A DNA stretch of 64,000 nt from Anaerolineales bacterium. GTDB lineage: Bacteria; Chloroflexota; Anaerolineae; Anaerolineales; UBA6663. A program made the translations under genes and the position numbers. Each line of letters opens with the position of its first letter. Within the stretch, counting starts at the first letter, position 1. The notes under the pieces are model-generated. The model searched no databases. It was not told the DNA's origin and saw only the letters and a program-made list of their open reading frames with translations. Of this stretch, positions 1 to 64,000 are shown in pieces. Where the stretch lies: NCBI GenBank assembly GCA_044224715.1, contig JBGAJV010000010.1, positions 13,619 to 77,618 on the forward strand, written 5' to 3'.

Positions 1-790
1 CACCAAGTACCTGGGCGAGACCTTCGACATCCACGGCGGCGGGCGCGAGAACATCTTCCCGCACAACGAGTGCGAAATCGCGCAGGCCGAGGCGGCCACC
101 GGCAAGACCTTTGCGCGCTACTGGCTGTTGAGCGGCTCGTTGACCCTTGACGGCGTCAAGATGAGCAAGAGCCTCGGCAACGTCGTGCGCATTAAACAGG
201 CCTTGTCCAAGAACCGGGCCGAGGCGATCCGCTACTTCATGCTCTCGGCCCACTACTCGGGCCCGATCGACTACTCCGACGGCGCGCTCGAGGCCTCGAC
301 ACGCGGGTGGGAGCGGATCGCGGGCGCGTACACGGCCGCCGGCCAATGGTTGAACCGAGCCGCCGAAGGCGGCGCGCCGACGACCGAGGTCGCCAAAACG
401 ATCGAGGATCTGCGCAGCCGGTTCGTCGACGCCATGAACGACGACCTCAACGCGCCCGTGGCGCTGACCGTTGTGCAGGAGCTCGCGCGTCTGTCGAACA
501 CGCTGCTGAACGGCGCCGAGCCGCCGGCGGCGGCTGATGTGCGCGCGTGTGTCGCGTTGTTCGACGAACTCGCCGGCGGCGTGCTGGGGATCCTGCCGAA
601 GGCCGACGCGACGGCCAGCGGGTCTGCCGAGCGCGAGGCGGGGCTTGTCGCGCTGTTGATCGAGATGCGCAAGGACGCACGGGCGCGCAAGGACTTCGCG
701 GCCTCCGATCGGATCCGCGATCAACTCAAGGCGTTGGGCGTGGTGCTGGAAGACGGCAAGGCCGGCACCACCTGGAAGTTGGCCAACTGA
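1..790 (+). CDS. cysS: Cysteine--tRNA ligase, C-terminal part (5' end lies outside the window)
   Basis: Frame 2 is open from the window edge. Translation reads [28 protein letters not shown], then the class I aa[10 protein letters not shown] loop, then a helical C-terminal region. Stop at 788-790. Confidence 0.9.
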
Positions 791-801
791 CGGTCGCAAT
801 G

Positions 802-846
802 CAAACGGGCCAGGGTGCTGACGCGCCCTGGCCCGTTTGTGTTTGG
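802..846 (+). terminator. Rho-independent terminator after cysS
   Basis: Long GC hairpin: caaacgggccagggtgc / gcgccctggcccgtttg with a 4-nt loop, followed by GTGTTTGG. Confidence 0.7.
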
Positions 847-1050
847 GGCTGCCCTCTGGCACAGCGACCGTCACGTGCTGGATCGGTACGAACCACCCAG
901 ACCCGGCAATCCGCGACGTTCAAGTTTGCCCGAGCGCCATCGTGCCAGGCGCTCGCGTGTTCCACCGCCAAGCGAGCACGTAGCTCGAAGCGGTGGGCCC
1001 GCATGGGCAGGCCACTACGGACGGCCGTGAGGGCCGTCGATGCCCGTCGC

Positions 1051-1056
1051 TATAAT
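1051..1056 (+). promoter_or_regulatory. -10 element TATAAT, 6 nt upstream of GTG 1063 (leaderless architecture)
   Basis: The sequence ccgtCGCTATAATC is nearly identical to the context at 4154-4159 upstream of the paralog. No Shine-Dalgarno sequence is possible in the 6-nt gap. Confidence 0.55.
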
Positions 1057-1062
1057 CGGGCT

Positions 1063-4000
1063 GTGTCCGCCCGCTCCGAAACAACATCCAAAGCGTCAAC
1101 GTGGCTGAGCCGTCTGGATTGGCGCTGGCTCGGCCTGCTGTTGTTTCTGCCCGCGCTCTCGCGCTGGTGGTGGAGCGGCCTGCCGGCCGGCGACGATCAC
1201 TACATTCACGTGTACCGGGCCGTCGAGCTGGATTGGGCGCTCTCGCAGGGCGCCAACTACCCGCGTTGGGCGGCGGACCTCGTGTTCGGGTTCGGGTATC
1301 CGCTGTTCAGCGTCCACGGGCCGGCCGCTCACTATGTGATCGTCGGGCTCCATCGGCTGGGGTTGTCGGTCGTGCAGGCCACGCTGGCGTCGTTTGCGCT
1401 GGCCGACGTGGTCGGCGGCCTCGGCGCGTACACGTTGGGGCGGCGCCTGTTCGGCATCCGCGGCGGCGTGTTGACCGCGCTGGCCGCGGTGTATGCCCCC
1501 TACTCCCTGTTGTTCCTCCAACGCGGCGCGCTGCAGGAGATGTTCGGTCTGGCATTGCTGCCGTGGCTCCTGTGGTCGATCCTCGACCTCTTCGAGCGGC
1601 CGGGCGCCTGGACCGTCGCGCGCACGGCGATCCTCTTTGCTCTATTTCCGTTCACCCACAATCCGTCGACGGCTGTGGCGTCGGCCTGCGCCGTGTTCAT
1701 GATCGTGCTGTTGAGCGTCAACGCGCCGCGCGGCCGACGACTGCGCCCGGCCCTGTTCAGCGCTGGCGCTCTGGCGCTTGGACTGGCGCTCTGCGCCTGG
1801 GTCTGGCTCCCGATCGCGTTCGAGATCAGCGCGATCCACATCGATCGCGCCTATAGCCCGCCGCTGCTCGATTATCACTTTCAATTCGTCCGGATCGGCG
1901 AGTTGTTGACATGGCCAAAAGCGTATGATCCATACCTGTTGAACTTCGCCGTCCCGCATGCGGTGGGCTGGCCGCAGCTCCTCCTCGCGGGGTTGGCCCT
2001 GAGCCGACTGCCCCGTCGGCCCGCCCCACTCCGCTTTCTGTTGATCGCCGCGGCCTTCGCGGCCGTGGCCCTGGCCGCGCTCACGCTGCCCGACTCGGTC
2101 TGGATCTGGGATCATCTACCCGGGCTGCGTCTGATCCAGTTTCCATGGCGACTGCTGGGTCCCGGAAGTTTGCTGCTCGCGGTCGTGTGCGGAAGTCTGG
2201 TCGCCGACTCCCCGTCTTCGGTTCGGCCAAACCCGCGCTCCGCGTGGGTCATCGTCGCCGCCGCCGCGGCGCTGACGGTGTACGGTTTGCCCTGGACGTA
2301 CGTCCCGCTGGATCCGAGCGTGTCGGCCAACCCATCGCTGATCGAGATCCAGGATCGCGAGCGCCGAACCCTCACGATCGGAACGACCACGGCCGGCGAG
2401 TATCTCCCGATCTGGGTGCAACAACTGCCCGATGCGACGACCCTGCAGGCCGCCTACGCCGCCGGCGGACCGATCAAGCGGTTGGATCGTGCGTCGCTGC
2501 CCGCGACGACCCTGGTCGTGTCCGAAGAGGCGGCCTACACGCGCCAGCAGGTCGTGCTTGATAGCCCCGTGGCCTTCACGGCCGTGTTCAACGTCTTCTA
2601 CTATCCCGGCTGGTGGGCGACCGTCAACGGCGTCGACGTCGCGCTCACGCCGACGACGCCGACCGGCCTGATCAGCCTGCCGGTCCCGGCCGGACGATCG
2701 ACGATCGTGCTCGACTTCGGGTCGACCGCGCCGCGCGACGTTGGCGGCGCGATCACGGCCGTCAGCCTGTTAGCGTGGTTGGCGCTCGCCGTCCGCGGCC
2801 TGGCGTCGGGTCGAAGCCGGCCGATCTCCAAAGACCCCGACGGCGTAACGCTGCCGGCGTGGGGCTGGGCCGCGGCCGCCGCCGTCGCACTGGCCGTCCT
2901 GGGCCTGCGCGCCGTGAGCCAAACCGTCGACACACCGTTCGTGCGGCTGCGCGCGCCGGACGGCGCGGCGCCATCGGCCCAGCAGCCGACAGTCCTCGAC
3001 TTCGGCGAAGCGCTCCGGCTCAGCGGGTTCACGGCGAGCACCAGCACGGTCGCGGCCGACCAGCCGCTCGAGCTTACGTTGTACTGGCGGCCGATCCTGC
3101 CGGAGCGCGACGACTACAGCGTACAGGTCACCCTGCGCGACGCGGCCGGCGCGTTCTTCGCCCAGTCTGACACGCAGAACCCGGGCAATCGCCCGACCCG
3201 GCTCTGGCCGTTCGAAAGTTACGCGGCGGATGCACACACCCTGAAGCCGTATGCGGCGACGCCGCCCGGCACATACGCCATCATGGCCATGGTGTATCGC
3301 CAGAAGGACGGCCAACCGGTCAGCGGCCCGACGCAGATCGGCACAGTGACGGTCACGTGCCCGACCCAGGCACAGATCGACACACGACGGCAGTCGCTCG
3401 ACATCGCGTTCGGCCCCATCGATTTGACCCAGGTCGACGCACCGGCGACGACAGCGGGCGTCGGCGATCTGTTGCGTGTCACGGCCTACTGGGACGCGCG
3501 CCAACAGACCGATGTGGATCTGCTGGCGCGCATCCGGCTGCTCGACGCGCAGGGGCGCGTGCTGACCAGCGCCGACCTGCCGCCCGTGCGCGCCGACTAC
3601 CCCACCAGCGCATGGGAGCCCGGCTGCCCGGTTCGCGGCGCGCTCGGGCTGCGAGTCCCGGCCGATGCGGCCACCGGCCGCTACACCGTCGACATCCAAT
3701 TGACACAGGGCGACACGGTCCTGAACACGCCGGTGGTCGTCGGGAGCGTGGACGTGCGCGCGCCCGACCGGACCTTCGACGCGATGCCGGTCGATCACGC
3801 CGTCGGGGCCCGGTTCGGCGACGTGGCGGAGCTCGTCGGATGGACCGAGTCGGAGGGGGTCTTGAGCCTTGTCTGGCACGCGCTCGGAGCATCGGAGCGG
3901 CCCCTCGTCGTGTTCGTCCACGCGCTCGACGACTCAGACGCCATCATCGGCCAGGTCGACGCACAGCCCGTGGGCGGCGCGCGACCCACGACGTCGTGGT

Positions 4001-4143
4001 TGGCCGGTGAGTTCATCCGTGACCCATATCGACTGCCCCTATCGACGACGCCTGTCCGCTACCGCGTCGGCCTCTACGACGCGGACACCGGCGCCCGCCT
4101 GACGACGACGTCCGGCGAGGACTTCGTCATCCTGATGCCGTAA
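1063..4143 (+). CDS. Large polytopic membrane protein, YfhO/PTPS-related-like (GT-C-like) N-terminal region plus three C-terminal repeat modules
   Basis: Part of ORF 547..4143. I place the start at GTG 1063 because the upstream extension overlaps cysS, the cysS terminator and the TATAAT. The N-terminus has many TM helices and the loop GDDHYIHVYRAVELDWAL..YPRWAADLVFGFGYPLF. A YfhO-like YYPGWWATVNG segment follows. Three ~120 aa repeats occupy about 2986-4140. Confidence 0.8.
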   Translation: MSARSETTSKASTWLSRLDWRWLGLLLFLPALSRWWWSGLPAGDDHYIHVYRAVELDWALSQGANYPRWAADLVFGFGYPLFSVHGPAAHYVIVGLHRLGLSVVQATLASFALADVVGGLGAYTLGRRLFGIRGGVLTALAAVYAPYSLLFLQRGALQEMFGLALLPWLLWSILDLFERPGAWTVARTAILFALFPFTHNPSTAVASACAVFMIVLLSVNAPRGRRLRPALFSAGALALGLALCAWVWLPIAFEISAIHIDRAYSPPLLDYHFQFVRIGELLTWPKAYDPYLLNFAVPHAVGWPQLLLAGLALSRLPRRPAPLRFLLIAAAFAAVALAALTLPDSVWIWDHLPGLRLIQFPWRLLGPGSLLLAVVCGSLVADSPSSVRPNPRSAWVIVAAAAALTVYGLPWTYVPLDPSVSANPSLIEIQDRERRTLTIGTTTAGEYLPIWVQQLPDATTLQAAYAAGGPIKRLDRASLPATTLVVSEEAAYTRQQVVLDSPVAFTAVFNVFYYPGWWATVNGVDVALTPTTPTGLISLPVPAGRSTIVLDFGSTAPRDVGGAITAVSLLAWLALAVRGLASGRSRPISKDPDGVTLPAWGWAAAAAVALAVLGLRAVSQTVDTPFVRLRAPDGAAPSAQQPTVLDFGEALRLSGFTASTSTVAADQPLELTLYWRPILPERDDYSVQVTLRDAAGAFFAQSDTQNPGNRPTRLWPFESYAADAHTLKPYAATPPGTYAIMAMVYRQKDGQPVSGPTQIGTVTVTCPTQAQIDTRRQSLDIAFGPIDLTQVDAPATTAGVGDLLRVTAYWDARQQTDVDLLARIRLLDAQGRVLTSADLPPVRADYPTSAWEPGCPVRGALGLRVPADAATGRYTVDIQLTQGDTVLNTPVVVGSVDVRAPDRTFDAMPVDHAVGARFGDVAELVGWTESEGVLSLVWHALGASERPLVVFVHALDDSDAIIGQVDAQPVGGARPTTSWLAGEFIRDPYRLPLSTTPVRYRVGLYDADTGARLTTTSGEDFVILMP

Positions 4144-4153
4144 GCGCCGTCGC

Positions 4154-4159
4154 TATAAT
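4154..4159 (+). promoter_or_regulatory. -10 element TATAAT, 6 nt upstream of GTG 4166 (leaderless architecture)
   Basis: ccgtCGCTATAATC, with the same spacing and context as 1051-1056. Confidence 0.55.
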
Positions 4160-4165
4160 CCCGTT

Positions 4166-7100
4166 GTGGCTGTGAGCAAGATCCCGGATCCATCGTCCAA
4201 TGGTCGCGCGTCGTCGCGTTCCACCTGGTTATGGCTGGCGCTTGCGCTGCTATTGCCCGCGCTCTCGCGCTGGTGGCTGCCCGCGCTGCCCGGCGGCCCC
4301 GATCAGGCCGTCCATGTCTTTCGCGCGGTCGAGCTCGATTGGGCGCTGGCGAACGGCGAGTGGTATCCGCGTTGGGCCGCGGACCTCGTCTTCGGGTTCG
4401 GCTACCCCGTCTTCAACGTCTACGGGCCCGGCGCTCAATATGTGATCGTCGGTTTGCACCACCTCGGGCTGTCGTTCGTCGCGGCGACGTTGGCGGCCTT
4501 TATGCTGGCCGACGTCTTGGGCGCGACTGGCGCCTTCGCCCTGGGGCGTGCGCTGTTCGGAGATCGCGGCGGCGTGCTAACCGCGCTGGCCTACGCGTAC
4601 TCGCCGTACGTCCTGATGTCACTGCATCGGGGCGCCCTGCCCGAGGCGTTTGGGCTCGGGCTGCTGCCCTGGTTACTGTGGTCGATCTGGCATCTGCATC
4701 GAGCACCTGACGCCTGGGCCCTGGCGCGCACGGCGTTGTTGCTCGCGATCTTTCCATTCGTCCACAACCCGTCGACGGCGCTGGCCGGCGGATGCGCCGT
4801 CGCGCTGACCATCGCCCTGAGCGTCGCGACGCCCGCTGGCCAACGCTGGCGATCCGCCGCAGCCTGCCTCGGCGCGTTGGCGCTTGGGCTTGTCGTCTCG
4901 GCCTGGTATTGGGCGCCGGTCGTCGGCGAGATCGGCGCGATCCAGATCGCGAGGGCCTACAGTCCACCGGTCCTCGACTACCACTACCACTTCCTGCAAC
5001 TGACCGAGGTTTTCACCTGGCCGCAGCCCTTTGACCGTCACCTGATCGGTGGCGAAACGCCGCGCGCCCTGGGATGGCCACAGGTGGCTTTGGCGCTCGT
5101 CGCTCTGACGACCGTGTCGCGCGCCTCGGGTCGGCAGAGAGCCGCGCTGATCGCGGCGGCCTTCGGCGCGATCCTCCTCACCGGCCTGACCCTGCCGATC
5201 GCGGTCACGGTCTGGGAACGCCTGCCTGGGTTGAGCCTGATCCAGTTCCCGGTACGGCTGCTTGGCCCGGCGAGCCTGCTCCTGGGTCTGCTGGTCGGTC
5301 TGCTCGGCGCGGATCCCGCCTCGAACGGTCCACGCCACGCGACGCCCTGGCTGCTGCCGCTGGCGGCGCTGGGCGTGATCGTGTATGCCCTGCCCTGGAC
5401 CTACGTCGGCCTCGATCCAAGCGTCGCGGAAAACCCGACGCTTGTCGACATTCAAGACTGGGAGCGCCGCACAGGCACCATCGGCACGACGACAGCCGGC
5501 GAGTATCTGCCGATCGGTGTTCAGGCACTGCCGAACGCCGATCGATTGAGCGCGGCCTACGCCACTGGCGCCCCGATCCGACGGCTTGATCCGGCCACGC
5601 TGCCGCCGGGCGCGCGCGTGCTCGCCGAGGACGCCGGATACACGCGCCAGCACGTCGTGATCGACAGCCCAATCGCCTTCGACGCCGTGTTCAACGTGTT
5701 CAACTATCCGGGCTGGCGCGCGACGGTCAACGGCGCCGACGTGGCGCTCGGCACGACCACGCCGGAGGGCCTGATCCGCGTGCCCGTCAGCGCCGGCCGC
5801 AGCGACGTCGTGCTGGACTTTGGCACGACGCCTGTCCGCCAGGTCGGCGGCGCTCTGTCGATAGCCGGGCTGGCCCTTGCGGTCGGGCTGGCGGCGTGGG
5901 GTCGGCGGCGGCGACCGGCGACGCTTCAGACAGCGGGCGTGGGCGGGTCTGTCTGGCTGTGGCCAAGCCTGGGCGCGATCGGCGTCGGGCTGGTCGTGGC
6001 GCGATTACTGACTCTCACTACCGACACGCCCTTCGCGCGCAGCCGTCTGGTCGATGGCGCCGTGCAAGGCCTGCCGCCGCTCAACCTCGACTTAGGCGCC
6101 GCCTTCCGTCTGATCGGGTTGGAGCAAGACGCCACCACGATCCCGGCGGACTCGACGCTCGTGGTCAGCCTGTATTGGCGCGCGTTGATGTCGAGCGCCG
6201 AGGACTACAGCGTGCAGCTCAGTCTGCGCGACGACGCTGGCCGCTTCTTCGGCCAATCCGATTCGCAGAACCCGGCCGGGTTCCCGACCTCGCGCTGGCA
6301 GCTTGATAGCTACGCGCGCGACGTGCATGCGCTCACGCCCTATCCCGGCACGCCGCCGGGCACCTATCGATTGGCCACGACGGTCTACCGTCAGAGCGAC
6401 GGCGTGCCGCTCACCGCACCAATCACCATCGGGTCGGTCGCCGTCACGTGTCCGCGGGTCGCGCCGCGCCTCGAACCCGTGACGACGCTCGACGCGGACT
6501 TCGGCGCGATCACGTTGCGCGGCGTGGATTGGGTGACGGCCGAGGCCGGTGCCGGCGACCGGCTCGGTTTCACCGTGTACTGGGAGCTCGTGGACCAACC
6601 GACCGTCGCGGCGCTGGCGCGCGTGCGGCTCGTCGATGCCGTCGGGGCAATCGCCGTCGAGCAAGAGCTGGCGCCCGTGCGGGACGATTACCCGACGACC
6701 GACTGGCGCCCGGGCTGCCCGCTGCGCGCGCCGCTGGCCCTGCGCCTCCCGGCCGACCTCACCGCCGGCGACTACCGTGTCGAGATCCAGTTGCGCGCCG
6801 CCGGGTCCCCGTTGGGCGACTTCGCGACGCTCGGCCGCGCCCGGGTGACGGCGCCCGCGAGACGCTTCGACGCGCCTTCGGTCGGTCATGCCGTCGGCGC
6901 ACGTTTCGGCGACGTGGCCGAACTCGTCGGCTGGTCAGCCGCCGAGGGCGGGATCGAGCTGGTGTGGAAGTCGCTTGGGGACACCGACGTCAGCTATACG
7001 GTGTTCGCGCACGCCCTGGCGCCCGACGACACGATCCTCAGCCAGAGCGATTCACCGCCGCTGGCCGGCCAACGGCCGACCACCTCCTGGGTGTCGGGCG

Positions 7101-7234
7101 AGTACGTGATCGACGAGCACCCGCTCGCATCCGTCGCGACTTCGCCTCGATACCGCATCGGCCTGTACGATCCGATCACGGGCGCGCGTCTCGTCACATC
7201 CGACGGCGCCGACTTCGTGATCCTGGAGCCGTGA
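4166..7234 (+). CDS. Large polytopic membrane protein, tandem paralog of 1063..4143
   Basis: 1022 aa ORF, collinear with the upstream gene (roughly two thirds identical by eye). It has the same PRWAADLVFGFGYPVF loop, a NYPGWRATVNG segment and three C-terminal repeat modules (about 6090-7231). Confidence 0.85.
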   Translation: MAVSKIPDPSSNGRASSRSTWLWLALALLLPALSRWWLPALPGGPDQAVHVFRAVELDWALANGEWYPRWAADLVFGFGYPVFNVYGPGAQYVIVGLHHLGLSFVAATLAAFMLADVLGATGAFALGRALFGDRGGVLTALAYAYSPYVLMSLHRGALPEAFGLGLLPWLLWSIWHLHRAPDAWALARTALLLAIFPFVHNPSTALAGGCAVALTIALSVATPAGQRWRSAAACLGALALGLVVSAWYWAPVVGEIGAIQIARAYSPPVLDYHYHFLQLTEVFTWPQPFDRHLIGGETPRALGWPQVALALVALTTVSRASGRQRAALIAAAFGAILLTGLTLPIAVTVWERLPGLSLIQFPVRLLGPASLLLGLLVGLLGADPASNGPRHATPWLLPLAALGVIVYALPWTYVGLDPSVAENPTLVDIQDWERRTGTIGTTTAGEYLPIGVQALPNADRLSAAYATGAPIRRLDPATLPPGARVLAEDAGYTRQHVVIDSPIAFDAVFNVFNYPGWRATVNGADVALGTTTPEGLIRVPVSAGRSDVVLDFGTTPVRQVGGALSIAGLALAVGLAAWGRRRRPATLQTAGVGGSVWLWPSLGAIGVGLVVARLLTLTTDTPFARSRLVDGAVQGLPPLNLDLGAAFRLIGLEQDATTIPADSTLVVSLYWRALMSSAEDYSVQLSLRDDAGRFFGQSDSQNPAGFPTSRWQLDSYARDVHALTPYPGTPPGTYRLATTVYRQSDGVPLTAPITIGSVAVTCPRVAPRLEPVTTLDADFGAITLRGVDWVTAEAGAGDRLGFTVYWELVDQPTVAALARVRLVDAVGAIAVEQELAPVRDDYPTTDWRPGCPLRAPLALRLPADLTAGDYRVEIQLRAAGSPLGDFATLGRARVTAPARRFDAPSVGHAVGARFGDVAELVGWSAAEGGIELVWKSLGDTDVSYTVFAHALAPDDTILSQSDSPPLAGQRPTTSWVSGEYVIDEHPLASVATSPRYRIGLYDPITGARLVTSDGADFVILEP

Positions 7235-7263
7235 CGAACAGGCCTCCACGCTCGTCTTCTGGC

Positions 7264-9042
7264 CTAACGCCTCAGGCTCGGCAACCACAGCCGGTCGATC
7301 TGCGACCAGACCGCGACCGACACCGGGGTCCAGATGCCGGTGTTGGCGACGTTGACGGCAGCAGCGCCGGGTGTCGACACGTCGCCGGCGTTCAGCGTCG
7401 CGCGCAACGTCGCGGAATCGACGACGGTCGTCGTGCGCGGCTGGCCGTTCCAGGTGACCGCGCTGCTCGCCGTGAACCCGGCGCCGTGCACGGTCACGAT
7501 CGTGTCGCCGGGTCCAAACGCGGAAGGCGTCACGGTCAGGCCAAGCTCGATCGCGCCGCTTTCGCAGCCCGGGCCCTGCGGACGCGCGAGGCCGCGCTGA
7601 TCGGTCGCCGGGCAGTTGGCGCCGGCGTTCAAGGCAGGGCTGTTCGGCGCCGGCTGCAGGCCAGGCACTGGGCCGGCCGTCCAACCGCCGAGCAGCGGAT
7701 CCGCGATGGTGAGCGACGCGGCGCAATTGGTCTCGTTCCAGTAATTCTGATTGGGGTTGCGGTTCGGGTACTGCAGCGTGCCGCCCAGGTTGGTGAGCGC
7801 CGACGTGCAGTGCTGTTGGATGGCCCAGGGGTTTCCGCCGGTGTTGGCGCTGAACAGCACGTTGCGCAGCGTCAGGGCATCTCCGGCGATGGCGCCGCCG
7901 TTGAACCCGGCCACGTTGTTGGCAAACGTCACATTGACGACGCTGATGGGCGGCTCGCCGCCGAGCAGACTCTCGGCGAACGCGCCGCCGTTGCCGCGTC
8001 GCCAGTCGTCGGCTGCCAGCGCCGCCGGGTTGACGGCGTCGTTGGCGTAGAACGTCACGTTGGTCAGGTTCGCCGAAGCGTCGACCCACACCGCCCCGCC
8101 CTGCGTGTCGGCGTGGTTGCGCAGGAACGCGAGGTTGGTGAGCGTGAGCGGCGGCGTCGCCTGACCCGGATTTCCGCGCCCGAACCAGATGCCGCCGCCC
8201 GTCCCGGCCGCGCCCTGCGTGTTGACGGTTGCGCGATTGCCGTCGAACGTGCTCGCATCGACCGTGACCGACTCGTTGGCGTATACGCCGATGAAGATCG
8301 CGCCGCCGTGATTGTTTGTGAGGTTCCCGGTGAAGGTGTTGCCCTGGAGCAACACCGTGCTGGACTTGGAGAACGAGTTCGCGCCGTCGATATACACGGC
8401 GCCGCCGCCACCGCAGTCGCCCTGAGCGTCGATGTTAGCCGTATGGATCGCCTGATTGCCCGTGAACGTGCTGGACTGAATGGTCAGATCGGTGCGCAGG
8501 CTGTTGATCGCGCCGCCGTTGTTGGCGCGATTGCCGACGAAGACGCTGTCGACCACGGTCGCCGTGCTGCCCCCACCGATGAAGAGCGCGCCGCCTCCGT
8601 CGCAGGTGTTCGCGTCCCGGAGCGCGACGTTGTGGCTGAACATCACCGTGTCGATCGTCAGTGTGTTGTAGAAGCCGACTTTGAACCCGGCGCCCTGATC
8701 CGCGCTGCGGCCGTCGCGCAACGTCAGGTTGCGCAACGTGATGGTGAGGTTGTTATTGCTGATCAGCAGACCCGTGGCGCTGTTGCCCGACAACGTGATC
8801 ACGCCGCCACCGTCGAGGGTCGTGTTTGTCGTGAACGTGATGGGGGCGGCGAGCGTGATCGTCGCCGGGCCACCGCAGTTGAACGTGATCAGGCCGCCCG
8901 CCGTGATGGCCGCGCGCAGGCCGGCCTCCGTGCACGTGGTGACGACGCCGGCGGCGCGGACCGTGATCGGTTTGAGCGTGGCCGCCGTCAGAGCCACGCC
9001 CAAAAGCAGCGAACCCAGGTGTCCAGATAACGAGTTTGGCAT
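7264..9042 (-). CDS. Secreted right-handed beta-helix repeat protein (PMP-like GGAI repeats) with C-terminal IPT/TIG-like domain
   Basis: Start set at ATG 9042 (MPNSLSGHLGSLLLGVALTAATL, signal-peptide-like). It has repeated GGA(I/V/F) ... F.GN motifs, a DQRGLARPQGPGCESGAIEL motif (choice-of-anchor-Q-like), and a terminal TVHGAGFT..VTWNG..T beta-sandwich. Confidence 0.75.
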   Translation of the reverse strand: MPNSLSGHLGSLLLGVALTAATLKPITVRAAGVVTTCTEAGLRAAITAGGLITFNCGGPATITLAAPITFTTNTTLDGGGVITLSGNSATGLLISNNNLTITLRNLTLRDGRSADQGAGFKVGFYNTLTIDTVMFSHNVALRDANTCDGGGALFIGGGSTATVVDSVFVGNRANNGGAINSLRTDLTIQSSTFTGNQAIHTANIDAQGDCGGGGAVYIDGANSFSKSSTVLLQGNTFTGNLTNNHGGAIFIGVYANESVTVDASTFDGNRATVNTQGAAGTGGGIWFGRGNPGQATPPLTLTNLAFLRNHADTQGGAVWVDASANLTNVTFYANDAVNPAALAADDWRRGNGGAFAESLLGGEPPISVVNVTFANNVAGFNGGAIAGDALTLRNVLFSANTGGNPWAIQQHCTSALTNLGGTLQYPNRNPNQNYWNETNCAASLTIADPLLGGWTAGPVPGLQPAPNSPALNAGANCPATDQRGLARPQGPGCESGAIELGLTVTPSAFGPGDTIVTVHGAGFTASSAVTWNGQPRTTTVVDSATLRATLNAGDVSTPGAAAVNVANTGIWTPVSVAVWSQIDRLWLPSLRR

Positions 9043-9260
9043 GGCGCGATCGTACGCGCAGACCGGATCCGCGGCCATGCGAAAAACCGTTGAGATTGGT
9101 TCCGCACGGCGCGGGCCGAGCGCCGACACCCGCTATACTTGGGCCACGCGTGCCCCTTGTCGATGCCCAAAAGAGTTTCGACAGGGAGCGGAGACCCTTG
9201 CGCTCGGAACCGTCCTTCCCGACCGTCCGGGTCCGCCGCCGGACACACGCGCTCGCCTCT

Positions 9261-11369
9261 ATGGCCAAATCATTCAGTCGGTCCGCCGGCCCCGCATCGA
9301 ACGGTGCCGGCTCTCTCCGCGTCTTCTGGCAGGATCACAAGGCGTTCTTCGCGCTTGCCGCGGTCTTTGCCATGGCCCGCCTCCTGGCGGCGTTCTACCT
9401 CAGGCCCGGTGGATACATCGTGGACCGGTCGCCGGATAGCTGGACCTACCTCGATATGCTCCGGCTCAATTACGGCGGGCTGGCGCCATACCGCGATTAC
9501 TGGTTGGAGTATCCCCCCATACTGCCCTGGCTCTTGCAGGTCGTCGGCGCCCTGGCGTTGAAGATCCCGGCCTGGGACTCTCAAATCCTCGTACCCAACT
9601 TCCTGCTCCGAGTAGCGCTCGCCGTCTTCGACGTCGGCAATCTCGGGCTGATGTACGCCACAGCGCGCCGCGTTTGGGGGCCGACCAACGGATTGCTGAC
9701 TGCCATGGCCTGGGCGCTGGCATTCACGCCGCTGGTGACGTATTTGGGTTGGTACGACCCGTTAGCCCTTTTCTTTCTCCTGCTGGCGGTTTATGCCTGC
9801 GTTGTCGACCGCGCCACAGTCGCCGGCCTGGCCATGGGCATCGGCTTCTGCGTCAAAGTCTTCCCGGCTGTTCTGATCCCATTGGCGGTGCTGAGTTTGC
9901 CGACCTGGCGGAGGCGCCTATGGGCGGTCGGCGTGGCAGGCGCGGCGGTACTGGCCGTGTTCGGTCCGCTTTGGCTGTCGTCGCCGGCCTACGTCAGCGC
10001 GTGGTTCATCAATCTGTTTGGGCGCGGCGGGTGGGAGACCATCTGGGCCTTGCTGGACGGCTACGCCGGGTACGGCGTCGTCGCGCCGCTGCAGGTGCGC
10101 AACGACCCCGCGGCGGCGTCCGCTGCGGAAGTAGCCAGCCGCTGGCCCGGCCTCTGGATCACGCTGGCCATGGCGATCGGGTATCTGACGGTCGCCACAC
10201 GCCGCATCGACTGGTCCAGGCTGGAGACGCGGCTGTGGTTCGCGTTGTTCTCGCTGGGAACGTTTCTGCTTGTCAGCAAGGGCTATAGCCCGCAGTGGAA
10301 CACGTACATCGTCGCGCTCACGGTGCTGGCGCTTCCGTTTCGCTCCGGGATCCCTTACATTCTGGTGTTGGATCTCTTGCTCATGCTCGAGTTTCCGGTC
10401 GCGATCATCCTCTACCGGGACGACGCGCAGGTCATCTCCGCGGTCATCGTGCTACGCACGGCCGTCTTCGCCCTGATCACGCTGGAGGCGGCGGCCCGGG
10501 TTTGGCCGAGGGCGACCCGTCTGACGCAGGAAGTCAGCCGATGGGCGATGCCGGTCGCCGTGATCGGTGTGGCATCCATCGGACTGTTCGCCCTGCCCGA
10601 GCTGTGGCGCCGATACTATGTGGCCCGTTTGGACGTTGAACCGCTCAAGCCGCTTGTGGAACAACTGGCGCAGGACCCACAACCGCCCGACCTGATCATC
10701 ACCCAACCCCGGATGGTCGAGCGATTGGAGCCGTTCGTGGAAGACGGACTGATCGACTATCTGCCAAACGGCCAGCAGGCGCCCTGGCGCGACGTTTCCC
10801 AGTGGATGCAGACCGAGCTGGCTCGCGGCGACCGGTTCTGGCTCGTCTTTGCCGCCGATGGTAACGTACCCGAGGAGATCGCGCTTCACGAGCAGGTGCT
10901 GGCCCAGATCGAATCGTGGGGATGCCCGGCGACACGGACGTGGTACGGTTCGGTCCAGGCCAGCCTCTATGTCGAGCAAACGGGCGCGGCGCCCGCACAG
11001 GCCGGTGGCGGGTTCGAGAACGGCGCCAGCCTGCGCTCGATCGTCGTGCCGGCGCAGGGTCTTGCCGACGGGCGATCGGCCTGCATCACCTTGACCTGGT
11101 CGACCACGGCCCCGCTCGATCGCGACTACACGATCTTCGTGCATGTGTTGGATGCCCGAGGACAATTGGTCGCCCAAAGCGATCTTGCCCCCGACGTCGG
11201 CACGTCGGGCTGGACGGTCGACGAAGACGTCGTGACGCGCCACGGCCTGGTCATCTCGCCCGTGGCCGACGCCAGTCGTTTGACGTTGGCCGTCGGGCTG
11301 TACGACCCGGTGACGGGCGAGCGTCTCGCCACGTCGACCGGCGCTGACGCCATCCGCATCACACCCTGA
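9261..11369 (+). CDS. Polytopic membrane protein, DUF2029/GT87-like (GT-C-like), with one C-terminal repeat module
   Basis: Part of ORF 9036..11369. ATG 9261 gives MAKSFSRS..FFALAAVFAMARLL. An alternative in-frame GTG lies at 9150, 10 nt after TATACT (9134-9139). The loop DSWTYLDMLRL..APYRDYWLEYPPILPW and many TM helices are present. The C-terminus DYTIFVHVLDARGQLVAQSD...VGLYDPVTGERL (about 11012-11366) matches the module in the other paralogs. Confidence 0.7.
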   Translation: MAKSFSRSAGPASNGAGSLRVFWQDHKAFFALAAVFAMARLLAAFYLRPGGYIVDRSPDSWTYLDMLRLNYGGLAPYRDYWLEYPPILPWLLQVVGALALKIPAWDSQILVPNFLLRVALAVFDVGNLGLMYATARRVWGPTNGLLTAMAWALAFTPLVTYLGWYDPLALFFLLLAVYACVVDRATVAGLAMGIGFCVKVFPAVLIPLAVLSLPTWRRRLWAVGVAGAAVLAVFGPLWLSSPAYVSAWFINLFGRGGWETIWALLDGYAGYGVVAPLQVRNDPAAASAAEVASRWPGLWITLAMAIGYLTVATRRIDWSRLETRLWFALFSLGTFLLVSKGYSPQWNTYIVALTVLALPFRSGIPYILVLDLLLMLEFPVAIILYRDDAQVISAVIVLRTAVFALITLEAAARVWPRATRLTQEVSRWAMPVAVIGVASIGLFALPELWRRYYVARLDVEPLKPLVEQLAQDPQPPDLIITQPRMVERLEPFVEDGLIDYLPNGQQAPWRDVSQWMQTELARGDRFWLVFAADGNVPEEIALHEQVLAQIESWGCPATRTWYGSVQASLYVEQTGAAPAQAGGGFENGASLRSIVVPAQGLADGRSACITLTWSTTAPLDRDYTIFVHVLDARGQLVAQSDLAPDVGTSGWTVDEDVVTRHGLVISPVADASRLTLAVGLYDPVTGERLATSTGADAIRITP

Positions 11370-11391
11370 GCACCCAGACAGGATACGAGCC

Positions 11392-12144
11392 GTGCCACAC
11401 GAAATCCTCTTCAAACGCAACGCCATTCGCGAATGCCTGCGCGCCGGGCGCCGCCGCGCCTATCGGCTGATCGTCGCCCGCGACGCCGATCTGCGCGACG
11501 CGCAGGACTTGATCGCCGAGGCCCAGCGGCGCGGCGTTCGCATCGAGGACAGCGACAAGAAAAGCGTGAACCTGCTGGTCCACGGCGAGCGCCATCAGAA
11601 CCTCGTACTCGAGGTCGGGTCATACCCGTACGCGGACCTCGAGGACATCTTCGCGGCCGCCGAGCGGGCCAACGAAGCGCCGCTGATCCTGCTGCTTGAC
11701 CTCGTGCAGGACCCACGGAACGTCGGTGCCATCCTGCGCACGGCCGATGCCATGGGCGTGCACGGCGTCATCATCCAGGAGCGGCGCGGGTGCGAGATCA
11801 CGCCGACCGTGGTCAACACGGCGGCGGGCGGCGCCGAGCACCTTCAAGTGGCCCAGGTGACCAACCTGGCCGACGCCATGCGCCGCCTGAGCGACCGTGA
11901 CGTGTGGCTCGCAGGCCTCGATCTTGCCCCCGACAGCCAGCCGATCGATCGCGTCGACCTTGACCGCCCTCTCGGCCTGGTGATCGGCAACGAGGGCAGC
12001 GGCCTGCGCCGCCTGGTGCGGGATCGCTGCGATTTCCTGCTGCACCTGCCCATGGTCGGGCATGTGCAATCGCTCAACGCCGCCGTGGCGGCTTCACTCG
12101 CGCTTTACGCGGCTCGGACAGCCCGGCCCAAACGCCAGAAGTAG
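11392..12144 (+). CDS. rlmB: SpoU/TrmH-family RNA 2'-O-methyltransferase, RlmB-like
   Basis: 250 aa with an N-terminal substrate-binding-like region, then LDLVQDPRNVGAILRTA and GNEGSGLR motifs and the C-terminal SLNAAVA knot region. Confidence 0.75.
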   Translation: MPHEILFKRNAIRECLRAGRRRAYRLIVARDADLRDAQDLIAEAQRRGVRIEDSDKKSVNLLVHGERHQNLVLEVGSYPYADLEDIFAAAERANEAPLILLLDLVQDPRNVGAILRTADAMGVHGVIIQERRGCEITPTVVNTAAGGAEHLQVAQVTNLADAMRRLSDRDVWLAGLDLAPDSQPIDRVDLDRPLGLVIGNEGSGLRRLVRDRCDFLLHLPMVGHVQSLNAAVAASLALYAARTARPKRQK

Positions 12145-12220
12145 ACCGCGAAGCGGCGAAGGGCATGCGGATTCCCATGGAGATTCCGTGCGCCCAGCGC
12201 TGCTTCGCGGTCCGTTTTCC
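12144..12220 (+). terminator. Long structured terminator after the rlmB-like gene
   Basis: The outer stem gaccgcgaagc / gcttcgcggtc encloses an imperfect inner hairpin and is followed by CGTTTTCC. Confidence 0.55.
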
Positions 12221-12289
12221 CGGCGAATTTAGACGCTTCAACCCTCGCAAACTGTGCGCGACGGCGAAACGCTGTACAATCGCGCCGCC

Positions 12290-13375
12290 ATGACAGACGT
12301 CGCCCCTGACCCGCTTTTGGGCTTCGTCGAGGCCGTCCAGGCCCGAGCCAACGCGTACCTCTCCGTGCGGCCCGACCAGTACGAGCAACTCGATCACTTG
12401 CGTCACGTCTCCAACCGGGCGCACTGGCTCTACTACAACGAACTGGTGCGCGCCACCCCGCCCGGCGCGCCCGTGTTGATGTCGCGGCGTGAGAGCCTGC
12501 TGCTCGATGCCTGCACCTTCAGCCACGACCTGGGCAAATGGATCCCGCGCGACGACCTGGCGACGTTGCTGCCGCAGGCCGTCACCCCGGCGCAGGCGCA
12601 GTCGGCCTTCCGTGATCGCGCCCGGACGCTGCTCGGGCTGAGCGAGTATCAGCTGGATCTGCTCTGGCTGGGGTTGCGGCGCCGGTTGGATCCGGATATG
12701 GATGCGTACTCGGCGGTGTACGACGCGGCCCATCACCTGGTCAGCGCCTACATCGTCGTGGCCGATCCCACGCTCGGTTTCGCCGCCCTCGCCCGCGAAG
12801 ATCAGTTCGAGGTGTTGACGACCGTGATCGGGCACCAGTTCGGCGCGTATTACAAACGCACGCTCTTCGAGCTCAGTCTGCGCGACCCCGACATCACCCC
12901 GGGTCTGCTGGTCGACATTTCGCGGCCTGACAAGATCGTGGGTCTGCGCCTCCCGGCCAGTTTCCACGACGCCGACATCAACGACATGCTCTACGTCGGC
13001 AGCCTGGAGCGGCGGCCTTATCGCGAGGATCTGCTGCACGCCGGCGGCCTGATCAAGATCTTTCTGATCAACCTGACGCTCCTGGTCCACGGCGTGCCAA
13101 ATGGCCCGCGCGATCTCTACGATTGCGTCAACTCGTGCGAGGGCACGGTGCAGGCCGTGATCAGCGAGTTCCTGACCCCGACCGCGCGCTCCGAGGGGCA
13201 GGCCATGCGCGAGCGCGCCACCCTGTTCCTCGACATGCTGCGCGACAACGACACGGCCACGGGCTACATCCGACTCATCCAAGATTCGACGCGCCCGCCG
13301 GCCGACCGCCTCACGGCGCTGCGCACCCTCACCCACAGCAAGGCGCGCGAGTTCCTGCGCCAACATCGAGACTAG
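12290..13375 (+). CDS. HD-domain-like hypothetical protein
   Basis: Part of ORF 12254..13375. ATG 12290 lies 9 nt after TACAAT (12275-12280). The CTFSHDLGKW motif is HD-like, and further His motifs occur (AAHHLV, VIGHQFG). G/C is strongly favoured at third codon positions in this frame. Confidence 0.6.
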   Translation: MTDVAPDPLLGFVEAVQARANAYLSVRPDQYEQLDHLRHVSNRAHWLYYNELVRATPPGAPVLMSRRESLLLDACTFSHDLGKWIPRDDLATLLPQAVTPAQAQSAFRDRARTLLGLSEYQLDLLWLGLRRRLDPDMDAYSAVYDAAHHLVSAYIVVADPTLGFAALAREDQFEVLTTVIGHQFGAYYKRTLFELSLRDPDITPGLLVDISRPDKIVGLRLPASFHDADINDMLYVGSLERRPYREDLLHAGGLIKIFLINLTLLVHGVPNGPRDLYDCVNSCEGTVQAVISEFLTPTARSEGQAMRERATLFLDMLRDNDTATGYIRLIQDSTRPPADRLTALRTLTHSKAREFLRQHRD

Positions 13376-13383
13376 CAGACAAG

Positions 13384-13430
13384 AAACGGGGCCAGGGCGG
13401 CGAAAAGCGCCGCCCTGGCCCCGGTTTTGT
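13384..13430. terminator. Bidirectional rho-independent terminator between convergent genes
   Basis: A 16-bp perfect stem (13387-13402 / 13408-13423) with a 5-nt loop, flanked by A-run and T-run sequence on both sides. Confidence 0.8.
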
Positions 13431-13436
13431 TGCGCG

Positions 13437-14978
<1,542 letters not shown>

Positions 14979-15017
14979 GAGCGATCCTGGTTCCGCATTA
15001 CGGATGAGATACGGCGG

Positions 15018-15023
15018 ATTATA
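15018..15023 (-). promoter_or_regulatory. -10 element TATAAT (minus strand) for the carboxyltransferase gene
   Basis: The reverse complement reads ggTATAATCc, about 40 nt upstream of ATG 14978. Confidence 0.45.
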
Positions 15024-15132
15024 CCGGGCCGTTGGGGGAGTCTCAGGGCAAACGCAACTCGAGTAGAACGCCTCGCGTTTTGCCACGACAGGGCCGCGGT
15101 GGTACGAACGAACCCGGAGGAAGCCGGGCCGT

Positions 15133-15537
15133 TCACGCCCGTCGGTGTTCGGCCCGCCAAACGATCCCGAGCGCCAGCGCGAGCCAGGTCGCCGAGAAGA
15201 AGAGCGTCCACGGCAGGCTGACGGTCGCGAACTCGGACCGCGCCAGCCACAGCCGTTCGAGCGGCGCCCAGGCGGCGACGAGCGGGAGGCCGATCACGGC
15301 CAGACGCACGCCCCAGGCGCGGCGGCGCCATAGCCCGAGCGCTGTGGCGCCAAACACCAGCGTCAGCAGGCCGTTGCGAACGGGGATGTAGGCCTGTGGC
15401 ACCGACAGCGCGAGCTCGGCCGTGACGGTCCAGCGTTGCAGGCTGCCGATGACGCCCACCGCCTGAAAAGCCGCTGCGGCGAACAGGCCAAGCGCGAGCA
15501 GCGTCAGGGTGCGTGGGCGACTGTGTTCCGGGGACAT
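15133..15537 (-). CDS. Small integral membrane protein, hypothetical
   Basis: 134 aa with four hydrophobic helices ([56 protein letters not shown]). Confidence 0.5.
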
Positions 15538-15606
15538 GCCAAGCGCAAGGGTAGCACAGGCATCTGATAGGAAGATGTGCGAAAAGATAACGTCTGCGCG
15601 AGTAAA

Positions 15607-15805
15607 TTGTCAGGCGCGGGGTCTGGCCGCAGATGACGCAGATTTCGCTGAAGGAAACGGGACCGAGGCCGGCGGGGCTCCAGGTGTTCCTGTCGGCGAA
15701 GTCCGTGCGATCCGCGCCAAAATGCCGCTTGAGTGTCGCGCATGCACACAAGAATACCGGCCGCTCGAGACGTTGGGCACGCGTTGGCCGGTAGCTGTGA
15801 TCACG
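15607..15805 (+). repeat. Dispersed palindromic intergenic repeat, copy A
   Basis: The 76-nt core 15607-15682 matches the reverse complement of 39784-39859 at about 66/76 positions by manual alignment. A second shared block, cacgcgttggc, lies at 15778-15788. Confidence 0.7.
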
Positions 15806-15816
15806 CCACCGCGCAA

Positions 15817-16590
15817 TCAGGTGAGCGTGCGACGGGTCAGCGCGACCTGACGGCGCGCGATCGCGGCGCCGCCGCGCAGCCAAAAGGCAGCCATGTCGCG
15901 CAACGTGCGCAGGATCAGCGAACTGCGCGCCCCGCCCGCCTTGCCCGTCATCCGGGGCACGTAGCGCACGTCGACCTCGACCAGCCGGGCGCCGATCGCC
16001 TTGGCCTTGATCAACACCTCGGCGTGGAAGAAGGCGCTGCGGATGTACTCGATCGTCAGCAAACGCAGCACGGCGAGGCGGTAGAGGCAGATGTACTGGA
16101 ACTGGCGCTCGCGCATGCCGAACAGGATCTGCACCACGCGGATGTTGGCCGCGTGGACGAGCCGCCGGAACCACGAATAGTCGACGTGGACGTCGGCCAC
16201 GCCGACCACGATATCGGCGTTCGACGCCGACTCGAAGTACCGGCGCAGATCGACCGGGTCGATCGCCAGGTCCGCCGGCACAAGGATCAGCCAATCGCCG
16301 TGGGCATGGGTGATGGCCGTGGTCAGTCCGCTGCCGAGCCCGAGGTTGTGCGGGTGCGTGATGCAGCTGACGCGCGGATCGAGCGCGCACATGGCGGCGG
16401 CCACGGCGGCCGTGTCGTCGGTGCTGGCATCGTCGACGATCAACACCTCGGCGGCCACGCCAAAGCGATCGAGTACGGCCAGCACGCGCCAGACGCTCTG
16501 CGCCAGGCCCGCGCGCTCGTTGTACGCCGGGACGAAAACGGTCAGCCAGGGTCGGCGCGATTCAGGGCTCAAGGACCAGTTCTCGAACAT
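15817..16590 (-). CDS. Family 2 glycosyltransferase, polyprenyl-phosphate sugar synthase (Dpm1/Ppm1/GtrB)-like
   Basis: 257 aa containing VFVPAYNE..., IVDDASTDDT, NLGLGSG and ILVPADL. It overlaps the end of the upstream GT39-like gene by 29 nt. Confidence 0.8.
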   Translation of the reverse strand: MFENWSLSPESRRPWLTVFVPAYNERAGLAQSVWRVLAVLDRFGVAAEVLIVDDASTDDTAAVAAAMCALDPRVSCITHPHNLGLGSGLTTAITHAHGDWLILVPADLAIDPVDLRRYFESASNADIVVGVADVHVDYSWFRRLVHAANIRVVQILFGMRERQFQYICLYRLAVLRLLTIEYIRSAFFHAEVLIKAKAIGARLVEVDVRYVPRMTGKAGGARSSLILRTLRDMAAFWLRGGAAIARRQVALTRRTLT

Positions 16591-19075
16591 GGATATTCGC
16601 CCGCTCGCCGGACAACTCGTCGTGGATCTCGATCGCGAGCCGGGCCACGGGGCCGTCGACGCCGGGCAGCTCCAACCGCGAGGTCGGGTCGGCGCCGGCG
16701 TTGACGAACTCCTGGGTCACGGTGACCGGCTTGCCATCCACTGTGGCGTAGGCTCGAACTGTGATCGTGAATTTGTCCATCGTGCCGGTCGTCAACGACA
16801 CGGCCGTGATCTCGCGCGGCGTCGGGAAGTCGATCTGCAGCAGCAGGGGATTGGCCTCCATGCCGCGCGCCAGCGTGAATGGGTCGTGGTCGAGCAGGTT
16901 GCCGGGCGAGCCCATGTCGAACAAGGAATGCGTGAACTTCACCATCTGCCCATCGAGCTCGACGTCTTCGGTGATGGGCTTCTTCCGCTCCTCCTCCTCG
17001 GCCGCGAACAGCGCCGTGGCCTGCGCGGTGTAGGCCGCGCGGAAGATGTAGAACCCGGGCGTGCCGTCAGGGTACGCCAGCGTCTGCTCGGGCGTGATCG
17101 GCTCGAACTTGCCGCTGTCCTGCGCGGACCTCAATTCAGCCGGCGTGCCGATAAAGACCAGGTTCGGCGTTAACGCCTCATAGCGGCTCTGATACCAGTC
17201 GATGCCGCGGATCGCCACGTGATCGTACGTCGAACCCGTCAGGAAGAACTCGCGGTAGCGGTCCGTGCCGTTGGCCCACGTCGACGAAACAAGGACGACC
17301 GTTTCGGGATTGGCCTTGAGCAGCGCCGGGATCACGTCGACGAAGATCTGTTTGGCCCCGTACTGCATGCCATACAGACCGTAATCCGAGAACCACAGCG
17401 GCGCGGATTGGAAGGTCAATGCCACAAGGGCGAGGCCGCCGACGCCGGTCAACGCGGCGGTCAGGCCCTCGATCCGCGGCGTCTGCAGGCGCGGCAACCG
17501 CGCGATCAGCCAATCGACGCCGAGCGCGATCAACAGGATCGCGACCGGCACGAACGTCATCACCCGCGCCGCGCCGATCTCGAGCGTGGCTGCGCCGGCC
17601 GGCGCGGCCAGGGCGGCCAGCAAGACGGCGCGGTGCGTCGGCGACTTGATGTGCCGCGCGATGACCCACACGCCCAGGAGGAAGAACGGGAACGCCCACC
17701 CGAACAGCTGCGCCTGACCCGGGATGCGATGACGCGCCAGGTCCGTGGTGTTCGGCCAGAACCAGTACTGCGGGCTCAGACCGTAGGCGTAGCGCTGGAT
17801 GTACATCCAGGCCTTCTGGCTCCAGGTGAGGTCCTGCGAGAACAGGTACGAATTGACCGCGCGCAGATGCGTGCCAAGCGCGTCCTGATGATCGAGCTGG
17901 AACGAGATCAGCGGCCACGCGAGCGCCAGCCCCCAGAGGACCAGGCCGATCTGCACGCGGCGGCTGAGGCGCCAGTGGTAACGAAGATCCGAGACCAGCA
18001 ACAACGCGCCAGTCACGGCCATCACGGCCTGCGCGTTCGAATAGCTGTAGAACGTCAACGCGCCGCACAAGAGCGCCGGGAAACCGTAGTACGGCGAGCG
18101 CTCACGATACAACAAATAGAAGAGCAGGAAGCCCGCGTAGAACGACGCCGTCGACGTCGCCTCGAAGCCGGTGCGACTGTGGATGAGCCAGATCGGCGAC
18201 AGCGTGAAGACCAGGATGGTCACCCACCAGAACCGCGCCTTGAAGACGCGATGCGCCGCCAGCGCTACGGCCAGCACGCCGAGGACGGAGATCAGGGCCG
18301 AGGTACCGCGCACGACGGCGATGCTGTTGCCGAACCAGCTCGTCGCCAGGCCCAGGGCGTAGGCTGTGATGACCGGCGTGAACCGCTGCGGCGCGGCCTC
18401 GAAGTAAATGGGCAGGAAGCGCCCGGCGCCGTCGACAAAGCCGTTTTGGACCACGGACCGGCCCAACAGGGCGATGCTGGCTTCATCGGAGAAGAAGTAG
18501 ATCGGGAACTGATCGAGCGCGATCAGACGTGTCAACGCATACGCGCCCAGCAAGACGCCAAGCAGGATCAGGTTCCAGCGCGTCAGCGGGAACGTGTCAG
18601 CGGCGAACCGTGCCCAGGCGCCTCGCAGACCGCGCATCACCGGAGACGCATCCAACGGCGCCGGCTGCGGCTCGACCGCGGCCCCGGTCGCTGGTGAGCC
18701 GGCCGGCGGCGCGAACGCCGCCACCCGGGCCGACGGTTCGGCCGCCGTCAGTCTGGCGACCGGCTCGGTGGAAGGCTGAAGACGGATCGGCGCATCCGCC
18801 CGGCCGATCAGGACTGTTTCGTGGCGGACGGCGGTCGGGTCCGCCGTGGTCTGGGCCTCGATGTGGATGCTGACCGCGACGCCGAGCGGCACCTCGAGCG
18901 AGACGCGCACGACCGGCGGCGCCCCGACAGGCGGCAAGGTCGACTGCACGAGGATCTCGGGCGCGACGGCTGGGGCGATGGTACGGTCGACCGACGCGGC
19001 CGGCGCGGGTTCGAGCCCGTCGGTCGGCGCGGCGCCCGTCGATGCATCGGGGGGGTGAGCGTCAATTTCGGTCAT
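16562..19075 (-). CDS. ArnT/PMT (GT39/GT83)-like membrane glycosyltransferase with Pro/Ala-rich N-terminal extension and discoidin-like C-terminal domain
   Basis: 837 aa. The first loop carries FFSDEAS (the DE motif typical of the family). About 11 TM helices follow. The C-terminal ~130 aa (GNLLDHDPFT..ITAVSL..IEIHDE..VRELVLEP) resembles an F5/8 type C jelly-roll. Confidence 0.75.
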   Translation of the reverse strand: MTEIDAHPPDASTGAAPTDGLEPAPAASVDRTIAPAVAPEILVQSTLPPVGAPPVVRVSLEVPLGVAVSIHIEAQTTADPTAVRHETVLIGRADAPIRLQPSTEPVARLTAAEPSARVAAFAPPAGSPATGAAVEPQPAPLDASPVMRGLRGAWARFAADTFPLTRWNLILLGVLLGAYALTRLIALDQFPIYFFSDEASIALLGRSVVQNGFVDGAGRFLPIYFEAAPQRFTPVITAYALGLATSWFGNSIAVVRGTSALISVLGVLAVALAAHRVFKARFWWVTILVFTLSPIWLIHSRTGFEATSTASFYAGFLLFYLLYRERSPYYGFPALLCGALTFYSYSNAQAVMAVTGALLLVSDLRYHWRLSRRVQIGLVLWGLALAWPLISFQLDHQDALGTHLRAVNSYLFSQDLTWSQKAWMYIQRYAYGLSPQYWFWPNTTDLARHRIPGQAQLFGWAFPFFLLGVWVIARHIKSPTHRAVLLAALAAPAGAATLEIGAARVMTFVPVAILLIALGVDWLIARLPRLQTPRIEGLTAALTGVGGLALVALTFQSAPLWFSDYGLYGMQYGAKQIFVDVIPALLKANPETVVLVSSTWANGTDRYREFFLTGSTYDHVAIRGIDWYQSRYEALTPNLVFIGTPAELRSAQDSGKFEPITPEQTLAYPDGTPGFYIFRAAYTAQATALFAAEEEERKKPITEDVELDGQMVKFTHSLFDMGSPGNLLDHDPFTLARGMEANPLLLQIDFPTPREITAVSLTTGTMDKFTITVRAYATVDGKPVTVTQEFVNAGADPTSRLELPGVDGPVARLAIEIHDELSGERANIHVRELVLEP

Positions 19076-19098
19076 AGTCCGTCAAGGCCAACATAACC

Positions 19099-19104
19099 AT
19101 TATA
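19099..19104 (-). promoter_or_regulatory. -10 element TATAAT (minus strand) upstream of the GT39-like gene
   Basis: The reverse complement reads tcaTATAATgg, 23 nt upstream of ATG 19075. Confidence 0.45.
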
Positions 19105-19178
19105 TGAAACGGTTCGCCAGGGGCCAGTAAAGGCGAACTGAAACCTGGAACCGCTGGACGACCCCGGGAGGGTCGATT

Positions 19179-19207
19179 TTGACGCCCTTCGGCGGCGCAA
19201 GTACAAT
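19179..19207 (+). promoter_or_regulatory. Sigma-70-type promoter for gatC-gatA
   Basis: TTGACG (19179-19184), a 17-nt spacer, then TACAAT (19202-19207). ATG 19234 is preceded by gaaggga. Confidence 0.65.
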
Positions 19208-19233
19208 CGCTCAAGACCTGAAGGGAACCATCC

Positions 19234-19551
19234 ATGGAAGAAGCCATAACGCCCGAGCTTTTCAACCGACTGGCCGAGCTCGCGGCGCTCGAATTGACGC
19301 CCGACGAGGCGCAGTACCTGCGCCACGAATTGAACCAGCAGCTCAAAGCCATTCGCGAGCTCGAGCGCATCGACATCGCCGACGATGTGCCGCCAGCCGC
19401 GCGCGGCGTAGCCTACCCGCCCGGCGTGCGCGCCGAGCTGCGCGAGGATGTGCCCGTGGCCAGCACGCTGGCGACGGCGCTCCTGGCCGGCGCACCCGAC
19501 TCGGACGGCGAATACTTCATCGTCCCCGAAATTCCGCATCAGGACCTCTGA
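19234..19551 (+). CDS. gatC: Asp/Glu-tRNA(Asn/Gln) amidotransferase subunit C
   Basis: 105 aa: ITPELFNRLAELAALELTPDEAQYLRHELNQQLKAIRELERIDI, the typical GatC pattern, directly upstream of gatA. Confidence 0.85.
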   Translation: MEEAITPELFNRLAELAALELTPDEAQYLRHELNQQLKAIRELERIDIADDVPPAARGVAYPPGVRAELREDVPVASTLATALLAGAPDSDGEYFIVPEIPHQDL

Positions 19552-19614
19552 ACCGGCGGAATCATACGCACGACTCGGCCCGGCGGACACCCGCCGACAG
19601 CGGATTCTTGATCC

Positions 19615-21222
19615 ATGCCCTACTCCCTGCCCGACCTGCCCGCCCACGAGATCGCCTCACGCGTACGTGCCGGCACCCTGACGGCCCGAGCCGTCGTTGA
19701 GGCCACGCTGGCCCGGATCGCTGTCGTGGACGGCGACCGACCCACCACGAACCCCGCCGCGGTCAAGGCCGACGACGGCGGGCGCGTCCACGCTTACATC
19801 TCGGTGCAGGCCGAGCGGGCGCTCGCCCGGGCGGATGCGATCGACGCCATGATCGCGCGCGGCGAAGATCCCGGACCGCTGGCCGGCGTGCCTCTAAGCG
19901 TCAAAGACGTCTTCTGTGTCACCGGCGCGCCGGCCACGGCCGCCAGCCGCATGCTCGAAGACTTCATCGCGCCCTACACCGCGACGCCGGTCGAACGCCT
20001 GGAAGCGGCCGGCGCGATCGTCATCGGCAAGGTTAACCTCGACGAGTACGCCTACGGGTCCTCGACCGAGTCTTCTGCCTTCCAGCCCACGACGCGAAAT
20101 CCCTGGGATGCAACCTGTGTGCCCGGTGGATCCTCGGGCGGAAGCGCCGCCAGCGTCGCGGCCGGCGAGGCCGCGCTGTCGATCGGCACCGACACCGCCG
20201 GATCGATCCGACAGCCGGCGGCGTTCTGCGGCGTGGTCGGGATGAAGCCGACCTATGGGCGCGTCAGCCGCTATGGCCTGATCGCCTTCGGGTCCTCGCT
20301 CGACTGCCCCGGGCCGGTGGCTCGGAACGCGCGCGACGCGGCGTTGGGTCTCCAGGCGATGGCCGGCGCCGATCCGCGCGACGCGACGGCAGCCGCCGTG
20401 CCGGTGCCGGACTACACGGCCAACCTCGCGGCCGGGGTGCGTGGGCTGCGCATCGGCCTGAGCCCCGACTACTTCCGGATCCGCTACCCCGATCCGACCA
20501 CGGGCGAGATCCGCGACGTGGACCTCCCGGCGGAGATCGTTCAGGCGACCCGCGACGCAGCCGAGGCGTTGGCGCGGGCCGGCGCCGAGATCGTCGAGGG
20601 CGTCCCGATGCCCAACACGTCATTCGGCATCCCGACCTACTTCGTCATCTCGCGCGTGGAGGCCGCGTCGAACCTCCACCGGTTCGACGGCGTCAAGTAC
20701 GGCCATCGCACGACGCAGCCGATCGCCGATCTCCGCGACATGTATCGCAAGTCGCGCGGCGAAGGGTTCGGCCGTCAACCCAAACTGCGCGTGCTCATGG
20801 GCACGTACGTCAACAGCGCTTCGTATGAGGCCCGGTACTATCAACGCGCGTTGCGGGTGCGCACGTTGATCCGCCGCGACTTCGAGGCGATCTTCGATCC
20901 GAACGGCCAGTACCGGCTCAACGCGTTGTTGACGCCGACCACGCCGACCACGGCTTTCAGACTCGCGGCCATGTACGGCGACTCGGTGCTGATGCAGTAC
21001 GCCGACCTGCTCGCCGTCAACGCGAACCACGCCGGTGTGCCGGCCCTGTCGATGCCCGGCGGCCTCGACGACCAGGGTCTGCCGATTGGCGTGCAACTGT
21101 TCGGAGCAGATTGGGACGAGGCGACCCTGTTGCGCATCGCCCACACCTTTGAGACCGAGACGGCCGCCGCCGCGTGGCGCAGTCGCCGACCGCCGGTCCT
21201 GGCCGAGCTGGATAGCAACTAA
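19615..21222 (+). CDS. gatA: Glu-tRNA(Gln) amidotransferase subunit A
   Basis: 535 aa with the amidase signature GGSSGGSAASVAAG and the PLAGVPLSVKD motif. Confidence 0.9.
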   Translation: MPYSLPDLPAHEIASRVRAGTLTARAVVEATLARIAVVDGDRPTTNPAAVKADDGGRVHAYISVQAERALARADAIDAMIARGEDPGPLAGVPLSVKDVFCVTGAPATAASRMLEDFIAPYTATPVERLEAAGAIVIGKVNLDEYAYGSSTESSAFQPTTRNPWDATCVPGGSSGGSAASVAAGEAALSIGTDTAGSIRQPAAFCGVVGMKPTYGRVSRYGLIAFGSSLDCPGPVARNARDAALGLQAMAGADPRDATAAAVPVPDYTANLAAGVRGLRIGLSPDYFRIRYPDPTTGEIRDVDLPAEIVQATRDAAEALARAGAEIVEGVPMPNTSFGIPTYFVISRVEAASNLHRFDGVKYGHRTTQPIADLRDMYRKSRGEGFGRQPKLRVLMGTYVNSASYEARYYQRALRVRTLIRRDFEAIFDPNGQYRLNALLTPTTPTTAFRLAAMYGDSVLMQYADLLAVNANHAGVPALSMPGGLDDQGLPIGVQLFGADWDEATLLRIAHTFETETAAAAWRSRRPPVLAELDSN

Positions 21223-21256
21223 GGCTCAGCCGAGCCGTCCGGAGAGCGAGAGCATC

Positions 21257-21886
21257 GTGGAGTTTTACATCGTACAAGGCATCAGTCTCGGGCTTGCGGT
21301 CGCGATCGCGCCCGGGCCGCTTCAGGCCTATCTTCTGGCCCAGTCCGTCCGATTTGGCCCACGGCATACGCTGCCGCTGGTCCTGGCGCCGCTCGTCAGC
21401 GACGTCCCGATCATCGCCCTTGTGTTGTTCACGCTCGCGTTCCTGCCGGAGTGGGCGCTGCGGACGCTACAGATCGGCGGCGGCATCGTGCTGTTGTACC
21501 TGGCCTACGAGTCGTACACGCACTTGCGGCGGCCGCCGGTCGGCGCGCCCGATGCGCGTCAGGCGGGGCAGAGCTTCGTCAAAGCCGTGCTGATGAACGG
21601 GTTGAGCCCCGGCCCGTACATCTTCTGGTTCACCATCGCCGGGCCGATCTTTCGCGCCGGATACAACCAGGATCCCTGGCTGGGTTGGGCCTATCTGATC
21701 GGGTTCGGCCTCGGCCTGATCGCCGGGCTGACCGTGTTCGTCCTGACGGTCGGCACGACGCGCCGACTCAACGAACGGTCGCAGATGATGATCAACGTCG
21801 CCACGACGCTGATCCTCGCGGGCTTCGGCGTCTATCAGATCTGGGCCGGCGTCTTTTTGTCGACATCGTCGGCGCTGGCACACTGA
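21257..21886 (+). CDS. LysE/RhtB-family amino-acid exporter
   Basis: Start at GTG 21257 after GGAGAG. The N-terminus has IAPGPLQAYLL, and there are about 6 TM segments. The upstream part of ORF 21035 overlaps gatA. Confidence 0.7.
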   Translation: MEFYIVQGISLGLAVAIAPGPLQAYLLAQSVRFGPRHTLPLVLAPLVSDVPIIALVLFTLAFLPEWALRTLQIGGGIVLLYLAYESYTHLRRPPVGAPDARQAGQSFVKAVLMNGLSPGPYIFWFTIAGPIFRAGYNQDPWLGWAYLIGFGLGLIAGLTVFVLTVGTTRRLNERSQMMINVATTLILAGFGVYQIWAGVFLSTSSALAH

Positions 21887-21927
21887 CGCGCCGCAGGTCG
21901 GCGCGCCGTGCAGAAAGTCGTCGCCGC

Positions 21928-24900
21928 ATGGGCTGGCCGGATTGGATCGTGAGGGCGCGTCAGCATCACGATCGACTCGACGCTGTGCTTGCCGTGCTGT
22001 TGGCCCTGCCGGCAGTGGCGCCATTTCTGAGCCAGCTCACGCGTGGCTACGACACGGCGCCCCACATCCTCCGCTTCGTCCTGTTGGATCAGAGCCTGGC
22101 CGGCGGCCAGGCTCTTCCGCGCTGGTCGCCGGAGTTGATGAGCGGGTACGGATATCCGCTGTTCAACTTCTATGCACCCGCGGTCTACTACCTCGGCGTG
22201 TTGGCCCGCCGCCTCGGTCTTGACGGCGCCGCGGCCTTTCAGGCCGTCGCGGCCGTGCTGCTCGCGACGGCGGCGATCGGCGCCTGGCGCCTGTGCCGCG
22301 ACCTCGCCGACGCCTATGGCCCCGACCACGGTGCCGGATCGACGCGCCGAGTGGCGGCCCTGGTCGGCGCCGTCGTCTATGTCTACGCGCCGTACATGCT
22401 GATCAACGTGTACGTCCGCGGCGCCATCGCCGAGCTGGCGGCGCAAGCGCTGCTGCCCTGGGTCTTGTGGGTGTTCCGTCGCGTCGCCACGACCAAAGAC
22501 CCGCTCCGCTATGCGCCGGCCGCGGCCCTGTTGCTGACCGGCGTCATCTTCAGCCACACGATCTCGCTGCTGCTCGCTCCAACGTTCGTGGTCCTGATGG
22601 CGCTCGTCCAGGCCGGAAAGCCCACGCGCCGTTGGCTCTGGGTCCTCGGCACCGGCCTGACGGCCCTTGCGTTCAGCGCCATGTTCTGGGTGGCGTTGGT
22701 CTTCGAGCGCGGCGCCGTAGGCACGACGGCGTATCAGGCCGCGCAACAGGTCGGCGCCGAGGCCTTCTTGCAGCTTGGCGATTGGATTTGGACCGCGCCC
22801 ACCTACCCGTACGAGCGCATCACATCCGGCCTACGCTTCGGCCTGAGCCTGCCGCACCTGCTCCTCGCCATCGCCGGCGTGGCGCTTTGGCGACGGCGCC
22901 TGAACCGCGAACTCGTCGCGCACATCCTGGTCGTGATCGGCGTGGCCGCGCTGCAACTTGACGTCACACGACCGCTCTGGGCGCTCGGCGGCGTGATCGA
23001 TGTGGTCCAGGCGCCGTCGCGCACGCAGACCTACCTGTATCTGTCGATCGCGGCGCTGACGGCGATCGGGTTGATGCGGCTGCCGCGCTTCGTGGAGCCC
23101 CGTCCGCTGGGAGTCGCCCTGATGGCGCTCCTCGTGGTGACGGCTTCGCCATGGGCGACGCTCGCGCCGCCGTGGCTCGAGTCAACGACGGAAGCCGGGC
23201 TTGCGCAGATCGCCAATGCCGAAGCGACGGGCCCGATGCCGGCCGCGTCGGCCTACCCGGATTTCCTGCCGCGCTGGGTCGACCTCTCCGGCGGGTTGGC
23301 CAACCCGGCCGCGTCGGGAGACGTCGCCGCGACCGCGGTGCTCACGGCCATCGGCCCGACCGAGTACCGTCTGCGCGTCGACTCACCGGAGGCCTGGATC
23401 CTCCACACGGCGGACTTCTTCTTCCCGGGTTGGTCGATCTGGGTCGACGATGCCGCCGTCGACGTTCAGGCCGCGTCGCCGCTTGGCCTCGTCACGGCAC
23501 AAATCCCTGCGGGCGAACACGAGGTCCGCGTGGCTTTCGTCGGCTCGTTGCCTCAGCAGCTGGGGGCCTGGATCACGACGGCGGCGGCCGCCTGCGTCGC
23601 CGTTCTGCTCGGATGGCGTCGGTGTTGGTCCTCGGCAGCCGCAACACTGGTGCTGATGGGCCTCGGGCTGTGGATGGGACCGCTCGGTCGGGCGGACGTG
23701 CAATCGGTCGACGCGACGCCGCTCGCGGTCTCCGGCGCGCCGTTCGACCTGCTCGACGTGACGACCACGCAAGCCACGCCGGATCGCCTCATGGTGCGCG
23801 CCGTGTGGTTCGTGCGCACAGCCGGGCCCGATGTCAGGCTGCGCTGGGTGCTCAAAGACGCCGATGGTGTCATCGTCGCCGAGACACGCGGTCGGCCGTG
23901 GTTCGATCACGCCCACAGCCAGGCGTGGCCCGCTGGCACCGTGGCCGACGATCGCGCCGAGATCCGCCTGCCGGGCGAACTGCCGGCCGGCACGTATCGT
24001 CTCGCCGTGTGCGCGCAAGCCGAAGCAGAACGGGCGACGGCCTGTGAGCCGACCACGGTCGCGCGGACCGGTGTCGCGATTTCGACGCCGGGGGCATCGC
24101 TCGCCGGCGGGTCCACGCGGATCAGCTTCGAACATGACCTGGATCTTGTCGCCGCCATCCTCGAAACGCCGGAAGGCGATCTTGCGCTGGGTGAGGCGGC
24201 GCCCGTCGTCACGACCGAGGAAGCGCTCGTCCTGCGGCTGATCTGGCGCGCGCGGAATTGGCTCCTTCCCGAACGACTCGACAGCACACCGATCGTGATG
24301 ACGCGTCAGGGCGAGCGGCTGTCTTACTCCACCTACCCGCTCGCCGGTCTGCAGGGCTGGCCGCGCAGCGTTCCACCGGGCACGTTGATCGTCGATCGTC
24401 AGCAGATCGACCTGGATGACGCCGCTGCCGGGGGCCGCTACCCGGTGACCGTGAGGGTGTTCGATCCGGCCACGGGCGCCTATCTGCGGGTATTGGACAA
24501 CACGGGCCAGCCCGTCGGCGACGTCGCCACGATCGGCGAGATCCGACTGTTCGCCTCCGACTCGACACGGGTCGCTATCCCACGCGATGCGGTCGTGGGC
24601 GACGTCGCGCGGTTCATCGGCTCCGAACTCTCCGGCGCCGGCGCAACCCTGAAACCCGGCGGCGTGCTGACCTTGACCGTGGCGTATCGCGCACTGCAGC
24701 CGGCCGATCGCGAGCTGACGCAGTTCGTCCATGTGTATAGCCTCGATGGCGGTCTGATCGCGCAGGCCGACGCCCCGCCCAGGGCCGGCAACAACCCGGC
24801 GCCGTCGTGGATCGCAGGCGAAGTCGTCCGCGACACGGTGGTGTTGACGCTTTCGCCAGATGCGCCGGCCGGCCGGTATCAGGTGCTCTGGGGGCTGTAC

Positions 24901-25002
24901 GATCCGGTCACCGGCGAGCGGGTGCCGATCACGTTGCCCGATGGGTCCGAGCCGGCCGATCGGGCCCTGGTGCTGACCGAAGTCCAGGTCGCGGCGCCGT
25001 AA
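21928..25002 (+). CDS. Large polytopic membrane protein, third YfhO/PTPS-related-like paralog with three C-terminal repeat modules
   Basis: Start at ATG 21928 (MGWPDWIVRARQ). The loop YDTAPHILRFVLLDQSL..LPRWSPELMSGYGYPLFNFYAP parallels 1063 and 4166, and FFFPGWSIWVDD is present. C-terminal modules span about 23690-24999 and end in FVHVYSLDGGLIAQADAPP..PAPSW..GLYDPVTGERV. Confidence 0.8.
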   Translation: MGWPDWIVRARQHHDRLDAVLAVLLALPAVAPFLSQLTRGYDTAPHILRFVLLDQSLAGGQALPRWSPELMSGYGYPLFNFYAPAVYYLGVLARRLGLDGAAAFQAVAAVLLATAAIGAWRLCRDLADAYGPDHGAGSTRRVAALVGAVVYVYAPYMLINVYVRGAIAELAAQALLPWVLWVFRRVATTKDPLRYAPAAALLLTGVIFSHTISLLLAPTFVVLMALVQAGKPTRRWLWVLGTGLTALAFSAMFWVALVFERGAVGTTAYQAAQQVGAEAFLQLGDWIWTAPTYPYERITSGLRFGLSLPHLLLAIAGVALWRRRLNRELVAHILVVIGVAALQLDVTRPLWALGGVIDVVQAPSRTQTYLYLSIAALTAIGLMRLPRFVEPRPLGVALMALLVVTASPWATLAPPWLESTTEAGLAQIANAEATGPMPAASAYPDFLPRWVDLSGGLANPAASGDVAATAVLTAIGPTEYRLRVDSPEAWILHTADFFFPGWSIWVDDAAVDVQAASPLGLVTAQIPAGEHEVRVAFVGSLPQQLGAWITTAAAACVAVLLGWRRCWSSAAATLVLMGLGLWMGPLGRADVQSVDATPLAVSGAPFDLLDVTTTQATPDRLMVRAVWFVRTAGPDVRLRWVLKDADGVIVAETRGRPWFDHAHSQAWPAGTVADDRAEIRLPGELPAGTYRLAVCAQAEAERATACEPTTVARTGVAISTPGASLAGGSTRISFEHDLDLVAAILETPEGDLALGEAAPVVTTEEALVLRLIWRARNWLLPERLDSTPIVMTRQGERLSYSTYPLAGLQGWPRSVPPGTLIVDRQQIDLDDAAAGGRYPVTVRVFDPATGAYLRVLDNTGQPVGDVATIGEIRLFASDSTRVAIPRDAVVGDVARFIGSELSGAGATLKPGGVLTLTVAYRALQPADRELTQFVHVYSLDGGLIAQADAPPRAGNNPAPSWIAGEVVRDTVVLTLSPDAPAGRYQVLWGLYDPVTGERVPITLPDGSEPADRALVLTEVQVAAP

Positions 25003-25046
25003 GCGGTGATGCGAGCGGCGCAGACGACACCGGCCAATGGAGCGAG

Positions 25047-25052
25047 TACAAT
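25047..25052 (+). promoter_or_regulatory. -10 element TACAAT, 6 nt upstream of gatB ATG (leaderless architecture)
   Basis: gagTACAATCggcctATG. A partial -35 (acGACA) lies 17 nt upstream. Confidence 0.55.
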
Positions 25053-25058
25053 CGGCCT

Positions 25059-26504
25059 ATGCCATCTTACGAAGCCGTCATCGGGCTGGAGATCCACATC
25101 CAGCTGAACACCCGCACCAAGATCTTCTGTGGCTGTCTGGCCGATAGCTGGGGCGCGCAACCCAACACCAATATCTGTCCCGTGTGCTGCGGTCTGCCCG
25201 GTGTGCTCCCGGTGCTGAACCGCGCCGCGGTCGAGAAGGCCATGCTGCTGGGCGCCGCGATCGGCGCCACGGTGTGCGACGAGAGCTTCTTCGATCGCAA
25301 GAATTACTTCTACCCCGACCTGCCGAAGGGCTATCAGATCACGCAATACGATCAGGCCGTCGTCCAAGGCGGGCGCTTCGACGTCCCGATGCCCGACGGT
25401 CGCACGCTGTCGGTGTCGATCACGAAGGCGCATCTCGAGGAAGATGCCGGCAAGACGCGCAACAACCCGTCCAGCGGCGTGCGTCAGATCGACATGAACC
25501 GCTGCGGCGTCCCGCTGATCGAGATGGTCACCGGCCCCGACCTGCGCTCGGCCGAAGAGGCCGCGCAGTTCCTGGTGCATCTGCGTCAGTTGTTGCGCTG
25601 GCTCGACGTCTCGGATGCGAACCTCGAACGCGGCCACCTGCGCTGCGACGCCAATGTCTCGATCCGCGAAGCCGGGGAGACGGTGCTCAACCCCAAGACC
25701 GAGATCAAGAACGTGAACTCGATCGACGCCGTGCGCAACGCCATCGAGGCCGAGATCGCGCGTCAGATCGGCGAGGTCGAGGCCGGGCGACGCGTGTCGG
25801 CCTGGACGTTGGATTGGGACGACGAGACCCAAACGCTGCGCAAGATGCGTTCGAAGGAAACCGAGGCCGACTACAGCTACTTCCGCGAGCCCGATCTGCT
25901 CTCGGCGTTGCTGAACCCCGAGTGGAAGCAGTCGGTGCTGGCGACGCTGCCCGAGCTCCCGCTGGCTCGCCGCGCGCGGTTCGTCGCGGATTACCAGCTG
26001 AACGACTACGACGCGACGATCCTGACCGACGAGCGCTCGCTGTCGGACTACTACGAGACGGCCGTTCAACTCGGCGGCAACCCCAAGTCCGTGGCCAACT
26101 GGATGATGAATGACGTGCTGCGCGTGCTGAACGAGAGCGGCGCATCGCCGGCCGAACTCGTGTTCCGGCCCGAGCATCTGGCCGAGACGATCAAGCTCGT
26201 CGACGCGGGCACGATCAACCGCGCCACCGGCACAAGCCTGATCTCGAAGGTGATCGCTTCCGGTCGCACGCCGGCCGACATCATCGCGGCGGAGGGTCTG
26301 GCGCAGATCTCGGGCTCAGATGCCTTGCGCGCGCTGGCGCAGTCGGTGCTCGACGAGAACGCGCAGCAGATCGACGCCTATCGGAAGAAGCCGGCGTTGT
26401 TGAAGTGGTTCGTCGGCCAGGCGATGCGCAAGAGCCAGGGCAAGGCCAACGCTCAGACGCTTGAGCAGATCTTTCTCGAGTTGTTGCCAGCCGCTAACGC
26501 ATGA
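25059..26504 (+). CDS. gatB: Asp/Glu-tRNA amidotransferase subunit B
   Basis: Start MPSYEAVIGLEIHIQLNT..KIFCGC, the typical GatB N-terminus, with a C-terminal GatB/YqeY-like tail. The upstream part of ORF 24807 overlaps the preceding gene. Confidence 0.9.
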   Translation: MPSYEAVIGLEIHIQLNTRTKIFCGCLADSWGAQPNTNICPVCCGLPGVLPVLNRAAVEKAMLLGAAIGATVCDESFFDRKNYFYPDLPKGYQITQYDQAVVQGGRFDVPMPDGRTLSVSITKAHLEEDAGKTRNNPSSGVRQIDMNRCGVPLIEMVTGPDLRSAEEAAQFLVHLRQLLRWLDVSDANLERGHLRCDANVSIREAGETVLNPKTEIKNVNSIDAVRNAIEAEIARQIGEVEAGRRVSAWTLDWDDETQTLRKMRSKETEADYSYFREPDLLSALLNPEWKQSVLATLPELPLARRARFVADYQLNDYDATILTDERSLSDYYETAVQLGGNPKSVANWMMNDVLRVLNESGASPAELVFRPEHLAETIKLVDAGTINRATGTSLISKVIASGRTPADIIAAEGLAQISGSDALRALAQSVLDENAQQIDAYRKKPALLKWFVGQAMRKSQGKANAQTLEQIFLELLPAANA

Positions 26505-28738
26505 CCCGTGCGCGGGCCCGCATGTGGGCGGGTCGTCTCTGGCCGATCATCGCTCTGACGCTCGCAGGGGCGTTGTTCTTCTGGCGTTTCGCGGCGCCGG
26601 ATGAGCGCGACCGCATCGCCTACGAGCCCGGCGATTTCACCGAGACCTTCCTCGGGTTTCATCAACAGACGTACGTCGCTTTTGTGGCGGGCCGCTGGGC
26701 CGATTGGTCCGACTGCCTGTGGTCGGGCTACCCGCTCGGCGGCGACCCCCAAGCCCAGTTGTTCTATCCCCCGAAGTGGATCGCGTTCGCGCTCCTGCGC
26801 CTCCAAGGCTATGGCCACTTTCCTCTGGGGGCATTGACGGCCGAGATCGCGGCGCACTATCTGTTGCTGTCGTTTGGCACCTATGGCTGGCTGCGCGGGC
26901 TGCGTCTCAGGCGTGGCGCGGCCGCGTTCGGCGCCGTCGTCTTCGCCTACGGCGGTTACGCCATGGGATACGCCCCACTCCAGTCGGCTGTGCTGATGAC
27001 GGCGACCTGGCTGCCGTATGTGCTCTGGGCGTTGGATCGATTGGCGCGCCACGGTCGCGCGGGCGACCTCGCGCTCGTCGCGTTGGCAGCCGCTCTGGCC
27101 TTCTATGCCGGTCACCCGCAAACGTTTCTGTTCGTCGGGCTGTTGAGCGGCCTGTACTGGATCCTGCGTCTGCGGCAGATACGCCGCGGCAACGGCTGGT
27201 CCGCGGCGATGACGATCGCGCTGGGCGGGTTCATCATCGCGCTTTGTCTGGCACAACTGACGCCGACCATCACGTTCAGCCAGGCGTCGACGCGCGCCAG
27301 GATCGCGTACGTCGATGCCAGCGGCGGATTCCCGTTCGTCGATCTGCTGCAGCTGGTCCTCACCGGCGTCGTCAGCCATTGGCATCCGTTGTTCGTCGGT
27401 CTGCTGCCCCTGAGCCTGGCGATCTATGGGCTGAGGCGCGCCGACGCGACGCGCCGTTTCTGGCTTGCGATCGTTGTCGTCGGGCTGGTCCTCGGTTTTG
27501 GCGAGCGCGCCGGCTGGACCGGCGCCGTGTTCAACCTCGTGCCGGGTTGGAGCCTGTTCCGCGGCCAGGAGCGCGTGGCGATCTGGGTCAGCTTTGCCCT
27601 GGCGACGTTGGCGGCGTATGGCGCCGACGATGCGTTCGGTCCACTGACCCGTGGTGCGCACCGCGCGTTACGCCACAGCACGTGGACCAATGTCGCGCTA
27701 TGGATCGGTGTCGGCTTGCTCGCCTTGGGTGGCGTGCTGGTTGCCCGCCTCGACCTCGACCGCACCGATTGGCGCGCCCTGCCCGACCGCGTCGGCGTCA
27801 TGTGGCTGGGCGCGAGCCTGGCGCTGGCCTTCTGGCTGCTGCGCACGTACTGGATGCGCTCGGCGCGCGCGCTGCTGCCGCTTTTGGCGCTTGCCGCGGT
27901 CGTCACCGAGCTGTACGCCGCGAACCGGCCGCTCAACGTCGTGGCCGCTTATGACCCGACGCCGCCCAGCGTGCTCCTCGAGCCGATCCTCGAAGCACGC
28001 GACGTCGCGCCGAACGCTTTCTTTCGCGTCAACGATGATGCCGGCCTCCCCGGTCACGCCGGGTGTCTGTATGGCTTTCGGCATATCGATGGCCGGACGC
28101 CGATCAAACTGACCGCGTACGCGCAGTTCCACGAACGTCTTCCCGAGCGCGTTCAGTGGCAGCTCCTCGGGGTCTCGTATCTCATCACGCGCCGCGATTC
28201 GATCGAGGACGCCGGCGCTCAGGTCATCGCGACCCAGCCGGAGGCCGGGATCCGCACCTGGCGGCTCTCGACCGAACCCCGCCGGGCCTGGCTCAGCCAT
28301 GTCGTGATCTCGGCCGCGTCGACGCAAGTTGTGCTGGATCAACTGTCGCAGGCGCAGAACCTGTACGACACGGCCTGGTGGGTCGGTTCGAGCCCCAACG
28401 TCGGCCCGGCCACCGGGGGCGAGTCGGTCACCGTCCTCGCGGACGCGCCGGGCCGCATCACGCTTCAACTGACCACGACCGCGCCGGCCGTGTTGACCGT
28501 CAGCGAAGCCTTCGCGCCGGGGTGGCAGGCGCTGATCGACGGCCGACCCGCCGAGGTCGAGGTCAGCGACGGCGCCCTCTTGGGCCTTGCCGTCCCGGCC
28601 GGCGACTCTCTCATCGAACTGACCTACACGCCCGCGGAACGGTCGCCTTCGCTGGGTCTGTCCGGGCTGGCCGCGCTCATCGCTCTTGGTCTCGCGGCGC
28701 GCGACGCGTTCCGCAGTCTGCGAGCCAACCGGGCATGA
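26501..28738 (+). CDS. YfhO-family-like polytopic membrane protein (GT-C-like)
   Basis: 745 aa. Its ATG overlaps the gatB stop (ATGA). The motif GDFTETFLGF..LWSGYPLGGDPQAQLFYPP is present, and the C-terminus has FAPGWQALIDGRPAEV...LTYTP plus a terminal TM helix, as in YfhO proteins. Confidence 0.7.
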   Translation: MTRARARMWAGRLWPIIALTLAGALFFWRFAAPDERDRIAYEPGDFTETFLGFHQQTYVAFVAGRWADWSDCLWSGYPLGGDPQAQLFYPPKWIAFALLRLQGYGHFPLGALTAEIAAHYLLLSFGTYGWLRGLRLRRGAAAFGAVVFAYGGYAMGYAPLQSAVLMTATWLPYVLWALDRLARHGRAGDLALVALAAALAFYAGHPQTFLFVGLLSGLYWILRLRQIRRGNGWSAAMTIALGGFIIALCLAQLTPTITFSQASTRARIAYVDASGGFPFVDLLQLVLTGVVSHWHPLFVGLLPLSLAIYGLRRADATRRFWLAIVVVGLVLGFGERAGWTGAVFNLVPGWSLFRGQERVAIWVSFALATLAAYGADDAFGPLTRGAHRALRHSTWTNVALWIGVGLLALGGVLVARLDLDRTDWRALPDRVGVMWLGASLALAFWLLRTYWMRSARALLPLLALAAVVTELYAANRPLNVVAAYDPTPPSVLLEPILEARDVAPNAFFRVNDDAGLPGHAGCLYGFRHIDGRTPIKLTAYAQFHERLPERVQWQLLGVSYLITRRDSIEDAGAQVIATQPEAGIRTWRLSTEPRRAWLSHVVISAASTQVVLDQLSQAQNLYDTAWWVGSSPNVGPATGGESVTVLADAPGRITLQLTTTAPAVLTVSEAFAPGWQALIDGRPAEVEVSDGALLGLAVPAGDSLIELTYTPAERSPSLGLSGLAALIALGLAARDAFRSLRANRA

Positions 28739-30636
28739 AGGCGCCAGACGGCCGCTGGCGTGGATCGTCCGGACTGGCGCTGGCCCTGATGGCCGTGGCC
28801 TGTCTCGTTCGAGCAGCCAACGTCGGGCTCGCCAGCTTTCGCGGCGACGAGGCCTTCAGTATCCGTCTCGCGCAGCTGCCGCTGTCGACTCTGTTCGCGG
28901 CGGTGGCGGTCTCGGAGCCCAACCCTCCGCTGCAGTTTCTGTTTCTGCGCTTTTGGACGGCGATCGCTGGCCAAAGCGAAGTGGCCGCGCGCTGGCCATC
29001 GGTGCTCTGTGGCGTGCTCGTCGTCGCGTTGACCTACCGGTTGGGCCGGGCGCTGATCGGCCGTCGGGCGGCGCTCCTGGCAACCGCCTGGGTCGCCGTG
29101 CAGCCGTTTCTGGTCTGGTACGCGCAAGACCTGCGGTCGTTTTCGAGCCTTGCGTTCTGGTGTCTCGGCGCGGCCTGGTGCGCGTGGGAGGGTTTGCACC
29201 AGCCCACCTGGCGGTGGTGGCTCGCGAGCGCCGGCGCGGCCTGGCTCGCGATGAACCTGCACTACTTCGCCGCGCTGCCGCTGGGCGCGCTGGCGGTCGC
29301 CGTCGGAATGTCACCGCGCATCCGCATGACCTGGCACCGCGCTATCGTCGCCTACGGCATCGCAGCGGCGGCCTTCCTGCCGTGGGCAGTCTATGTCTGG
29401 CCGTTGCTGAGCGGCCACGAAAAAAGCTGGCTCCATCAACTGAGCGCAACGGAAGTCACCTGGCGAACCCTGACCGCCTACAGCACCGGCGGGCACTGGG
29501 CCGGCGCGCCCGATGGCTGGATCGGGCCTGGGGCGATCGGGCTGGCCGTGCTCATGATCGTCGGCCTGATCGTGAGCCGTCGCGATCGGGTTCGTCTGAT
29601 CTGGCTGCTCGCGCTCGGCCCGGCGACGCCGATCGCCCTCGGGTCGTTGAACGCCTGGCGCCCAAGCTATTCCGAACACTACGTCATCACTGGCCTGATC
29701 GGCTCTCTGCTGATCGCCGCCGCGGGCCTGCAAACGGGTCTGGAGCGCCTGGCGGGCGGCGCACGCACGCGCTGGTTTGCGGGTGTATCGCTGGCAGGGG
29801 TCGCCGTGGCCTCGCTCGCCTGCGTCTGGAACGTCTGGTACGACCCGGCGTTCGTCAAGGCCGCCGATTGGCGCGGTCTGGCCGATGCGCTGGCCGCGCG
29901 AGCCGGGCCGAACGACATCGTGTGGATGAACCTGCCCGACCCGGCCCTCGAGATCTATCTGGCCGGTCGGGTGCCGCTCGAGAACGCGCCACCGGACGCG
30001 CTTCCGGCACAAGACACCGGTCATGCCGACACGCGCGTTGCGGCGCTGGCGGCGGCCGCCGATCAGTTGGCCCGGGTTCAGGCCGGGCACAATCGAGTGT
30101 TCTTGCTGTTTTCGCCCAATCCGGCCTGGGACCCTGAGGGCTTCGCGGGCCAGGAACTCGACGGCTGTTGCGAACTGATCGACGAAAACGTTGTGGCGGG
30201 TCAACACGTCAGGGTCTACGACACGCCGCGCGGCGCCATGGCCGCCCGGCAACCGCTCGACGCAGACTTCGACGCGGGGATGCGCCTCACCGGCTACAGA
30301 GTCGAACGTGTCGCCGATCGGCTGCACCTCACGTTGTTCTGGCGGACCGACGCCGCGATCGCGCGCGACTACACGGTGTTCGTGCACCTGCTCGCAGCCG
30401 ACGGCTTTCAAGTCGCGGGCGGCGACGGTGATCCGCGCCAGGGCACCGCGCCGACGTCGACCTGGCGCCCGAACGTCGACGTCATCGACCCACACCCCAT
30501 CCCGCTGCCCGCGGGTCTGGGGGCAGGACCGTATCACCTCGTGATCGGCTGGTATCTGCGCGAGACCGGCGCACGCGTTCCGCTTGACGGTGGCGGGGAG
30601 TCGGTCGCGTTACCCGATGTCTACACCTTCCCCTGA
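28735..30636 (+). CDS. ArnT/PMT (GT39/GT83)-like membrane glycosyltransferase with one C-terminal repeat module
   Basis: The ATG overlaps the upstream stop (ATGA). It has an FRGDEAF first-loop motif and about 11 TM helices. The C-terminus DYTVFVHLLAADGFQVAGGDGDP..APTSTW..GPYHLVIGWY (about 30258-30633) matches the shared module. Confidence 0.75.
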   Translation: MKAPDGRWRGSSGLALALMAVACLVRAANVGLASFRGDEAFSIRLAQLPLSTLFAAVAVSEPNPPLQFLFLRFWTAIAGQSEVAARWPSVLCGVLVVALTYRLGRALIGRRAALLATAWVAVQPFLVWYAQDLRSFSSLAFWCLGAAWCAWEGLHQPTWRWWLASAGAAWLAMNLHYFAALPLGALAVAVGMSPRIRMTWHRAIVAYGIAAAAFLPWAVYVWPLLSGHEKSWLHQLSATEVTWRTLTAYSTGGHWAGAPDGWIGPGAIGLAVLMIVGLIVSRRDRVRLIWLLALGPATPIALGSLNAWRPSYSEHYVITGLIGSLLIAAAGLQTGLERLAGGARTRWFAGVSLAGVAVASLACVWNVWYDPAFVKAADWRGLADALAARAGPNDIVWMNLPDPALEIYLAGRVPLENAPPDALPAQDTGHADTRVAALAAAADQLARVQAGHNRVFLLFSPNPAWDPEGFAGQELDGCCELIDENVVAGQHVRVYDTPRGAMAARQPLDADFDAGMRLTGYRVERVADRLHLTLFWRTDAAIARDYTVFVHLLAADGFQVAGGDGDPRQGTAPTSTWRPNVDVIDPHPIPLPAGLGAGPYHLVIGWYLRETGARVPLDGGGESVALPDVYTFP

Positions 30637-31084
30637 GGCCATCGCCCTCCGCGCCGCTCGGATCGAAGACGAACCGATCATCCGGCGACTCGTCCGCAGC
30701 AGCGACCTGAACCCGCTCGGCATCGACTGGCGGCGCTTCACGGTCGCCACGCTCGGCGAGGCCGGGCCCATCGTCGGGATGGGGCAGATCAAGCCACATG
30801 GCGATGGCAGCCGCGAACTGGCGTCGATCGCCGTGGTCGAGGCCCAGCGCGGCAAAGGCATCGCGCGGATGCTGATCGAGCACTTGCTGGCCACGGAGGT
30901 CGGCGCGATCTACCTGACCTGTCGCCCACAGCTACGCGGCTTCTACGTCCCCTTCGGATTCGTCGAGGTCCACGACGCGTCGGCCATGCCGCTGTACTTC
31001 CGGCGTATCGCGCGCGTCACAGGCTGGATCCGGCGTTTTCGGTCCGAGTGGGGCCCGGCGATCATGCGCCGCAACCCGGTCTGA
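30617..31084 (+). CDS. GNAT-family N-acetyltransferase
   Basis: Contains LASIAVVEAQRGKGIARMLIEHLL (acetyl-CoA binding Q/RxxGxG/A motif). The start is ATG 30617 or the upstream 30584, and either overlaps the preceding gene. Confidence 0.75.
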   Translation: MSTPSPEAIALRAARIEDEPIIRRLVRSSDLNPLGIDWRRFTVATLGEAGPIVGMGQIKPHGDGSRELASIAVVEAQRGKGIARMLIEHLLATEVGAIYLTCRPQLRGFYVPFGFVEVHDASAMPLYFRRIARVTGWIRRFRSEWGPAIMRRNPV

Positions 31085-31085
31085 G

Positions 31086-31130
31086 GAACACAAAACGCGG
31101 CCCTCTCGGACCGCGTCGTGTTCTCATTTA
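31086..31130. terminator. Hairpin terminator between convergent genes
   Basis: gaacac..acgcggcc / ggaccgcgt..gtgttc followed by TCATTT. Confidence 0.6.
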
Positions 31131-31152
31131 CCAGACTGGAACGATCCGTCGT

Positions 31153-32010
31153 TCACCAGCCCGGGGTCGTCGTCTGGCGCGGGTTGTAGATCGCGAGCGC
31201 GCCGGCGTTCCCGCGCATGAAAGTCTCGAGCGCTTCGGCCGACACCATCACGGTCGAACGACGCGCGGGGTCCTGCACCTTGAACTGGCCCGTGTAGCGA
31301 TCGTAGCCCGTGACAGCCACGATATGCGCCGTGGCGCCGCCCGGGGCCGACGTGTTGTCGGTGCCGCGGTCGCCCGTCCACGGCGGGACCTTGCCCGCGA
31401 ACGTGCCGCTGACGACCACGGACGCGCCGGCCAGCAAGGCCTCGCGGACGCTGGACGTCGTCGGAGCCAGGACTTGCGTGCGCGCCGACGCCGATTGAGC
31501 GCCGCGACGCACTTCGCTCAGGCTTGTGTAGTTGTTGTGCTCGCTGCCGAGGAAACGGCCGGCGGCATCGACGCCGTCGCGCGTGGTGTCGTTGACCATC
31601 CGCTTGCGCGCCAGAACCATGGATTCGCCGCTGGTCAGCCCGGCGCCCATCGACAGCCCGACGGCGTTGAGCGCCATCACCAGAGAGGCCGGGCCGCAGT
31701 CCGCGTTGCGCCCATCACCGCCGACGCTGACCTCGGCGTCGAACTGATTGACGTAGCCTTGCCCGTCCGTGGCGGTCGTCGTCCCGCCGTCGAGGCGCTC
31801 GACCAGCTTGAGCAGCAGCATCGACATGAGGGCATCGGCCCCGCCGAGCTCGCCGTTCGTGCTTTGCGCCGCCAACAGCGCGCTGAAAGCCTGCTGGAGA
31901 TCGGTGCCTGAAGAGTCGGTGGTCGTGTCGCGGCGGACGCGCGCAAGCGGGCTTTGGAAGGTCGCAGCGGGGAGAGGTTGAGCAAAATCGGTCATCGGAG
32001 GTCTCGGCAC
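31153..32010 (-). CDS. C39-like (papain-fold) cysteine peptidase domain protein, no obvious signal peptide
   Basis: 285 aa. NADCGPASLVMALNAVGL is the Cys motif. GGATAHIVAVTGYD..KVQDP supplies the His and Asp/Gln. The start is GTG 32010 or ATG 31995. Confidence 0.5.
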   Translation of the reverse strand: MPRPPMTDFAQPLPAATFQSPLARVRRDTTTDSSGTDLQQAFSALLAAQSTNGELGGADALMSMLLLKLVERLDGGTTTATDGQGYVNQFDAEVSVGGDGRNADCGPASLVMALNAVGLSMGAGLTSGESMVLARKRMVNDTTRDGVDAAGRFLGSEHNNYTSLSEVRRGAQSASARTQVLAPTTSSVREALLAGASVVVSGTFAGKVPPWTGDRGTDNTSAPGGATAHIVAVTGYDRYTGQFKVQDPARRSTVMVSAEALETFMRGNAGALAIYNPRQTTTPGW

Positions 32011-32097
32011 GCGTCCAAACGATATCCTTATAGACCGGCGAACGTGCTGGAACTATAGCGATAACGACACGTCAAGTCAGTAAATGGCGAATTAAGA

Positions 32098-32127
32098 TTG
32101 GCGTGATAGACCTGAACTGGGTATACT
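32098..32127 (+). promoter_or_regulatory. Candidate promoter for the small ORF / SARP regulator operon
   Basis: TTGGCG, an 18-nt spacer, then TATACT, inside a locally AT-richer intergenic patch. Confidence 0.4.
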
Positions 32128-32189
32128 GATTCGCCGCCGCCGCTGCTTGAAGGCCGCGACGGCGTATCCTCACCGACCGGGCAGTGAAC

Positions 32190-32414
32190 ATGGCAGATCA
32201 ATTCATCGTGACCTTCGACTCGCATGGCCTGTCGCTCGAGGGACGCAAGTTCAGCGAGAAACAGATCATGAGCGCGCTGGCCGAAGGCCATTTCCGGCCG
32301 GGCATGCGCTTCCGCCGCGGCCGCACCGAGTTCGTGCTGACCAAGACCGGGCTGGTTCCGCGGCGCCGGGCCGACACCGAACCCGAAGAAGAGACCACGG
32401 AAGAAGAAGAATAA
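32190..32414 (+). CDS. Small hypothetical protein with acidic C-terminal tail
   Basis: 74 aa from ATG 32190 (GTG 32184 is also possible). G/C is strongly favoured at third codon positions. It ends EPEEETTEEEE. The stop lies 14 nt before the regulator start. Confidence 0.5.
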   Translation: MADQFIVTFDSHGLSLEGRKFSEKQIMSALAEGHFRPGMRFRRGRTEFVLTKTGLVPRRRADTEPEEETTEEEE

Positions 32415-32427
32415 GGCGGGAGCCGGC

Positions 32428-35400
32428 TTGTCTTCGATCGACCCGTCCGCGCCGGCCTGCGCGCTGCAACTGCTGGGCGCCCCCACCCTCACTCGCTCGG
32501 GCCGCGTCGTCACGCTCAAGAGACGCCAGGCCCGGGCGCTCTTGTTTTTCGTCGGCGCCCATGACGGGCCCGTCGCGCGTGACGTGCTGCTCGGCTTGAT
32601 CTGGCCCGACAAAGAACGCGCCGTCGCCCAACAGAACCTGCGCACGTTGCTGCATGGTCTGCGCCGCGAGCTCGGGCCGCACCTCGTCGACGAGGCCAAC
32701 GGGCTGAGACTCGCGGAGGGCGTGGTCGTCGACGTCCGCGCCTTCGAAGCCGGCCTGGCCGGCGGCCCCGACGCGCTCGCCTCCGCGCTGCGTCTGTACC
32801 GCGGGGACTTCCTTGAGGGCTTCGCGCTCAGCGGCGCGCCGGAGTTCGACTCGTGGGCCTTGATCGAACGCGAGCGTTTGCGCCGGCTGGCCGTGCGCGG
32901 CTTCACGCAACTCAGCGCCCACCACGCCGTCGCCGAGCAGTATGCCGAGGCGCTGGCGGCCATCGACCGCGCGCTGGCGCTCGACCCGCTCCAGGAGGAC
33001 GTCCAGCGCGAGGCGCTGCGCCTCCATATGCTGGCCGGCGACCGCCCGGGCGCCATCCGCCGCTACGACCAGCTGAGGCGTTTGCTCGACGAGGAGCTGG
33101 GGGTCTCGCCCATGGCTGAGACCAGGGCCCTCTACGACGCCATCATCAACGACCGCTGGCAGGCGCCCCGCCCGGCAACGTCGATCGCGGCGCACTCCCC
33201 CGTTCGCGAGACGCTCGAAGATCTGCCGTTCGTCGGCCGGCAGCGCGAGTTGCAGGACCTGGAAGCCGCCGTCGGCCGCAGCGCGCTCGTCGTCATCGAG
33301 GGCGAACCCGGCATCGGCAAAACCCGGCTCGCGCTGCACTTTGCTGAGCAACACGGGTTGAGCCCTTGGGTCGGCGCGGCCTACGAACTCGAGAGCGGCG
33401 TGCCGTATGCGCCGATCATCGAAGCCCTGCGCGCCGGGCTTTCGCAGATCTCGGGCGGCGCAAGCCGGCTGACCGGTCTGGCCCCGGTCTGGCGCCAGGA
33501 AGCCGCAAGGCTGTTACCCGAGCTGGCTGGGCCCGAGTTCGCGTTCCCAGGCAGCGCCGCCACCGAGGAGTCGCGGGTCCGCGAGGCGCTCTATCGCGTT
33601 GCGCTGGCGTTGCTGCAAGCCGCGCCGGGTCTCCTCGTGCTCGACGACCTGCACTGGGCCGACACGGCGACGCTGGCCTTCGTCGGCTACTTGATCCGCC
33701 GCGCCGGCGCCGACGGACAGGCGGTGACCGTGGTCGCCACGGCGCGGTCGCATGGCGTCAGCACCGGGCTCGGACAGCTGACGCGCGGATTGAGCCGCGA
33801 GAACCGATTGATCGCCGTGCGCCTCGACCGGCTCGAGCCCACCGAGATCGACCGTTTCGCCCGCGGCCTGAGCGCGACCTTTGCGGCGCCGCTCGGGCAA
33901 TGGCTCGTGCGCAACTCCGAGGGCAATCCCTACATCCTCACCGAGCTGATCCACGATCTGCGGCGCAGCAACACGCTGCGGGCCGATGGCGTCGTCAACC
34001 TGGATGCGCTCAGCACCGGGCCGGCGCTGCCGCAATCTGTGTCCAGCCTGATCCTCTCTCGGCTGGCCCGGCTGTCCGACGGCGCCCGGCGCGTCCTCGA
34101 CGCAGCGGTGGCCGCGGGCCGCGAGTTCGATGCCGAGGTGGTCTGGCGCGCCGCCGGTCTGTCGGAAGTGGCCGGCCTCGACGCGCTCGACGAGCTGCGG
34201 GCGACGGGTCTGATCCACAGCCCGGGGCGACCCGGCACGCCGGAAACAGCCGAGGTCTTTCGCTTCGATCACACGTTGACGATGGAAGCGGCGTATCGCG
34301 ATATCGGCGAGACCCGGCACCGCATGATGCATCGGCGCGTGGCCGAGGCCCTCGAACAACTCGGCCGCGACCACGATGAGGAATTGCCCGCGCTGCTCGC
34401 CTGGCATTTCCGCGAGGGCGGCGCCTTCGACCGCGCCGCGCCGTATGCCTTCCGCGCCGGCCAACGCGCGACCCGATTGGCGGCCTGGGCCCAGGCGATC
34501 GAACACTACGAGCACGCGCTGGCCGGCAACCGATCGACGACCGAGCAGGTCGCGATCCTCTCGGCCCTGGCGCAGGCGCAACTCAACAGCGGCCAGGCGG
34601 CGCTGACGGTGGAGACCTATCGCCGCGCGATCGCGCTCGAGAAAGAGCCCGAGCGACTGGCGCCGCTGCGCATCGAGCTGGCCCGCGCCTACTTCATGCG
34701 GGCGCGGTATGCCGACGCCGTGACACTGGCGGGCGAACTCGCCGCCGACGCGACGCTGTCTTCCACGCAACGCGCCCAGGCCGAATTGCTGTGGGGCACG
34801 GCCCTGTCGGTCGAGGGGTCGGACCTATCGGCGGCGGCCGCCCATCTCCAGCGCGCCGCGGCGCTTGTCGGCGATTGCGCCGGAAACGACCCGGCTTTCC
34901 TGGCGCAGACCCTGTTCGAGCGCGGCGGATTGGCGGCGCAACAGGGCGATCTGACGGCCGCGCTCGCGTTCTATCGCGAGTCGCTGCGCGTCGCCGAGGA
35001 AGACGGCGACCTGCCCATGTGGGAGGCGCTGAGCCACAACAACCTCGCCTATCACCTGCACCTCACGGGCGATCCGGCCGCTCTACAAGAGGCCGAGGCC
35101 CATATCCAACGCGGCTTGCGCCTCGCCGAGGACCGCGGTCTGCTCAGCGTCGTGCCCTATCTGTACTCCACACGCGGTGAACTGCAGCTGGCTGCCGGCG
35201 ACCTGGCGGACGCGGCGTTCTCGTTCGGGCTCGGGCTGGCGCAGGCCGAGGCCGTCGGCATGGCCGAACGCATCGCGGGCCTGAACGCCAATCTGGGCCT
35301 GGTGGCCCTGCGCCGCGGCGAGAACGCGACCGCGATCCACCGGCTCTCCACGGCCCTGGCCCAGGCCGACGCGATCGGCACGCAGCATCTGGCCGCCCAG

Positions 35401-35586
35401 ATCCGGATCTGGTTGGCCCCGTTGCTGCCGCCCGCCGAGGCCGCGGCGCGTCTGGCCGAAGCCCGTGCGGTCGCCCGGGCCGGCGGACGGCGTAAGCTGC
35501 TGGAACAGATTGCGGGGGCGGAGAGCGCGAATGCGGGGAGCGCTGGGAGCACGAGAGCGGAGAGCGACCACACGGCCGCGCAGTAG
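32428..35586 (+). CDS. SARP/AfsR-type transcriptional regulator (wHTH + BTAD + P-loop NTPase + TPR)
   Basis: TTG start after GGGAG. It has an OmpR-like winged helix, a BTAD region (LYRGDFLEGF..), a Walker A motif (GEPGIGKTRL), a Walker B motif (LLVLDDLHWAD), and a long TPR-like C-terminus. Confidence 0.85.
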   Translation: MSSIDPSAPACALQLLGAPTLTRSGRVVTLKRRQARALLFFVGAHDGPVARDVLLGLIWPDKERAVAQQNLRTLLHGLRRELGPHLVDEANGLRLAEGVVVDVRAFEAGLAGGPDALASALRLYRGDFLEGFALSGAPEFDSWALIERERLRRLAVRGFTQLSAHHAVAEQYAEALAAIDRALALDPLQEDVQREALRLHMLAGDRPGAIRRYDQLRRLLDEELGVSPMAETRALYDAIINDRWQAPRPATSIAAHSPVRETLEDLPFVGRQRELQDLEAAVGRSALVVIEGEPGIGKTRLALHFAEQHGLSPWVGAAYELESGVPYAPIIEALRAGLSQISGGASRLTGLAPVWRQEAARLLPELAGPEFAFPGSAATEESRVREALYRVALALLQAAPGLLVLDDLHWADTATLAFVGYLIRRAGADGQAVTVVATARSHGVSTGLGQLTRGLSRENRLIAVRLDRLEPTEIDRFARGLSATFAAPLGQWLVRNSEGNPYILTELIHDLRRSNTLRADGVVNLDALSTGPALPQSVSSLILSRLARLSDGARRVLDAAVAAGREFDAEVVWRAAGLSEVAGLDALDELRATGLIHSPGRPGTPETAEVFRFDHTLTMEAAYRDIGETRHRMMHRRVAEALEQLGRDHDEELPALLAWHFREGGAFDRAAPYAFRAGQRATRLAAWAQAIEHYEHALAGNRSTTEQVAILSALAQAQLNSGQAALTVETYRRAIALEKEPERLAPLRIELARAYFMRARYADAVTLAGELAADATLSSTQRAQAELLWGTALSVEGSDLSAAAAHLQRAAALVGDCAGNDPAFLAQTLFERGGLAAQQGDLTAALAFYRESLRVAEEDGDLPMWEALSHNNLAYHLHLTGDPAALQEAEAHIQRGLRLAEDRGLLSVVPYLYSTRGELQLAAGDLADAAFSFGLGLAQAEAVGMAERIAGLNANLGLVALRRGENATAIHRLSTALAQADAIGTQHLAAQIRIWLAPLLPPAEAAARLAEARAVARAGGRRKLLEQIAGAESANAGSAGSTRAESDHTAAQ

Positions 35587-35733
35587 ATAGTCGCACCCGC
35601 GCTACTCGTTCCCCCGCTCCCCCGCTCCCGCGCACCTTCGGCCCCCCGTGTTTACGCTCGTGTTCACGGCGTGTTGATGCCCCGGATGCTATGGTCTTCC
35701 CGTACACAGCAAACACCCAAGGAGACCTGCACC

Positions 35734-36273
35734 ATGACCTGGAACCTCGACCTGAGCCATTCGGAAATCAACTTCGCCGTCAAGCACATGATGATCTCGA
35801 CGGTGCGCGGCAAGTTCAACAAGTTCAGCGGCACGATCGACTTCAACGAGGCCGATCCGGCCAGCTCGTCGATTGATGTCTCGATCGACGTCGCCAGCAT
35901 CGACACCAAGGACGAGAAGCGCGACGGCCACCTGAAGTCGGGCGATTTCTTCGATGTCGAGAAGTTCCCGGCCATCACCTTCAAGAGCACCAAGGTCGAA
36001 AAGCTGTCGGCGAACAGCGCCAAGGTCACGGGCGATCTGACCATCCGCGGCGTCAGCCGCCCGGTCGTCCTCGACGTCGATTACGCCGGCCAGGCCAAGA
36101 GCCCGTGGGGCACCACGAGCGCCGGCTTCAGCGCGTCGACCAAGGTCAACCGCAAGGACTGGGGTCTGACCTGGAACGTGGCCCTCGAGACCGGCGGCGT
36201 GCTGGTGGGCGACGACATCTCGATCGCGATCGAGGCCGAGCTGGTCAAGCAGCCCGACGCGCAGGCCGCCTGA
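35734..36273 (+). CDS. YceI-family polyisoprenoid-binding protein
   Basis: AAGGAGA lies 8 nt upstream. The protein reads WNLDLSHSEINFAVKHMMISTVRGKFNKFSG..DTKDEKRDGHLKSGDFFD. Confidence 0.85.
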   Translation: MTWNLDLSHSEINFAVKHMMISTVRGKFNKFSGTIDFNEADPASSSIDVSIDVASIDTKDEKRDGHLKSGDFFDVEKFPAITFKSTKVEKLSANSAKVTGDLTIRGVSRPVVLDVDYAGQAKSPWGTTSAGFSASTKVNRKDWGLTWNVALETGGVLVGDDISIAIEAELVKQPDAQAA

Positions 36274-36302
36274 TCTTCGGCGCCGACACACGGTCTGAAG
36301 CA

Positions 36303-36340
36303 AGCGGGGTCGGGGCCATGTCCCGACCCCGCTTTTGTTT
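36303..36340 (+). terminator. Canonical rho-independent terminator
   Basis: A 12-bp stem (aagcggggtcggg / cccgaccccgctt), a 7-nt loop, then TTTTGTTT. Confidence 0.85.
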
Positions 36341-36397
36341 ACACAGCGCTACGATTCGTATGCTGCCGACGTCACGCGCTGTGGTTTGGAGGTCTGA

Positions 36398-37483
36398 ATG
36401 AACGTCCTGGGATTGCACCACATCACCCTCATCACCGCCGACGTGCGGCGCAACGCCGCGTTCTACACGGGCGTGCTCGGTCTGCGGCTGGTCAAGCAGA
36501 CCGTGAACTTCGACGATCCCGGGAGTTATCACCTCTACTACGGCGACACCGAGGGTCGGCCGGGCAGCGCCATCACGTTCTTCGAATGGCCCGGCGCGCC
36601 GCGTGGGCGCTGGGGCGTGGGCGGCACGCATCACCTGGCGCTCGCCGTAGCCGACAGCAACGGGCTGCTGAAGTGGAAGCGCCGTCTCATCGACCTCGGC
36701 GTTCCGGTCTCCGGCCCGCTCGATCGGCACTACTTCACGTCGATCTACTTTCAAGACCCGGACGGCCAGATCCTCGAGATCGCCACGGCCGGCCCCGGCT
36801 TCACCGTCGACGAGCCGACCGAGACGCTCGGCACCACGTATCAGGCGCCGCCGGCCGACATGATCGTGCGCAATCGCGACGAAGCCGCCATCGCGGCGCT
36901 CACGTGGCTCGAGCCGGTGCCCGAGATCACGCCCGACATGGCGCTCGACCGCGGCCTGCACCATATCACGGCGATCGGCGCCGACATCGCCCGCACCGAC
37001 GCGTTCTACGGCGAACTGCTCGGCATGCAGCGGGTCAAGAAGACTTCGAACTTCGACGATCCGACCTCGGCCCACTGGTATTGGGGCGTCGACGACGGTC
37101 GACCCGGCACGCTGATCACGTATTTCGAGCGCGACCCGCGCAAGGTGCGCGCCGCGCGCATGGGCCCCGGCCAGACCCATCATTTCGCCCTGGCCGTCGC
37201 CGACGACGAGACACAACTCGCCTTCCGCGAGCGACTGCTCAAGGCCGGTCTGCGCGTGTCGGCGGTGATGGACAGGATCTATTTCAAGAGCATCTACACC
37301 CAGGACCCCGACGGCCATATCGTCGAACTGGCGACGGCCGGCCCGGGCTTCACGGTCGACGAGCCTTGCGCGACTCTTGGGACGCGGCTGATGCTCCCGC
37401 CGTGGCTCGAGCCGGCTCGCGACCAGATCGAACGCGTCGCGCCGCCGTTACGCATGGCCACGCTCACGGCGGCGCGGCCATGA
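36398..37483 (+). CDS. Two-domain VOC-superfamily ring-cleaving dioxygenase (glyoxalase/bleomycin-resistance fold)
   Basis: GGAGG lies 5 nt upstream. Duplicated LHHITLI.. / LHHITAIG.. modules carry FYxxxLGxxxVKxTxNFDDP. Confidence 0.8.
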   Translation: MNVLGLHHITLITADVRRNAAFYTGVLGLRLVKQTVNFDDPGSYHLYYGDTEGRPGSAITFFEWPGAPRGRWGVGGTHHLALAVADSNGLLKWKRRLIDLGVPVSGPLDRHYFTSIYFQDPDGQILEIATAGPGFTVDEPTETLGTTYQAPPADMIVRNRDEAAIAALTWLEPVPEITPDMALDRGLHHITAIGADIARTDAFYGELLGMQRVKKTSNFDDPTSAHWYWGVDDGRPGTLITYFERDPRKVRAARMGPGQTHHFALAVADDETQLAFRERLLKAGLRVSAVMDRIYFKSIYTQDPDGHIVELATAGPGFTVDEPCATLGTRLMLPPWLEPARDQIERVAPPLRMATLTAARP

Positions 37484-38094
37484 GCGGCGTGACGATCGAC
37501 CCGGGGCAACTGCAGCCACCCAGCGCCTACCGCCTGTTGTCGAGCCTGGTCGTGCCCCGCCCCATCGCGTGGGTCAGCACCCGCGGCTCCGACGGCAGCG
37601 TCAACCTCGCGCCGTTCTCGTTCTTCAACGCGGTCGGCGATCAGCCGCCGACCGTCATGGTGTCGATCGGGCGTCGGCGCGGCACGCCCAAAGACACCCT
37701 GCGCAACATCGAGGCGACCGGCGAGTTCGTGGTGAACCTGGTCAGCCAGGAACTGGCCGGGGCCATGAACCTGAGCTCAGGCGATTGGGCTTACGGCGAC
37801 AGCGAGTTCGAACGCGCCGGGCTGTCGATGGCGCCCGGCGACGTCGTCGCTGCGCCCCGCGTGGCGCAGGCCCGTGCGGCCCTCGAGTGTCGGCTCAGTG
37901 GGCTCGTGCCCGTGCCGGACACCAGCTACACCATGGTCCTCGGCCAGGTCGTGCGTTTCCACGTGGCCGAGGGCGTGCTGCGTCCCAACGGCACGGCGGA
38001 ACCGACGAGTCTGCAGGCCATCGGGCGCCTCGGCGGCGACGAGTACGTCACGCTCGGCCCGGTCTTCGTCATGCCGCGGCCCGTGATCGGTTGA
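37480..38094 (+). CDS. Flavin reductase-like domain protein
   Basis: The ATG overlaps the upstream stop (ATGA). The protein reads VPRPIAWVSTRGSDGSVNLAPFSFFNAV. Confidence 0.8.
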   Translation: MSGVTIDPGQLQPPSAYRLLSSLVVPRPIAWVSTRGSDGSVNLAPFSFFNAVGDQPPTVMVSIGRRRGTPKDTLRNIEATGEFVVNLVSQELAGAMNLSSGDWAYGDSEFERAGLSMAPGDVVAAPRVAQARAALECRLSGLVPVPDTSYTMVLGQVVRFHVAEGVLRPNGTAEPTSLQAIGRLGGDEYVTLGPVFVMPRPVIG

Positions 38095-38111
38095 CGACCT
38101 GCCGAAACGAA

Positions 38112-38145
38112 AAAGCGGCCGGGGCAGCCCCGGCCGCTTTCGATT
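38112..38145. terminator. Bidirectional hairpin terminator
   Basis: gcggccgggg / ccccggccgc stem flanked by an A-run and TTTCGATT, between convergent genes. Confidence 0.7.
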
Positions 38146-38155
38146 CTGGTGCGGC

Positions 38156-38620
38156 TCAACCACCGGTGACGGCGGCCAATGCGCGGGCCACGCTGTCTTT
38201 CGGGCTGACCTTGACCTGCACGTCGCTGAGGATGCCGTTGGCATCGACGACGAAGTGGCTGCGGATGATCCCCATGAACTTGTGTCCGTACAGCGAGCGC
38301 TCGCCCCACACGCCATAGGCCTCCGCCACCGCGTGATCCTCATCCGACAGCAACGTGAAAGGCAGCTTCTGCTTGGTGCGGAATTTGACGTGGCTCTTGG
38401 CGTTGTCCGGGCTGATGCCGAGCACGACGGCGTTGGCATCCGAGATCCTGGGCTGCGCGTCGCGAAAGCCGCAGGCCTGGGTTGTGCAGCCGGGTGTGTC
38501 GTCCTTCGGATAGAAGTACACGATCACCTGCCGGCCCCGCAGGTCCGACAGCCGCACGGGCTGGCCGTCCTGATCCGGCAGGGTGAAATCCGGGGCGGGG
38601 TCGCCGATCTTGAGCGTCAT
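38156..38620 (-). CDS. bcp: Thiol peroxidase, Bcp-type peroxiredoxin
   Basis: [28 protein letters not shown] lies upstream. Confidence 0.9.
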
Positions 38621-38650
38621 GGGTCTCCTCGGGTCACGGGATGTGGGCGA

Positions 38651-38656
38651 ATTGTA
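38651..38656 (-). promoter_or_regulatory. -10 element TACAAT (minus strand) for bcp
   Basis: The reverse complement reads cgaTACAATtc, about 30 nt upstream of ATG 38620. Confidence 0.45.
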
Positions 38657-38665
38657 TCGCCCGGC

Positions 38666-39634
38666 CTACGGCACAAGGATGAGTTTGCCCGTGGTCTTGC
38701 GTGCCTCGAGGTCGCGATGCGCCTGAGCCGCCTCGGCCAGCGGATAGGCGGCGCCGATGGTCGCCTTGATCGCGCCGGCTCGCCACCAATCGAGCACGCC
38801 GGCCCAGCGCGCCCGCCGCTCCGACGTCGTGGCCGTGTAGTGGAACAACGTCGGGCGCGTGAGGAAGATCGAACCCTTCTGCATGAGCACGATCGGGTCG
38901 ATGCTCGGCGCTGGCCCGCTCGATCCGCCGAACAGCACGAGCATGCCGCGCGAGCGCAAGCAGTTCAGGCTTTTCTCGAACGTCGTCTTGCCGACCGAGT
39001 CGTAGACCACGTCGACGCCGCGGCCGTCGGTCAGGCGTTTCACCTCGGCCTCGAAATCGACCTCGGTGTAGAGGATCACGTCGTCGGCGCCGGCGGCGCG
39101 CGCCAGCGCGGCCTTCTCGGGCGTCGACGTCGTACCGATCACGCGCGCGCCGAGGTGCTTGGCCGCCGCGCACAGCAGCAACCCGACCCCGCCCGCGGCC
39201 GCGTGCACCAGTGCGGTCTGGCCGGCGACCAGGTGCCAGACGTCGGTGACGAGCATGTGGACGGTCATGGCCTGCAACGGGAGCGCCGCGGCGACCTTCA
39301 GGTCCATCTCGGTCGGCACGGGGAGTGCCACCGCGGCGGCGAAGACATGCTGGGCGGCATAGCTGCCCTGAGCCGTGGCCCAGGCGACGCGATCGCCCAC
39401 CTTGACGTCGGTCACGCCCGACCCGATCGCCGTGACGGTGCCGGCGCCCTCGAGCCCGGGGACGAAGGGCAGCTGCATCGGATAGCGACCCTCGCGATGA
39501 TAGACATCAATGAAGTTCACGCCGCTCGCGGCGACGTCGACCGCGATCTCGCCCTCGCCGGGCTGACGAGACTCTCGCTCGGCCAGTTGTAGTTGTTCGG
39601 GTCCGCCGCACACAGTGACCTGGATCGCGCGCAT
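38666..39634 (-). CDS. qor: NADPH:quinone oxidoreductase (zeta-crystallin-like MDR)
   Basis: VNFIDVYHREGRYP..PFVPGLEGAGTV and AAGGVG. AAGGAGAG lies upstream. Confidence 0.85.
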   Translation of the reverse strand: MRAIQVTVCGGPEQLQLAERESRQPGEGEIAVDVAASGVNFIDVYHREGRYPMQLPFVPGLEGAGTVTAIGSGVTDVKVGDRVAWATAQGSYAAQHVFAAAVALPVPTEMDLKVAAALPLQAMTVHMLVTDVWHLVAGQTALVHAAAGGVGLLLCAAAKHLGARVIGTTSTPEKAALARAAGADDVILYTEVDFEAEVKRLTDGRGVDVVYDSVGKTTFEKSLNCLRSRGMLVLFGGSSGPAPSIDPIVLMQKGSIFLTRPTLFHYTATTSERRARWAGVLDWWRAGAIKATIGAAYPLAEAAQAHRDLEARKTTGKLILVP

Positions 39635-39699
39635 CGGAGCTCTCCTTGACCATTCAAACGTGGATTTCGGGGATAGCTAGAGTGTAACATCGCCGCCGC

Positions 39700-39859
39700 G
39701 CACTGCTAAGCCAACGCGTGTGTCTGAGCGGGTCGTCAGCGCGTCTTGCCGCAGATTGCGCTGTTGACGGGGATTTGAACGATTGGAGCCCTGCCGGCAT
39801 CGATCCCGTTCGCTTCAGCGAAATCCGCGCCATCAGCGGCCAGATCCCGAGCCTGACAA
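39700..39859 (-). repeat. Dispersed palindromic intergenic repeat, copy B (inverted relative to copy A)
   Basis: The reverse complement of 39784-39859 aligns to 15607-15682. The block gccaacgcgtg at 39710-39720 matches 15778-15788. Confidence 0.7.
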
Positions 39860-39935
39860 CCGCCTCGTGCACACGCCAACTGCTGCGACCAGTAGGCACG
39901 ATCACGGGCGCCGCGAAGGCCCAGGACATCGCCCG

Positions 39936-39941
39936 CTATAA
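39936..39941 (+). promoter_or_regulatory. -10 element TATAAT upstream of the membrane-protein gene
   Basis: cccgCTATAATCgtg, the same context as 1051 and 4154. ATG 39962 lies about 14 nt downstream of the expected transcription start site. Confidence 0.5.
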
Positions 39942-39961
39942 TCGTGAGGCAGTTTCACCCC

Positions 39962-41827
39962 ATGTCGACTTCCCCGTTGCCTCAGACCCAAGCGACCGCC
40001 TCGCCACCGACCTGGCGCGCCTGGGCGTTCCGTCTCGCACCGCTGGCGGCGCTGTTGCTCATGGCCGTGTGGGCCTGGCGCGTGTGGGATCCTGTCCATC
40101 AGTTGCCCAACGACCCGGGCCGCAGCCCGATGGGCTACGGCGACGTGCTCGAGGTCACCTGGGGCCTCCAGTGGTATTACGACGCGCTCATCCTGCGCGC
40201 GCATCCGCTCGACGTCTACCCCGGCATCTTCGCGCCCGACGGCTGGCAAGTCGGCACGCTCGCGCACGGCCCCGGGCTCTTCATCGCCTTCATGCCGTTT
40301 GTGTCAATCGGCGGCCCGGCGCTGGCTTATACGCTCAGCCTGTGGGTAGCCTTCGCGCTGACGTACTTCGGCACCTATCGTCTCGCCAGACGCTTCGTCG
40401 ATCGGCCGTGGGCCATCGCCGTCGCCCTGTTCGTCACGTTTTGGGGCTACCGGTGGATGCGCCTCGGCGGCCAGCCCAATATCCTGCTCGGCGCCGGACT
40501 GTTGCCGTGGTTGATCGAGTGCTTCGAACGCGGGCGCTCGACCGGCCCGCGCGCCTGGGTGTGGGCCGTGTTCGGCGGCCTGCTCTGGGGCTATGCCGTC
40601 ACGTGTTCGTTGTACTTCGCCTGGCTTGGCGCTGTCACGCTCGGCGCCTGGGTGCTCGGCGTCGTGCTGAGCCGGAGCGATGACCGCGGCCAACTCGTGC
40701 GCGCCTTTGCGCTCATGGACGTGGTCGCGTTTGCGGTCAGCCTGCCGTACCTGCTCTGGTTTCAGGCCGCTTCGTCGCAGGCCGGCGCCGCGACCTTCGA
40801 TCTGGCGCAGCTCTCCGGCTGGGGCGCGAGCGTCAACGCCATGCTCGTCCCGTTCGCGCGGCATCCGCTCGAACTGGCACGCTCGCTCAACACGTGGGCC
40901 TATCACGGGGCGCCAAGCGAGTCGGGCACGCTCAGCCTTGGGCCCGTCGCCTTCGGGCTTGGTCTGGTTGGATTCGCCCTGGCGCGGCGCGAGCGGAACT
41001 GGTGGCCGGTGTGCGCGTTGACGTTCGTCGGGATGGCGCTCTCACTCGGACCGTATCTGCGTTGGGATGATCAGCTGATTCAGATCGAACATCCGGTTGT
41101 GCGCATGCTTAACACCGCGATCTGGACCGTGGGGCACGCCGTCAAGCCGGGGCTCTTTGCCGAGACGGCGCCACCCGACGTCTACGCCCGCGCGATCCCG
41201 TTGCCCGCGATCGTGCCGCTGATGTTCGTGCCCTATTGGGAGGGCGCGCGGATCTCGGCGCGCTATGCGCTGGTCGGCGGCATCGGCCTGTACCTGCTGG
41301 CCGTCTGGGCCGCGACCCGCAGCCGCCGGCGGTGGCTGACCGGGGTTCTGATCGTCGCGTTGGCGATCGAGTGGTGGCCGGCGCCGACGTACGGCGTGCC
41401 CTACCCGCTCACGCCCCATCCGGTCTTCGCCTGGGTCAGCGCCAACACGGCCCCCGACGCGGTCGTGGCGGACCTCTTCGCCGCGACCGGCGATCACGTC
41501 GAGCTGCGCATCAAACCGCAAACGCTGACCGCCACGTTGTTTCATGGCCGCGCCGCGCTTTCGGGAACAAGCAGCGTCCTCCCGGCCCATGCCGCCGACT
41601 GGCAGGCCTGGCTGGCGGCGCATCCGACCCCGTTCGCCGATCCGGGCTTTGCGGATCGGTTGCGCGCGGATCATGTCGGCGTGATCCTGATCCATGTGGT
41701 CAATCCGCAGTCGCAGGCCCTGGCCGATTCGGTTGCGGCCGACCCGGCCTGGCACTTCGTCGACTGCGTCGACCCGACGACCGAGCTCTCTCCCTGGCCA
41801 TATCCGATCTGCATCGTGACGCCCTGA
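39962..41827 (+). CDS. Polytopic membrane protein, possibly GT-C-like (family unclear)
   Basis: 621 aa from ATG 39962. The first loop is GYGDVLEVTWGLQWYYDAL..YPGIFAPDGW, with about 12 TM helices and a soluble C-terminal domain. Confidence 0.6.
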   Translation: MSTSPLPQTQATASPPTWRAWAFRLAPLAALLLMAVWAWRVWDPVHQLPNDPGRSPMGYGDVLEVTWGLQWYYDALILRAHPLDVYPGIFAPDGWQVGTLAHGPGLFIAFMPFVSIGGPALAYTLSLWVAFALTYFGTYRLARRFVDRPWAIAVALFVTFWGYRWMRLGGQPNILLGAGLLPWLIECFERGRSTGPRAWVWAVFGGLLWGYAVTCSLYFAWLGAVTLGAWVLGVVLSRSDDRGQLVRAFALMDVVAFAVSLPYLLWFQAASSQAGAATFDLAQLSGWGASVNAMLVPFARHPLELARSLNTWAYHGAPSESGTLSLGPVAFGLGLVGFALARRERNWWPVCALTFVGMALSLGPYLRWDDQLIQIEHPVVRMLNTAIWTVGHAVKPGLFAETAPPDVYARAIPLPAIVPLMFVPYWEGARISARYALVGGIGLYLLAVWAATRSRRRWLTGVLIVALAIEWWPAPTYGVPYPLTPHPVFAWVSANTAPDAVVADLFAATGDHVELRIKPQTLTATLFHGRAALSGTSSVLPAHAADWQAWLAAHPTPFADPGFADRLRADHVGVILIHVVNPQSQALADSVAADPAWHFVDCVDPTTELSPWPYPICIVTP

Positions 41828-41838
41828 CGGCGCCGCGG

Positions 41839-42183
41839 TCAGCGCGCATCCGGCGTCAGGCGGCGCAGCACCGTGCCGGCCAGGATCCCGAACACCGCCA
41901 CGCCCAGCGGCAGAAGGATCAGCGGCAGCAGCGCCGACGTGTACGGCGACGGCGTGTCAAAGAGATCGGCGACGGCGCGCGCCGACACGAGGCACAACCC
42001 CATCACGGCCGCCCACACCCAGGCGAGACGCGGATTCAGCGCGCCCAACAGCACGCCCGAAGCGAGCAGCAACGCGGCCGGCAGCTCGAGCGTGGTTTGA
42101 ACGGCATCCACGAGACCGACGACAGCGCCCAGCACCATCGCTGAAGCGGCCACGATCAGCTTGCCACCAAACGAGAGCGACAT
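41839..42183 (-). CDS. Small membrane protein, hypothetical
   Basis: ATG 42183 is preceded by AGGAGG and lies 1 nt after the VanZ-like stop. It has 3-4 TM helices. Confidence 0.55.
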   Translation of the reverse strand: MSLSFGGKLIVAASAMVLGAVVGLVDAVQTTLELPAALLLASGVLLGALNPRLAWVWAAVMGLCLVSARAVADLFDTPSPYTSALLPLILLPLGVAVFGILAGTVLRRLTPDAR

Positions 42184-42184
42184 G

Positions 42185-42910
42185 TCAACCTCCTGAGCCC
42201 GCCGATCGCGGCCAATGGCGGATACATTCACTCAGCAGCCAGAAGGCCGCCAGGCCAAGCGCGTCCGCGAGCAGATCGGTCAAATCCTGGCTGCGCCACG
42301 GCGTCAGACCCTGCGCCAGTTCCTCGATCGCGGCCAGCGCCAGCGGCAGCGCGATCGCCACGGGCACATCGAAACGCCCGAGACGCCAGCGCCGACCATC
42401 CAGCGCCAGGTTCGTCCAGAACGCCGCGGCCCCGATCAACCCGGCATGAAGCAGCTTGTCGGCGCCGGGCACCGCCAGCAGGGCGACGGGCGTGCGCGCG
42501 CGATACCCGAGCTGCATGCCGATCGCGATGAGCGCCACTTGGGCGACAAGACCGGCCCGCCAGCGCGTTGTGCCTTCGGCGCGCCAAAGCCCGAAAGCCG
42601 CTGCCGCCACGCCCGCCCCAAGCCCGGCGCCCAGCCAGACATCGCGCGCAGCTTCGCTCCAGACCTGTGGGACGAGGAGCACCACACCGGCCACACCCAG
42701 TGCCGTGACCGTCGGCCGCAGCCCCCAGACATCCAACGCCGTCGAAGCCAGCGCCGCGGCCACACAGCCGGCCCATACACTCAAAGGCTCGAGCCGGGCG
42801 CCCGTCAGCGCGAGCATGCCGGCGCTTCCGAAAGCCAGGCAGGCCGCGGACAAGGCTCGGGTCAGGACGGGGACCAGCCCGCCGGAACCCGCGAGAATCA
42901 ATCGAGACAT
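42185..42910 (-). CDS. VanZ-like family membrane protein
   Basis: ATG 42910 is preceded by GAGGAGA. The C-terminal half reads DKLLHAGLIGAAAF...IEELAQGLTPWRSQDLTDLLADALG, a VanZ-like pattern. Confidence 0.6.
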   Translation of the reverse strand: MSRLILAGSGGLVPVLTRALSAACLAFGSAGMLALTGARLEPLSVWAGCVAAALASTALDVWGLRPTVTALGVAGVVLLVPQVWSEAARDVWLGAGLGAGVAAAAFGLWRAEGTTRWRAGLVAQVALIAIGMQLGYRARTPVALLAVPGADKLLHAGLIGAAAFWTNLALDGRRWRLGRFDVPVAIALPLALAAIEELAQGLTPWRSQDLTDLLADALGLAAFWLLSECIRHWPRSAGSGG

Positions 42911-43057
42911 GCCGTTCTCCTCGAACTGTGCGGTTGCGGTCGAAGCGAATGCGCTTCGTGGAACGGTCGCCAGTGTGGCAGTTTCCTCCGACGGGCGACA
43001 CCGCTCGAGGCATCCCGGATGCGCACCCGGGTGCTTGTACGCGCCAGCCGAAAGCCT

Positions 43058-43063
43058 TACTGT
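43058..43063 (+). promoter_or_regulatory. -10-like TACTGT, 6 nt upstream of ATG 43070
   Basis: TAnnnT hexamer, N6, then ATG, with no Shine-Dalgarno sequence. Confidence 0.35.
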
Positions 43064-43069
43064 CGGGCG

Positions 43070-44473
43070 ATGCGCCAAGTCGCGCGGCTCGCACTCACCG
43101 CCTATCGGATCCTCGCCATCGCGATCGCGGTCGGCCTGATCGTGCTCAATGCCCGTCTGTACCACGGGCCCGGCGCCACCTACACGCGCCCCATGCTCGG
43201 CGCCGACGTCGTCGCCGAACTGCGCGGCCTCCGCGTCCAGCTCAAGTCCGGCGCCGGCGACGCCATGCAGGAGCTCTTCCCCGAGGGCTTCTTTTTTGCC
43301 CATGTGTTGTATGGGCTGAGCTGGGTCGAGGTCGGTCTGCGGGCGGCGCCCGGCGAGCCGCTCTGGCTCGAGGCGCTGGACGAGGCGCGGTGGGCCAGCG
43401 CGCGTCTCGACACGCCGGCCGGGCGCGCGCCGTTCTCGGCCGATCTGGTCCCAACGTATGGCGTCTTCTATCTGGGCTGGCGCAGCTGGCTCGACGGCGG
43501 CATCCAGCTGATGCAGCCGGACGCTCTGCGGCCCGTCGACGAACGAGCCGCCTACGAGGCGGAACTGGCGACACTGGCGGCTGCCTTTGACGCTGCCCCA
43601 TCTCCGTATCTCGAGAGTTATCCGGGTCAGGCCTGGCCCGTCGACAGCGTGGTCGCGGTCGCGGCGCTACGCCTACACGACAAAGTGGCGGCGCCCCGGT
43701 ATGCCGCGACCATCGCGCGTTGGCTGGATCAGGTGCGCGACCTATCGACGCCTGACGGCGGGCTTCTGGCGCATCGGACCGAACCCGGCACGGGTCGTTC
43801 GCTCGAAGGCCCGCGCGGCACGTCGCAGAGTCTGACCGCGCGGTATCTCACCGAGATCGATCCGGGTCGCGGCGCGGCGTTCTATCAGCTCTATCGCGCC
43901 AAGTTTGTGCAGCCGTTCCTGGGCGTGCCCGGCGTGGTCGAGGCGCCCGGACAAGCGGCCTGGCTCGCCGACGGGGACGTCGACTCGGGGCCGCTGCTGT
44001 TCGGTTTCAGCGCCTCGGCCACGATGGTCGCTCTGGCCGCCGCGCAGGTCAACGACGACGTCGCCGTGCGCGACGCCCTGATCCCGGCGACCGAGGCCGT
44101 CGGGCTCCCGCTCTCGCTTGGCGGCCACAAGCACTATGCGCTCGGCTTGCTCCCGATCGGCGACGCGTTCATCGTGTGGGCCAAGACCAGCAGCCGCTGG
44201 ATCCCGGGTGACGCCGCGGTGACCGAGTTGCCCGAGATCGTCGACCCGGGCTGGCGTCTGCCCTTCCACGCCGTGACGGTGGGCCTGCTGGCGTTGCTGG
44301 GGCTGCCCGAGTACGCTGCCCGTGCCGTAATACGCAAGCACACGGCCAGGCCGGTTTCGACCGGACAGCCCAATTCACGGAAATCCCGGATCGTCACGAC
44401 ACGGGCGGTAACCAATCCAGACCGCTCCACGCCATCGGTGTACAAGATGGGGCCTCACTCTGGAAGCGTCTGA
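43070..44473 (+). CDS. Membrane-anchored hypothetical protein (helical repeat/alpha-barrel-like ectodomain?)
   Basis: 467 aa. It has an N-terminal TM helix (ILAIAIAVGLIVL) and a C-terminal TM helix (VTVGLLALLGL). I recognised no family motif. Confidence 0.55.
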   Translation: MRQVARLALTAYRILAIAIAVGLIVLNARLYHGPGATYTRPMLGADVVAELRGLRVQLKSGAGDAMQELFPEGFFFAHVLYGLSWVEVGLRAAPGEPLWLEALDEARWASARLDTPAGRAPFSADLVPTYGVFYLGWRSWLDGGIQLMQPDALRPVDERAAYEAELATLAAAFDAAPSPYLESYPGQAWPVDSVVAVAALRLHDKVAAPRYAATIARWLDQVRDLSTPDGGLLAHRTEPGTGRSLEGPRGTSQSLTARYLTEIDPGRGAAFYQLYRAKFVQPFLGVPGVVEAPGQAAWLADGDVDSGPLLFGFSASATMVALAAAQVNDDVAVRDALIPATEAVGLPLSLGGHKHYALGLLPIGDAFIVWAKTSSRWIPGDAAVTELPEIVDPGWRLPFHAVTVGLLALLGLPEYAARAVIRKHTARPVSTGQPNSRKSRIVTTRAVTNPDRSTPSVYKMGPHSGSV

Positions 44474-44529
44474 CGCATCGACCGAGCACACGTCCCGCTT
44501 GGGCCGAGCGATCACATTCCGGTTTGTAG

Positions 44530-44535
44530 TACAGT
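44530..44535 (+). promoter_or_regulatory. -10-like TACAGT, 6 nt upstream of ATG 44542
   Basis: TAnnnT hexamer, N6, then ATG, with no Shine-Dalgarno sequence. Confidence 0.35.
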
Positions 44536-44541
44536 CAAGCC

Positions 44542-45276
44542 ATGTTGACCCTGCTCCTGGTCGAAGATAATGACAAACTCCGCCCCGCGCTCAAATTGGG
44601 GCTCGCCGCCACGGGCCAGGTGCGCGTCCTCGACACGGCGCGCACCGGTGAAGACGCCCTGGCGTTGTGTCTGGCGACGCCGCCCGAGGCGATCCTTATG
44701 GACGTGCAGCTGGCCGGCCCGATGAACGGGATCGAGGCCGCGGTCGCCATCCGGCGTGAGTTTCCGCGTCTGCCCGTCGTCTTTTACTCCATCCAGGACG
44801 ACGACGCGTACTATCGCGCCTTTCGCGCCTCGGGCATCCTCAGCCACTACGCCTACGTGCGCAAGTCGAACTACCTGCTGCCCGACATGATCGTGCCGCT
44901 CCTGCGCGACGCCGCCGCCGGGCGCAGCTTCATCGATCCCGAGATCGAGGCGCGCGTGCAGGAAGTGCGGCATCAGGACGAGAACTCGCCCTTCGCCCTG
45001 CTCGAGCCGAACGAGCAACAAGTCGCGCGTCTGATCGCGCAGGGGCAGACCAACGAGCAGATCGCAGCGCGTCTGGGGTTCAAGGACAAACGCACGATCA
45101 GCCGTGTCAACGGTCAGATCTACGCGGCCTGGGGCCTTGACATCAGCACCACCGACGAGAAGGCAGCGCGCACGCGCGCGGCGCTGATCGCCAGCCGCAA
45201 CCGACTGATGCTTTGGGATGCCGACGGCACGCCGCGCGTCATGAACGAGCGCGGCGAGTGGGTCGTCGACGCCTGA
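44542..45276 (+). CDS. NarL/LuxR-family response regulator
   Basis: The receiver domain reads LLVEDND..ILMDVQLAGPMNG. The C-terminal HTH reads LEPNEQQVARLIAQGQTNEQIAARLGFKDKRTISRV. Confidence 0.85.
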   Translation: MLTLLLVEDNDKLRPALKLGLAATGQVRVLDTARTGEDALALCLATPPEAILMDVQLAGPMNGIEAAVAIRREFPRLPVVFYSIQDDDAYYRAFRASGILSHYAYVRKSNYLLPDMIVPLLRDAAAGRSFIDPEIEARVQEVRHQDENSPFALLEPNEQQVARLIAQGQTNEQIAARLGFKDKRTISRVNGQIYAAWGLDISTTDEKAARTRAALIASRNRLMLWDADGTPRVMNERGEWVVDA

Positions 45277-45283
45277 CGCCGCC

Positions 45284-47476
45284 ATGACGGGCATCCTGCC
45301 GATCGACTGGCTTGTTCTGACGGTCTCGCTGTTCAACACCGGGCTGCTCGCCTGGCTCGGGTTGACTGTGCTGCTGACGGCGCAACCGCGCACACCGGGC
45401 GCCGTCGCGGCCGGGGCGAGCCTGCTCGTCGCAGCCGCTTTCTTCGTCAGCCATTCGGCCATCGTCGGCCAGCCGCTCCACAGCGCCCCCGGGCTCGAAA
45501 TCCTGTGGCAGGTTTCGTACTACGCGGTCGTCGCGCTGCCCGCTGCCTGGTACGGCGTCGTGCTGTGGTATGCCGGATTTTGGACCGCCCCCACCTCGGC
45601 GCTGCGCAGACGCCACACGCCGCTGGCCCTGGCGATCGCCGTGCTGCTGATCCTTCTGCTTGCGCTGCTGGCTTTCGGCAAAGCCCTGCCCACGCTGACC
45701 CAGGCCCTCAACCTGGAACTGTCGACTCCCGATCGCGCGGCCCAGATGACGCGCTTCGGCTGGATCTATCCGCTGTACGGCGTACTCAGCCTCGGCGCCG
45801 CGCTGGACGCGCTCCTGCGCCCTGGCCCCGCCACGCGAGCCACCGCCGCGCCCGCGCGCCGACGCGCCCAACCGTGGTTGCTGGCGGCCTCGGTGTTGCT
45901 GATCGCGGTCGGGCTTGTGGCGAGCTTCGGGCTACAGGCCGCGACGCAGTCGTTCAGCCGGGTCGAGGATTTCGCGAGTCGGGCGCAGACGTATCTGTGG
46001 CTGGTCGGTCTCGACATCCTGGCCGCGGCGTTGATCGGCATGATCGGTCTCGTCATCGGTCAGGCGCTCGCCGAGTACGAGGTCTTCACCGGTCGCAGCC
46101 TGCCGCGCCGCGGTCTGCGGCGCTACTGGCGACGCGCCGTGGTCTTGTGCGCGGGTATCAGCCCGCCGGTCGCCCTCGCCCTCGTGCGCCGTTCGGAGCC
46201 CGTGTACGTCGTGCTACTGACGCTCGGGATCCTGATCACGTTCTATGCCCTGGTCAGCTGGCGCTCGTTCATCGAGCGCGAGCGAACCGTGAGCCTGTTG
46301 CGGCCTTTGACGGCGGACGCGCTGTCCTGGATGCGCTCGCCCGGCCGACCGCGCGTCGCCAGCGATGCTGACGCCGACGCGTCGACGCTGGGCGTCAACG
46401 CGCCGGCCTTGCTGACCGCGCTCTGTCGCGACAGCATCGGCGCCACCCGCGCGTTGGTGATCCCGCAGGGGCCGCTCGCCCCGCTGGCCGGGCAAGCGCT
46501 GCAGTACCCGGCCTCGACGGCGCCGCCGCCCGCCCTCGACCTCGCCCGACTGCGCGCGGCGCTCGAGGTCGCCGGCGCACTGGGAACGTCGCTCGACCCG
46601 ACCGAATGGGATGGGCTTGTCTGGGCCGTGCCGCTGTGGAGCGAGCGCGGGCCGATCGGCGTGTTGATGCTTGGGCCCAAAGCCGACGGCGGCCTGTACG
46701 CCCAGGAGGATATCGAGGTCGCGCGCGCCGGCGGCGAGCGTTTGCTGGACGCGCTGATCAACGCCGGACTGACGCATCGTCTGATCGCGCTGCAACAACG
46801 TCGGCTCGCCGAAGGCCAGGTGCTCGACCAACGGCTGCGTCGCGAACTCCACGACGAGATCCTGCCGCGACTGCATGCCGCGATGCTCACGCTCAACGAC
46901 CCCGGCGCGCTCAGACCCGGACTTCAGGAGCTCGCCGGCGTGCATCACGCGCTCTCGGATCTCGTTCGCGCGATGCCGAACGCCTCGGCCCCGGAGGTGC
47001 GGCGCCATGGGTTCTTCGGCGCCCTGCATCAGGTGGTCGACGTCGAATTGAAGGGCGCCTTCGATCGCGTAGCCTGGGAGACGTCGCCGGATGTCGAACG
47101 CGCCGCCGCATCGCTGCCCGATTTCGCAGCCGAAACCCTGTACTTCGCGGGGCGCGAGGCCCTGCGTAACGCGGCGCGCCACGGCCGCGGCGGCGACGCC
47201 AAACGCCGACTCGCAGTGACGATCTCGGCCGATGTCACGCCGGCCGCCGGGCCGGGCCCGAGCGGCGCGCGCCGGGTCCGCCTGACCATCGCCGATGACG
47301 GGGTCGGCGTGGCCCTCGCCGGCCCGACCGCCGGCACCCAACATGGCCTGACGCTGCACACCACGCTGATGGCGGTGGCCGGCGGCGGCCTCGACCTCGA
47401 AAGCCGGCCCGCGAGCGGCACACGGGTTGAACTGCACATGCCCCTCGACGGCCTGACCCGTCACGCCGCGGTCTGA
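45284..47476 (+). CDS. Membrane sensor histidine kinase (HisKA_3/NarX-type)
   Basis: About 7 N-terminal TM helices. The H-box is RELHDEILPRLHAA, the N-box is EALRNAARHG, and the G-box is IADDGVGV. Confidence 0.8.
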   Translation: MTGILPIDWLVLTVSLFNTGLLAWLGLTVLLTAQPRTPGAVAAGASLLVAAAFFVSHSAIVGQPLHSAPGLEILWQVSYYAVVALPAAWYGVVLWYAGFWTAPTSALRRRHTPLALAIAVLLILLLALLAFGKALPTLTQALNLELSTPDRAAQMTRFGWIYPLYGVLSLGAALDALLRPGPATRATAAPARRRAQPWLLAASVLLIAVGLVASFGLQAATQSFSRVEDFASRAQTYLWLVGLDILAAALIGMIGLVIGQALAEYEVFTGRSLPRRGLRRYWRRAVVLCAGISPPVALALVRRSEPVYVVLLTLGILITFYALVSWRSFIERERTVSLLRPLTADALSWMRSPGRPRVASDADADASTLGVNAPALLTALCRDSIGATRALVIPQGPLAPLAGQALQYPASTAPPPALDLARLRAALEVAGALGTSLDPTEWDGLVWAVPLWSERGPIGVLMLGPKADGGLYAQEDIEVARAGGERLLDALINAGLTHRLIALQQRRLAEGQVLDQRLRRELHDEILPRLHAAMLTLNDPGALRPGLQELAGVHHALSDLVRAMPNASAPEVRRHGFFGALHQVVDVELKGAFDRVAWETSPDVERAAASLPDFAAETLYFAGREALRNAARHGRGGDAKRRLAVTISADVTPAAGPGPSGARRVRLTIADDGVGVALAGPTAGTQHGLTLHTTLMAVAGGGLDLESRPASGTRVELHMPLDGLTRHAAV

Positions 47477-47504
47477 TCGTAATAGTTGTCCCGCCGCCAA
47501 AACG

Positions 47505-47540
47505 AAACCGCCCGACGCATGCGTCGGGCGGTTTCGCGCT
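47505..47540. terminator. Bidirectional hairpin terminator
   Basis: Palindrome aaaccgcccgacgc/gcgtcgggcggttt between convergent genes. Confidence 0.75.
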
Positions 47541-47550
47541 CTTCTTCGTT

Positions 47551-48435
47551 CTAGAAGTCCGGCGGCGGAACGCGGGTCGCGTCGTCGGGCAGGCTCTGGT
47601 AATACGCCAGCACGCGCTTGTAGAACTCGATCTCCTCGGCCGGAAAGCCGTGGCGCTCCATGAACGCGATCTGCTGAGTATAGGCATCGACCTCGGCCGG
47701 CTTGGGCAGGATGTCCCCTACCGTCGCGAACTGCATGCAGTGCGTGGCCTCGTGAAACAGCATCGTGGCCACCATGCGGTCGGGCATCTCGGCATATGCC
47801 AGCGCCCGGACGTAGCACCCGCCGCCACGCATCGGCGCCGCCTGGGCCCGGTCGGAATACGGGCTGGTCCGGATGATCGTGATATACGTGTTGACCCGGT
47901 TGTAGGCGTCGGCGTCGTTGGCCTGCAGCCAATCCAACCCGGCGCGCACCTTGGCGACGAACGCGTCGGTGCCGCTGATGCGGTTGTAGACCGAGTCGCT
48001 CGGCGCGCTGGCGGCCGGCGCCGAGCCCGGGATGATCAACACCTGGCCGATCTGAAGCACGGTGGAGGTCAGGTTGTTGACCCGGATCAACTCCTCCATC
48101 GATACGTTGAACTTGCGCGCGATGCGCGCCACCGAGTCGCCGGATTTGACCGTGTAGCTCGTCGCTGCGCCGCCGGCGGCCGGCGCAGCCGCCGGCTGGC
48201 CGTCGGGGATGATCAAGGTCTGTCCGACGCGGATGGCGTTCGGATCCTTGAGTTGGTTGGCCTGGACGATGGCCTCCACGGTGACGTTGAACCGCGCCGC
48301 GATCCGCGACAGGTTATCACCGGGCTGCACCGTGTATGACGTATCGGCAAAGGCCGGCAACACGACGATCAGGGCCAACGCGACCGCCAGCAGCCCGGCG
48401 CGTCCCAGACGGTGAAGTGTATCGAGCAATTTCAT
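47551..48435 (-). CDS. Secreted protein with two LysM domains and a C-terminal HExxH domain (putative metallopeptidase)
   Basis: It has a signal-like N-terminus and two copies of YTV.PGD.L.RIA..FNV..E.....N. The C-terminus carries MLFHEATHCMQ. Confidence 0.7.
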   Translation of the reverse strand: MKLLDTLHRLGRAGLLAVALALIVVLPAFADTSYTVQPGDNLSRIAARFNVTVEAIVQANQLKDPNAIRVGQTLIIPDGQPAAAPAAGGAATSYTVKSGDSVARIARKFNVSMEELIRVNNLTSTVLQIGQVLIIPGSAPAASAPSDSVYNRISGTDAFVAKVRAGLDWLQANDADAYNRVNTYITIIRTSPYSDRAQAAPMRGGGCYVRALAYAEMPDRMVATMLFHEATHCMQFATVGDILPKPAEVDAYTQQIAFMERHGFPAEEIEFYKRVLAYYQSLPDDATRVPPPDF

Positions 48436-49265
48436 TTCGGCTCCTCATCCAGCGACCAGACCCAGATGTTTTCGTATTCGCAAGAGGTCGTGCCCGATTC
48501 CTGCAGGGCGCCAAACGCGATCGCGCCCTCGCTGTACTTGCTGTTGACGACCGTCCCCAGTCGTTCGCCGTTGGCGTAGTACGTGAATTTGGTGTCCTCG
48601 GCGATGATGACGATCTTGTTCGTACTCCCCTGGGTGTCTTCAAGGCGGCCGTCGGGCAGGTAGACATCGTCCAGCAGCGCATCGCCGCGGCCGTTGCTGA
48701 AGGCGCCGACACCCCACAGCGGCAGACCCTGCAGCCGGATCATGATCATCCGGTATTGCTTGCCCTTGTACAGATCGCCGTCGGCGCGGTACACGAGGTA
48801 ACACCCGGCCAGGCCCGAAGACGTGTTCCAGGTCACATCGGTGTGCAGCACGAAGTTGTGGAACTTCGCGTCCGGGTAGTCGGTCTGGTGATTGTTCTCG
48901 TCGTATGTATCGACCGTGATCTTGATCGGTCCGTGCATGTAGCCGAGGTGGCCCCGATCGGTGCTAAAACCGTAGTCCTCGAGGACATCGTTGATCTTGG
49001 GCAATGCCGCTTCGACCGTTGCGGTCACGCGCGCAGCCGCCGTGGCTTTGGCGTTCGGCGTGGCGGTGGCGGTCGGCTTCGGGGTTTCGGTGGGCGTCGC
49101 CGTCGGCTCGGGCGTGTCGGTCGGCTCAGGCGTGTCCGTCGCCGTGGCCGTCGGCTCGGGCGTCGGGGTCGCCGTCGGCTCGGGCGTCGGGGGATTACAG
49201 CCCGTTGTCAGCGCGACACAGAGAAGGGCACCACCAATCCGGACCAAATAATTCGAAATACGCAT
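48432..49265 (-). CDS. Lipoprotein with Pro/Thr-rich linker and jelly-roll (DUF1080/LamG-like?) domain
   Basis: Lipobox LTTGC, GAGGAG upstream, and a PEPTATPT-type linker. The stop overlaps the LysM gene start (ATGA). Confidence 0.65.
   Translation of the reverse strand: MRISNYLVRIGGALLCVALTTGCNPPTPEPTATPTPEPTATATDTPEPTDTPEPTATPTETPKPTATATPNAKATAAARVTATVEAALPKINDVLEDYGFSTDRGHLGYMHGPIKITVDTYDENNHQTDYPDAKFHNFVLHTDVTWNTSSGLAGCYLVYRADGDLYKGKQYRMIMIRLQGLPLWGVGAFSNGRGDALLDDVYLPDGRLEDTQGSTNKIVIIAEDTKFTYYANGERLGTVVNSKYSEGAIAFGALQESGTTSCEYENIWVWSLDEEPK
49050..49200 (-). repeat. Coding low-complexity tandem repeat (Pro-Thr-Glu/Ala linker)
   Basis: PTPEPTATPTPEPTATATDTPEPTDTPEPTATPTETPKPTATATP, encoded by reiterated ggcgtcgg/ggctcggg units. 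Confidence 0.7.
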
Positions 49266-49468
49266 CGCTCTATTCTCCTCGTTTCACACAACAAGCACCG
49301 GTTTGCGCACAAAACGGACATGGCAGGTTTCGACCACGGCCGTCATGATCCTCGCCGATTGTCACGCTGTAGTCTTCTGTTGGCTCTCTGATTTTCGTGT
49401 CGTGGTGTACCCAACAAAAGAATACAGGCCCCCGTATGCCATCCAACCAATCGCTACATCGAGTAAGG

Positions 49469-49474
49469 TATAAT
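49469..49474 (+). promoter_or_regulatory. -10 element TATAAT for the AP2-like gene
   Basis: aagGTATAATgcc, about 75 nt upstream of ATG 49551, which has a strong AAGGAG. Confidence 0.45.
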
Positions 49475-49550
49475 GCCCAAGATCTGTGGCGTACGCTCTG
49501 CCGGGCCACACCCGACAAATCCCCCGCACGCGCAAAATCCAAGGAGCATC

Positions 49551-50084
49551 ATGCCGCCCAAGAAAACATCAGCCCGACAACGCCGGACGTCCGCATCCAA
49601 AGCCGCCGCCCCCCATTACAAAGGCATCTCGCGCATCGATTCGGCCCGCGCCGTCGGGTGGTTCGTGCGCGTCAGCTGGCACGGCCAACACATGCGCAAG
49701 TTCTTCAGCGACGGCGTCAACGGCGGAAAGCGCAAGGCGCTTAAGGCCGCGATCGACTATCGCAACGTCACCGAGAAGGCGCTCGGCAAGCCACGCACCG
49801 ATCGGAACATCACCGGCATCACCCGCCGCAGCAACACCGGCTACACCGGGATCCGCAAGATTCTCAAGGACGGCCAACCGGCCTATGACGTCAGTTGGTC
49901 GCCGCGGCCGGGCGTTCTGCAGCGCACGTCGATCTCGATCGTCAAGCACGGCGCCGCACGCGCCCTGACGCTCGCCCGCAAGTTGCGGGCCGAGAAAGAG
50001 CGCGAAATCTATGGCGTCCGGCGCGCCGTTGAACGCAAACTTGTCCGCACAACCGTCACGCCAAAACGAAAGCGCCGCAAGTGA
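49551..50084 (+). CDS. AP2-like DNA-binding domain protein (two repeats)
   Basis: The first repeat reads YKGISRIDSARAVGWFVRVSWHGQHMRKFFSD..GGKRKALKAAIDYR. The second reads YTGIRKILKDGQPAYDVSW...GAARALTLARKLR. Confidence 0.5.
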   Translation: MPPKKTSARQRRTSASKAAAPHYKGISRIDSARAVGWFVRVSWHGQHMRKFFSDGVNGGKRKALKAAIDYRNVTEKALGKPRTDRNITGITRRSNTGYTGIRKILKDGQPAYDVSWSPRPGVLQRTSISIVKHGAARALTLARKLRAEKEREIYGVRRAVERKLVRTTVTPKRKRRK

Positions 50085-50116
50085 CACTCGGCTGACGATC
50101 ATCATGACACCGGCAG

Positions 50117-50146
50117 GAAGCGCGGCGCGGGCCGCGCTTCTTATTT
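50117..50146 (+). terminator. Rho-independent terminator
   Basis: gaagcgcggc / gccgcgcttc stem, a 4-nt loop, then TTATTTG. Confidence 0.75.
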
Positions 50147-50495
50147 GACATATCGAATTGGCGCCGGCGCGCTTGCCTTGTGGCCCAACGAGACAGCGAC
50201 CCGGCGCCGCCCGACCCCAGCCGGCCGCGCGTAGCCGATGACCTGCCGCGATGGGCCGCGTGCTGCAGACGCGTTTGATCTGTGGGTCGATGGGCATGGC
50301 GGCACAGGCGTGATGGCCCGCGCCACGCCATCGCTCCCGAATTGGAGCGACGCAAGTTCCTCCGCGAAACTATCATTGCCCAGCAAGCGGGAAACTGGGC
50401 GAACGACGAGGTGACGCCACAACCGGCTTCACCCCGATGTGCGGCGCCGAGACGCATCCAACCTGAGCAGGCACAGCACCCGTCCTGGGATCAAG

Positions 50496-50511
50496 TAGAA
50501 TGGGCGTTCTA
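50496..50511 (+). promoter_or_regulatory. TAGAAT -10 overlapping a Cheo-box-like palindrome (candidate LexA operator)
   Basis: TAGAATGGGCGTTCTA. Six of 8 symmetric pairs are intact, and the GAAt-N4-GTTC core sits immediately before ATG 50512. Confidence 0.35.
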
Positions 50512-53500
50512 ATGCCCACTCTGTTGCGCGCGCATTCGTGGTACTCGTTCCTGCGCGGCCTGCCCGCACCAAAGGCGCTCGTCGAGGCCGCGGCGCAGGC
50601 CGGCTACACCGCCGTGCTCCTGGCCGATCATCACGGGCTGACCGGCGCGCTGGAGTTTCACGACGCCTGCCTCGACCTCGGGGTGCAGCCGCTGCTGGGA
50701 CTGGAGCTGCACGTCCAGCGCGACCCAGCCGATCGCGGGGCGCCGGCGCGTCTGTGCCTGCTCGCCATGGACGACGTCGGTTGGGCGAGCCTGTGCCGTT
50801 TGAGCTCGTTGGCCCAGACCCGGCCGGATCGCGATCTCGAGCAGGGTCTGCCGCGTGTGGCCCTGCAAGACCACACCGCCGGCCTGCTTTGCCTGCTCGA
50901 TCCGGCTTGCGTGACCGACGTCGCGGAATGGCTGGCGACGTTGCACACGTGGTTCGGCGATCGACTGTATCTGCTCCTCGATCGAGCGACACCGGATGCC
51001 CTGGCCACGGCCGGGCCGGCCATCGCGCAGGCGCAGCGGATCGGCGTGCCGATCGTGGGCGGCCAGCCGGTCTACTACCTCGAGCCCGATCAGGAAGACC
51101 TGCAACGCACGCTGGCCGCGATCCGCATCAATCGCCCGCGCGAGACCCTGACCGCCGAGCATCTGGCGCCGCCGGCGGCCTTTCTCCCGTCGGCCGCCGA
51201 GTTGTGGGACCGCTTCGCCGAGCTCGACGGGCTGACCGACGCCGACGAGATCGCCGCGCGCTGCACGCTGCGCCTGGAGAAAGGCCGGCAGCTGTTTCCG
51301 GCGCTCGATCTGCCGGACGGCCTCGACGCCGAGGCCGTGCTGCGACGCGAGGCCGAGACGGGCGCCCTTCGGCTCTATGGCGCCGACGGCGTGCTTCCGG
51401 TGTCGGTCCGCACCCGGCTCGAGCACGAACTGGCGGTCATCTCGACGAAGGGGTTCGCGCCGATCTTCCTGGTGATGCAGGAGGTGATCGCCTACGCGCG
51501 GCGCGCCGGCGTGCCCAGCGCCTCGCGCGGCTCTGCGTCGTCGTCGCTTGTCGCGCATTGTCTCGACATCACCACGCCCGACCCACTGGCGCTCAACCTG
51601 TACTTCGAGCGCTTCCTCAATCCGGCCCGCGCCACGCCGCCCGACATCGACACCGACCTGTGCTCGCGTCGCCGCGATCGCGTGATCGCCCATGTCTTCG
51701 AGCATTACGGCGCCGATCGCGTGGCCATGGTCGCCACCATCAATTGCCTCCAGGAGCGCTCGGCGCTGCGCGAGGTCGCCAAGGCGTTCGAGATCGACGC
51801 CGACGACCTGATCGACGAGGTGCCCTATCGCGGGTTCGGGCCGCGCCGCGTTCGCAACGGCGGCGGGCCGTACGATGCCCTGCGCCAGCGATCGTCGGAG
51901 CCGCGTTATCGGCGCATGCTCGCTCACGCCGAAGCGCTCGTCGGGCAGCCCGACCACCTTTCGATCCACCCGGGCGGCGTCGTGATCGCGCCGAGACCGA
52001 TCCGCGACCTGTGCCCCGTGAACCTCGCGAGCAAAGGGATCACGATCACGCAGTTCGACCTGGATGGGATCGAGCGGCTGGGTCTGATCAAGATGGACTT
52101 GCTCGGCATCCGTGGGCTGACCGTCGTCGCGGACGTGGCCGAAACCCTGATCCCGCCCGACGCGGCGCCGGTGGCCGGCGGGCCGGCCCCGATGATCGCC
52201 ATGCTCGACGCGATCCCGACCGAGGATGCGGCCACGTCCGAGTTGATCCGCAGCGGCCGCACGATCGGCTGCTTCCAGATCGAATCTGGGGGCATGCGTA
52301 ACACGCTGCGCGATCTGCAGGCGCGGACCATCGGCGACGTGCTGGCCGCGCTGGCGCTCTTCCGGCCCGGGCCGATCCAGGGCGGGCTCCGCGATGCCTA
52401 CGTCCGGCGTCATCTGGGCCGCGAGACCGTCGCGCACATTCATCCGGCGCTGGCTCCGGTGCTCGACGAAACCCTGGGCGTCATCCTGTATCAGGAGCAG
52501 GTGCTGCGGATCGCCCATGAACTGGCCGGTCTGTCGCTCGCCGACGCCGACCTGCTGCGGCGGGCGATGAGCCACTTCGACCCCGGCGAGAAGATGCGCA
52601 CTTTGCGCGAGCGCTTCCTGGCCGGCGCTGAGCAGGTGTCGGGGATCGCGCCGGACGTCGCCGGACGCATCTGGGACATGATGGCCGCGTTCGCCGGTTA
52701 CGGATTTCCGAAAGCGCATGCCGCGTCCTACGCGGTGGCGGCCTGGCGTTCAGCCTGGTGCAAGACGCATCACCCCGCCCTGTTCATGGCGGCCGTGATG
52801 GCGAACTGGGGCGGCTACTACTCGCAACGCGTCTATCTCACCGAGGCGCGCCGGCTCGGGCTCAGGCTTCGCCCGCCGCACGTCAACTTCAGCCGACACG
52901 AGTTCTCGGTCGTCGCGCAGGCGGGCCAGCCCGTGTTGTACATGGGGCTCGATCAAGTGCGCGACCTGACCCAACGCACGATCTCGGCCATCGAGCGGGG
53001 CCGCCCCTTCACGTCGCTGGACGACTTCCTCACGCGCGTCGACCCGCGCCCGGGCGAGGCCGCCAACCTCGCGCGCGTCGACGCCTTCGCCGGCCTCGCA
53101 AACCCGCAGCGCGCACAGGAGCGACTGGCGGGCGGTTGGCTCGCCGGTCAACCGGGGTTGTTCGATCTGTCAGGCGGCGACGCCGGCGACGACGCGCGGA
53201 CGCTCGCCGAACGCGTGGACGATGAAGAGGAGATCCTGGGCGCTGCCGTCAGCGCGCACCCGCTCGAGCTGGCCGCCGACCGCTATGGCGAGGCCCTGTC
53301 GACCGTGCAGGCGTCGGCGCGCCTGGGCGAGACCGTGCGGGTGGCGGCCATGCGTCAGACCTGGCGCCGCTCGCGCAACGCCCAGGGCGAGCGCGTCTAC
53401 TATATGGTCGCCGAGGACCTGGAAGGCATGATCGATTGCGTGATCGCTAATGAAGTCTATGAGCGGCACAGGGCCGCGTTTTCGACCGGCCCGGGTCCGT

Positions 53501-53628
53501 TTGTGCTCGAGGGCGTCGTCGAGTCGAACCCGGAGACCGGCGAGGCCGAGCTGCTCCTCAACCGGGTCGCCCCGATCGGCGTCAAGCGCGACAAGCCCGG
53601 GCGCACAACCTCCCGACCTCGCGCTTGA
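50512..53628 (+). CDS. dnaE: DNA polymerase III alpha-family protein, short DnaE2-like form
   Basis: 1038 aa. The N-terminus LLRAHSWYSFLRG is a PHP motif of the DnaE2 type. The polymerase core includes GSASSSLVAHCLDIT and FERFLNP.R..PPDIDTD. The protein ends soon after an OB-fold-like segment. Confidence 0.8.
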   Translation: MPTLLRAHSWYSFLRGLPAPKALVEAAAQAGYTAVLLADHHGLTGALEFHDACLDLGVQPLLGLELHVQRDPADRGAPARLCLLAMDDVGWASLCRLSSLAQTRPDRDLEQGLPRVALQDHTAGLLCLLDPACVTDVAEWLATLHTWFGDRLYLLLDRATPDALATAGPAIAQAQRIGVPIVGGQPVYYLEPDQEDLQRTLAAIRINRPRETLTAEHLAPPAAFLPSAAELWDRFAELDGLTDADEIAARCTLRLEKGRQLFPALDLPDGLDAEAVLRREAETGALRLYGADGVLPVSVRTRLEHELAVISTKGFAPIFLVMQEVIAYARRAGVPSASRGSASSSLVAHCLDITTPDPLALNLYFERFLNPARATPPDIDTDLCSRRRDRVIAHVFEHYGADRVAMVATINCLQERSALREVAKAFEIDADDLIDEVPYRGFGPRRVRNGGGPYDALRQRSSEPRYRRMLAHAEALVGQPDHLSIHPGGVVIAPRPIRDLCPVNLASKGITITQFDLDGIERLGLIKMDLLGIRGLTVVADVAETLIPPDAAPVAGGPAPMIAMLDAIPTEDAATSELIRSGRTIGCFQIESGGMRNTLRDLQARTIGDVLAALALFRPGPIQGGLRDAYVRRHLGRETVAHIHPALAPVLDETLGVILYQEQVLRIAHELAGLSLADADLLRRAMSHFDPGEKMRTLRERFLAGAEQVSGIAPDVAGRIWDMMAAFAGYGFPKAHAASYAVAAWRSAWCKTHHPALFMAAVMANWGGYYSQRVYLTEARRLGLRLRPPHVNFSRHEFSVVAQAGQPVLYMGLDQVRDLTQRTISAIERGRPFTSLDDFLTRVDPRPGEAANLARVDAFAGLANPQRAQERLAGGWLAGQPGLFDLSGGDAGDDARTLAERVDDEEEILGAAVSAHPLELAADRYGEALSTVQASARLGETVRVAAMRQTWRRSRNAQGERVYYMVAEDLEGMIDCVIANEVYERHRAAFSTGPGPFVLEGVVESNPETGEAELLLNRVAPIGVKRDKPGRTTSRPRA

Positions 53629-53740
53629 GCGCTTTAACACGGACAGATCAAAAAGCGGCGGCTGTAGGGTCGAGGCGGATCCCCGTTCATGCAGCACGCC
53701 GCCGTGCGACAAAAACTCCGGTCGGCCGAGTCGGCGACGA

Positions 53741-55573
53741 TCAATGCCGCACGGGTTGCGCTGCGGCCGTATGGGTCGCTCGGACCGAGCGGGTCTGATC
53801 GTTCGCCGGCCCGGGTTCGACCGCGGCATCCGTCCTAAAGCGCCCAACCACAGCCTGCAGCCGCGACGCCATATCAGCCAGCGCCTTGGCCGAATCGCTC
53901 ACCTCGTGGACCTGCGCGCTCATCTCCTCGGATGCGGCGGAAACCTGCTCCACCGTGGCGCTGTTCTCCTCGCTGAGCGCCGCGAAATGTTCGACGGCCT
54001 GCGACACCTCGGCGCCGTTGGCCGCCATCTCCTTGATCGCCGCCGAGTTCTCCTCGACCACGGCGCTGACCGATTCGACCGACAGGGTCAGGTCGTTTGC
54101 CGAAGCCGTCATCTCGCGGGTCGCGCCAGAGATTGTGCTGACCTGCGCACTCACCGCGCGGGCCGCGGCGAGGATGTCTTCGAGCGCGGCGCTGGCCTCG
54201 GTGGCGCGCGCGCTGCCAGCCTGGACCTCGGTGGCGCTGCGCTCCATCACCTTGACGGATTCCGCCACGATCGAGCGGATCACGTTGATCAGCCCGGCGA
54301 TCTCGCGCGCGGCGACGCCAGAGCGCTCCGCCAGTTTCCGAACCTCGTCGGCGACGACCGCGAAACCGCGTCCGTGCTCGCCCGCGCGCGCCGCCTCGAT
54401 CGCGGCGTTGAGCGCCAGCAGATTGGTCTGGCTCGCGATCTCGTCGATGGTCGCCACGATCGTGCCGATCTGGTCGGAGTGTGATCCGAGGTCGCGGATC
54501 TGGCGCGCGGCCGCGTCGACGCTGGATTGGATCGCGCGCATGCTCTCGGTCTGCGCCGTCACCGCGGCGGCACCCGTGGCCGCCACACGCGACGCCTGTT
54601 CGGCATCGTCGGCGCCGGCGTGGGCGCTCTCCGCCACCTGCCGGATCGCCTGCGTCAGCTGGGTCGTCGCGTGCGAAGCCTTCGAGGCCGCGTTCGCCTG
54701 GTCGTGCGCGCCACGGGCGACGCCATCGAGCGCGCGATGGATCTGATCGACCGACGTCGCGGTGCGCCCCACCCCGGTCGCCTGATCGGAGGCGCCGATC
54801 GCCAGCTGGCCCATCGCCGTCGCGATCTGACTCGTGGCCTGGCCGGCCTGGCTCGCGGCGAGGTCGAGGTTGCGGCTGGCGCCGGCCAGTTCGCGGCTCG
54901 TCCGCGCCATCTCGAAGAGCGCCTCTTGCAGCGACTTCTTGATCTCGGCGTAGAAGTCCGACACATCGTAGCGCGTCTCGGTGACATACACCTGTTGCAG
55001 ATCGACGCCGAAGGACTCGAGCACGTCGTTGAAGAACGCTTCCGCGATGGCCTGCATGTCGAAGTTGAAGATCGCGCCCAGGGCACGTTCTGCCCGCGAT
55101 CGAAAGCCGGCCTGAAGCGGGTAGGAGCGCGCCAGGCGCTCGCGGACCAGATCGAGGTACAGGGTATAGCTGCCCACGTACCACTTCAACGGCAGGTCGA
55201 TCGCGTTGTGCAACGCGCCGACCTTGAGCCGCTTTTCGAAATAGGGTATGCCGAAAGGCTCGGGTTTGCTGGCTTCGACGAAGATCTCGCGCAGGTAATT
55301 GGCCTGCGCCATCTCCAGGTGTTCGCGCAGCCGGGCCAATGGCCAACCGTGCTGCGCCGCATAACGATCGAAGAAGGCGCGTGTCTCGGAGAAACTGAAC
55401 TGGTGATCGTAGAAAGCCCTGGCGATCCCCGGCGACTGCCGTTCGGCCCAACCCTGCAGCCGCGCCAGGATGCGCAGGTCGCCTTGCGACAGTCGCAGGA
55501 ACTCGCGACGCAAGGCCAGGTTCTGGGCGTTCACCCGATACTGGTTGGCTCGATCCGGACCGCTGGGGCTCAT
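53741..55573 (-). CDS. Globin-coupled methyl-accepting chemotaxis protein (HemAT-like)
   Basis: ATG 55573 follows AAGGAG. The N-terminal sensor-globin region contains [36 protein letters not shown]. The C-terminal MCP signalling hairpin contains [38 protein letters not shown]. Confidence 0.85.
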
Positions 55574-55814
55574 CGTCGGCTCCTTTCTCCGCGCGCCGAT
55601 GGCGCTCGGCCTCAACCGCCGCTGCGGCGACGCCCTGTCGCACGACACTTGGCCAGAACATTCGGGCAAGGGGTCATGGACTGGCGACGCCCAAATAATG
55701 GGACGACTCGTGTGGAAATTCCATAAGGATTCCGGAAAATCCAAACCCGACACCAACGTTGCGGCAGGCAGTGTTGGGCAGACGCGCGGCGGGAGGCCGA
55801 GGTTGCCCGGTCTC

Positions 55815-56392
55815 AGCGCATCAGGCGGCGATCGTAGGCGGCGCTGTCCGCGGCAACGGGGGCGAGATCACGGGCGTCCAGGGCAACGGCGCGGTCAAGG
55901 CCGATGCCGGGGAAATCGTGGACACGGCGACGGGACCGACGACATGTGGGAACGCGTCCTTGGGATCAACCTCAACGGCCCGCTGTACCTCACGCGGCGC
56001 GCGCTCCCGATCATGGTCGAACAGGGCGGCGGTTCGATGGTCAACACGGCTTCGGTCGCCGGGTTGAGCGGCGCGGCGGCGGGCGTGGTGTCCACGACCT
56101 CCAAGCACGCGCTGATCGGGCTGACGAAGAACACGGCCTGGCTTTATGCGGAAAAGGGCGTCCGCTGGAACGCGATCTGCCCCGGCGGCGTCGAGACGAA
56201 CATCATGCCAGCATCGACCCGACCAAGATGGACCCGGTCGCGTCGGCGCGGCTGCAGGTGTTCTACAACACGATGCCCGCGACGCTCAAGCCGCACGACA
56301 TCGCCCACATGGCCCTGTCCCTGGCATCCGACGAGTCGCGCTTCATCAACGGTCAGGCCATCGCCGCCGACGGCGGCTGGACGGCCACTTGA
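55815..56392 (+). pseudogene. Degraded short-chain dehydrogenase/reductase (SDR) gene
   Basis: SDR homology is split over at least two frames, with a shift near 56200-56215. No Rossmann TGxxxGxG N-terminus is present. About 35 aa appear to be missing between [10 protein letters not shown] and AGEIVD. The catalytic YxxxK reads STTSK. Confidence 0.6.
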
Positions 56393-56461
56393 GACGCACA
56401 CACCAGAGACGCAAATAACACGCAGGGCCGGCCCTGTCGAGTCGAGGCCAGGGCTGTGGGC

Positions 56462-59400
56462 TCAAGCCGGATCAACCGAGATCGTCTGCCAGGCGACCGC
56501 GCCGGCCACGTCCAACCAACACAAGTGGGCCGTGGCCGGTCGGCCCAGCAGTCGAGCGACGGCGTCGACATAGCCCGTGAGCTGCGGTCCGTAGTCGTCA
56601 CGGATCAGATCGGCCCCGTCGTCGAGACTGGCCAGGGAATCGGTCTTGAAGTCGACGATCTGCCACTGCCCCAGCGCATCTTGATACAGCACGTCGATCA
56701 CACCGGCGCCGACACCCGTTTGGGCGTAAGGCACTTCGTGATAGAGCTGGCCGTCGCGATGCGCGGCGTTGAGATCAACCCACGCCGGATCGGCCCGCAA
56801 GCGCTCGAGCAGCTCGGCCGCCCGCTCAAGATGCGGCTGGACCTGCTCGGTATCGATCAAACGGGCGGCACGGGCGGAGGCCGCCAACAATTCGTTGAAG
56901 CCGACGTCGCCGGGGAATCGCCAGCGCCGCACCGCTTCGTGCACCAGGTTCCCGACGATGGTGCCATCGACGTGGGCCAGACGCCGGGTGGTGCGGTGCG
57001 AGCGCTCCTCGGACTCGCCCCGAGCCTTACGATCCCCGGTCTTGCGGGTGTCGCCGGCGCGCCGCACCGGCGCCGTGAGCGGGACGACCGGCGTCGATGA
57101 CATCCCAATCTCGGGCTGCAGCGGGTCGGCGGCCGTCAGATCGACCGTGGCGCACACGACGCCGGAAACCGGCTCGCCGCACGGCAGCGTGGTCGTCTTC
57201 GGCTGGCCGGGCTGAACAGCGAGCGCGTCCAGGTCGAGGCCGGCAGCGGCGCCAAGCGTGGTGAGCCAGGTCGTGCCGCGCTTGGCCAGATGGCCCGACA
57301 CCAGCAGCACTTCCTGCGCGCGCGTGGCCGCCACGTAGAGCAGCCGCGCCTCCTCGGCGTCCTCATGCGCGGCCGAGAGGTGCATGGCCAGGCGGTAGGC
57401 CAGGCCGCGTGTCTTCAAGCGCGGCGGCGCCAGAGCCGGGCCGAGCTCGCGCGTCAGCACCAGCGGCCCGCCGACCGTGCGCGGGCTGTAGCCCGCATCG
57501 GCCAGGACGACCACCGGGAACTCGAGCCCCTTGGCCTTGTGGACCGTGAGCAACCGCACCGCGCCGCCCGCGTCGCTGGGCGCCTCACCCTCGCGCGCCC
57601 CGACGTCGCGCAACGATGTGACCTGATCGAGGAAGTCGGTCAACTGGGTCTTTCCGCTCTCATGGGCGTCGGCCAGCAGCTTGTCGAGGTTGCGGCGTAG
57701 ACGCGCGCCGCCGGGCAGGCCGGCCAGCGCGGCGACGTACTGGGTTTCATCGAGCAGACGCTTGATCAGTTCGGCCACCGACACGCGATCGACGGCGGCC
57801 TGCAGACCCGTCAGGATCGCGGCAGCGCGCCTGGCCCGAGCCGCTTCGGCCGGGTCGAGCGCGCCGAGGTCGCCCTGGAGCGCGGCCCATGGCGCGATCG
57901 GCCCCGATCGATCCAAGGGCCAGCGCAGCGCATAGAGCGCGGCGTCACTCAGGCCGAACATCGGCGACCGCAAGGCGCCCGTCAGGGCCAGGTCATCCCA
58001 GGGATCCGCGATGGCGGCGAGCACGTTGACCAGGTCGCGGATCTCCGGGCGATCAAAGAAACCGCGACCCGCGATGGTGACGAACGGGATCCCGGCGGTC
58101 TCCAGGGCCGCTTCGTAATACGGAAAGCCCGTCGACGCCCGGAACAACAGCGCGATCTCGTCCCAGCGCACGCCGGAGTTGTGCAGGTCGGCTAGTTCGC
58201 GCGCCAATGCCGCCGCCGCGAGCGCGCGGCCCTCAACGCCGGTCTCGCCCTGCGCGGCGACGAAACGAATATGCGGTCCCGCAAGCCGCGGTCCACTCGA
58301 CCGCCCCGCGCGCAGCGGCGCAAACGGGATGCGCGACGACCCGGGCGCGACGCCGTCGAGCACGACCCCCGTCAGGTCGTTGATCGCGGCTACAAGCGGG
58401 GCATGCGCGCGGTACGTGCGATCGAGCGCGAGCGCGAGGCCGCCGCGACCGACGATGTCGACGCCCAGATCGCGAAAGACGCTGACGTCCGCGCCGCGGA
58501 ACCGATAGATGCTTTGTTTGGCGTCGCCGACGATGAAGAGCCGGCCGCGGCGATCCTCCGCGGCGCCCGCCAGCGCCTCGACGATCTCGCGCTGGCGACC
58601 GTTCGTGTCCTGGAACTCGTCGATCAGGAGCGAGTCGATCTGGCTCTGCCAGCGCGCGCGAATAGAATCACGGCGCAGCAGCTCGGTCGCCTTCAGTTCG
58701 AGGTCATCGAAGTCCAGCGTCTGTCGGATGTCCTTCTCCGCCAGATAGGCCGTCGTCGCCTGAACGTAGACTTCGGCCAGCAACGTCAGCAACGCGCCGA
58801 GCGCGCCCTCGGCCTGCGGGTCGGGCGGCGGGTCAGCCTTTTGCGCGCCACCGAGCCACCCGTTCAGGCGGGCATCGTAAGCCTCTTTGACGGCTCGCAA
58901 GGCGGCGCGCGCGCGGCTGGTCTTGCTCCCGGCGCTGCCGCCGCACTCGCGGCGCACGGCATACAACGCGCCGAGCAAGGGCCAGAGCGCCCCGCCCGCC
59001 AACGCCGCCTCGGCCTGGTCCCACGCCGCGATAAACGCAAGCGTCTGCGGCAACAGTTTGTCGCCGGCGTCGGCCTTCAGCCGCCCGTCGCTCTGAAGCG
59101 CGCGCAGCTCGACGATCGGATCGCCAAGCGTGGTGACGAACGCGCGCGCCTCGCGCAGCGCCGTCGCCTCCCAGGCCCTTGCCGCATCGGGCCGGGTCAG
59201 GACCAGGTCCGCGTCGAGCCGATTCTCGAGCAACGTGACGAGCACGGCCTGCAGGCCCTCGCCGCCAAAGGCGTCGAACAGCGGCCCGAACCGGGGTTGC
59301 TCGCCAGCCCATTGCGCCGCGCGGTCGGCGACCCGATCGCGCAGTTGCAGCGCGTCGCCCTCATCCAGCACGGCGAAGCGCGGGTCGATCCCGGCCTCGG

Positions 59401-59761
59401 CCGGATGCGCGCGCAGGATGGCCGCGCACAGCCCATGGATCGTGCCGATGCGAGCCGTGTCGATCTCAGCCTCGACGTCGGCCCAATACGCGCGGGCATC
59501 GGGCGGACACGGACCGTCGCGCCAGGCCGCGATCTCGGAGCGGATGCGGTTGCGCATCTCGCGCGCCGCCTTCTCGGTGAACGTGATCGCCGCCAGCGCG
59601 CGCGGACGATGATTCTCGCCGAGCAACGTGATGAAGCGGGCCGCGAGCGTGCGCGTCTTGCCGGAGCCGGCGCCGGCCATGACAGCGACGTCGACGCCGC
59701 GGGCCAGGGCCGCTTCGCGTTGCGCGTCCTGTAGTTTGAAGAAGTCGATCAGGGCTTGCAT
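56462..59761 (-). CDS. addA: ATP-dependent helicase/nuclease subunit A (UvrD-like helicase plus C-terminal PD-(D/E)XK nuclease)
   Basis: ATG 59761 lies 2 nt after the addB stop. The Walker A motif is AGAGSGKT. UvrD motifs are present throughout. The C-terminus has the IVDFKTD nuclease motif. Confidence 0.85.
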   Translation of the reverse strand: MQALIDFFKLQDAQREAALARGVDVAVMAGAGSGKTRTLAARFITLLGENHRPRALAAITFTEKAAREMRNRIRSEIAAWRDGPCPPDARAYWADVEAEIDTARIGTIHGLCAAILRAHPAEAGIDPRFAVLDEGDALQLRDRVADRAAQWAGEQPRFGPLFDAFGGEGLQAVLVTLLENRLDADLVLTRPDAARAWEATALREARAFVTTLGDPIVELRALQSDGRLKADAGDKLLPQTLAFIAAWDQAEAALAGGALWPLLGALYAVRRECGGSAGSKTSRARAALRAVKEAYDARLNGWLGGAQKADPPPDPQAEGALGALLTLLAEVYVQATTAYLAEKDIRQTLDFDDLELKATELLRRDSIRARWQSQIDSLLIDEFQDTNGRQREIVEALAGAAEDRRGRLFIVGDAKQSIYRFRGADVSVFRDLGVDIVGRGGLALALDRTYRAHAPLVAAINDLTGVVLDGVAPGSSRIPFAPLRAGRSSGPRLAGPHIRFVAAQGETGVEGRALAAAALARELADLHNSGVRWDEIALLFRASTGFPYYEAALETAGIPFVTIAGRGFFDRPEIRDLVNVLAAIADPWDDLALTGALRSPMFGLSDAALYALRWPLDRSGPIAPWAALQGDLGALDPAEAARARRAAAILTGLQAAVDRVSVAELIKRLLDETQYVAALAGLPGGARLRRNLDKLLADAHESGKTQLTDFLDQVTSLRDVGAREGEAPSDAGGAVRLLTVHKAKGLEFPVVVLADAGYSPRTVGGPLVLTRELGPALAPPRLKTRGLAYRLAMHLSAAHEDAEEARLLYVAATRAQEVLLVSGHLAKRGTTWLTTLGAAAGLDLDALAVQPGQPKTTTLPCGEPVSGVVCATVDLTAADPLQPEIGMSSTPVVPLTAPVRRAGDTRKTGDRKARGESEERSHRTTRRLAHVDGTIVGNLVHEAVRRWRFPGDVGFNELLAASARAARLIDTEQVQPHLERAAELLERLRADPAWVDLNAAHRDGQLYHEVPYAQTGVGAGVIDVLYQDALGQWQIVDFKTDSLASLDDGADLIRDDYGPQLTGYVDAVARLLGRPATAHLCWLDVAGAVAWQTISVDPA

Positions 59762-59763
59762 GG

Positions 59764-62700
59764 TCAGCGCTCCGGCCTGTAGCGCCAGCAGAACGCGGCT
59801 GCCGGGCAATAGGCGGGGCAGCCGTCTCGCGGCGGCTCCGGCACGAAACGCCCGGAGCGGATCCCCGCCACCGAACGCGCGATATGGGTCGCGGCCAAGC
59901 CAATGGCGCCGGCCACGCCGCGGTGATCACGACCGGCGTCGTCGGTGAACGCGAAGTCGGCCAGCCGCAAACGCCCGGCCTCGCCCCGCCGCAGCGCCCA
60001 GTACAACCCGTCGACGGGCTCGCCCAGCGCAAGGTCTTGCGCGGCGGCCGCGTACAGCGGAAGCTGCAGCCGAGTGCCGTCGAGCAAGGCCTGCGGATCG
60101 AGATGGCTCGCGCCGGTCTTGTAGTCGATCACGCGGATCTCGCCGGCGGCGTTGCGATCGACCCGATCGATCACGCCGCGCACGCGCACGGCGCCCTTGG
60201 GCGTGTCGAGGGTCAGACGCGCGAAGCGCTGTTCGAACGCGACCGGGGCGAACCCATCGGCAGCCGCATCGAGCCCGCGAATCGAACCCTCGAGCCAGGC
60301 CAGGAGCTCGGCCTGTTGCCGCGCCCAGAGGCTTGTAGGGCGAAACCCCAGATCGCGCGGCGCGCTCGCGAACAACGGCGCGGCCACGGTGGGCAGAGCC
60401 GCGACGACGGCCTCGACCTCGGTCGTCCCGGCCGCCGTGTACACGCGTTCGAGGATGGCATGCAGGAGCGTGCCGATCTGGGCCGCGTCCAACCCGAGCT
60501 GCGGCGGATCGCGCGGCTCGAGGCCAAGCGCCGATGCGACGAAGAACCGGTAACCACAGGCGCCGTAAGTTTCGAGACGGCTTGGGCTCCAGGTGTGCGT
60601 CGGGCCGAAGCGATCGGCGAAACGCGCGGCCTGGCTCCGCAGATCCCCGTCGTACGGGCTGCCGTTATCGGGGGCCAGCCGGGCAGTCAACACGGCGCGC
60701 TGGTGGCGCAGCAGTGACAATCGCTCGGCGAGATCGGCCCCGACCGGGTCGATCGCGGCGACGTCCTCCAGCGCTTCGACCATCGAGGCAGCTTCGACCC
60801 ACGGCCGCGAGTCGCCCTGGCGCACGCGCGCGACTGGGATGTCGAACAACCCGCGCGCGGCCTGCCAGAACGGCGACGGCTGCCAGGCTTCACCGTCTTC
60901 AGCCAGGTATGGGCGAGTCAGCAGCAGGAAACGATCGGCGCGGGTCACCGCCTCGTAGAACAGCGATTGCTGGTCGCTGCGCAGACGCGGCTCGAGCCGC
61001 AGACCTTGCTCCTGCAGACCGGCGCGTTCTTCGTCGGAAAGGAAGGGATCTTCGGTGAGCGGCGCAGGGAAAAGTCCCTCGGCCAAACCCAGCACGGCGA
61101 CGGCCTCGTAAGGCACACCGCGCGCGAGACGCAGATCCATGGCCGTGATCGCATCGGTCTGACGAGGTTCGGTGCGATACCGCGCCGCAGCGACCGCGCC
61201 GCGAAGCTCGGCGTAGAACTCGGCGAACGTCAACGTGCGCGCGCGGCCAAAGACGTCGTCGCTCAAGATGAGAGCAGCGAAGATCGCGCGCAGGCCCTCG
61301 AACGCCGCATGGTCGCGCGGACGCGTCTCGGCGTTCTGCAGCAGCGCGGTCTCGATCCGCAACGCGTCGATCAGATCCTCGGCCCAGACGACGTGGTCGC
61401 GCAGGCTCGCGACGGGTAGCGGCGTCACCCGCGCCAGCAGCGCCAGCAGTCCGTCACCAAGCGCGCGGGCGGCGTCGCCGCGGGGCAGGCTCGGCGGCGC
61501 GTCCTCGGCGTCAAGCTCGGCGAAGTCCCGCACGGCGCCCGGGTCCTCGGCGAGGATGTCGAACGCCTCGCGCCACTGGGCGAGACCCGCGATCACCTGC
61601 CCCGCGCGCGAGGCGGCGTCGAGGCGGGCCGCGTCGTGGCGCGTAAGACCGAAGCCGCTCAGATCGACGTACGGCGAGCGCACCAGATCGAGCACGGGGC
61701 GTCGTGCCCATTCGTTGACCGGCAGCCCGACCGCGATCAGAAAGGCCGCGACGGCCGGGTTGGTCTCCAAAGCGGCGCCAGCGGCGATCGCCAGCGGCAG
61801 GTCGAATTCGCGCGCGGCCTCGGCCAGATACGGCGCGTAGGGCGTCAGGTCCCGCGCGATCACGGCGCAGCCCGAGAGCGCCACGTCGTCGCGCAGGTGG
61901 CGGGCCTTGAGCCAGCGCAGAGCCTCGCGGGCTTCGAGCGCCTGGCTCTGGGCTTCGAGCAACGAGACCGCGGGCTGCGGTGTGTGCACCGACACAGGGC
62001 TCGGCGCGGTGGAGGCGTCAGCCGAAGGCACAAAGAGCAGATCTGCCAGGCGCCGTAGTTGTGTCGGGCGGCTCTGCCGCGTCGGGAGGGTCCGGGTCGT
62101 CAGCGCCAGACCCTCGGCGACCAGCGCGTCGCGCGTCGTGCGGAAGCGGCGATAGGCGCTGCGCGAGAGGTCGCCCTCGCCCATCAGCGTCAGCGCCAGC
62201 GAACCGGCGCGCACGTCCAGGACCTTGAGCATCTCGCGCTGCGTGGCCGTGAACGAGTCGAACCCGTCGACCACGACATGCCAGCCGACGCACACGTGCT
62301 CGTGGCGTTGCAGCGCCTCGATCGCCAGCCAGCCCCGGCCCTCGGCGTCGGCCCAATCGGTGCGGATCAACGCGTCCTGATAGCGCGCATACGCGGTCGC
62401 CAGTTCGATCAAACGCGGACCCGACTCCGCCACGACGTCGGCCAGACGGGCCGGATCGACCCGCGATCGCTTGAGTTCGGCGAACAAGTCGTTGAGCGCG
62501 AGCGTCAGGCCGGGGCGCCGGCGGATCGCGCCGTAGTGTCGCAACCAACCTTCATCGGCAAGTTGATCGAGGACGGATTGGATCAGGCGATGCAGCACAG
62601 GCTCCGGCGCGATCGCAAGGGGGCGATCGGCCAGCGCCAGCACTTCGGTGTACAGGTCGTCGAACGTGCCGACGCGCACGCCGAAGGCGCCGCCGGCCGT

Positions 62701-62856
62701 CAAGAGGCGTCTCCGAAAGGCGGCGGTCTGATGACCGTCGGGGAGCAGCGCCCAGGTGGGGGTGAACGGCGCCGAACGCGTCAACTCACGGACGCGCTCG
62801 ACACAGACCTGGGTCTTGCCGCTGGCGGCGGGGCCGATCCAGAGCGTGGCGGGCAT
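59764..62856 (-). CDS. addB: ATP-dependent helicase/nuclease subunit B with Fe-S cluster nuclease domain
   Basis: Start MPATLWIGPAASGKT. The C-terminal nuclease has VIDYKTG and the Cys set GACGYRF ... CPAYCPAAAFC. Confidence 0.8.
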   Translation of the reverse strand: MPATLWIGPAASGKTQVCVERVRELTRSAPFTPTWALLPDGHQTAAFRRRLLTAGGAFGVRVGTFDDLYTEVLALADRPLAIAPEPVLHRLIQSVLDQLADEGWLRHYGAIRRRPGLTLALNDLFAELKRSRVDPARLADVVAESGPRLIELATAYARYQDALIRTDWADAEGRGWLAIEALQRHEHVCVGWHVVVDGFDSFTATQREMLKVLDVRAGSLALTLMGEGDLSRSAYRRFRTTRDALVAEGLALTTRTLPTRQSRPTQLRRLADLLFVPSADASTAPSPVSVHTPQPAVSLLEAQSQALEAREALRWLKARHLRDDVALSGCAVIARDLTPYAPYLAEAAREFDLPLAIAAGAALETNPAVAAFLIAVGLPVNEWARRPVLDLVRSPYVDLSGFGLTRHDAARLDAASRAGQVIAGLAQWREAFDILAEDPGAVRDFAELDAEDAPPSLPRGDAARALGDGLLALLARVTPLPVASLRDHVVWAEDLIDALRIETALLQNAETRPRDHAAFEGLRAIFAALILSDDVFGRARTLTFAEFYAELRGAVAAARYRTEPRQTDAITAMDLRLARGVPYEAVAVLGLAEGLFPAPLTEDPFLSDEERAGLQEQGLRLEPRLRSDQQSLFYEAVTRADRFLLLTRPYLAEDGEAWQPSPFWQAARGLFDIPVARVRQGDSRPWVEAASMVEALEDVAAIDPVGADLAERLSLLRHQRAVLTARLAPDNGSPYDGDLRSQAARFADRFGPTHTWSPSRLETYGACGYRFFVASALGLEPRDPPQLGLDAAQIGTLLHAILERVYTAAGTTEVEAVVAALPTVAAPLFASAPRDLGFRPTSLWARQQAELLAWLEGSIRGLDAAADGFAPVAFEQRFARLTLDTPKGAVRVRGVIDRVDRNAAGEIRVIDYKTGASHLDPQALLDGTRLQLPLYAAAAQDLALGEPVDGLYWALRRGEAGRLRLADFAFTDDAGRDHRGVAGAIGLAATHIARSVAGIRSGRFVPEPPRDGCPAYCPAAAFCWRYRPER

Positions 62857-62862
62857 CCCCCT

Positions 62863-62868
62863 ATTATC
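62863..62868 (-). promoter_or_regulatory. -10-like GATAAT, 6 nt upstream of addB ATG (leaderless architecture)
   Basis: The reverse complement reads gaGATAATagggggATG. Confidence 0.4.
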
Positions 62869-62954
62869 TCGGAAATCGAAGGCAGGGTCAGGCAGGGCTT
62901 CGTGCCACAAATGTCACGAGTTGGCGTAACGGTTCAACCGTCAACGGGAAACAA

Positions 62955-63021
62955 GGCGAAAAACGGGATAGGCCCAGGGTCGGGGCGAAGCCTCGACCCT
63001 GGGCCTATCCCGTTTTTCGCC
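62955..63021 (-). terminator. Very long perfect inverted repeat / terminator downstream of the URO-D-like gene
   Basis: 28-bp perfect arms (62955-62982 / 62994-63021). The stem extends through a G-U pair plus a 3-bp ggc/gcc stem to a GAA loop. A TTGTTT tract follows on the minus strand. Confidence 0.65.
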
Positions 63022-63081
63022 CAACTTCCTGCTGGCTGAGCAGCGACTCTCAAAAAACGAACGCCCGGCTCGGCCTCTCCG

Positions 63082-64000
63082 TCAGGCCTGGAGAACCCGC
63101 AGGGCCGGATCGTACATGGCGATCACGTTGGCGATCGGCGTGTCGGGCTGGATGTGGTGCGAGCTGCACAGGATATAGCCGCCGCCCGGGCCCAGCTGCT
63201 TGACGCGCTCGCGCACCTCGGCCTGCACCTGCTGCGGCGTGCCCTTTGGCAGCGTGCGCATGATGTCGACGCCGCCGTGGAAGGCCAGCTTGCCCCCGAA
63301 CTCGGTCTTGATCGCGTCGAGGTCCATGTCCTTCGCGTCGGGCTGCAGCGGATTGAGCAGGTCGACGCCCATATCGATCAACTCGGGCAGCATCTGGCGG
63401 ATCGCGCCGTCCGTGTGATACATGACGGGCTTGCCGTACTTGTGGGCGAGCTCGATCAACTGGACGTGATGCGGGCGCACGTACTGGCGCCACATCTTCT
63501 TCGAGATCAACAGGGACTGTTGCGTGGCGATGTCGTCGTAGAAGTACACCATGTCGAGCCGATCGCCGGCGACGTCGAGCAGTCGGCGCAGGTTCTCGAG
63601 CAGGATCTCGGTCATGCGATCCATGATGTACATCGGCAGCGCAGGTCGGCTGGCGAGGTCGATCATGAACTCTTCGAGCCCGCGCAACTGCCAGCCGAGC
63701 TCGAAGATCGACCCGATGCGGAACCGGAAATGGTACGGCGTGTGTGCGTCGAGCGCCTGCATGATCGTCGGCACCGGCGAGAAATCCCACCAATCGGGCT
63801 CCGGCCACGGATGGCGTTTGAGATCCTCGACCGATGTCGCCTGGCTGAGCGGCCAGGTCTTGAAGCCCTCGTACGCGCCGACGGCCGTCTCCATCTTGTA
63901 GCTGTGCGTGCTCCAGATGTCGTTGAAGGTGTCGTCGGGGTTGACCTGCCGCCACATCCGGTTGGGCGTCGAGCGGTTCATCGAGATCCACCAATCGACG
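63082..64000 (-). CDS. Uroporphyrinogen decarboxylase (URO-D)-family protein / MtaA-like methyltransferase family, N-terminus probably outside the window
   Basis: Contains DMVYFYDDIATQQSLLISKKMWRQYV, VMYHTDGAI, LNPLQP and YILCSSHHIQPDTP. The frame stays open upstream of Met 63981 to the window edge. Confidence 0.75.
   Translation of the reverse strand, partial: VDWWISMNRSTPNRMWRQVNPDDTFNDIWSTHSYKMETAVGAYEGFKTWPLSQATSVEDLKRHPWPEPDWWDFSPVPTIMQALDAHTPYHFRFRIGSIFELGWQLRGLEEFMIDLASRPALPMYIMDRMTEILLENLRRLLDVAGDRLDMVYFYDDIATQQSLLISKKMWRQYVRPHHVQLIELAHKYGKPVMYHTDGAIRQMLPELIDMGVDLLNPLQPDAKDMDLDAIKTEFGGKLAFHGGVDIMRTLPKGTPQQVQAEVRERVKQLGPGGGYILCSSHHIQPDTPIANVIAMYDPALRVLQA

Follow-up and report, generated by a model that had tools for sequence, protein, structure and literature searches.

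A C-terminal β-sandwich module with a putative acceptor-binding role on GT-C glycosyltransferases of Chloroflexota

Five GT-C membrane proteins encoded in the window (the whole stretch of 64,000 nucleotides of an Anaerolineales bacterium analysed here) carry 11 copies of a module of about 120 residues, all of them C-terminal. On the evidence of a structure model, the module is an Ig-like/E-set β-sandwich that belongs to no curated family. Taking the analyses together, we consider it somewhat probable that the module is an acceptor-binding, CBM-like domain on the extracytoplasmic C-terminus of Chloroflexota GT-C glycosyltransferases.

Module copies and carrier proteins in the window

A seed HMM trained only on the five C-terminal copies and searched against the six-frame translation of the window, recovers 11 copies in five open reading frames and nothing further at E ≤ 10. 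A broader profile (A4), derived from 95 diverse homologous modules, likewise finds all 11 copies, with iE values between 1.6e-8 and 4.4e-35, and no twelfth in the six frames. The count is exactly that of a preliminary description, which had listed 11 copies on five GT-C-like proteins, and the profile envelopes, used here as module coordinates, agree with its ranges within about 40 nt. Its view that the segments represent one homologous domain is borne out as well: with an HMM made from the segments all 11 are significant, and by these profile matches the 11 copies are shown to be one domain.

Gene g1 (1063..4143, plus strand) encodes a PTPS_related/YfhO-like GT-C membrane protein with three C-terminal modules, and g2 (4166..7234, plus strand) is its tandem paralogue of the same architecture. 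Gene g3 (21928..25002, plus strand) codes for a PTPS_related GT-C protein, also with three modules, that is collinear with the g1 protein at 27% identity. One module each is found in g4 (9261..11369, plus strand), a GT87 (DUF2029-type) GT-C membrane protein, and in g5 (28735..30636, plus strand), an ArnT-like PMT_2 GT-C protein. The N-terminal membrane region matches a Pfam family of the GT-C clan above the gathering score in g2 and g3 (PF10131, 31.0 and 36.9 bits, cut-off 26.4), g4 (PF09594, 27.3 bits, cut-off 25) and g5 (PF13231, 57.2 bits, cut-off 26.1). The g1 protein stays below the PF10131 cut-off of 26.4 (22.3 bits), yet is 55% identical across 996 residues (BLASTP) to the g2 protein, which passes. 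Three distinct N-terminal architectures (PTPS_related, GT87 and PMT_2) are thus present, as had been proposed as a minimum.

Position-specific HMMs distinguish three subtypes among the copies, all of which lie on the plus strand. In g1, module 1 (2971..3360, A4 iE 8.9e-30) scores best with the position-1 HMM (114 versus 78 and 75 bits), module 2 (3382..3762, A4 iE 2.9e-28) with the position-2 HMM (105.5 bits), and module 3 (3784..4140, iE 2.7e-22), which has the FVH and GLYD..TG.RL motifs of the terminal subtype, with the position-3 HMM (105.4 bits). The three modules of g2 follow the same order (6071..6448, iE 5.5e-32, position 1, 128.6 bits; 6470..6853, iE 3.5e-27, position 2, 99.6 bits; 6875..7231, iE 9.3e-20, terminal subtype, position 3, 106.3 bits). 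In g3, a degenerate position-1 copy (23725..24072, A4 iE 3.6e-12, 6.5e-3 with the five-sequence seed) and a degenerate position-2 copy (24175..24525, iE 1.6e-8, position-2 HMM best with 44.5 bits) precede a module of the terminal subtype (24565..24963, iE 7.5e-29, position-3 HMM 123.5 bits). The single modules of g4 (10986..11366, iE 8.5e-28, position-3 HMM best with 89.1 bits) and g5 (30238..30633, iE 4.4e-35; the copy used for the structure model) are both of the terminal subtype, that of g4 being divergent.

The neighbourhood contains further genes of interest. A secreted protein with a PMP β-helix and a TIG domain is encoded between g2 and g4, and g3 is inserted between gatA and gatB. A GT2 enzyme (15817..16590, minus strand, PF00535) resembles polyprenyl-phosphate sugar synthases, its best PDB relatives being ArnC (2.7e-15), Dol-P-Man synthase (4.8e-8) and GtrB sll0501. 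GT-C glycosyltransferases use polyprenyl-phosphate-linked sugar donors, and the GT2 enzyme is a candidate donor supplier to them. Its gene overlaps by 29 nt with a sixth GT-C gene (16562..19075, minus strand, weak PMT_2 match with E 6e-4), whose C-terminal tail matches CBM_AftD weakly (E 0.019). A seventh, YfhO-like GT-C gene (26501..28738, plus strand, PF09586, 41.6 bits) overlaps its upstream neighbour gatB and its downstream neighbour g5 by 4 nt each. Neither the sixth nor the seventh GT-C gene has a module match with the seed HMM or the A4 profile. Since the GT-C genes are situated among housekeeping genes (cysS, gatCAB) and not in a glycan cluster, the context names no acceptor.

Distribution, subtypes and residue conservation

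Beyond the window, the module is matched by 28,061 cluster representatives at E ≤ 0.001 and by 19,214 database proteins at E ≤ 1e-10. The association is exclusive and C-terminal: in every examined case the carrier is a GT-C protein and the module forms its very C-terminal end, the last copy being followed by a median of 6 residues. The scaffolds comprise at least ten Pfam GT-C families, namely PMT_2, PMT, PTPS_related, YfhO, GT87, DUF2142, DUF2079, TMEM260-like, STT3 and Glyco_transf_22. Carriers with an organism name belong to Chloroflexota, with one exception.

The terminal subtype is present in every carrier and is the only one found in single-copy proteins. Its near-invariant positions are F41, H43, Q54, D56, P59, E73, D77, G97, Y99 and R106 (numbering of the g5 module), from which g4 and g5 themselves depart at some places; W28 and W69 are conserved family-wide. 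Across 142 proteins (clusters below 50% identity) the near-invariant polar and aromatic set is confined to the terminal subtype. The motif quoted initially (DYTVFVHL ... GLYD..TG.RL) therefore describes the five C-terminal copies but not the six internal ones, which retain the core only (L.L.LYW, DY, PT.W, G.Y) and lack FVH and GLYD..TG.RL; hence the 11 copies are one family, not one type. We note that the description of the module as shuffled holds insofar as it occurs on distinct scaffolds, three in the window and the others elsewhere. It does not hold in the sense of recent exchange: terminal copies on different scaffolds are just 31-36% identical, and the three-copy array is an old arrangement in which each position has its own subtype.

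Seven of the polar residues are conserved to nearly 100% across scaffolds. Conservation that strict exceeds what is usual for CBMs, and instead of a glycan site these residues could indicate a metal site, an interface between domains or some other activity.

Fold, location and proposed function

An AlphaFold (AF2) model of the g5 module is a confident nine-strand β-sandwich (pLDDT 88). The best solved match in Foldseek is the Wzt carbohydrate-binding domain 6o14_A (TMq 0.67 over 132 columns, with a modest E-value of 2.1e-4), also represented by 2r5o, followed by β-sandwich domains of GH2 and GH3 enzymes; the structural alignments with Wzt have 11-16% identity. The lipid-binding sandwiches NPC2/ML and RhoGDI score nearly as high, whereas the CBMs of Emb and AftD are absent among the best 50 structural matches. 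Wzt and the other sandwich matches recur with the full-length g5 model (pLDDT 92.4, pTM 0.85, module at residues 506-632), whose best solved match is ArnT (5ezm, E 2.4e-8) and which also matches STT3, PMT, ALG and Emb structures.

At the sequence level, neither Pfam (2025 copy) nor NCBIfam holds a model covering the module, and a search of PDB sequences gave nothing specific, in line with the initial impression that no named domain family applies. Wzt_C (PF14524) does not match the five window proteins even at E ≤ 1. Weak matches are found in 5 of the 95 homologous modules (best 8.4e-5); the best of the cases examined, one module in P0169, covers 90 profile positions with 23.3 bits, below the gathering score of 30.4, and by sequence the family falls outside Wzt_C. 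Sub-threshold matches also exist to DUF4832 (PF16116; 8 of 95 modules, best 1.1e-4) and ML (PF02221; 4 of 95, best 8.6e-4), and a PDB profile search yields a weak match to the RbmA FnIII domains (6.6e-4). Neither CBM_AftD nor any other Pfam CBM matches the module in the window proteins or the 95 modules.

With respect to location, K and R abound in the loop preceding the last TM helix of g1, g4 and g5, indicating a positive-inside topology, and in g5 the TM domain is followed by an α/β domain equivalent to the periplasmic domain of ArnT and then by the module. Topology and the ArnT homology of g5 suggest that the module is located outside the cytoplasm. The g5 protein is 99% identical to P0183 along all 633 aa. 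With regard to the acidic catalytic motif of GT-C enzymes, which is placed in the first extracytoplasmic loop, the R36-G37-D38-E39 stretch after TM1 of g5 is nearly invariant among 37 orthologues, the g5 family alone having been mapped.

In the proposed mechanism, the module would bind the acceptor, either a polysaccharide of the envelope or a surface protein that already bears glycans, and hold it near the groove of the active site where this meets the membrane surface. The result would be greater processivity or a higher substrate concentration on the spot. A putative specific binding site would lie in the terminal subtype, and the two upstream subtypes of three-copy proteins may enlarge the binding surface or serve as spacers. 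Within one genome the same terminal module occurs on many different GT-C scaffolds, which for this reason plausibly act on one common polymer. The restriction of the near-invariant set to the terminal subtype fits a defined ligand site better than a passive spacer. The suggestion of a common extracytoplasmic partner made at the outset gains indirect support from positive-inside topology, the ArnT homology of g5 and the resemblance to the Wzt fold; the putative partner may be a glycan, a protein or a lipid, and both its binding and its identity are inferred.

Other readings of the same data were weighed. It is doubtful that the module docks the enzyme on folded surface proteins (β-helix, IPT/TIG) for protein O-glycosylation, with no polysaccharide binding. 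Most scaffolds are indeed PMT/PMT_2 or TMEM260-like, which are annotated as protein O-mannosyltransferase families, but PMT_2 also includes lipid and glycan transferases of the ArnT type, the closest solved relative of g5 is ArnT and not PMT, and the PTPS_related/YfhO, GT87, DUF2142 and DUF2079 scaffolds are not known to be protein mannosyltransferases. The secreted β-helix and TIG protein encoded between g2 and g4 would suit such docking, as would the weak RbmA FnIII match and the frequent role of Ig-like domains in protein-protein contacts; however, only adjacency ties that protein to the GT-C enzymes. We regard as similarly unlikely a structural spacer, folding or oligomerisation domain that stabilises the enzyme, sets its height above the membrane or pairs enzymes, without a specific ligand. 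Tandem Ig-like arrays are common as stalks, copies at positions 1 and 2 retain mainly core residues, and the high pTM of the g5 model suggests that the module is packed in a fixed way against the enzyme. Packing against different partners nevertheless explains poorly why H, Q, D, E, D, Y and R are invariant on scaffolds that have no other periplasmic domain in common, and the top fold match is a ligand-binding domain.

That the module is a sandwich binding lipids in the manner of ML, NPC2 or RhoGDI, and holds the polyprenyl tail or a lipid-linked intermediate while the donor is loaded or the carrier released, is quite improbable. A lipid carrier would be a ligand that all GT-C scaffolds have in common, which would account for the strict conservation; the top structural matches include NPC2, MD-1 and RhoGDI, and a few modules match ML weakly. 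The disulfides of ML are conserved, however, while 84 of 142 three-copy tails lack cysteine entirely, and the TM-score with NPC2 is about 0.5, compared to 0.67 for Wzt; on these grounds, and with weak ML matches in only 4 of 95 modules, the module falls outside ML/NPC2. Moreover, its invariant residues are polar, unlike those expected to line a hydrophobic cavity, and it is the membrane domain that binds the lipid donor in GT-C enzymes of solved structure, ArnT among them. Finally, resemblance might arise from high G+C (66-71% in the window), an Ala/Arg/Pro-rich composition or low complexity, with no real shared domain, and two g3 copies are marginal with the small seed HMM. Against this stand highly significant E-values for the individual copies, the lack of any further match in the six frames although their composition is the same, the thousands of database proteins at E ≤ 1e-10 and the confident fold prediction. 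Profile searches, database matches and fold model together refute this reading, whose probability is practically nil.

More specific than an acceptor-binding CBM-like domain, and in our estimate a long shot, is that the terminal module is no generic CBM but is dedicated to recognising a single invariant ligand in an envelope-assembly system specific to Chloroflexota, perhaps a common anchor or repeat of an envelope polymer, or else a metal-dependent site formed by H43, D56, E73 and D77. If so, gaining the module would have brought ten or more unrelated GT-C families to the same polymer, and the module would be a direct molecular handle on the composition of the Anaerolineae cell envelope.

Comparison with known systems

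The fold of the module is superimposable on the carbohydrate-binding domain of Wzt, which is also a C-terminal add-on and recognises polysaccharide; Wzt_C binds the capped non-reducing end of O-polysaccharide. Unlike the module, which is found behind the last TM helix of GT-C proteins, the Wzt domain resides on a cytoplasmic ABC-transporter ATPase. DUF4832, NPCBM_assoc, RbmA FnIII and ML have a 'P.G.Y.l.v' strand motif in common with the module, and none of these E-set sandwiches occurs on GT-C proteins in the comparisons made.

One of the closest parallels in proposed function is the CBM of ORF12 from Citrobacter youngae O1, a GT136 GT-C ribofuranosyltransferase: a β-rich, Ig-like domain after the last TM helix, predicted to be periplasmic. 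This C-terminal CBM binds the acceptor O-polysaccharide and is dispensable under overexpression (PMC11127046). It differs from the module in phylum, GT family and its single copy. The CBMs of the mycobacterial arabinofuranosyltransferases EmbA/B/C and AftD are extracytoplasmic, in some cases multi-copy (three in AftD), bind the acceptor polymer, as stated for EmbC and AftD, and affect product size (PMC11127046; PMC3044687). They are accessory domains on GT-C enzymes, as is the module with its predicted location and proposed glycan binding, but they (CBM_AftD, PF24607) are tied to one enzyme family, whereas the module occurs on ten or more scaffolds. That GT-C enzymes may carry an accessory binding domain is hence not a new idea (EmbC, AftD, GT136 ORF12), while the module family itself is new. 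The acceptor-binding CBMs of GT-C enzymes are a functional class and not a single homologous family, and the module resembles this class as a soluble β-rich domain on what is probably the extracytoplasmic side of the membrane.

Eleven copies in five membrane proteins

The open reading frames g1 (1063..4143), g2 (4166..7234), g3 (21928..25002), g4 (9261..11369) and g5 (28735..30636), all on the forward strand, each encode a long membrane protein with a soluble tail at the C-terminus; the G+C content of the window is 66-71%. A seed HMM built from the final 125 residues of each of the five proteins and searched against all six frames of the window recovers 11 domains, three each in g1, g2 and g3 and one each in g4 and g5, with no match outside these reading frames at E ≤ 10. 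The two internal copies of g3 are marginal with this seed (iE about 5e-3). A broader profile, derived from an alignment of 95 diverse homologous modules (A4), assigns iE values of 1.6e-8 to 5.5e-32 to all 11 copies and finds no twelfth copy in the window. Both profiles confirm the count of 11 copies in five genes in the preliminary description, whose module coordinates lie within about 40 nt of those of the profiles; the mutual alignment of the segments by HMM, put forward there as a check, is significant for every copy with A4.

The N-terminal membrane regions match the Pfam families PTPS_related, GT87 and PMT_2, which bears out the earlier claim of at least three different scaffolds. PTPS_related matches g1, g2 and g3 with 22.3, 31.0 and 36.9 bits, respectively (cut-off 26.4), GT87 matches g4 with 27.3 bits (cut-off 25), and PMT_2 matches g5 with 57.2 bits (cut-off 26.1). 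The proteins g1 and g2 are 55% identical, although the score of g1 lies below the cut-off, and g3 aligns collinearly with g1 (27% identity). A larger shared unit, namely a pre-module domain common to g4 and g5, was ruled out (BLASTP E 0.2). For full-length g5, an AlphaFold model computed from a 37-sequence alignment (pLDDT 92.4, pTM 0.85) places residues 10-369 in a helical membrane domain, 379-503 in an α/β domain and 506-632 in the module. Among solved structures its best match is ArnT (5ezm, E 2.4e-8); STT3, PMT4, ALG9/12 and Emb proteins come next, which makes the scaffold a bona fide GT-C fold. Homologues of g5 include a protein from an Anaerolineales MAG (P0187, 64% identity) and a Logan assembly protein with 99% identity; judging by such comparisons, the organism of the window is close to Anaerolineales MAGs.

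Two more GT-C genes of the window, at 16562-19075 (-) and 26501-28738 (+), carry no copy of the module. The latter, YfhO-like, belongs to a region (19222-30636, +) with an interrupted gatC-gatA-gatB order, in which a LysE-type gene (21035-21886) and g3 separate gatA from gatB. It is placed between gatB and g5, with 4-nt stop/start overlaps at 26501/26504 and 28735/28738, and the envelope glycosyltransferases therefore appear to share a transcript with a housekeeping amidotransferase. Immediately downstream of g5 and of a gene for a GNAT acetyltransferase (30545-31084) are a Peptidase_C39-like gene (31153-32010, -) and a gene for a large BTAD-AAA-TPR regulator (32341-35586, +). Elsewhere, a fusion of a protoglobin domain with a methyl-accepting chemotaxis signalling domain (53741-55867, -) constitutes a globin-coupled sensor. 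Three ORFs with coding-like GC3, at 39896-41827 (+, 643 aa), 42197-44473 (+, 758 aa) and 12254-13375 (+, 373 aa), have no Pfam match at E ≤ 0.001; the first two precede genes for a response regulator and a histidine-kinase-like protein.

Subtypes, fold and membrane side

Separate HMMs for modules 1, 2 and 3 were built from 142 homologues with three copies. Every copy in the window is scored highest by the HMM that matches its position; for the lone copies of g4 and g5, the third-position HMM gives the best score. Terminal copies on different window scaffolds share only 31-36% identity. To judge from these sequences, the ordered array of three modules is old and does not reflect recent duplication. 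The family-wide core (numbering of the g5 module) comprises L10, G12, L26, W28, Y38, L44, D46, G49, P65, T66, W69, G72, D77, G90 and Y92. Near-invariant in the terminal subtype only are F41 (0.97), H43 (0.94), Q54 (0.96), D56 (1.00), P59 (0.99), E73 (0.92), D77 (0.99), G97 (0.98), Y99 (0.99) and R106 (1.00). The motif first attributed to all copies accordingly stands as a signature of the terminal subtype, whereas column statistics do not support it as the pattern of every copy.

The modules of the window have no match in Pfam (2025 copy), even at E ≤ 1, and none in NCBIfam, in line with the lack of a family name in the preliminary description; the module thus appears to lie outside every curated family tested. 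Profile searches against PDB sequences yielded marginal matches alone (RbmA FnIII, 6.6e-4; a sialidase Ig-like domain, 0.03). AlphaFold, applied to the 11-copy alignment, confidently predicts a nine-strand β-sandwich (pLDDT 88, pTM 0.80). In a Foldseek search of the PDB, the first rank is taken by the Aquifex Wzt carbohydrate-binding domain (6o14, E 2.1e-4, TMq 0.67), and E. coli Wzt-C (2r5o) likewise ranks near the top; GH2/GH3 β-sandwich domains, NPC2 and RhoGDI come next. Sub-threshold Pfam matches among the 95 family modules are to DUF4832 (8), Wzt_C (5, best 8.4e-5) and ML (4). In the homologue P0169, a Wzt_C match inside one module covers 90 profile positions and scores 23.3 bits (cut-off 30.4); the sole PDB-sequence match of this module by phmmer, a designed repeat protein, was judged spurious. 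Taken together, fold and sequence make the module a sandwich of E-set/Ig-like type with a distant likeness to Wzt_C. Structure prediction and Foldseek, both proposed in the preliminary description, therefore gave a β-sandwich with a Wzt domain as best match, but no clean mapping to a characterised family. Full-text literature searches found no description of the module.

We infer that the module lies outside the cytoplasm. Three K/R residues in the short loop preceding the last TM helix of g1, g4 and g5 would make this loop cytoplasmic, which fits an outside tail. In g1-g3, two hydrophobic segments separate the modules from a preceding YfhO-like 'YPGW' β-domain, so that β-domain and modules fall on the same side. 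The module of g5 comes after an α/β domain equivalent to the periplasmic domain of ArnT. A cysteine pair of g1 and g2, found after module 1 (VTVTC / VAVTC) and in the W..GC loop of module 2 (WEPGC / WRPGC; window 3300-3520 and 6390-6620), was considered as disulfide evidence for the outside location and rejected, as both sites are Cys in only 3 of the 142 three-copy homologues (P0029, P0038 and P0138, the last with a different motif). The pair may form a lineage-specific inter-module disulfide.

Distribution and carrier scaffolds

When 1.84 billion cluster representatives (50% identity) are scanned exhaustively with HMMER, the module is matched in 28,061 of them at E ≤ 0.001 and in 19,214 at ≤ 1e-10. 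We retrieved the best 150 of the 28,061 together with 28 proteins from a homologue search with the 125-aa profile, whose matches are all fragments of ≤252 aa and uninformative on architecture. The retrieved proteins carry three copies (142 proteins), one (19), two (10) or four (7), with a median of 6 residues between the last copy and the C-terminus. With Pfam, we scanned 41 full-length homologues, seven long ones and 77 N-terminal regions encoded at genome loci, and identified PMT_2, PMT, PTPS_related, YfhO, DUF2142, DUF2079, TMEM260-like, STT3 and Glyco_transf_22 scaffolds, in addition to GT87 in the window, and none that is not of GT-C type.

A genome scan with the consensus sequence of the terminal (position-3) subtype, a sample biased towards close relatives, returned 80 loci: 78 labelled Chloroflexota (including Anaerolineae, Caldilineae, Promineifilaceae, Thermoflexia, Ardenticatenaceae and others), one without taxon label and one labelled Pleurocapsa. 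This last locus (L068, CAZZJW010000013.1, uncultured Pleurocapsa sp.), the sole non-Chloroflexota label, was rejected as a cyanobacterial carrier; its 71% G+C and Ala/Arg-rich protein are atypical for a cyanobacterium, and it is probably a mis-binned Chloroflexota contig. In the protein searches every named module-bearing match is from Chloroflexota and named matches from other phyla lack the module, among them the full-length-profile matches that had made Methylomirabilis and Blastocatellia candidate carriers. The phyletic and scaffold survey suggested at the outset thus gives Chloroflexota for all named carriers but the Pleurocapsa-labelled locus and exclusively GT-C-type scaffolds, a taxonomic range read from protein and genome samples that both favour close relatives. 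Module-bearing GT-C genes often stand in tandem: 33 of the 80 loci have two to four of them within 4 kb. One Chloroflexi MAG (L042:1-8102, JACRPR010000066.1) has four consecutive same-strand genes, each ending in one or two modules, and L033 and L064 have three module-bearing genes each. The module appears to mark a large share of the Chloroflexota GT-C repertoire, and its carriers are annotated as 'glycosyltransferase family 39 protein' or 'hypothetical' and nothing more.

Proposed role and precedents

The structural claims of the preliminary description hold, and its suggestion of a common extracytoplasmic partner seems reasonable. GT-C enzymes move sugars from polyprenyl-phosphate donors at the membrane's outer face. 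Such donors could be provided by a GT2 enzyme (15817-16590, -) that resembles ArnC, Dol-P-Man synthase and GtrB. Its gene is overlapped by 29 nt by the upstream sixth GT-C gene (16562-19075, -), which suggests a pair of synthase and GT-C enzyme. The sixth GT-C protein (837 aa, weak PMT_2 match) has an Ala/Pro-rich N-terminal extension of ~150 residues and a β-rich C-terminal tail that differs from the module and weakly matches CBM_AftD (E 0.019).

We lean towards an acceptor-binding module, given the Wzt-CBD-like fold, the exclusive association with GT-C enzymes, the predicted outside location and the invariant polar/aromatic set. The feature least well explained by this reading is the strict conservation across unrelated scaffolds, which would also suit a more specialised function, for instance one involving a common ligand or a metal site. 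Docking of a protein substrate by the module is improbable in our estimate. TMEM260-like scaffolds bear the module in other genomes, and the animal member of the TMEM260 family mannosylates IPT domains. Between g2 and g4, a secreted protein (7264-9132, -) with signal peptide, Chlamydia-PMP-type β-helix repeats, a C-terminal IPT/TIG domain and many N-x-T/S sequons is a possible glycoprotein substrate. A mere spacer or oligomerisation domain we likewise consider unlikely, set beside the invariant residues of the terminal subtype. ML-type lipid binding, to which the NPC2 and ML matches would relate, is a still more distant prospect, and that the resemblance of the modules is an artefact is scarcely credible with all copies significant in one profile.

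We rate the module as a large, uncurated domain family of putative accessory-CBM type. Neither Pfam nor NCBIfam has a model for this family of about 28,000 clusters; a curated one would benefit the annotation of thousands of proteins. To our knowledge, the chemistry of the Anaerolineae cell envelope is poorly known; if the module is acceptor-binding, the isolated domain could serve as a probe to fish out and identify envelope glycans and glycoproteins of this class. The invariant residue set of the terminal subtype offers a target for mutagenesis.

The conceptual advance is modest, since EmbC, AftD and GT136 already exemplify the general principle. EmbC and AftD are reported to carry extracytoplasmic, acceptor-binding CBMs on GT-C enzymes (PMC3044687, PMC11127046), and the C-terminal Ig-like domain of the GT136 enzyme ORF12 pulled down its acceptor O-polysaccharide (PMC11127046). 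Sequence comparison groups the module neither with Wzt_C nor with the CBMs of GT-C enzymes. Wzt_C is alike in fold but differs in cellular side and partner, whereas the CBMs of GT-C enzymes are alike in position and, as proposed here, in function.

Follow-up and report, generated by a model that had tools for sequence, protein, structure and literature searches.

What are eight genes for polytopic membrane proteins resembling GT-C glycosyltransferases doing among the translation genes of an uncultured Anaerolineales bacterium (Chloroflexota)? We addressed this in a 64-kb stretch of its DNA (here, the window), where these genes span 40.8 kb (ca. 41 kb); such a set amid essential translation operons offers a concrete way into the question of how the outer layers of these bacteria, still poorly understood, are built. 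The original prediction, made from the letters of the DNA, saw there a multi-enzyme envelope or protein glycosylation capacity, with eight genes of several GT-C-like families. All eight proved to be real ORFs at or near the predicted positions, with gene-like GC by codon position (GC3 of 0.80 to 0.88), and a Kyte-Doolittle scan gave from 5 (GTC8) to 11 hydrophobic helices per protein.

1063 to 4143, forward strand: GTC1, PTPS_related-like GT-C with three C-terminal Ig-like repeats (PTPS_related, 21.3 bits, below the 26.4 cut-off)
4166 to 7234, forward strand: GTC2, PTPS_related GT-C with three C-terminal Ig-like repeats (PF10131, 31.0 bits, cut-off 26.4)
9261 to 11369, forward strand: GTC3, GT87 (PimE/DUF2029-like) GT-C (PF09594, 27.6 bits, cut-off 25)
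16562 to 19075, reverse strand: GTC4, PMT_2/ArnT-like GT-C (PMT_2, 20.5 bits, below the cut-off)
21928 to 25002, forward strand: GTC5, PTPS_related GT-C with C-terminal Ig-like repeats (PF10131, 36.5 bits)
26501 to 28738, forward strand: GTC6, YfhO-like GT-C (PF09586, 41.6 bits, cut-off 28.5)
28735 to 30636, forward strand: GTC7, PMT_2 GT-C with the DE motif RGDEAF (PF13231, 56.2 bits, cut-off 26.1)
39962 to 41827, forward strand: GTC8, small unclassified GT-C family, a remote relative of YfhO

Five of the eight score above the Pfam gathering cut-offs (PTPS_related twice, GT87, YfhO, and PMT_2), and all of them belong to the GT-C superfamily, as judged from HMMs of the single protein or of its family, from profile-profile comparison, or from the predicted fold. 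The three genes expected to be YfhO/PTPS-related-like paralogs behaved as such: GTC2 and GTC5 pass PTPS_related, and GTC1, a diverged tandem duplicate of GTC2, shares 55% identity with it across ca. 1,000 amino acids. GTC2 has orthologues at 59 to 63% identity in three related loci (L008, L009, and L010), while GTC5, between gatA/LysE and gatB, shares 27% identity with GTC1 and GTC2 and 54 to 59% with its orthologues in relatives. The assignments of the genes at 9261 (DUF2029/GT87-like) and 26501 (YfhO-like) were borne out by their Pfam cut-offs; PF09594 aligned over model positions 19 to 236 of 237 in GTC3, and the YfhO alignment was limited to the C-terminal 62 aa of GTC6, whose large loop ahead of the last TM helix is the YfhO layout. 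Both genes taken as ArnT/PMT-like carry the DE loop (FSDEAS in GTC4) and reach PMT_2, GTC7 directly and GTC4 through its family of 1,338 representatives, where 29 of 38 sampled members match (best E value, 2e-20) and the D/E of the motif is invariant. GTC4 also has a 165-aa cytoplasmic N-terminal extension and an unclassified C-terminal domain of its own.

Some of these proteins, the PTPS_related trio and GTC8 especially, could instead be scaffolds, transporters, or polymerases, given that PF10131 is annotated as of unknown function (PMC7801869) and that only nine homologues of GTC8 were found. However, PF10131 is a member of the Pfam GT-C clan CL0111, and each of the eight proteins has an acidic motif (DE, GDxxE, or DxxxH) in the loop behind its first TM helix, the site of the catalytic residues in GT-C enzymes. 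GTC8, the relative left unclassified by the original prediction, indeed has no Pfam or NCBIfam match. In its family, YGDxxE after TM1 is invariant, and the AlphaFold (AF2) model of GTC8 (pTM 0.80) gave a Foldseek probability of 1.0 to STT3, AftA, AglB, DPY19, and ArnT; GT-C enzymes alone reached this value, and transporters stayed below 0.25. Together with the hhalign probability of 96.5% between its family profile and the GTC6 family, the model predicts a GT-C fold of the STT3/AftA/ArnT kind and a remote kinship with the YfhO-like GTC6. A role other than glycosyl transfer is thus highly improbable.

The translation genes named in the original prediction, cysS, rlmB (SpoU), gatC, gatA, and gatB, are all Pfam-backed; they and two other neighbors are the following.

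2 to 790, forward strand: 3' end of cysS, cysteinyl-tRNA synthetase (Pfam tRNA-synt_1e, DALR_2, and CysS_C)
7264 to 9129, reverse strand: PMP-repeat/TIG-domain protein, secreted or membrane anchored (Pfam Chlam_PMP and TIG)
11392 to 12144, forward strand: rlmB-type SpoU rRNA methyltransferase (Pfam SpoU_methylase and SpoU_sub_bind)
19222 to 21222, forward strand: gatC and gatA (Pfam GatC and Amidase)
21257 to 21886, forward strand: LysE-type translocator between gatA and GTC5 (Pfam LysE)
25059 to 26504, forward strand: gatB (Pfam GatB_N and GatB_Yqey)

The interleaving with cysS, rlmB, and gatCAB recurs in relatives, and the gene order including them is kept in five or more assemblies of related Anaerolineales (synteny in L003/L008, L005, L009, L010, L026, and L028 to L030, the last three covering the GTC8 neighborhood). 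It runs cysS, PTPS-type GT-C, PMP/TIG protein, rlmB, ..., GT2, GTC4, gatC, gatA, and then LysE, GTC5, gatB, GTC6, GTC7, GNAT, C39-like, and BTAD regulator. The GT-C genes are therefore not scattered at random among related Anaerolineales, although this synteny is shallow, with housekeeping proteins 82 to 98% identical among the relatives. Identities are 82 to 86% for the proteins at the cysS position in L008 to L011, 75 to 77% for the PMP/TIG protein (one N-terminal TM helix, adjoining GTC2) in L008 to L010, and 86 to 92% for LysE, whose position is conserved. Two of the eight genes, the GTC1 duplicate and GTC3, are specific to the window and absent from relatives, which carry one GTC1/GTC2-type copy; GTC3 is missing between the PMP/TIG protein and rlmB in L008 to L010, and the slot between cysS and GTC2 varies: L008, L009, and L011 have a GT1 gene there, L010 leaves it empty, and the window fills it with GTC1. 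Growth of the set would come from duplication on the spot (GTC1) and from insertion (GTC3). We read these genes as residents of ancestral cysS-rlmB and gatCAB operons, vertically inherited in the clade, rather than as a mobile polysaccharide island.

Gene order kept among close relatives alone is expected from vertical inheritance and does not prove co-function. The eight genes might form no functional unit and serve separate pathways; Chloroflexota genomes would simply be rich in GT-C paralogs, which build up wherever an insertion is tolerated, and the position among translation genes would be neutral and due to descent. The confinement of synteny to close relatives fits such an account, as do the variable cysS-GTC2 slot and the window-specific GTC3; in distant Chloroflexota, multi-GT-C clusters are kept but away from gat or cysS genes. 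Against it, ca. 19.9 kb of the 40.8-kb span, about half, is GT-C coding, and Pfam detects no GT-C gene in the other 22 kb of the window. Furthermore, 4-nt overlaps (ATGA) join the gatB stop to the GTC6 start and the GTC6 stop to the GTC7 start, and GT2 overlaps the stop of GTC4 by 29 nt; all three are conserved in three genomes (the window, L003, and L005), which implies co-expression. Multi-GT-C arrays also recur across the phylum, and one Ig-like module is shared by three GT-C families of this locus (see below). Independent pathways are a possible, if rather doubtful, explanation.

Two further genes bear on the sugar donor.

15817 to 16590, reverse strand: GT2, polyprenyl-phosphate glycosyltransferase-like, without TM helices (Pfam Glycos_transf_2)
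15133 to 15537, reverse strand: 134-aa protein with ca. four TM helices, downstream of GT2 (ORF)

As predicted, GT2 is the only lipid-donor-type enzyme nearby, and Pfam finds no sugar-nucleotide pathway genes in the window. Its closest solved relatives are ArnC (2.7e-15), Pyrococcus furiosus DPMS (4.8e-8), and GtrB sll0501 (7e-6), all polyprenyl-phosphate sugar synthases, and by sequence it is most similar to such donor synthases; in relatives it is 86% identical. One GT2 for eight GT-Cs means that other donors are made elsewhere or that the eight are not one pathway, and the single donor synthase is a further point for independent pathways. The absence of a visible flippase stands insofar as the 4-TM protein matched no flippase family, no Pfam or NCBIfam model, and no GtrA domain, but the statement needs softening, since this protein adjoins GT2 and a gene of 132 to 134 aa is called in the corresponding position in L003 and L005. 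In sequence the protein is poorly conserved, at 47 to 59% identity. It may be a flippase or a membrane anchor for the TM-less GT2.

The reading we favor, and consider probable, is that the region encodes one half of a capacity for envelope glycosylation, the membrane-bound, extracytoplasmic half that depends on polyprenyl-phosphate sugars, in keeping with the original prediction. The soluble GT2 would work at the cytoplasmic face and charge polyprenyl phosphate with a sugar taken from a nucleotide sugar, as ArnC, DPMS, and GtrB do; the lipid-linked sugar would move to the outer leaflet, with the 4-TM protein as the sole local carrier candidate; and the GT-C set (three PTPS_related, two PMT_2/ArnT, one GT87/PimE, one YfhO, and one new YfhO-related type) would pass it to acceptors outside the membrane.

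A clue to these acceptors may come from an undescribed Ig-like beta-sandwich of ca. 100 residues that ends five of the eight GT-C proteins, in one to three copies each and across three GT-C families, with 11 copies in total: GTC1 (nt 2905 to 3351, 3403 to 3747, and 3757 to 4131), GTC2 (6017 to 6451, 6473 to 6850, and 6866 to 7225), GTC3 (a single domain, 10953 to 11360), GTC5 (best-scoring copy, 24598 to 24990), and GTC7 (one domain, 30199 to 30624). The module has no Pfam or NCBIfam match, and Trp and Tyr are near-invariant in it. Its AF2 model, a beta-sandwich with a pLDDT of 92, came closest in structure to Ig-like domains from GH2 glycosidases (TM score, 0.64 to 0.66); the Wzt carbohydrate-binding domain gave 0.52, and no defined CBM was matched significantly (best Foldseek E value, 0.01). 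Because it follows a TM hairpin with an RRRR-rich connecting loop in the family consensus, the module should lie outside the membrane. GT-C clusters across the Chloroflexota carry it as well, and L027 has five consecutive module-bearing ORFs. An Ig-like CBM on a GT-C enzyme that binds the acceptor glycan has a precedent (PMC11127046), and by analogy with the CBMs of EmbC, AftD, and GT136 we infer that the extracytoplasmic module grips a polymeric acceptor; it could also serve as a spacer or bind proteins. On this inference, envelope polysaccharide or lipoglycan would be favored over proteins as the main acceptor.

Alternatively, the enzymes might chiefly glycosylate secreted or surface proteins, as in PMT-like O-glycosylation, with the neighboring PMP-repeat/TIG protein, a secreted and conserved companion of GTC2, as one possible target; the Ig-like domains would then recognize protein substrates. 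GTC4 and GTC7 are of the PMT_2 type with a DE motif typical of protein O-mannosyltransferases, and bacterial GT39/PMT enzymes do glycosylate proteins (PMC11727336 and PMC6151902). However, PMT_2 also takes in ArnT-type enzymes that modify lipids and glycans, and in Pfam no protein of the set reached the PMT family proper (PF02366). Characterized YfhO members act on teichoic acids, and characterized GT87 members (PimE) on glycolipids or lipoglycans. Moreover, the distant Chloroflexota homologues adjoin polyprenyl synthase, GT2, GT4, and Wzy_C genes, a polysaccharide context. We consider proteins unlikely to be the principal acceptors.

Envelope glycosylation of the kind we favor resembles several known systems in part. 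Gram-positive bacteria have operon pairs of GT-A and GT-C enzymes with a 4-TM GtrA-type protein (PMC5836110), and with CsbB/YfhO/GtcA, which glycosylates LTA/WTA (PMC5836110 and PMC8035078), the window shares a GT2-type synthase adjoining and overlapping a GT-C, a small 4-TM protein nearby, an extracytoplasmic GT-C step, and in GTC6 a YfhO-type enzyme whose last TM helix is preceded by the large loop. In contrast, it sets a single GT2 against eight GT-Cs from four or more families, the two TM helices that CsbB and GtrB have at the C-terminus are missing from its GT2, its 4-TM protein lacks a GtrA domain, and teichoic acid genes are not evident. The mycobacterial and corynebacterial ensembles (EmbA/B/C, AftA-D, MptA-D, and PimE), which build arabinogalactan, LM/LAM, and PIMs, likewise combine many GT-C families in one envelope with polyprenyl-phosphate sugar donors; the window has a GT87/PimE-like member, C-terminal beta-sandwiches comparable to those of EmbC and AftD, and a GTC8 model matching AftA and AftD. 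Those ensembles belong to another phylum with another envelope, and the window lacks DPA genes (ubiA and dprE), its Ig-like module is no recognized CBM, and the GT-Cs tested (GTC3, GTC4, and GTC7) had no sequence match among solved structures. As to the ArnC/ArnT/ArnE-F system for lipid A aminoarabinose, ArnC is the best solved relative of GT2, and GTC4 and GTC7 are PMT_2/ArnT-like with the acidic loop-1 motif, whereas the window has no Ara4N synthesis genes, no SMR-type ArnE/F, and no significant ArnT sequence match; Chloroflexota have no LPS pathway (PMC13319060). In actinobacterial Ppm1/Pmt protein O-mannosylation, a TM-less GT2 synthase depends on a partner in the membrane, and a GT-C with the DE motif works outside it, but the window proteins miss the PMT model, there is no Lnt/Ppm2-like partner, and protein acceptors are putative. 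The GT136 pentofuranose system (PMC11127046) follows the same logic of lipid-donor synthase, flippase, and GT-C, and its GT-C, like five of those in the window, ends in an Ig-like module, which in GT136 binds the acceptor polysaccharide; it differs in its PRPP-dependent synthase, MATE flippase, single GT-C, and O-antigen locus.

Expression of the GT-C genes would rely on their own leaderless-type promoters or on translational coupling to gatB. One motif occurs three times in the 64 kb, versus 0.10 expected.

1049 to 1056, forward strand: GCTATAAT -10 box, 6 nt upstream of the GTC1 GTG
4152 to 4159, forward strand: GCTATAAT -10 box, 6 nt upstream of the GTC2 GTG
39935 to 39942, forward strand: third GCTATAAT box, ca. 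20 nt upstream of the GTC8 ATG

The arrangement GCTATAAT-N6-GTG before GTC1 and GTC2 is predicted to be a leaderless-type promoter, and GTCGCTATAAT-N6-GTG also precedes the GTC2 orthologue in L008, L009, and L011; the box before GTC8 is not conserved among the L028 to L030 orthologues. TATAAT lies 23 nt upstream of the GTC4 ATG, a promoter-like TTGACG-17-TACAAT precedes gatC/gatA at 19179 to 19207, and gatB in the window genome has its own leaderless-type start, TACAAT-N6-ATG.

Gene order was derived from Pfam scans of the window, which has a G+C content of 66 to 71%, and codon-position GC was used to sort out the numerous spurious ORFs that overlap real genes. The eight GT-C-like polytopic membrane genes, numbered GTC1 to GTC8 in map order, and their neighbors are arranged as follows.

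Gene map of the window, with the strand where called
2-790, 3' end of cysS
1063-4143, GTC1
4166-7234, GTC2
7264-9129, minus strand, PMP-repeat/TIG protein
9261-11369, GTC3
11392-12144, rlmB-type SpoU methylase
12254-13375, plus strand, 373-aa protein with two hydrophobic segments and no Pfam match
13437-15086, minus strand, carboxyltransferase ORF
15133-15537, minus strand, 134-aa protein with about four transmembrane (TM) helices (4-TM protein)
15817-16590, minus strand, GT2, the predicted donor synthase
16562-19075, minus strand, GTC4
between GTC4 and LysE, gatC and gatA
21257-21886, LysE
21928-25002, GTC5
25059-26504, gatB
26501-28738, GTC6
28735-30636, GTC7
after GTC7, GNAT, C39-like peptidase (minus strand), BTAD/AAA/TPR regulator, YceI, and glyoxalase
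before GTC8, AhpC and ADH (both minus strand)
39962-41827, GTC8
final 22 kb, VanZ-like gene, two-component system, LysM protein, DnaE-type polymerase, protoglobin-MCP, AddAB-type nucleases, and URO-D-like gene

The carboxyltransferase ORF is probably too long as annotated; the protein seems to be shorter and to begin at an in-frame ATG at 14978 (MDSISKL...), given the TATAAT at 15023-15018. The 373-aa protein, 88 to 93% identical in relatives, is among the most conserved of the region.

The original prediction took all eight genes for GT-Cs, and this held, since HMM searches did not place most of them outside GT-C families. Five of the eight passed a Pfam gathering cut-off, and PF10131, GT87, and PMT_2 belong to the Pfam GT-C clan (PMC7801869); the family census of GTC4 and the predicted fold of GTC8 (see below) point the same way. 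The five are GTC2, GTC3, GTC5, GTC6, and GTC7; of the other three, GTC1 and GTC4 stayed under the cut-offs and GTC8 matched nothing in Pfam or NCBIfam. GTC2 and GTC5 matched PTPS_related (PF10131) with 31.0 and 36.5 bits (cut-off, 26.4). GTC1 reached only 21.3 bits with this model but is 55% identical to GTC2 across ca. 1,000 residues, while GTC5 shares 27% identity with each of them. The match of GTC3 to GT87 (PF09594; PimE/DUF2029) was marginal, at 27.6 bits against a cut-off of 25 (model positions 19 to 236 of 237), and phmmer found no match between GTC3 and the solved PimE. GTC6 scored 41.6 bits with YfhO (PF09586; cut-off, 28.5), the aligned residues being only 651 to 712, at the model end; the large loop that precedes its final TM helix agrees with the layout described for YfhO. 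GTC7 was a clear PMT_2 member (PF13231; 56.2 bits versus 26.1).

GTC4 reached 20.5 to 20.9 bits with PMT_2, under the same cut-off. Because hhalign, with profiles of three sequences only, gave no similarity between GTC4 and GTC7, a Pfam census was run at the family level. An exhaustive phmmer search recovered 1,338 cluster representatives, of which 462 had an E value of ≤1e-30. PMT_2 was matched by 29 of the 38 sampled members (best E value, 2e-20), and a D-E pair past TM1 is invariant in the 38-member alignment, which places GTC4 in a large PMT_2-related family, although it is itself under the cut-off. Searches of PDB sequences by phmmer or profile gave nothing significant for GTC3, GTC4, GTC7, or the GTC4 family. 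Many members of the family (P0075 to P0077, P0079, P0086, P0088, and P0090) are 1,300 to 1,680 aa long, with an extra N-terminal region of ca. 640 to 990 aa ahead of the GTC4-like part that had no Pfam match in the three scanned. The C-terminal 279 aa of GTC4 itself (16565-17401, minus strand) are soluble, 78% identical to the orthologue in the related locus L003, without Pfam match, and unlike the C-terminal module of the other GT-Cs described below.

The topology was judged to agree with the 8 to 13 TM helices of GT-C enzymes: a Kyte-Doolittle scan, which is crude and gives approximate counts, found 7 to 11 hydrophobic helices in GTC1 to GTC7 and 5 in GTC8, and the AlphaFold2 model of GTC8 has ca. 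12 long helices. The first extracytoplasmic loop carries a putatively catalytic acidic motif, DXD-type or modified: FSDEAS in GTC4, RGDEAF in GTC7, GDFTE in GTC6, YGDVLE in GTC8, and D-x3-H ... ELD/LLD in GTC1, GTC2, and GTC5. Only nine homologues of GTC8 were detectable, and in all of them YGDxxE directly past TM1 is invariant. Fold comparison with solved GT-C enzymes covers GTC8 alone among the eight. Its model (pLDDT, 76; pTM, 0.80) retrieved only GT-C enzymes at high probability with Foldseek (STT3, AftA, AglB, DPY19, ArnT, and AftD), the first five at probability 1.0, with E values of 5.7e-7 to 6e-4 and TM scores of 0.37 to 0.49. Against the profile of GTC6 orthologues, hhalign gave a probability of 96.5% (E value, 8e-10; 314 columns), by which GTC8 is only a remote relative of the YfhO-type GTC6. 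The distant GTC8 homologues P0041 to P0046 have an extra C-terminal domain of ca. 120 aa (alignment columns 700 to 826; motif GWSxxExWGxWxEG ... LSV), absent from the GTC8 of the window and its close orthologues.

BLAST comparisons among the paralogs revealed a C-terminal segment of ca. 100 residues common to GTC1, GTC2, GTC3, GTC5, and GTC7, that is, to members of three Pfam families. An HMM of this segment detected it three times in each of GTC1, GTC2, and GTC5 (two of the GTC5 copies being weak) and once in GTC3 and in GTC7. The segment had no match in Pfam even at an E value of ≤10, and none in NCBIfam or PDB sequences. Modeled with confidence from a 32-sequence alignment (pLDDT, 92), it forms a beta-sandwich that comes closest to Ig-like domains found in GH2 glycosidases (TM score, 0.64 to 0.66; E value, ca. 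0.01), with the Wzt carbohydrate-binding domain lower (0.52); the fold is therefore Ig-like and not that of a recognized carbohydrate-binding module (CBM). The repeats should face outward, since the TM hairpin that precedes them has an Arg-rich loop. A module of this kind has precedents: in EmbC, AftD, and the GT136 enzyme, Ig-like CBMs bind the acceptor glycan (PMC11127046). In other loci, the HMM matched the C-termini of 37 large ORFs, those of distant Chloroflexota included. A contig from a bioreactor metagenome (L027, 7581-20671) bears five consecutive ORFs of 640 to 820 aa, each with a terminal Ig-like domain; this array, denser than that of the window and without gat genes, adjoins a YfhO-like gene that shares 35% identity with GTC6.

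On the donor side, GT2 encodes a protein of 257 aa without TM helix, the closest solved relatives of which are ArnC (E value, 2.7e-15), Pyrococcus DPMS, and cyanobacterial GtrB, all polyprenyl-phosphate glycosyltransferases; its proximity lends indirect support to the putative use of polyprenyl-phosphate-linked sugars by the GT-Cs. The first 29 nt of the gene are also the last 29 of GTC4, an overlap kept in the related loci L003 and L005, so that, as in Gtr-type systems, a GT2 of the GtrB/ArnC/DPMS type stands beside a GT-C. Directly downstream of GT2 is the 134-aa 4-TM protein, and relatives have an equally sized gene in this position. It matched nothing in Pfam even at an E value of ≤10 and nothing in NCBIfam, and with no family matched it can be put forward only by inference as a candidate flippase or GT2 anchor. 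LysE was not proposed as a flippase, for want of precedent. Neither GtrA (PF04138) nor any other recognized flippase family (Wzx, MATE, or SMR) was found by Pfam in the window. The original view that this is not a classical polysaccharide island was borne out: genes for sugar-nucleotide synthesis, an initiating transferase, Wzx/Wzy, and an ABC exporter were absent by Pfam across the window.

The best-supported reading of these features is a capacity for extracytoplasmic glycosylation dependent on polyprenyl-phosphate sugars. The mode of working proposed for the locus is that of the CsbB/YfhO/GtcA, Gtr, and ArnC/ArnT systems (PMC5836110); with the three-component Gtr system it shares the GtrB-type GT2 beside a GT-C, but it has no recognized GtrA. 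The expansion, here to eight enzymes of several families, recalls the mycobacterial GT-C ensembles. The kind of system is known; three things about this variant are new, namely how many GT-Cs it has and in what mix, the presence of both an unclassified family and a shared domain not described before, and the embedding in gatCAB and cysS-rlmB.

Relatives of the locus, from Anaerolineales metagenome-assembled genomes, were found by a profile search of contigs with the GTC1/GTC2 alignment (a search with GTC3 alone retrieved none), and synteny was read from tblastn maps and called genes.

Syntenic relatives
JBGAGY010000018 (L003 and L008)
CAYZRP010000057 (L009)
JAEURK010000138 (L010)
JGI metagenome contig (L005)
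WBZS01000725 (L026)
Logan contigs (L028 to L030)

The order kept runs from cysS through one PTPS-type GT-C, PMP/TIG, rlmB, the gene without family assignment, carboxyltransferase, 4-TM protein, GT2, and GTC4 to gatC, gatA, LysE, GTC5, gatB, GTC6, GTC7, GNAT, C39-like, and the BTAD regulator, and on to YceI, glyoxalase, AhpC, ADH, GTC8, VanZ-like, response regulator, and histidine kinase. A GTC5 copy 100% identical to that of the window is present in an NCBI assembly. GTC3 is absent from the relatives, and since these have a single GTC2-type gene, GTC1 is an extra, more diverged copy. Between cysS and the PTPS-type GT-C, the slot of GTC1 in the window, L008 (8618-9868, plus strand), L009, and L011 have a GT1-type glycosyltransferase (EryCIII-like_C plus a Glyco_transf_28 N-terminal domain); what occupies the slot thus varies, and glycosyltransferases accumulate in it.

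Between genomes, housekeeping proteins are mostly 82 to 98% identical and the GT-Cs 54 to 74%. This divergence is spread evenly over catalytic core and Ig-like repeats, for which reason a faster evolution of the repeats, which would have pointed to acceptor diversification, was rejected. Genome-specific homogenization of the domain was also discarded, orthologous copies being 64 to 74% identical versus 35 to 40% between families within the window. In distant Chloroflexota, homologues again lie in multi-GT-C clusters with other genes alongside. In one Caldilineales genome (L006) these are polyprenyl synthase, GT2, GT4, and Wzy_C; a second genome has genes for PMT_2 and an FGE-sulfatase there. 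The neighborhood is thus conserved and not scattered in related Anaerolineales, but only within this clade is it tied to translation genes. A possible explanation is that unrelated GT-Cs gathered here by a neutral process alone. As for the acceptor, protein O-glycosylation by these enzymes is possible; we favor a polymeric envelope glycan, on account of the Ig-like module that several of the enzymes share and of the polysaccharide-type surroundings of the distant homologues.

The -10 box GCTATAAT has three sites in the 64 kb versus 0.1 expected, the third ca. 20 nt before the ATG of GTC8 and the other two as follows.

1049-1056, GCTATAAT -10 box, exactly 6 nt before the GTG start of GTC1
4152-4159, GCTATAAT -10 box, exactly 6 nt before the GTG start of GTC2

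Three other genomes (L008, at about 9885-9892, L009, and L011) keep the arrangement GTCGCTATAAT-N6-GTG at their GTC2 orthologue. With gatB of the window, which has TACAAT-N6-ATG (box at 25047-25052), the boxes at GTC1 and GTC2 suggest that leaderless mRNAs are common in this organism. ATGA overlaps join gatB to GTC6 and GTC6 to GTC7 in the window, L003, and L005. Together, boxes and overlaps would fit leaderless transcripts and GT-C genes whose translation is coupled to that of an essential gene; as an operon design, such a predicted coupling between gatB and two glycosyltransferases is unusual.

In filamentous Chloroflexota, which have no LPS pathway, the envelope is multilayered, and its outer layers, of undefined composition, presumably consist of polysaccharide or protein (PMC13319060). 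With a conserved set of one donor synthase, eight GT-Cs, and a shared extracytoplasmic module, the locus has some value as an entry point to this composition. A speculative extension, which we consider rather unlikely, is that GT-C arrays assemble these outer layers, that at least three families (PTPS_related, GT87, and PMT_2) carry the putative acceptor-binding module because they act on one common polymer, and that the genes are wired into the essential translation operons gatCAB and cysS-rlmB because this polymer is needed for growth. The catalogue of GT-Cs gains two families, one small and unclassified (GTC8) and the other large and related to PMT_2 (GTC4), as well as an Ig-like domain without Pfam or NCBIfam model that marks GT-Cs of several families across the phylum.

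The final 22 kb of the window contain no GT-C gene. There, the ORF at 42215-44473 (752 aa) is improbable as a single gene, its 5' third overlapping the VanZ-like gene at 42188-42910 on the minus strand (PF04892; E value, 2.7e-4). Its 3' part (43070-44470, plus strand; 467 aa, no Pfam match) is an insertion missing in L028 and L030. At 53741-55756 (minus strand), and with no relation to the GT-Cs, a methyl-accepting chemotaxis protein has an N-terminal protoglobin sensor domain.
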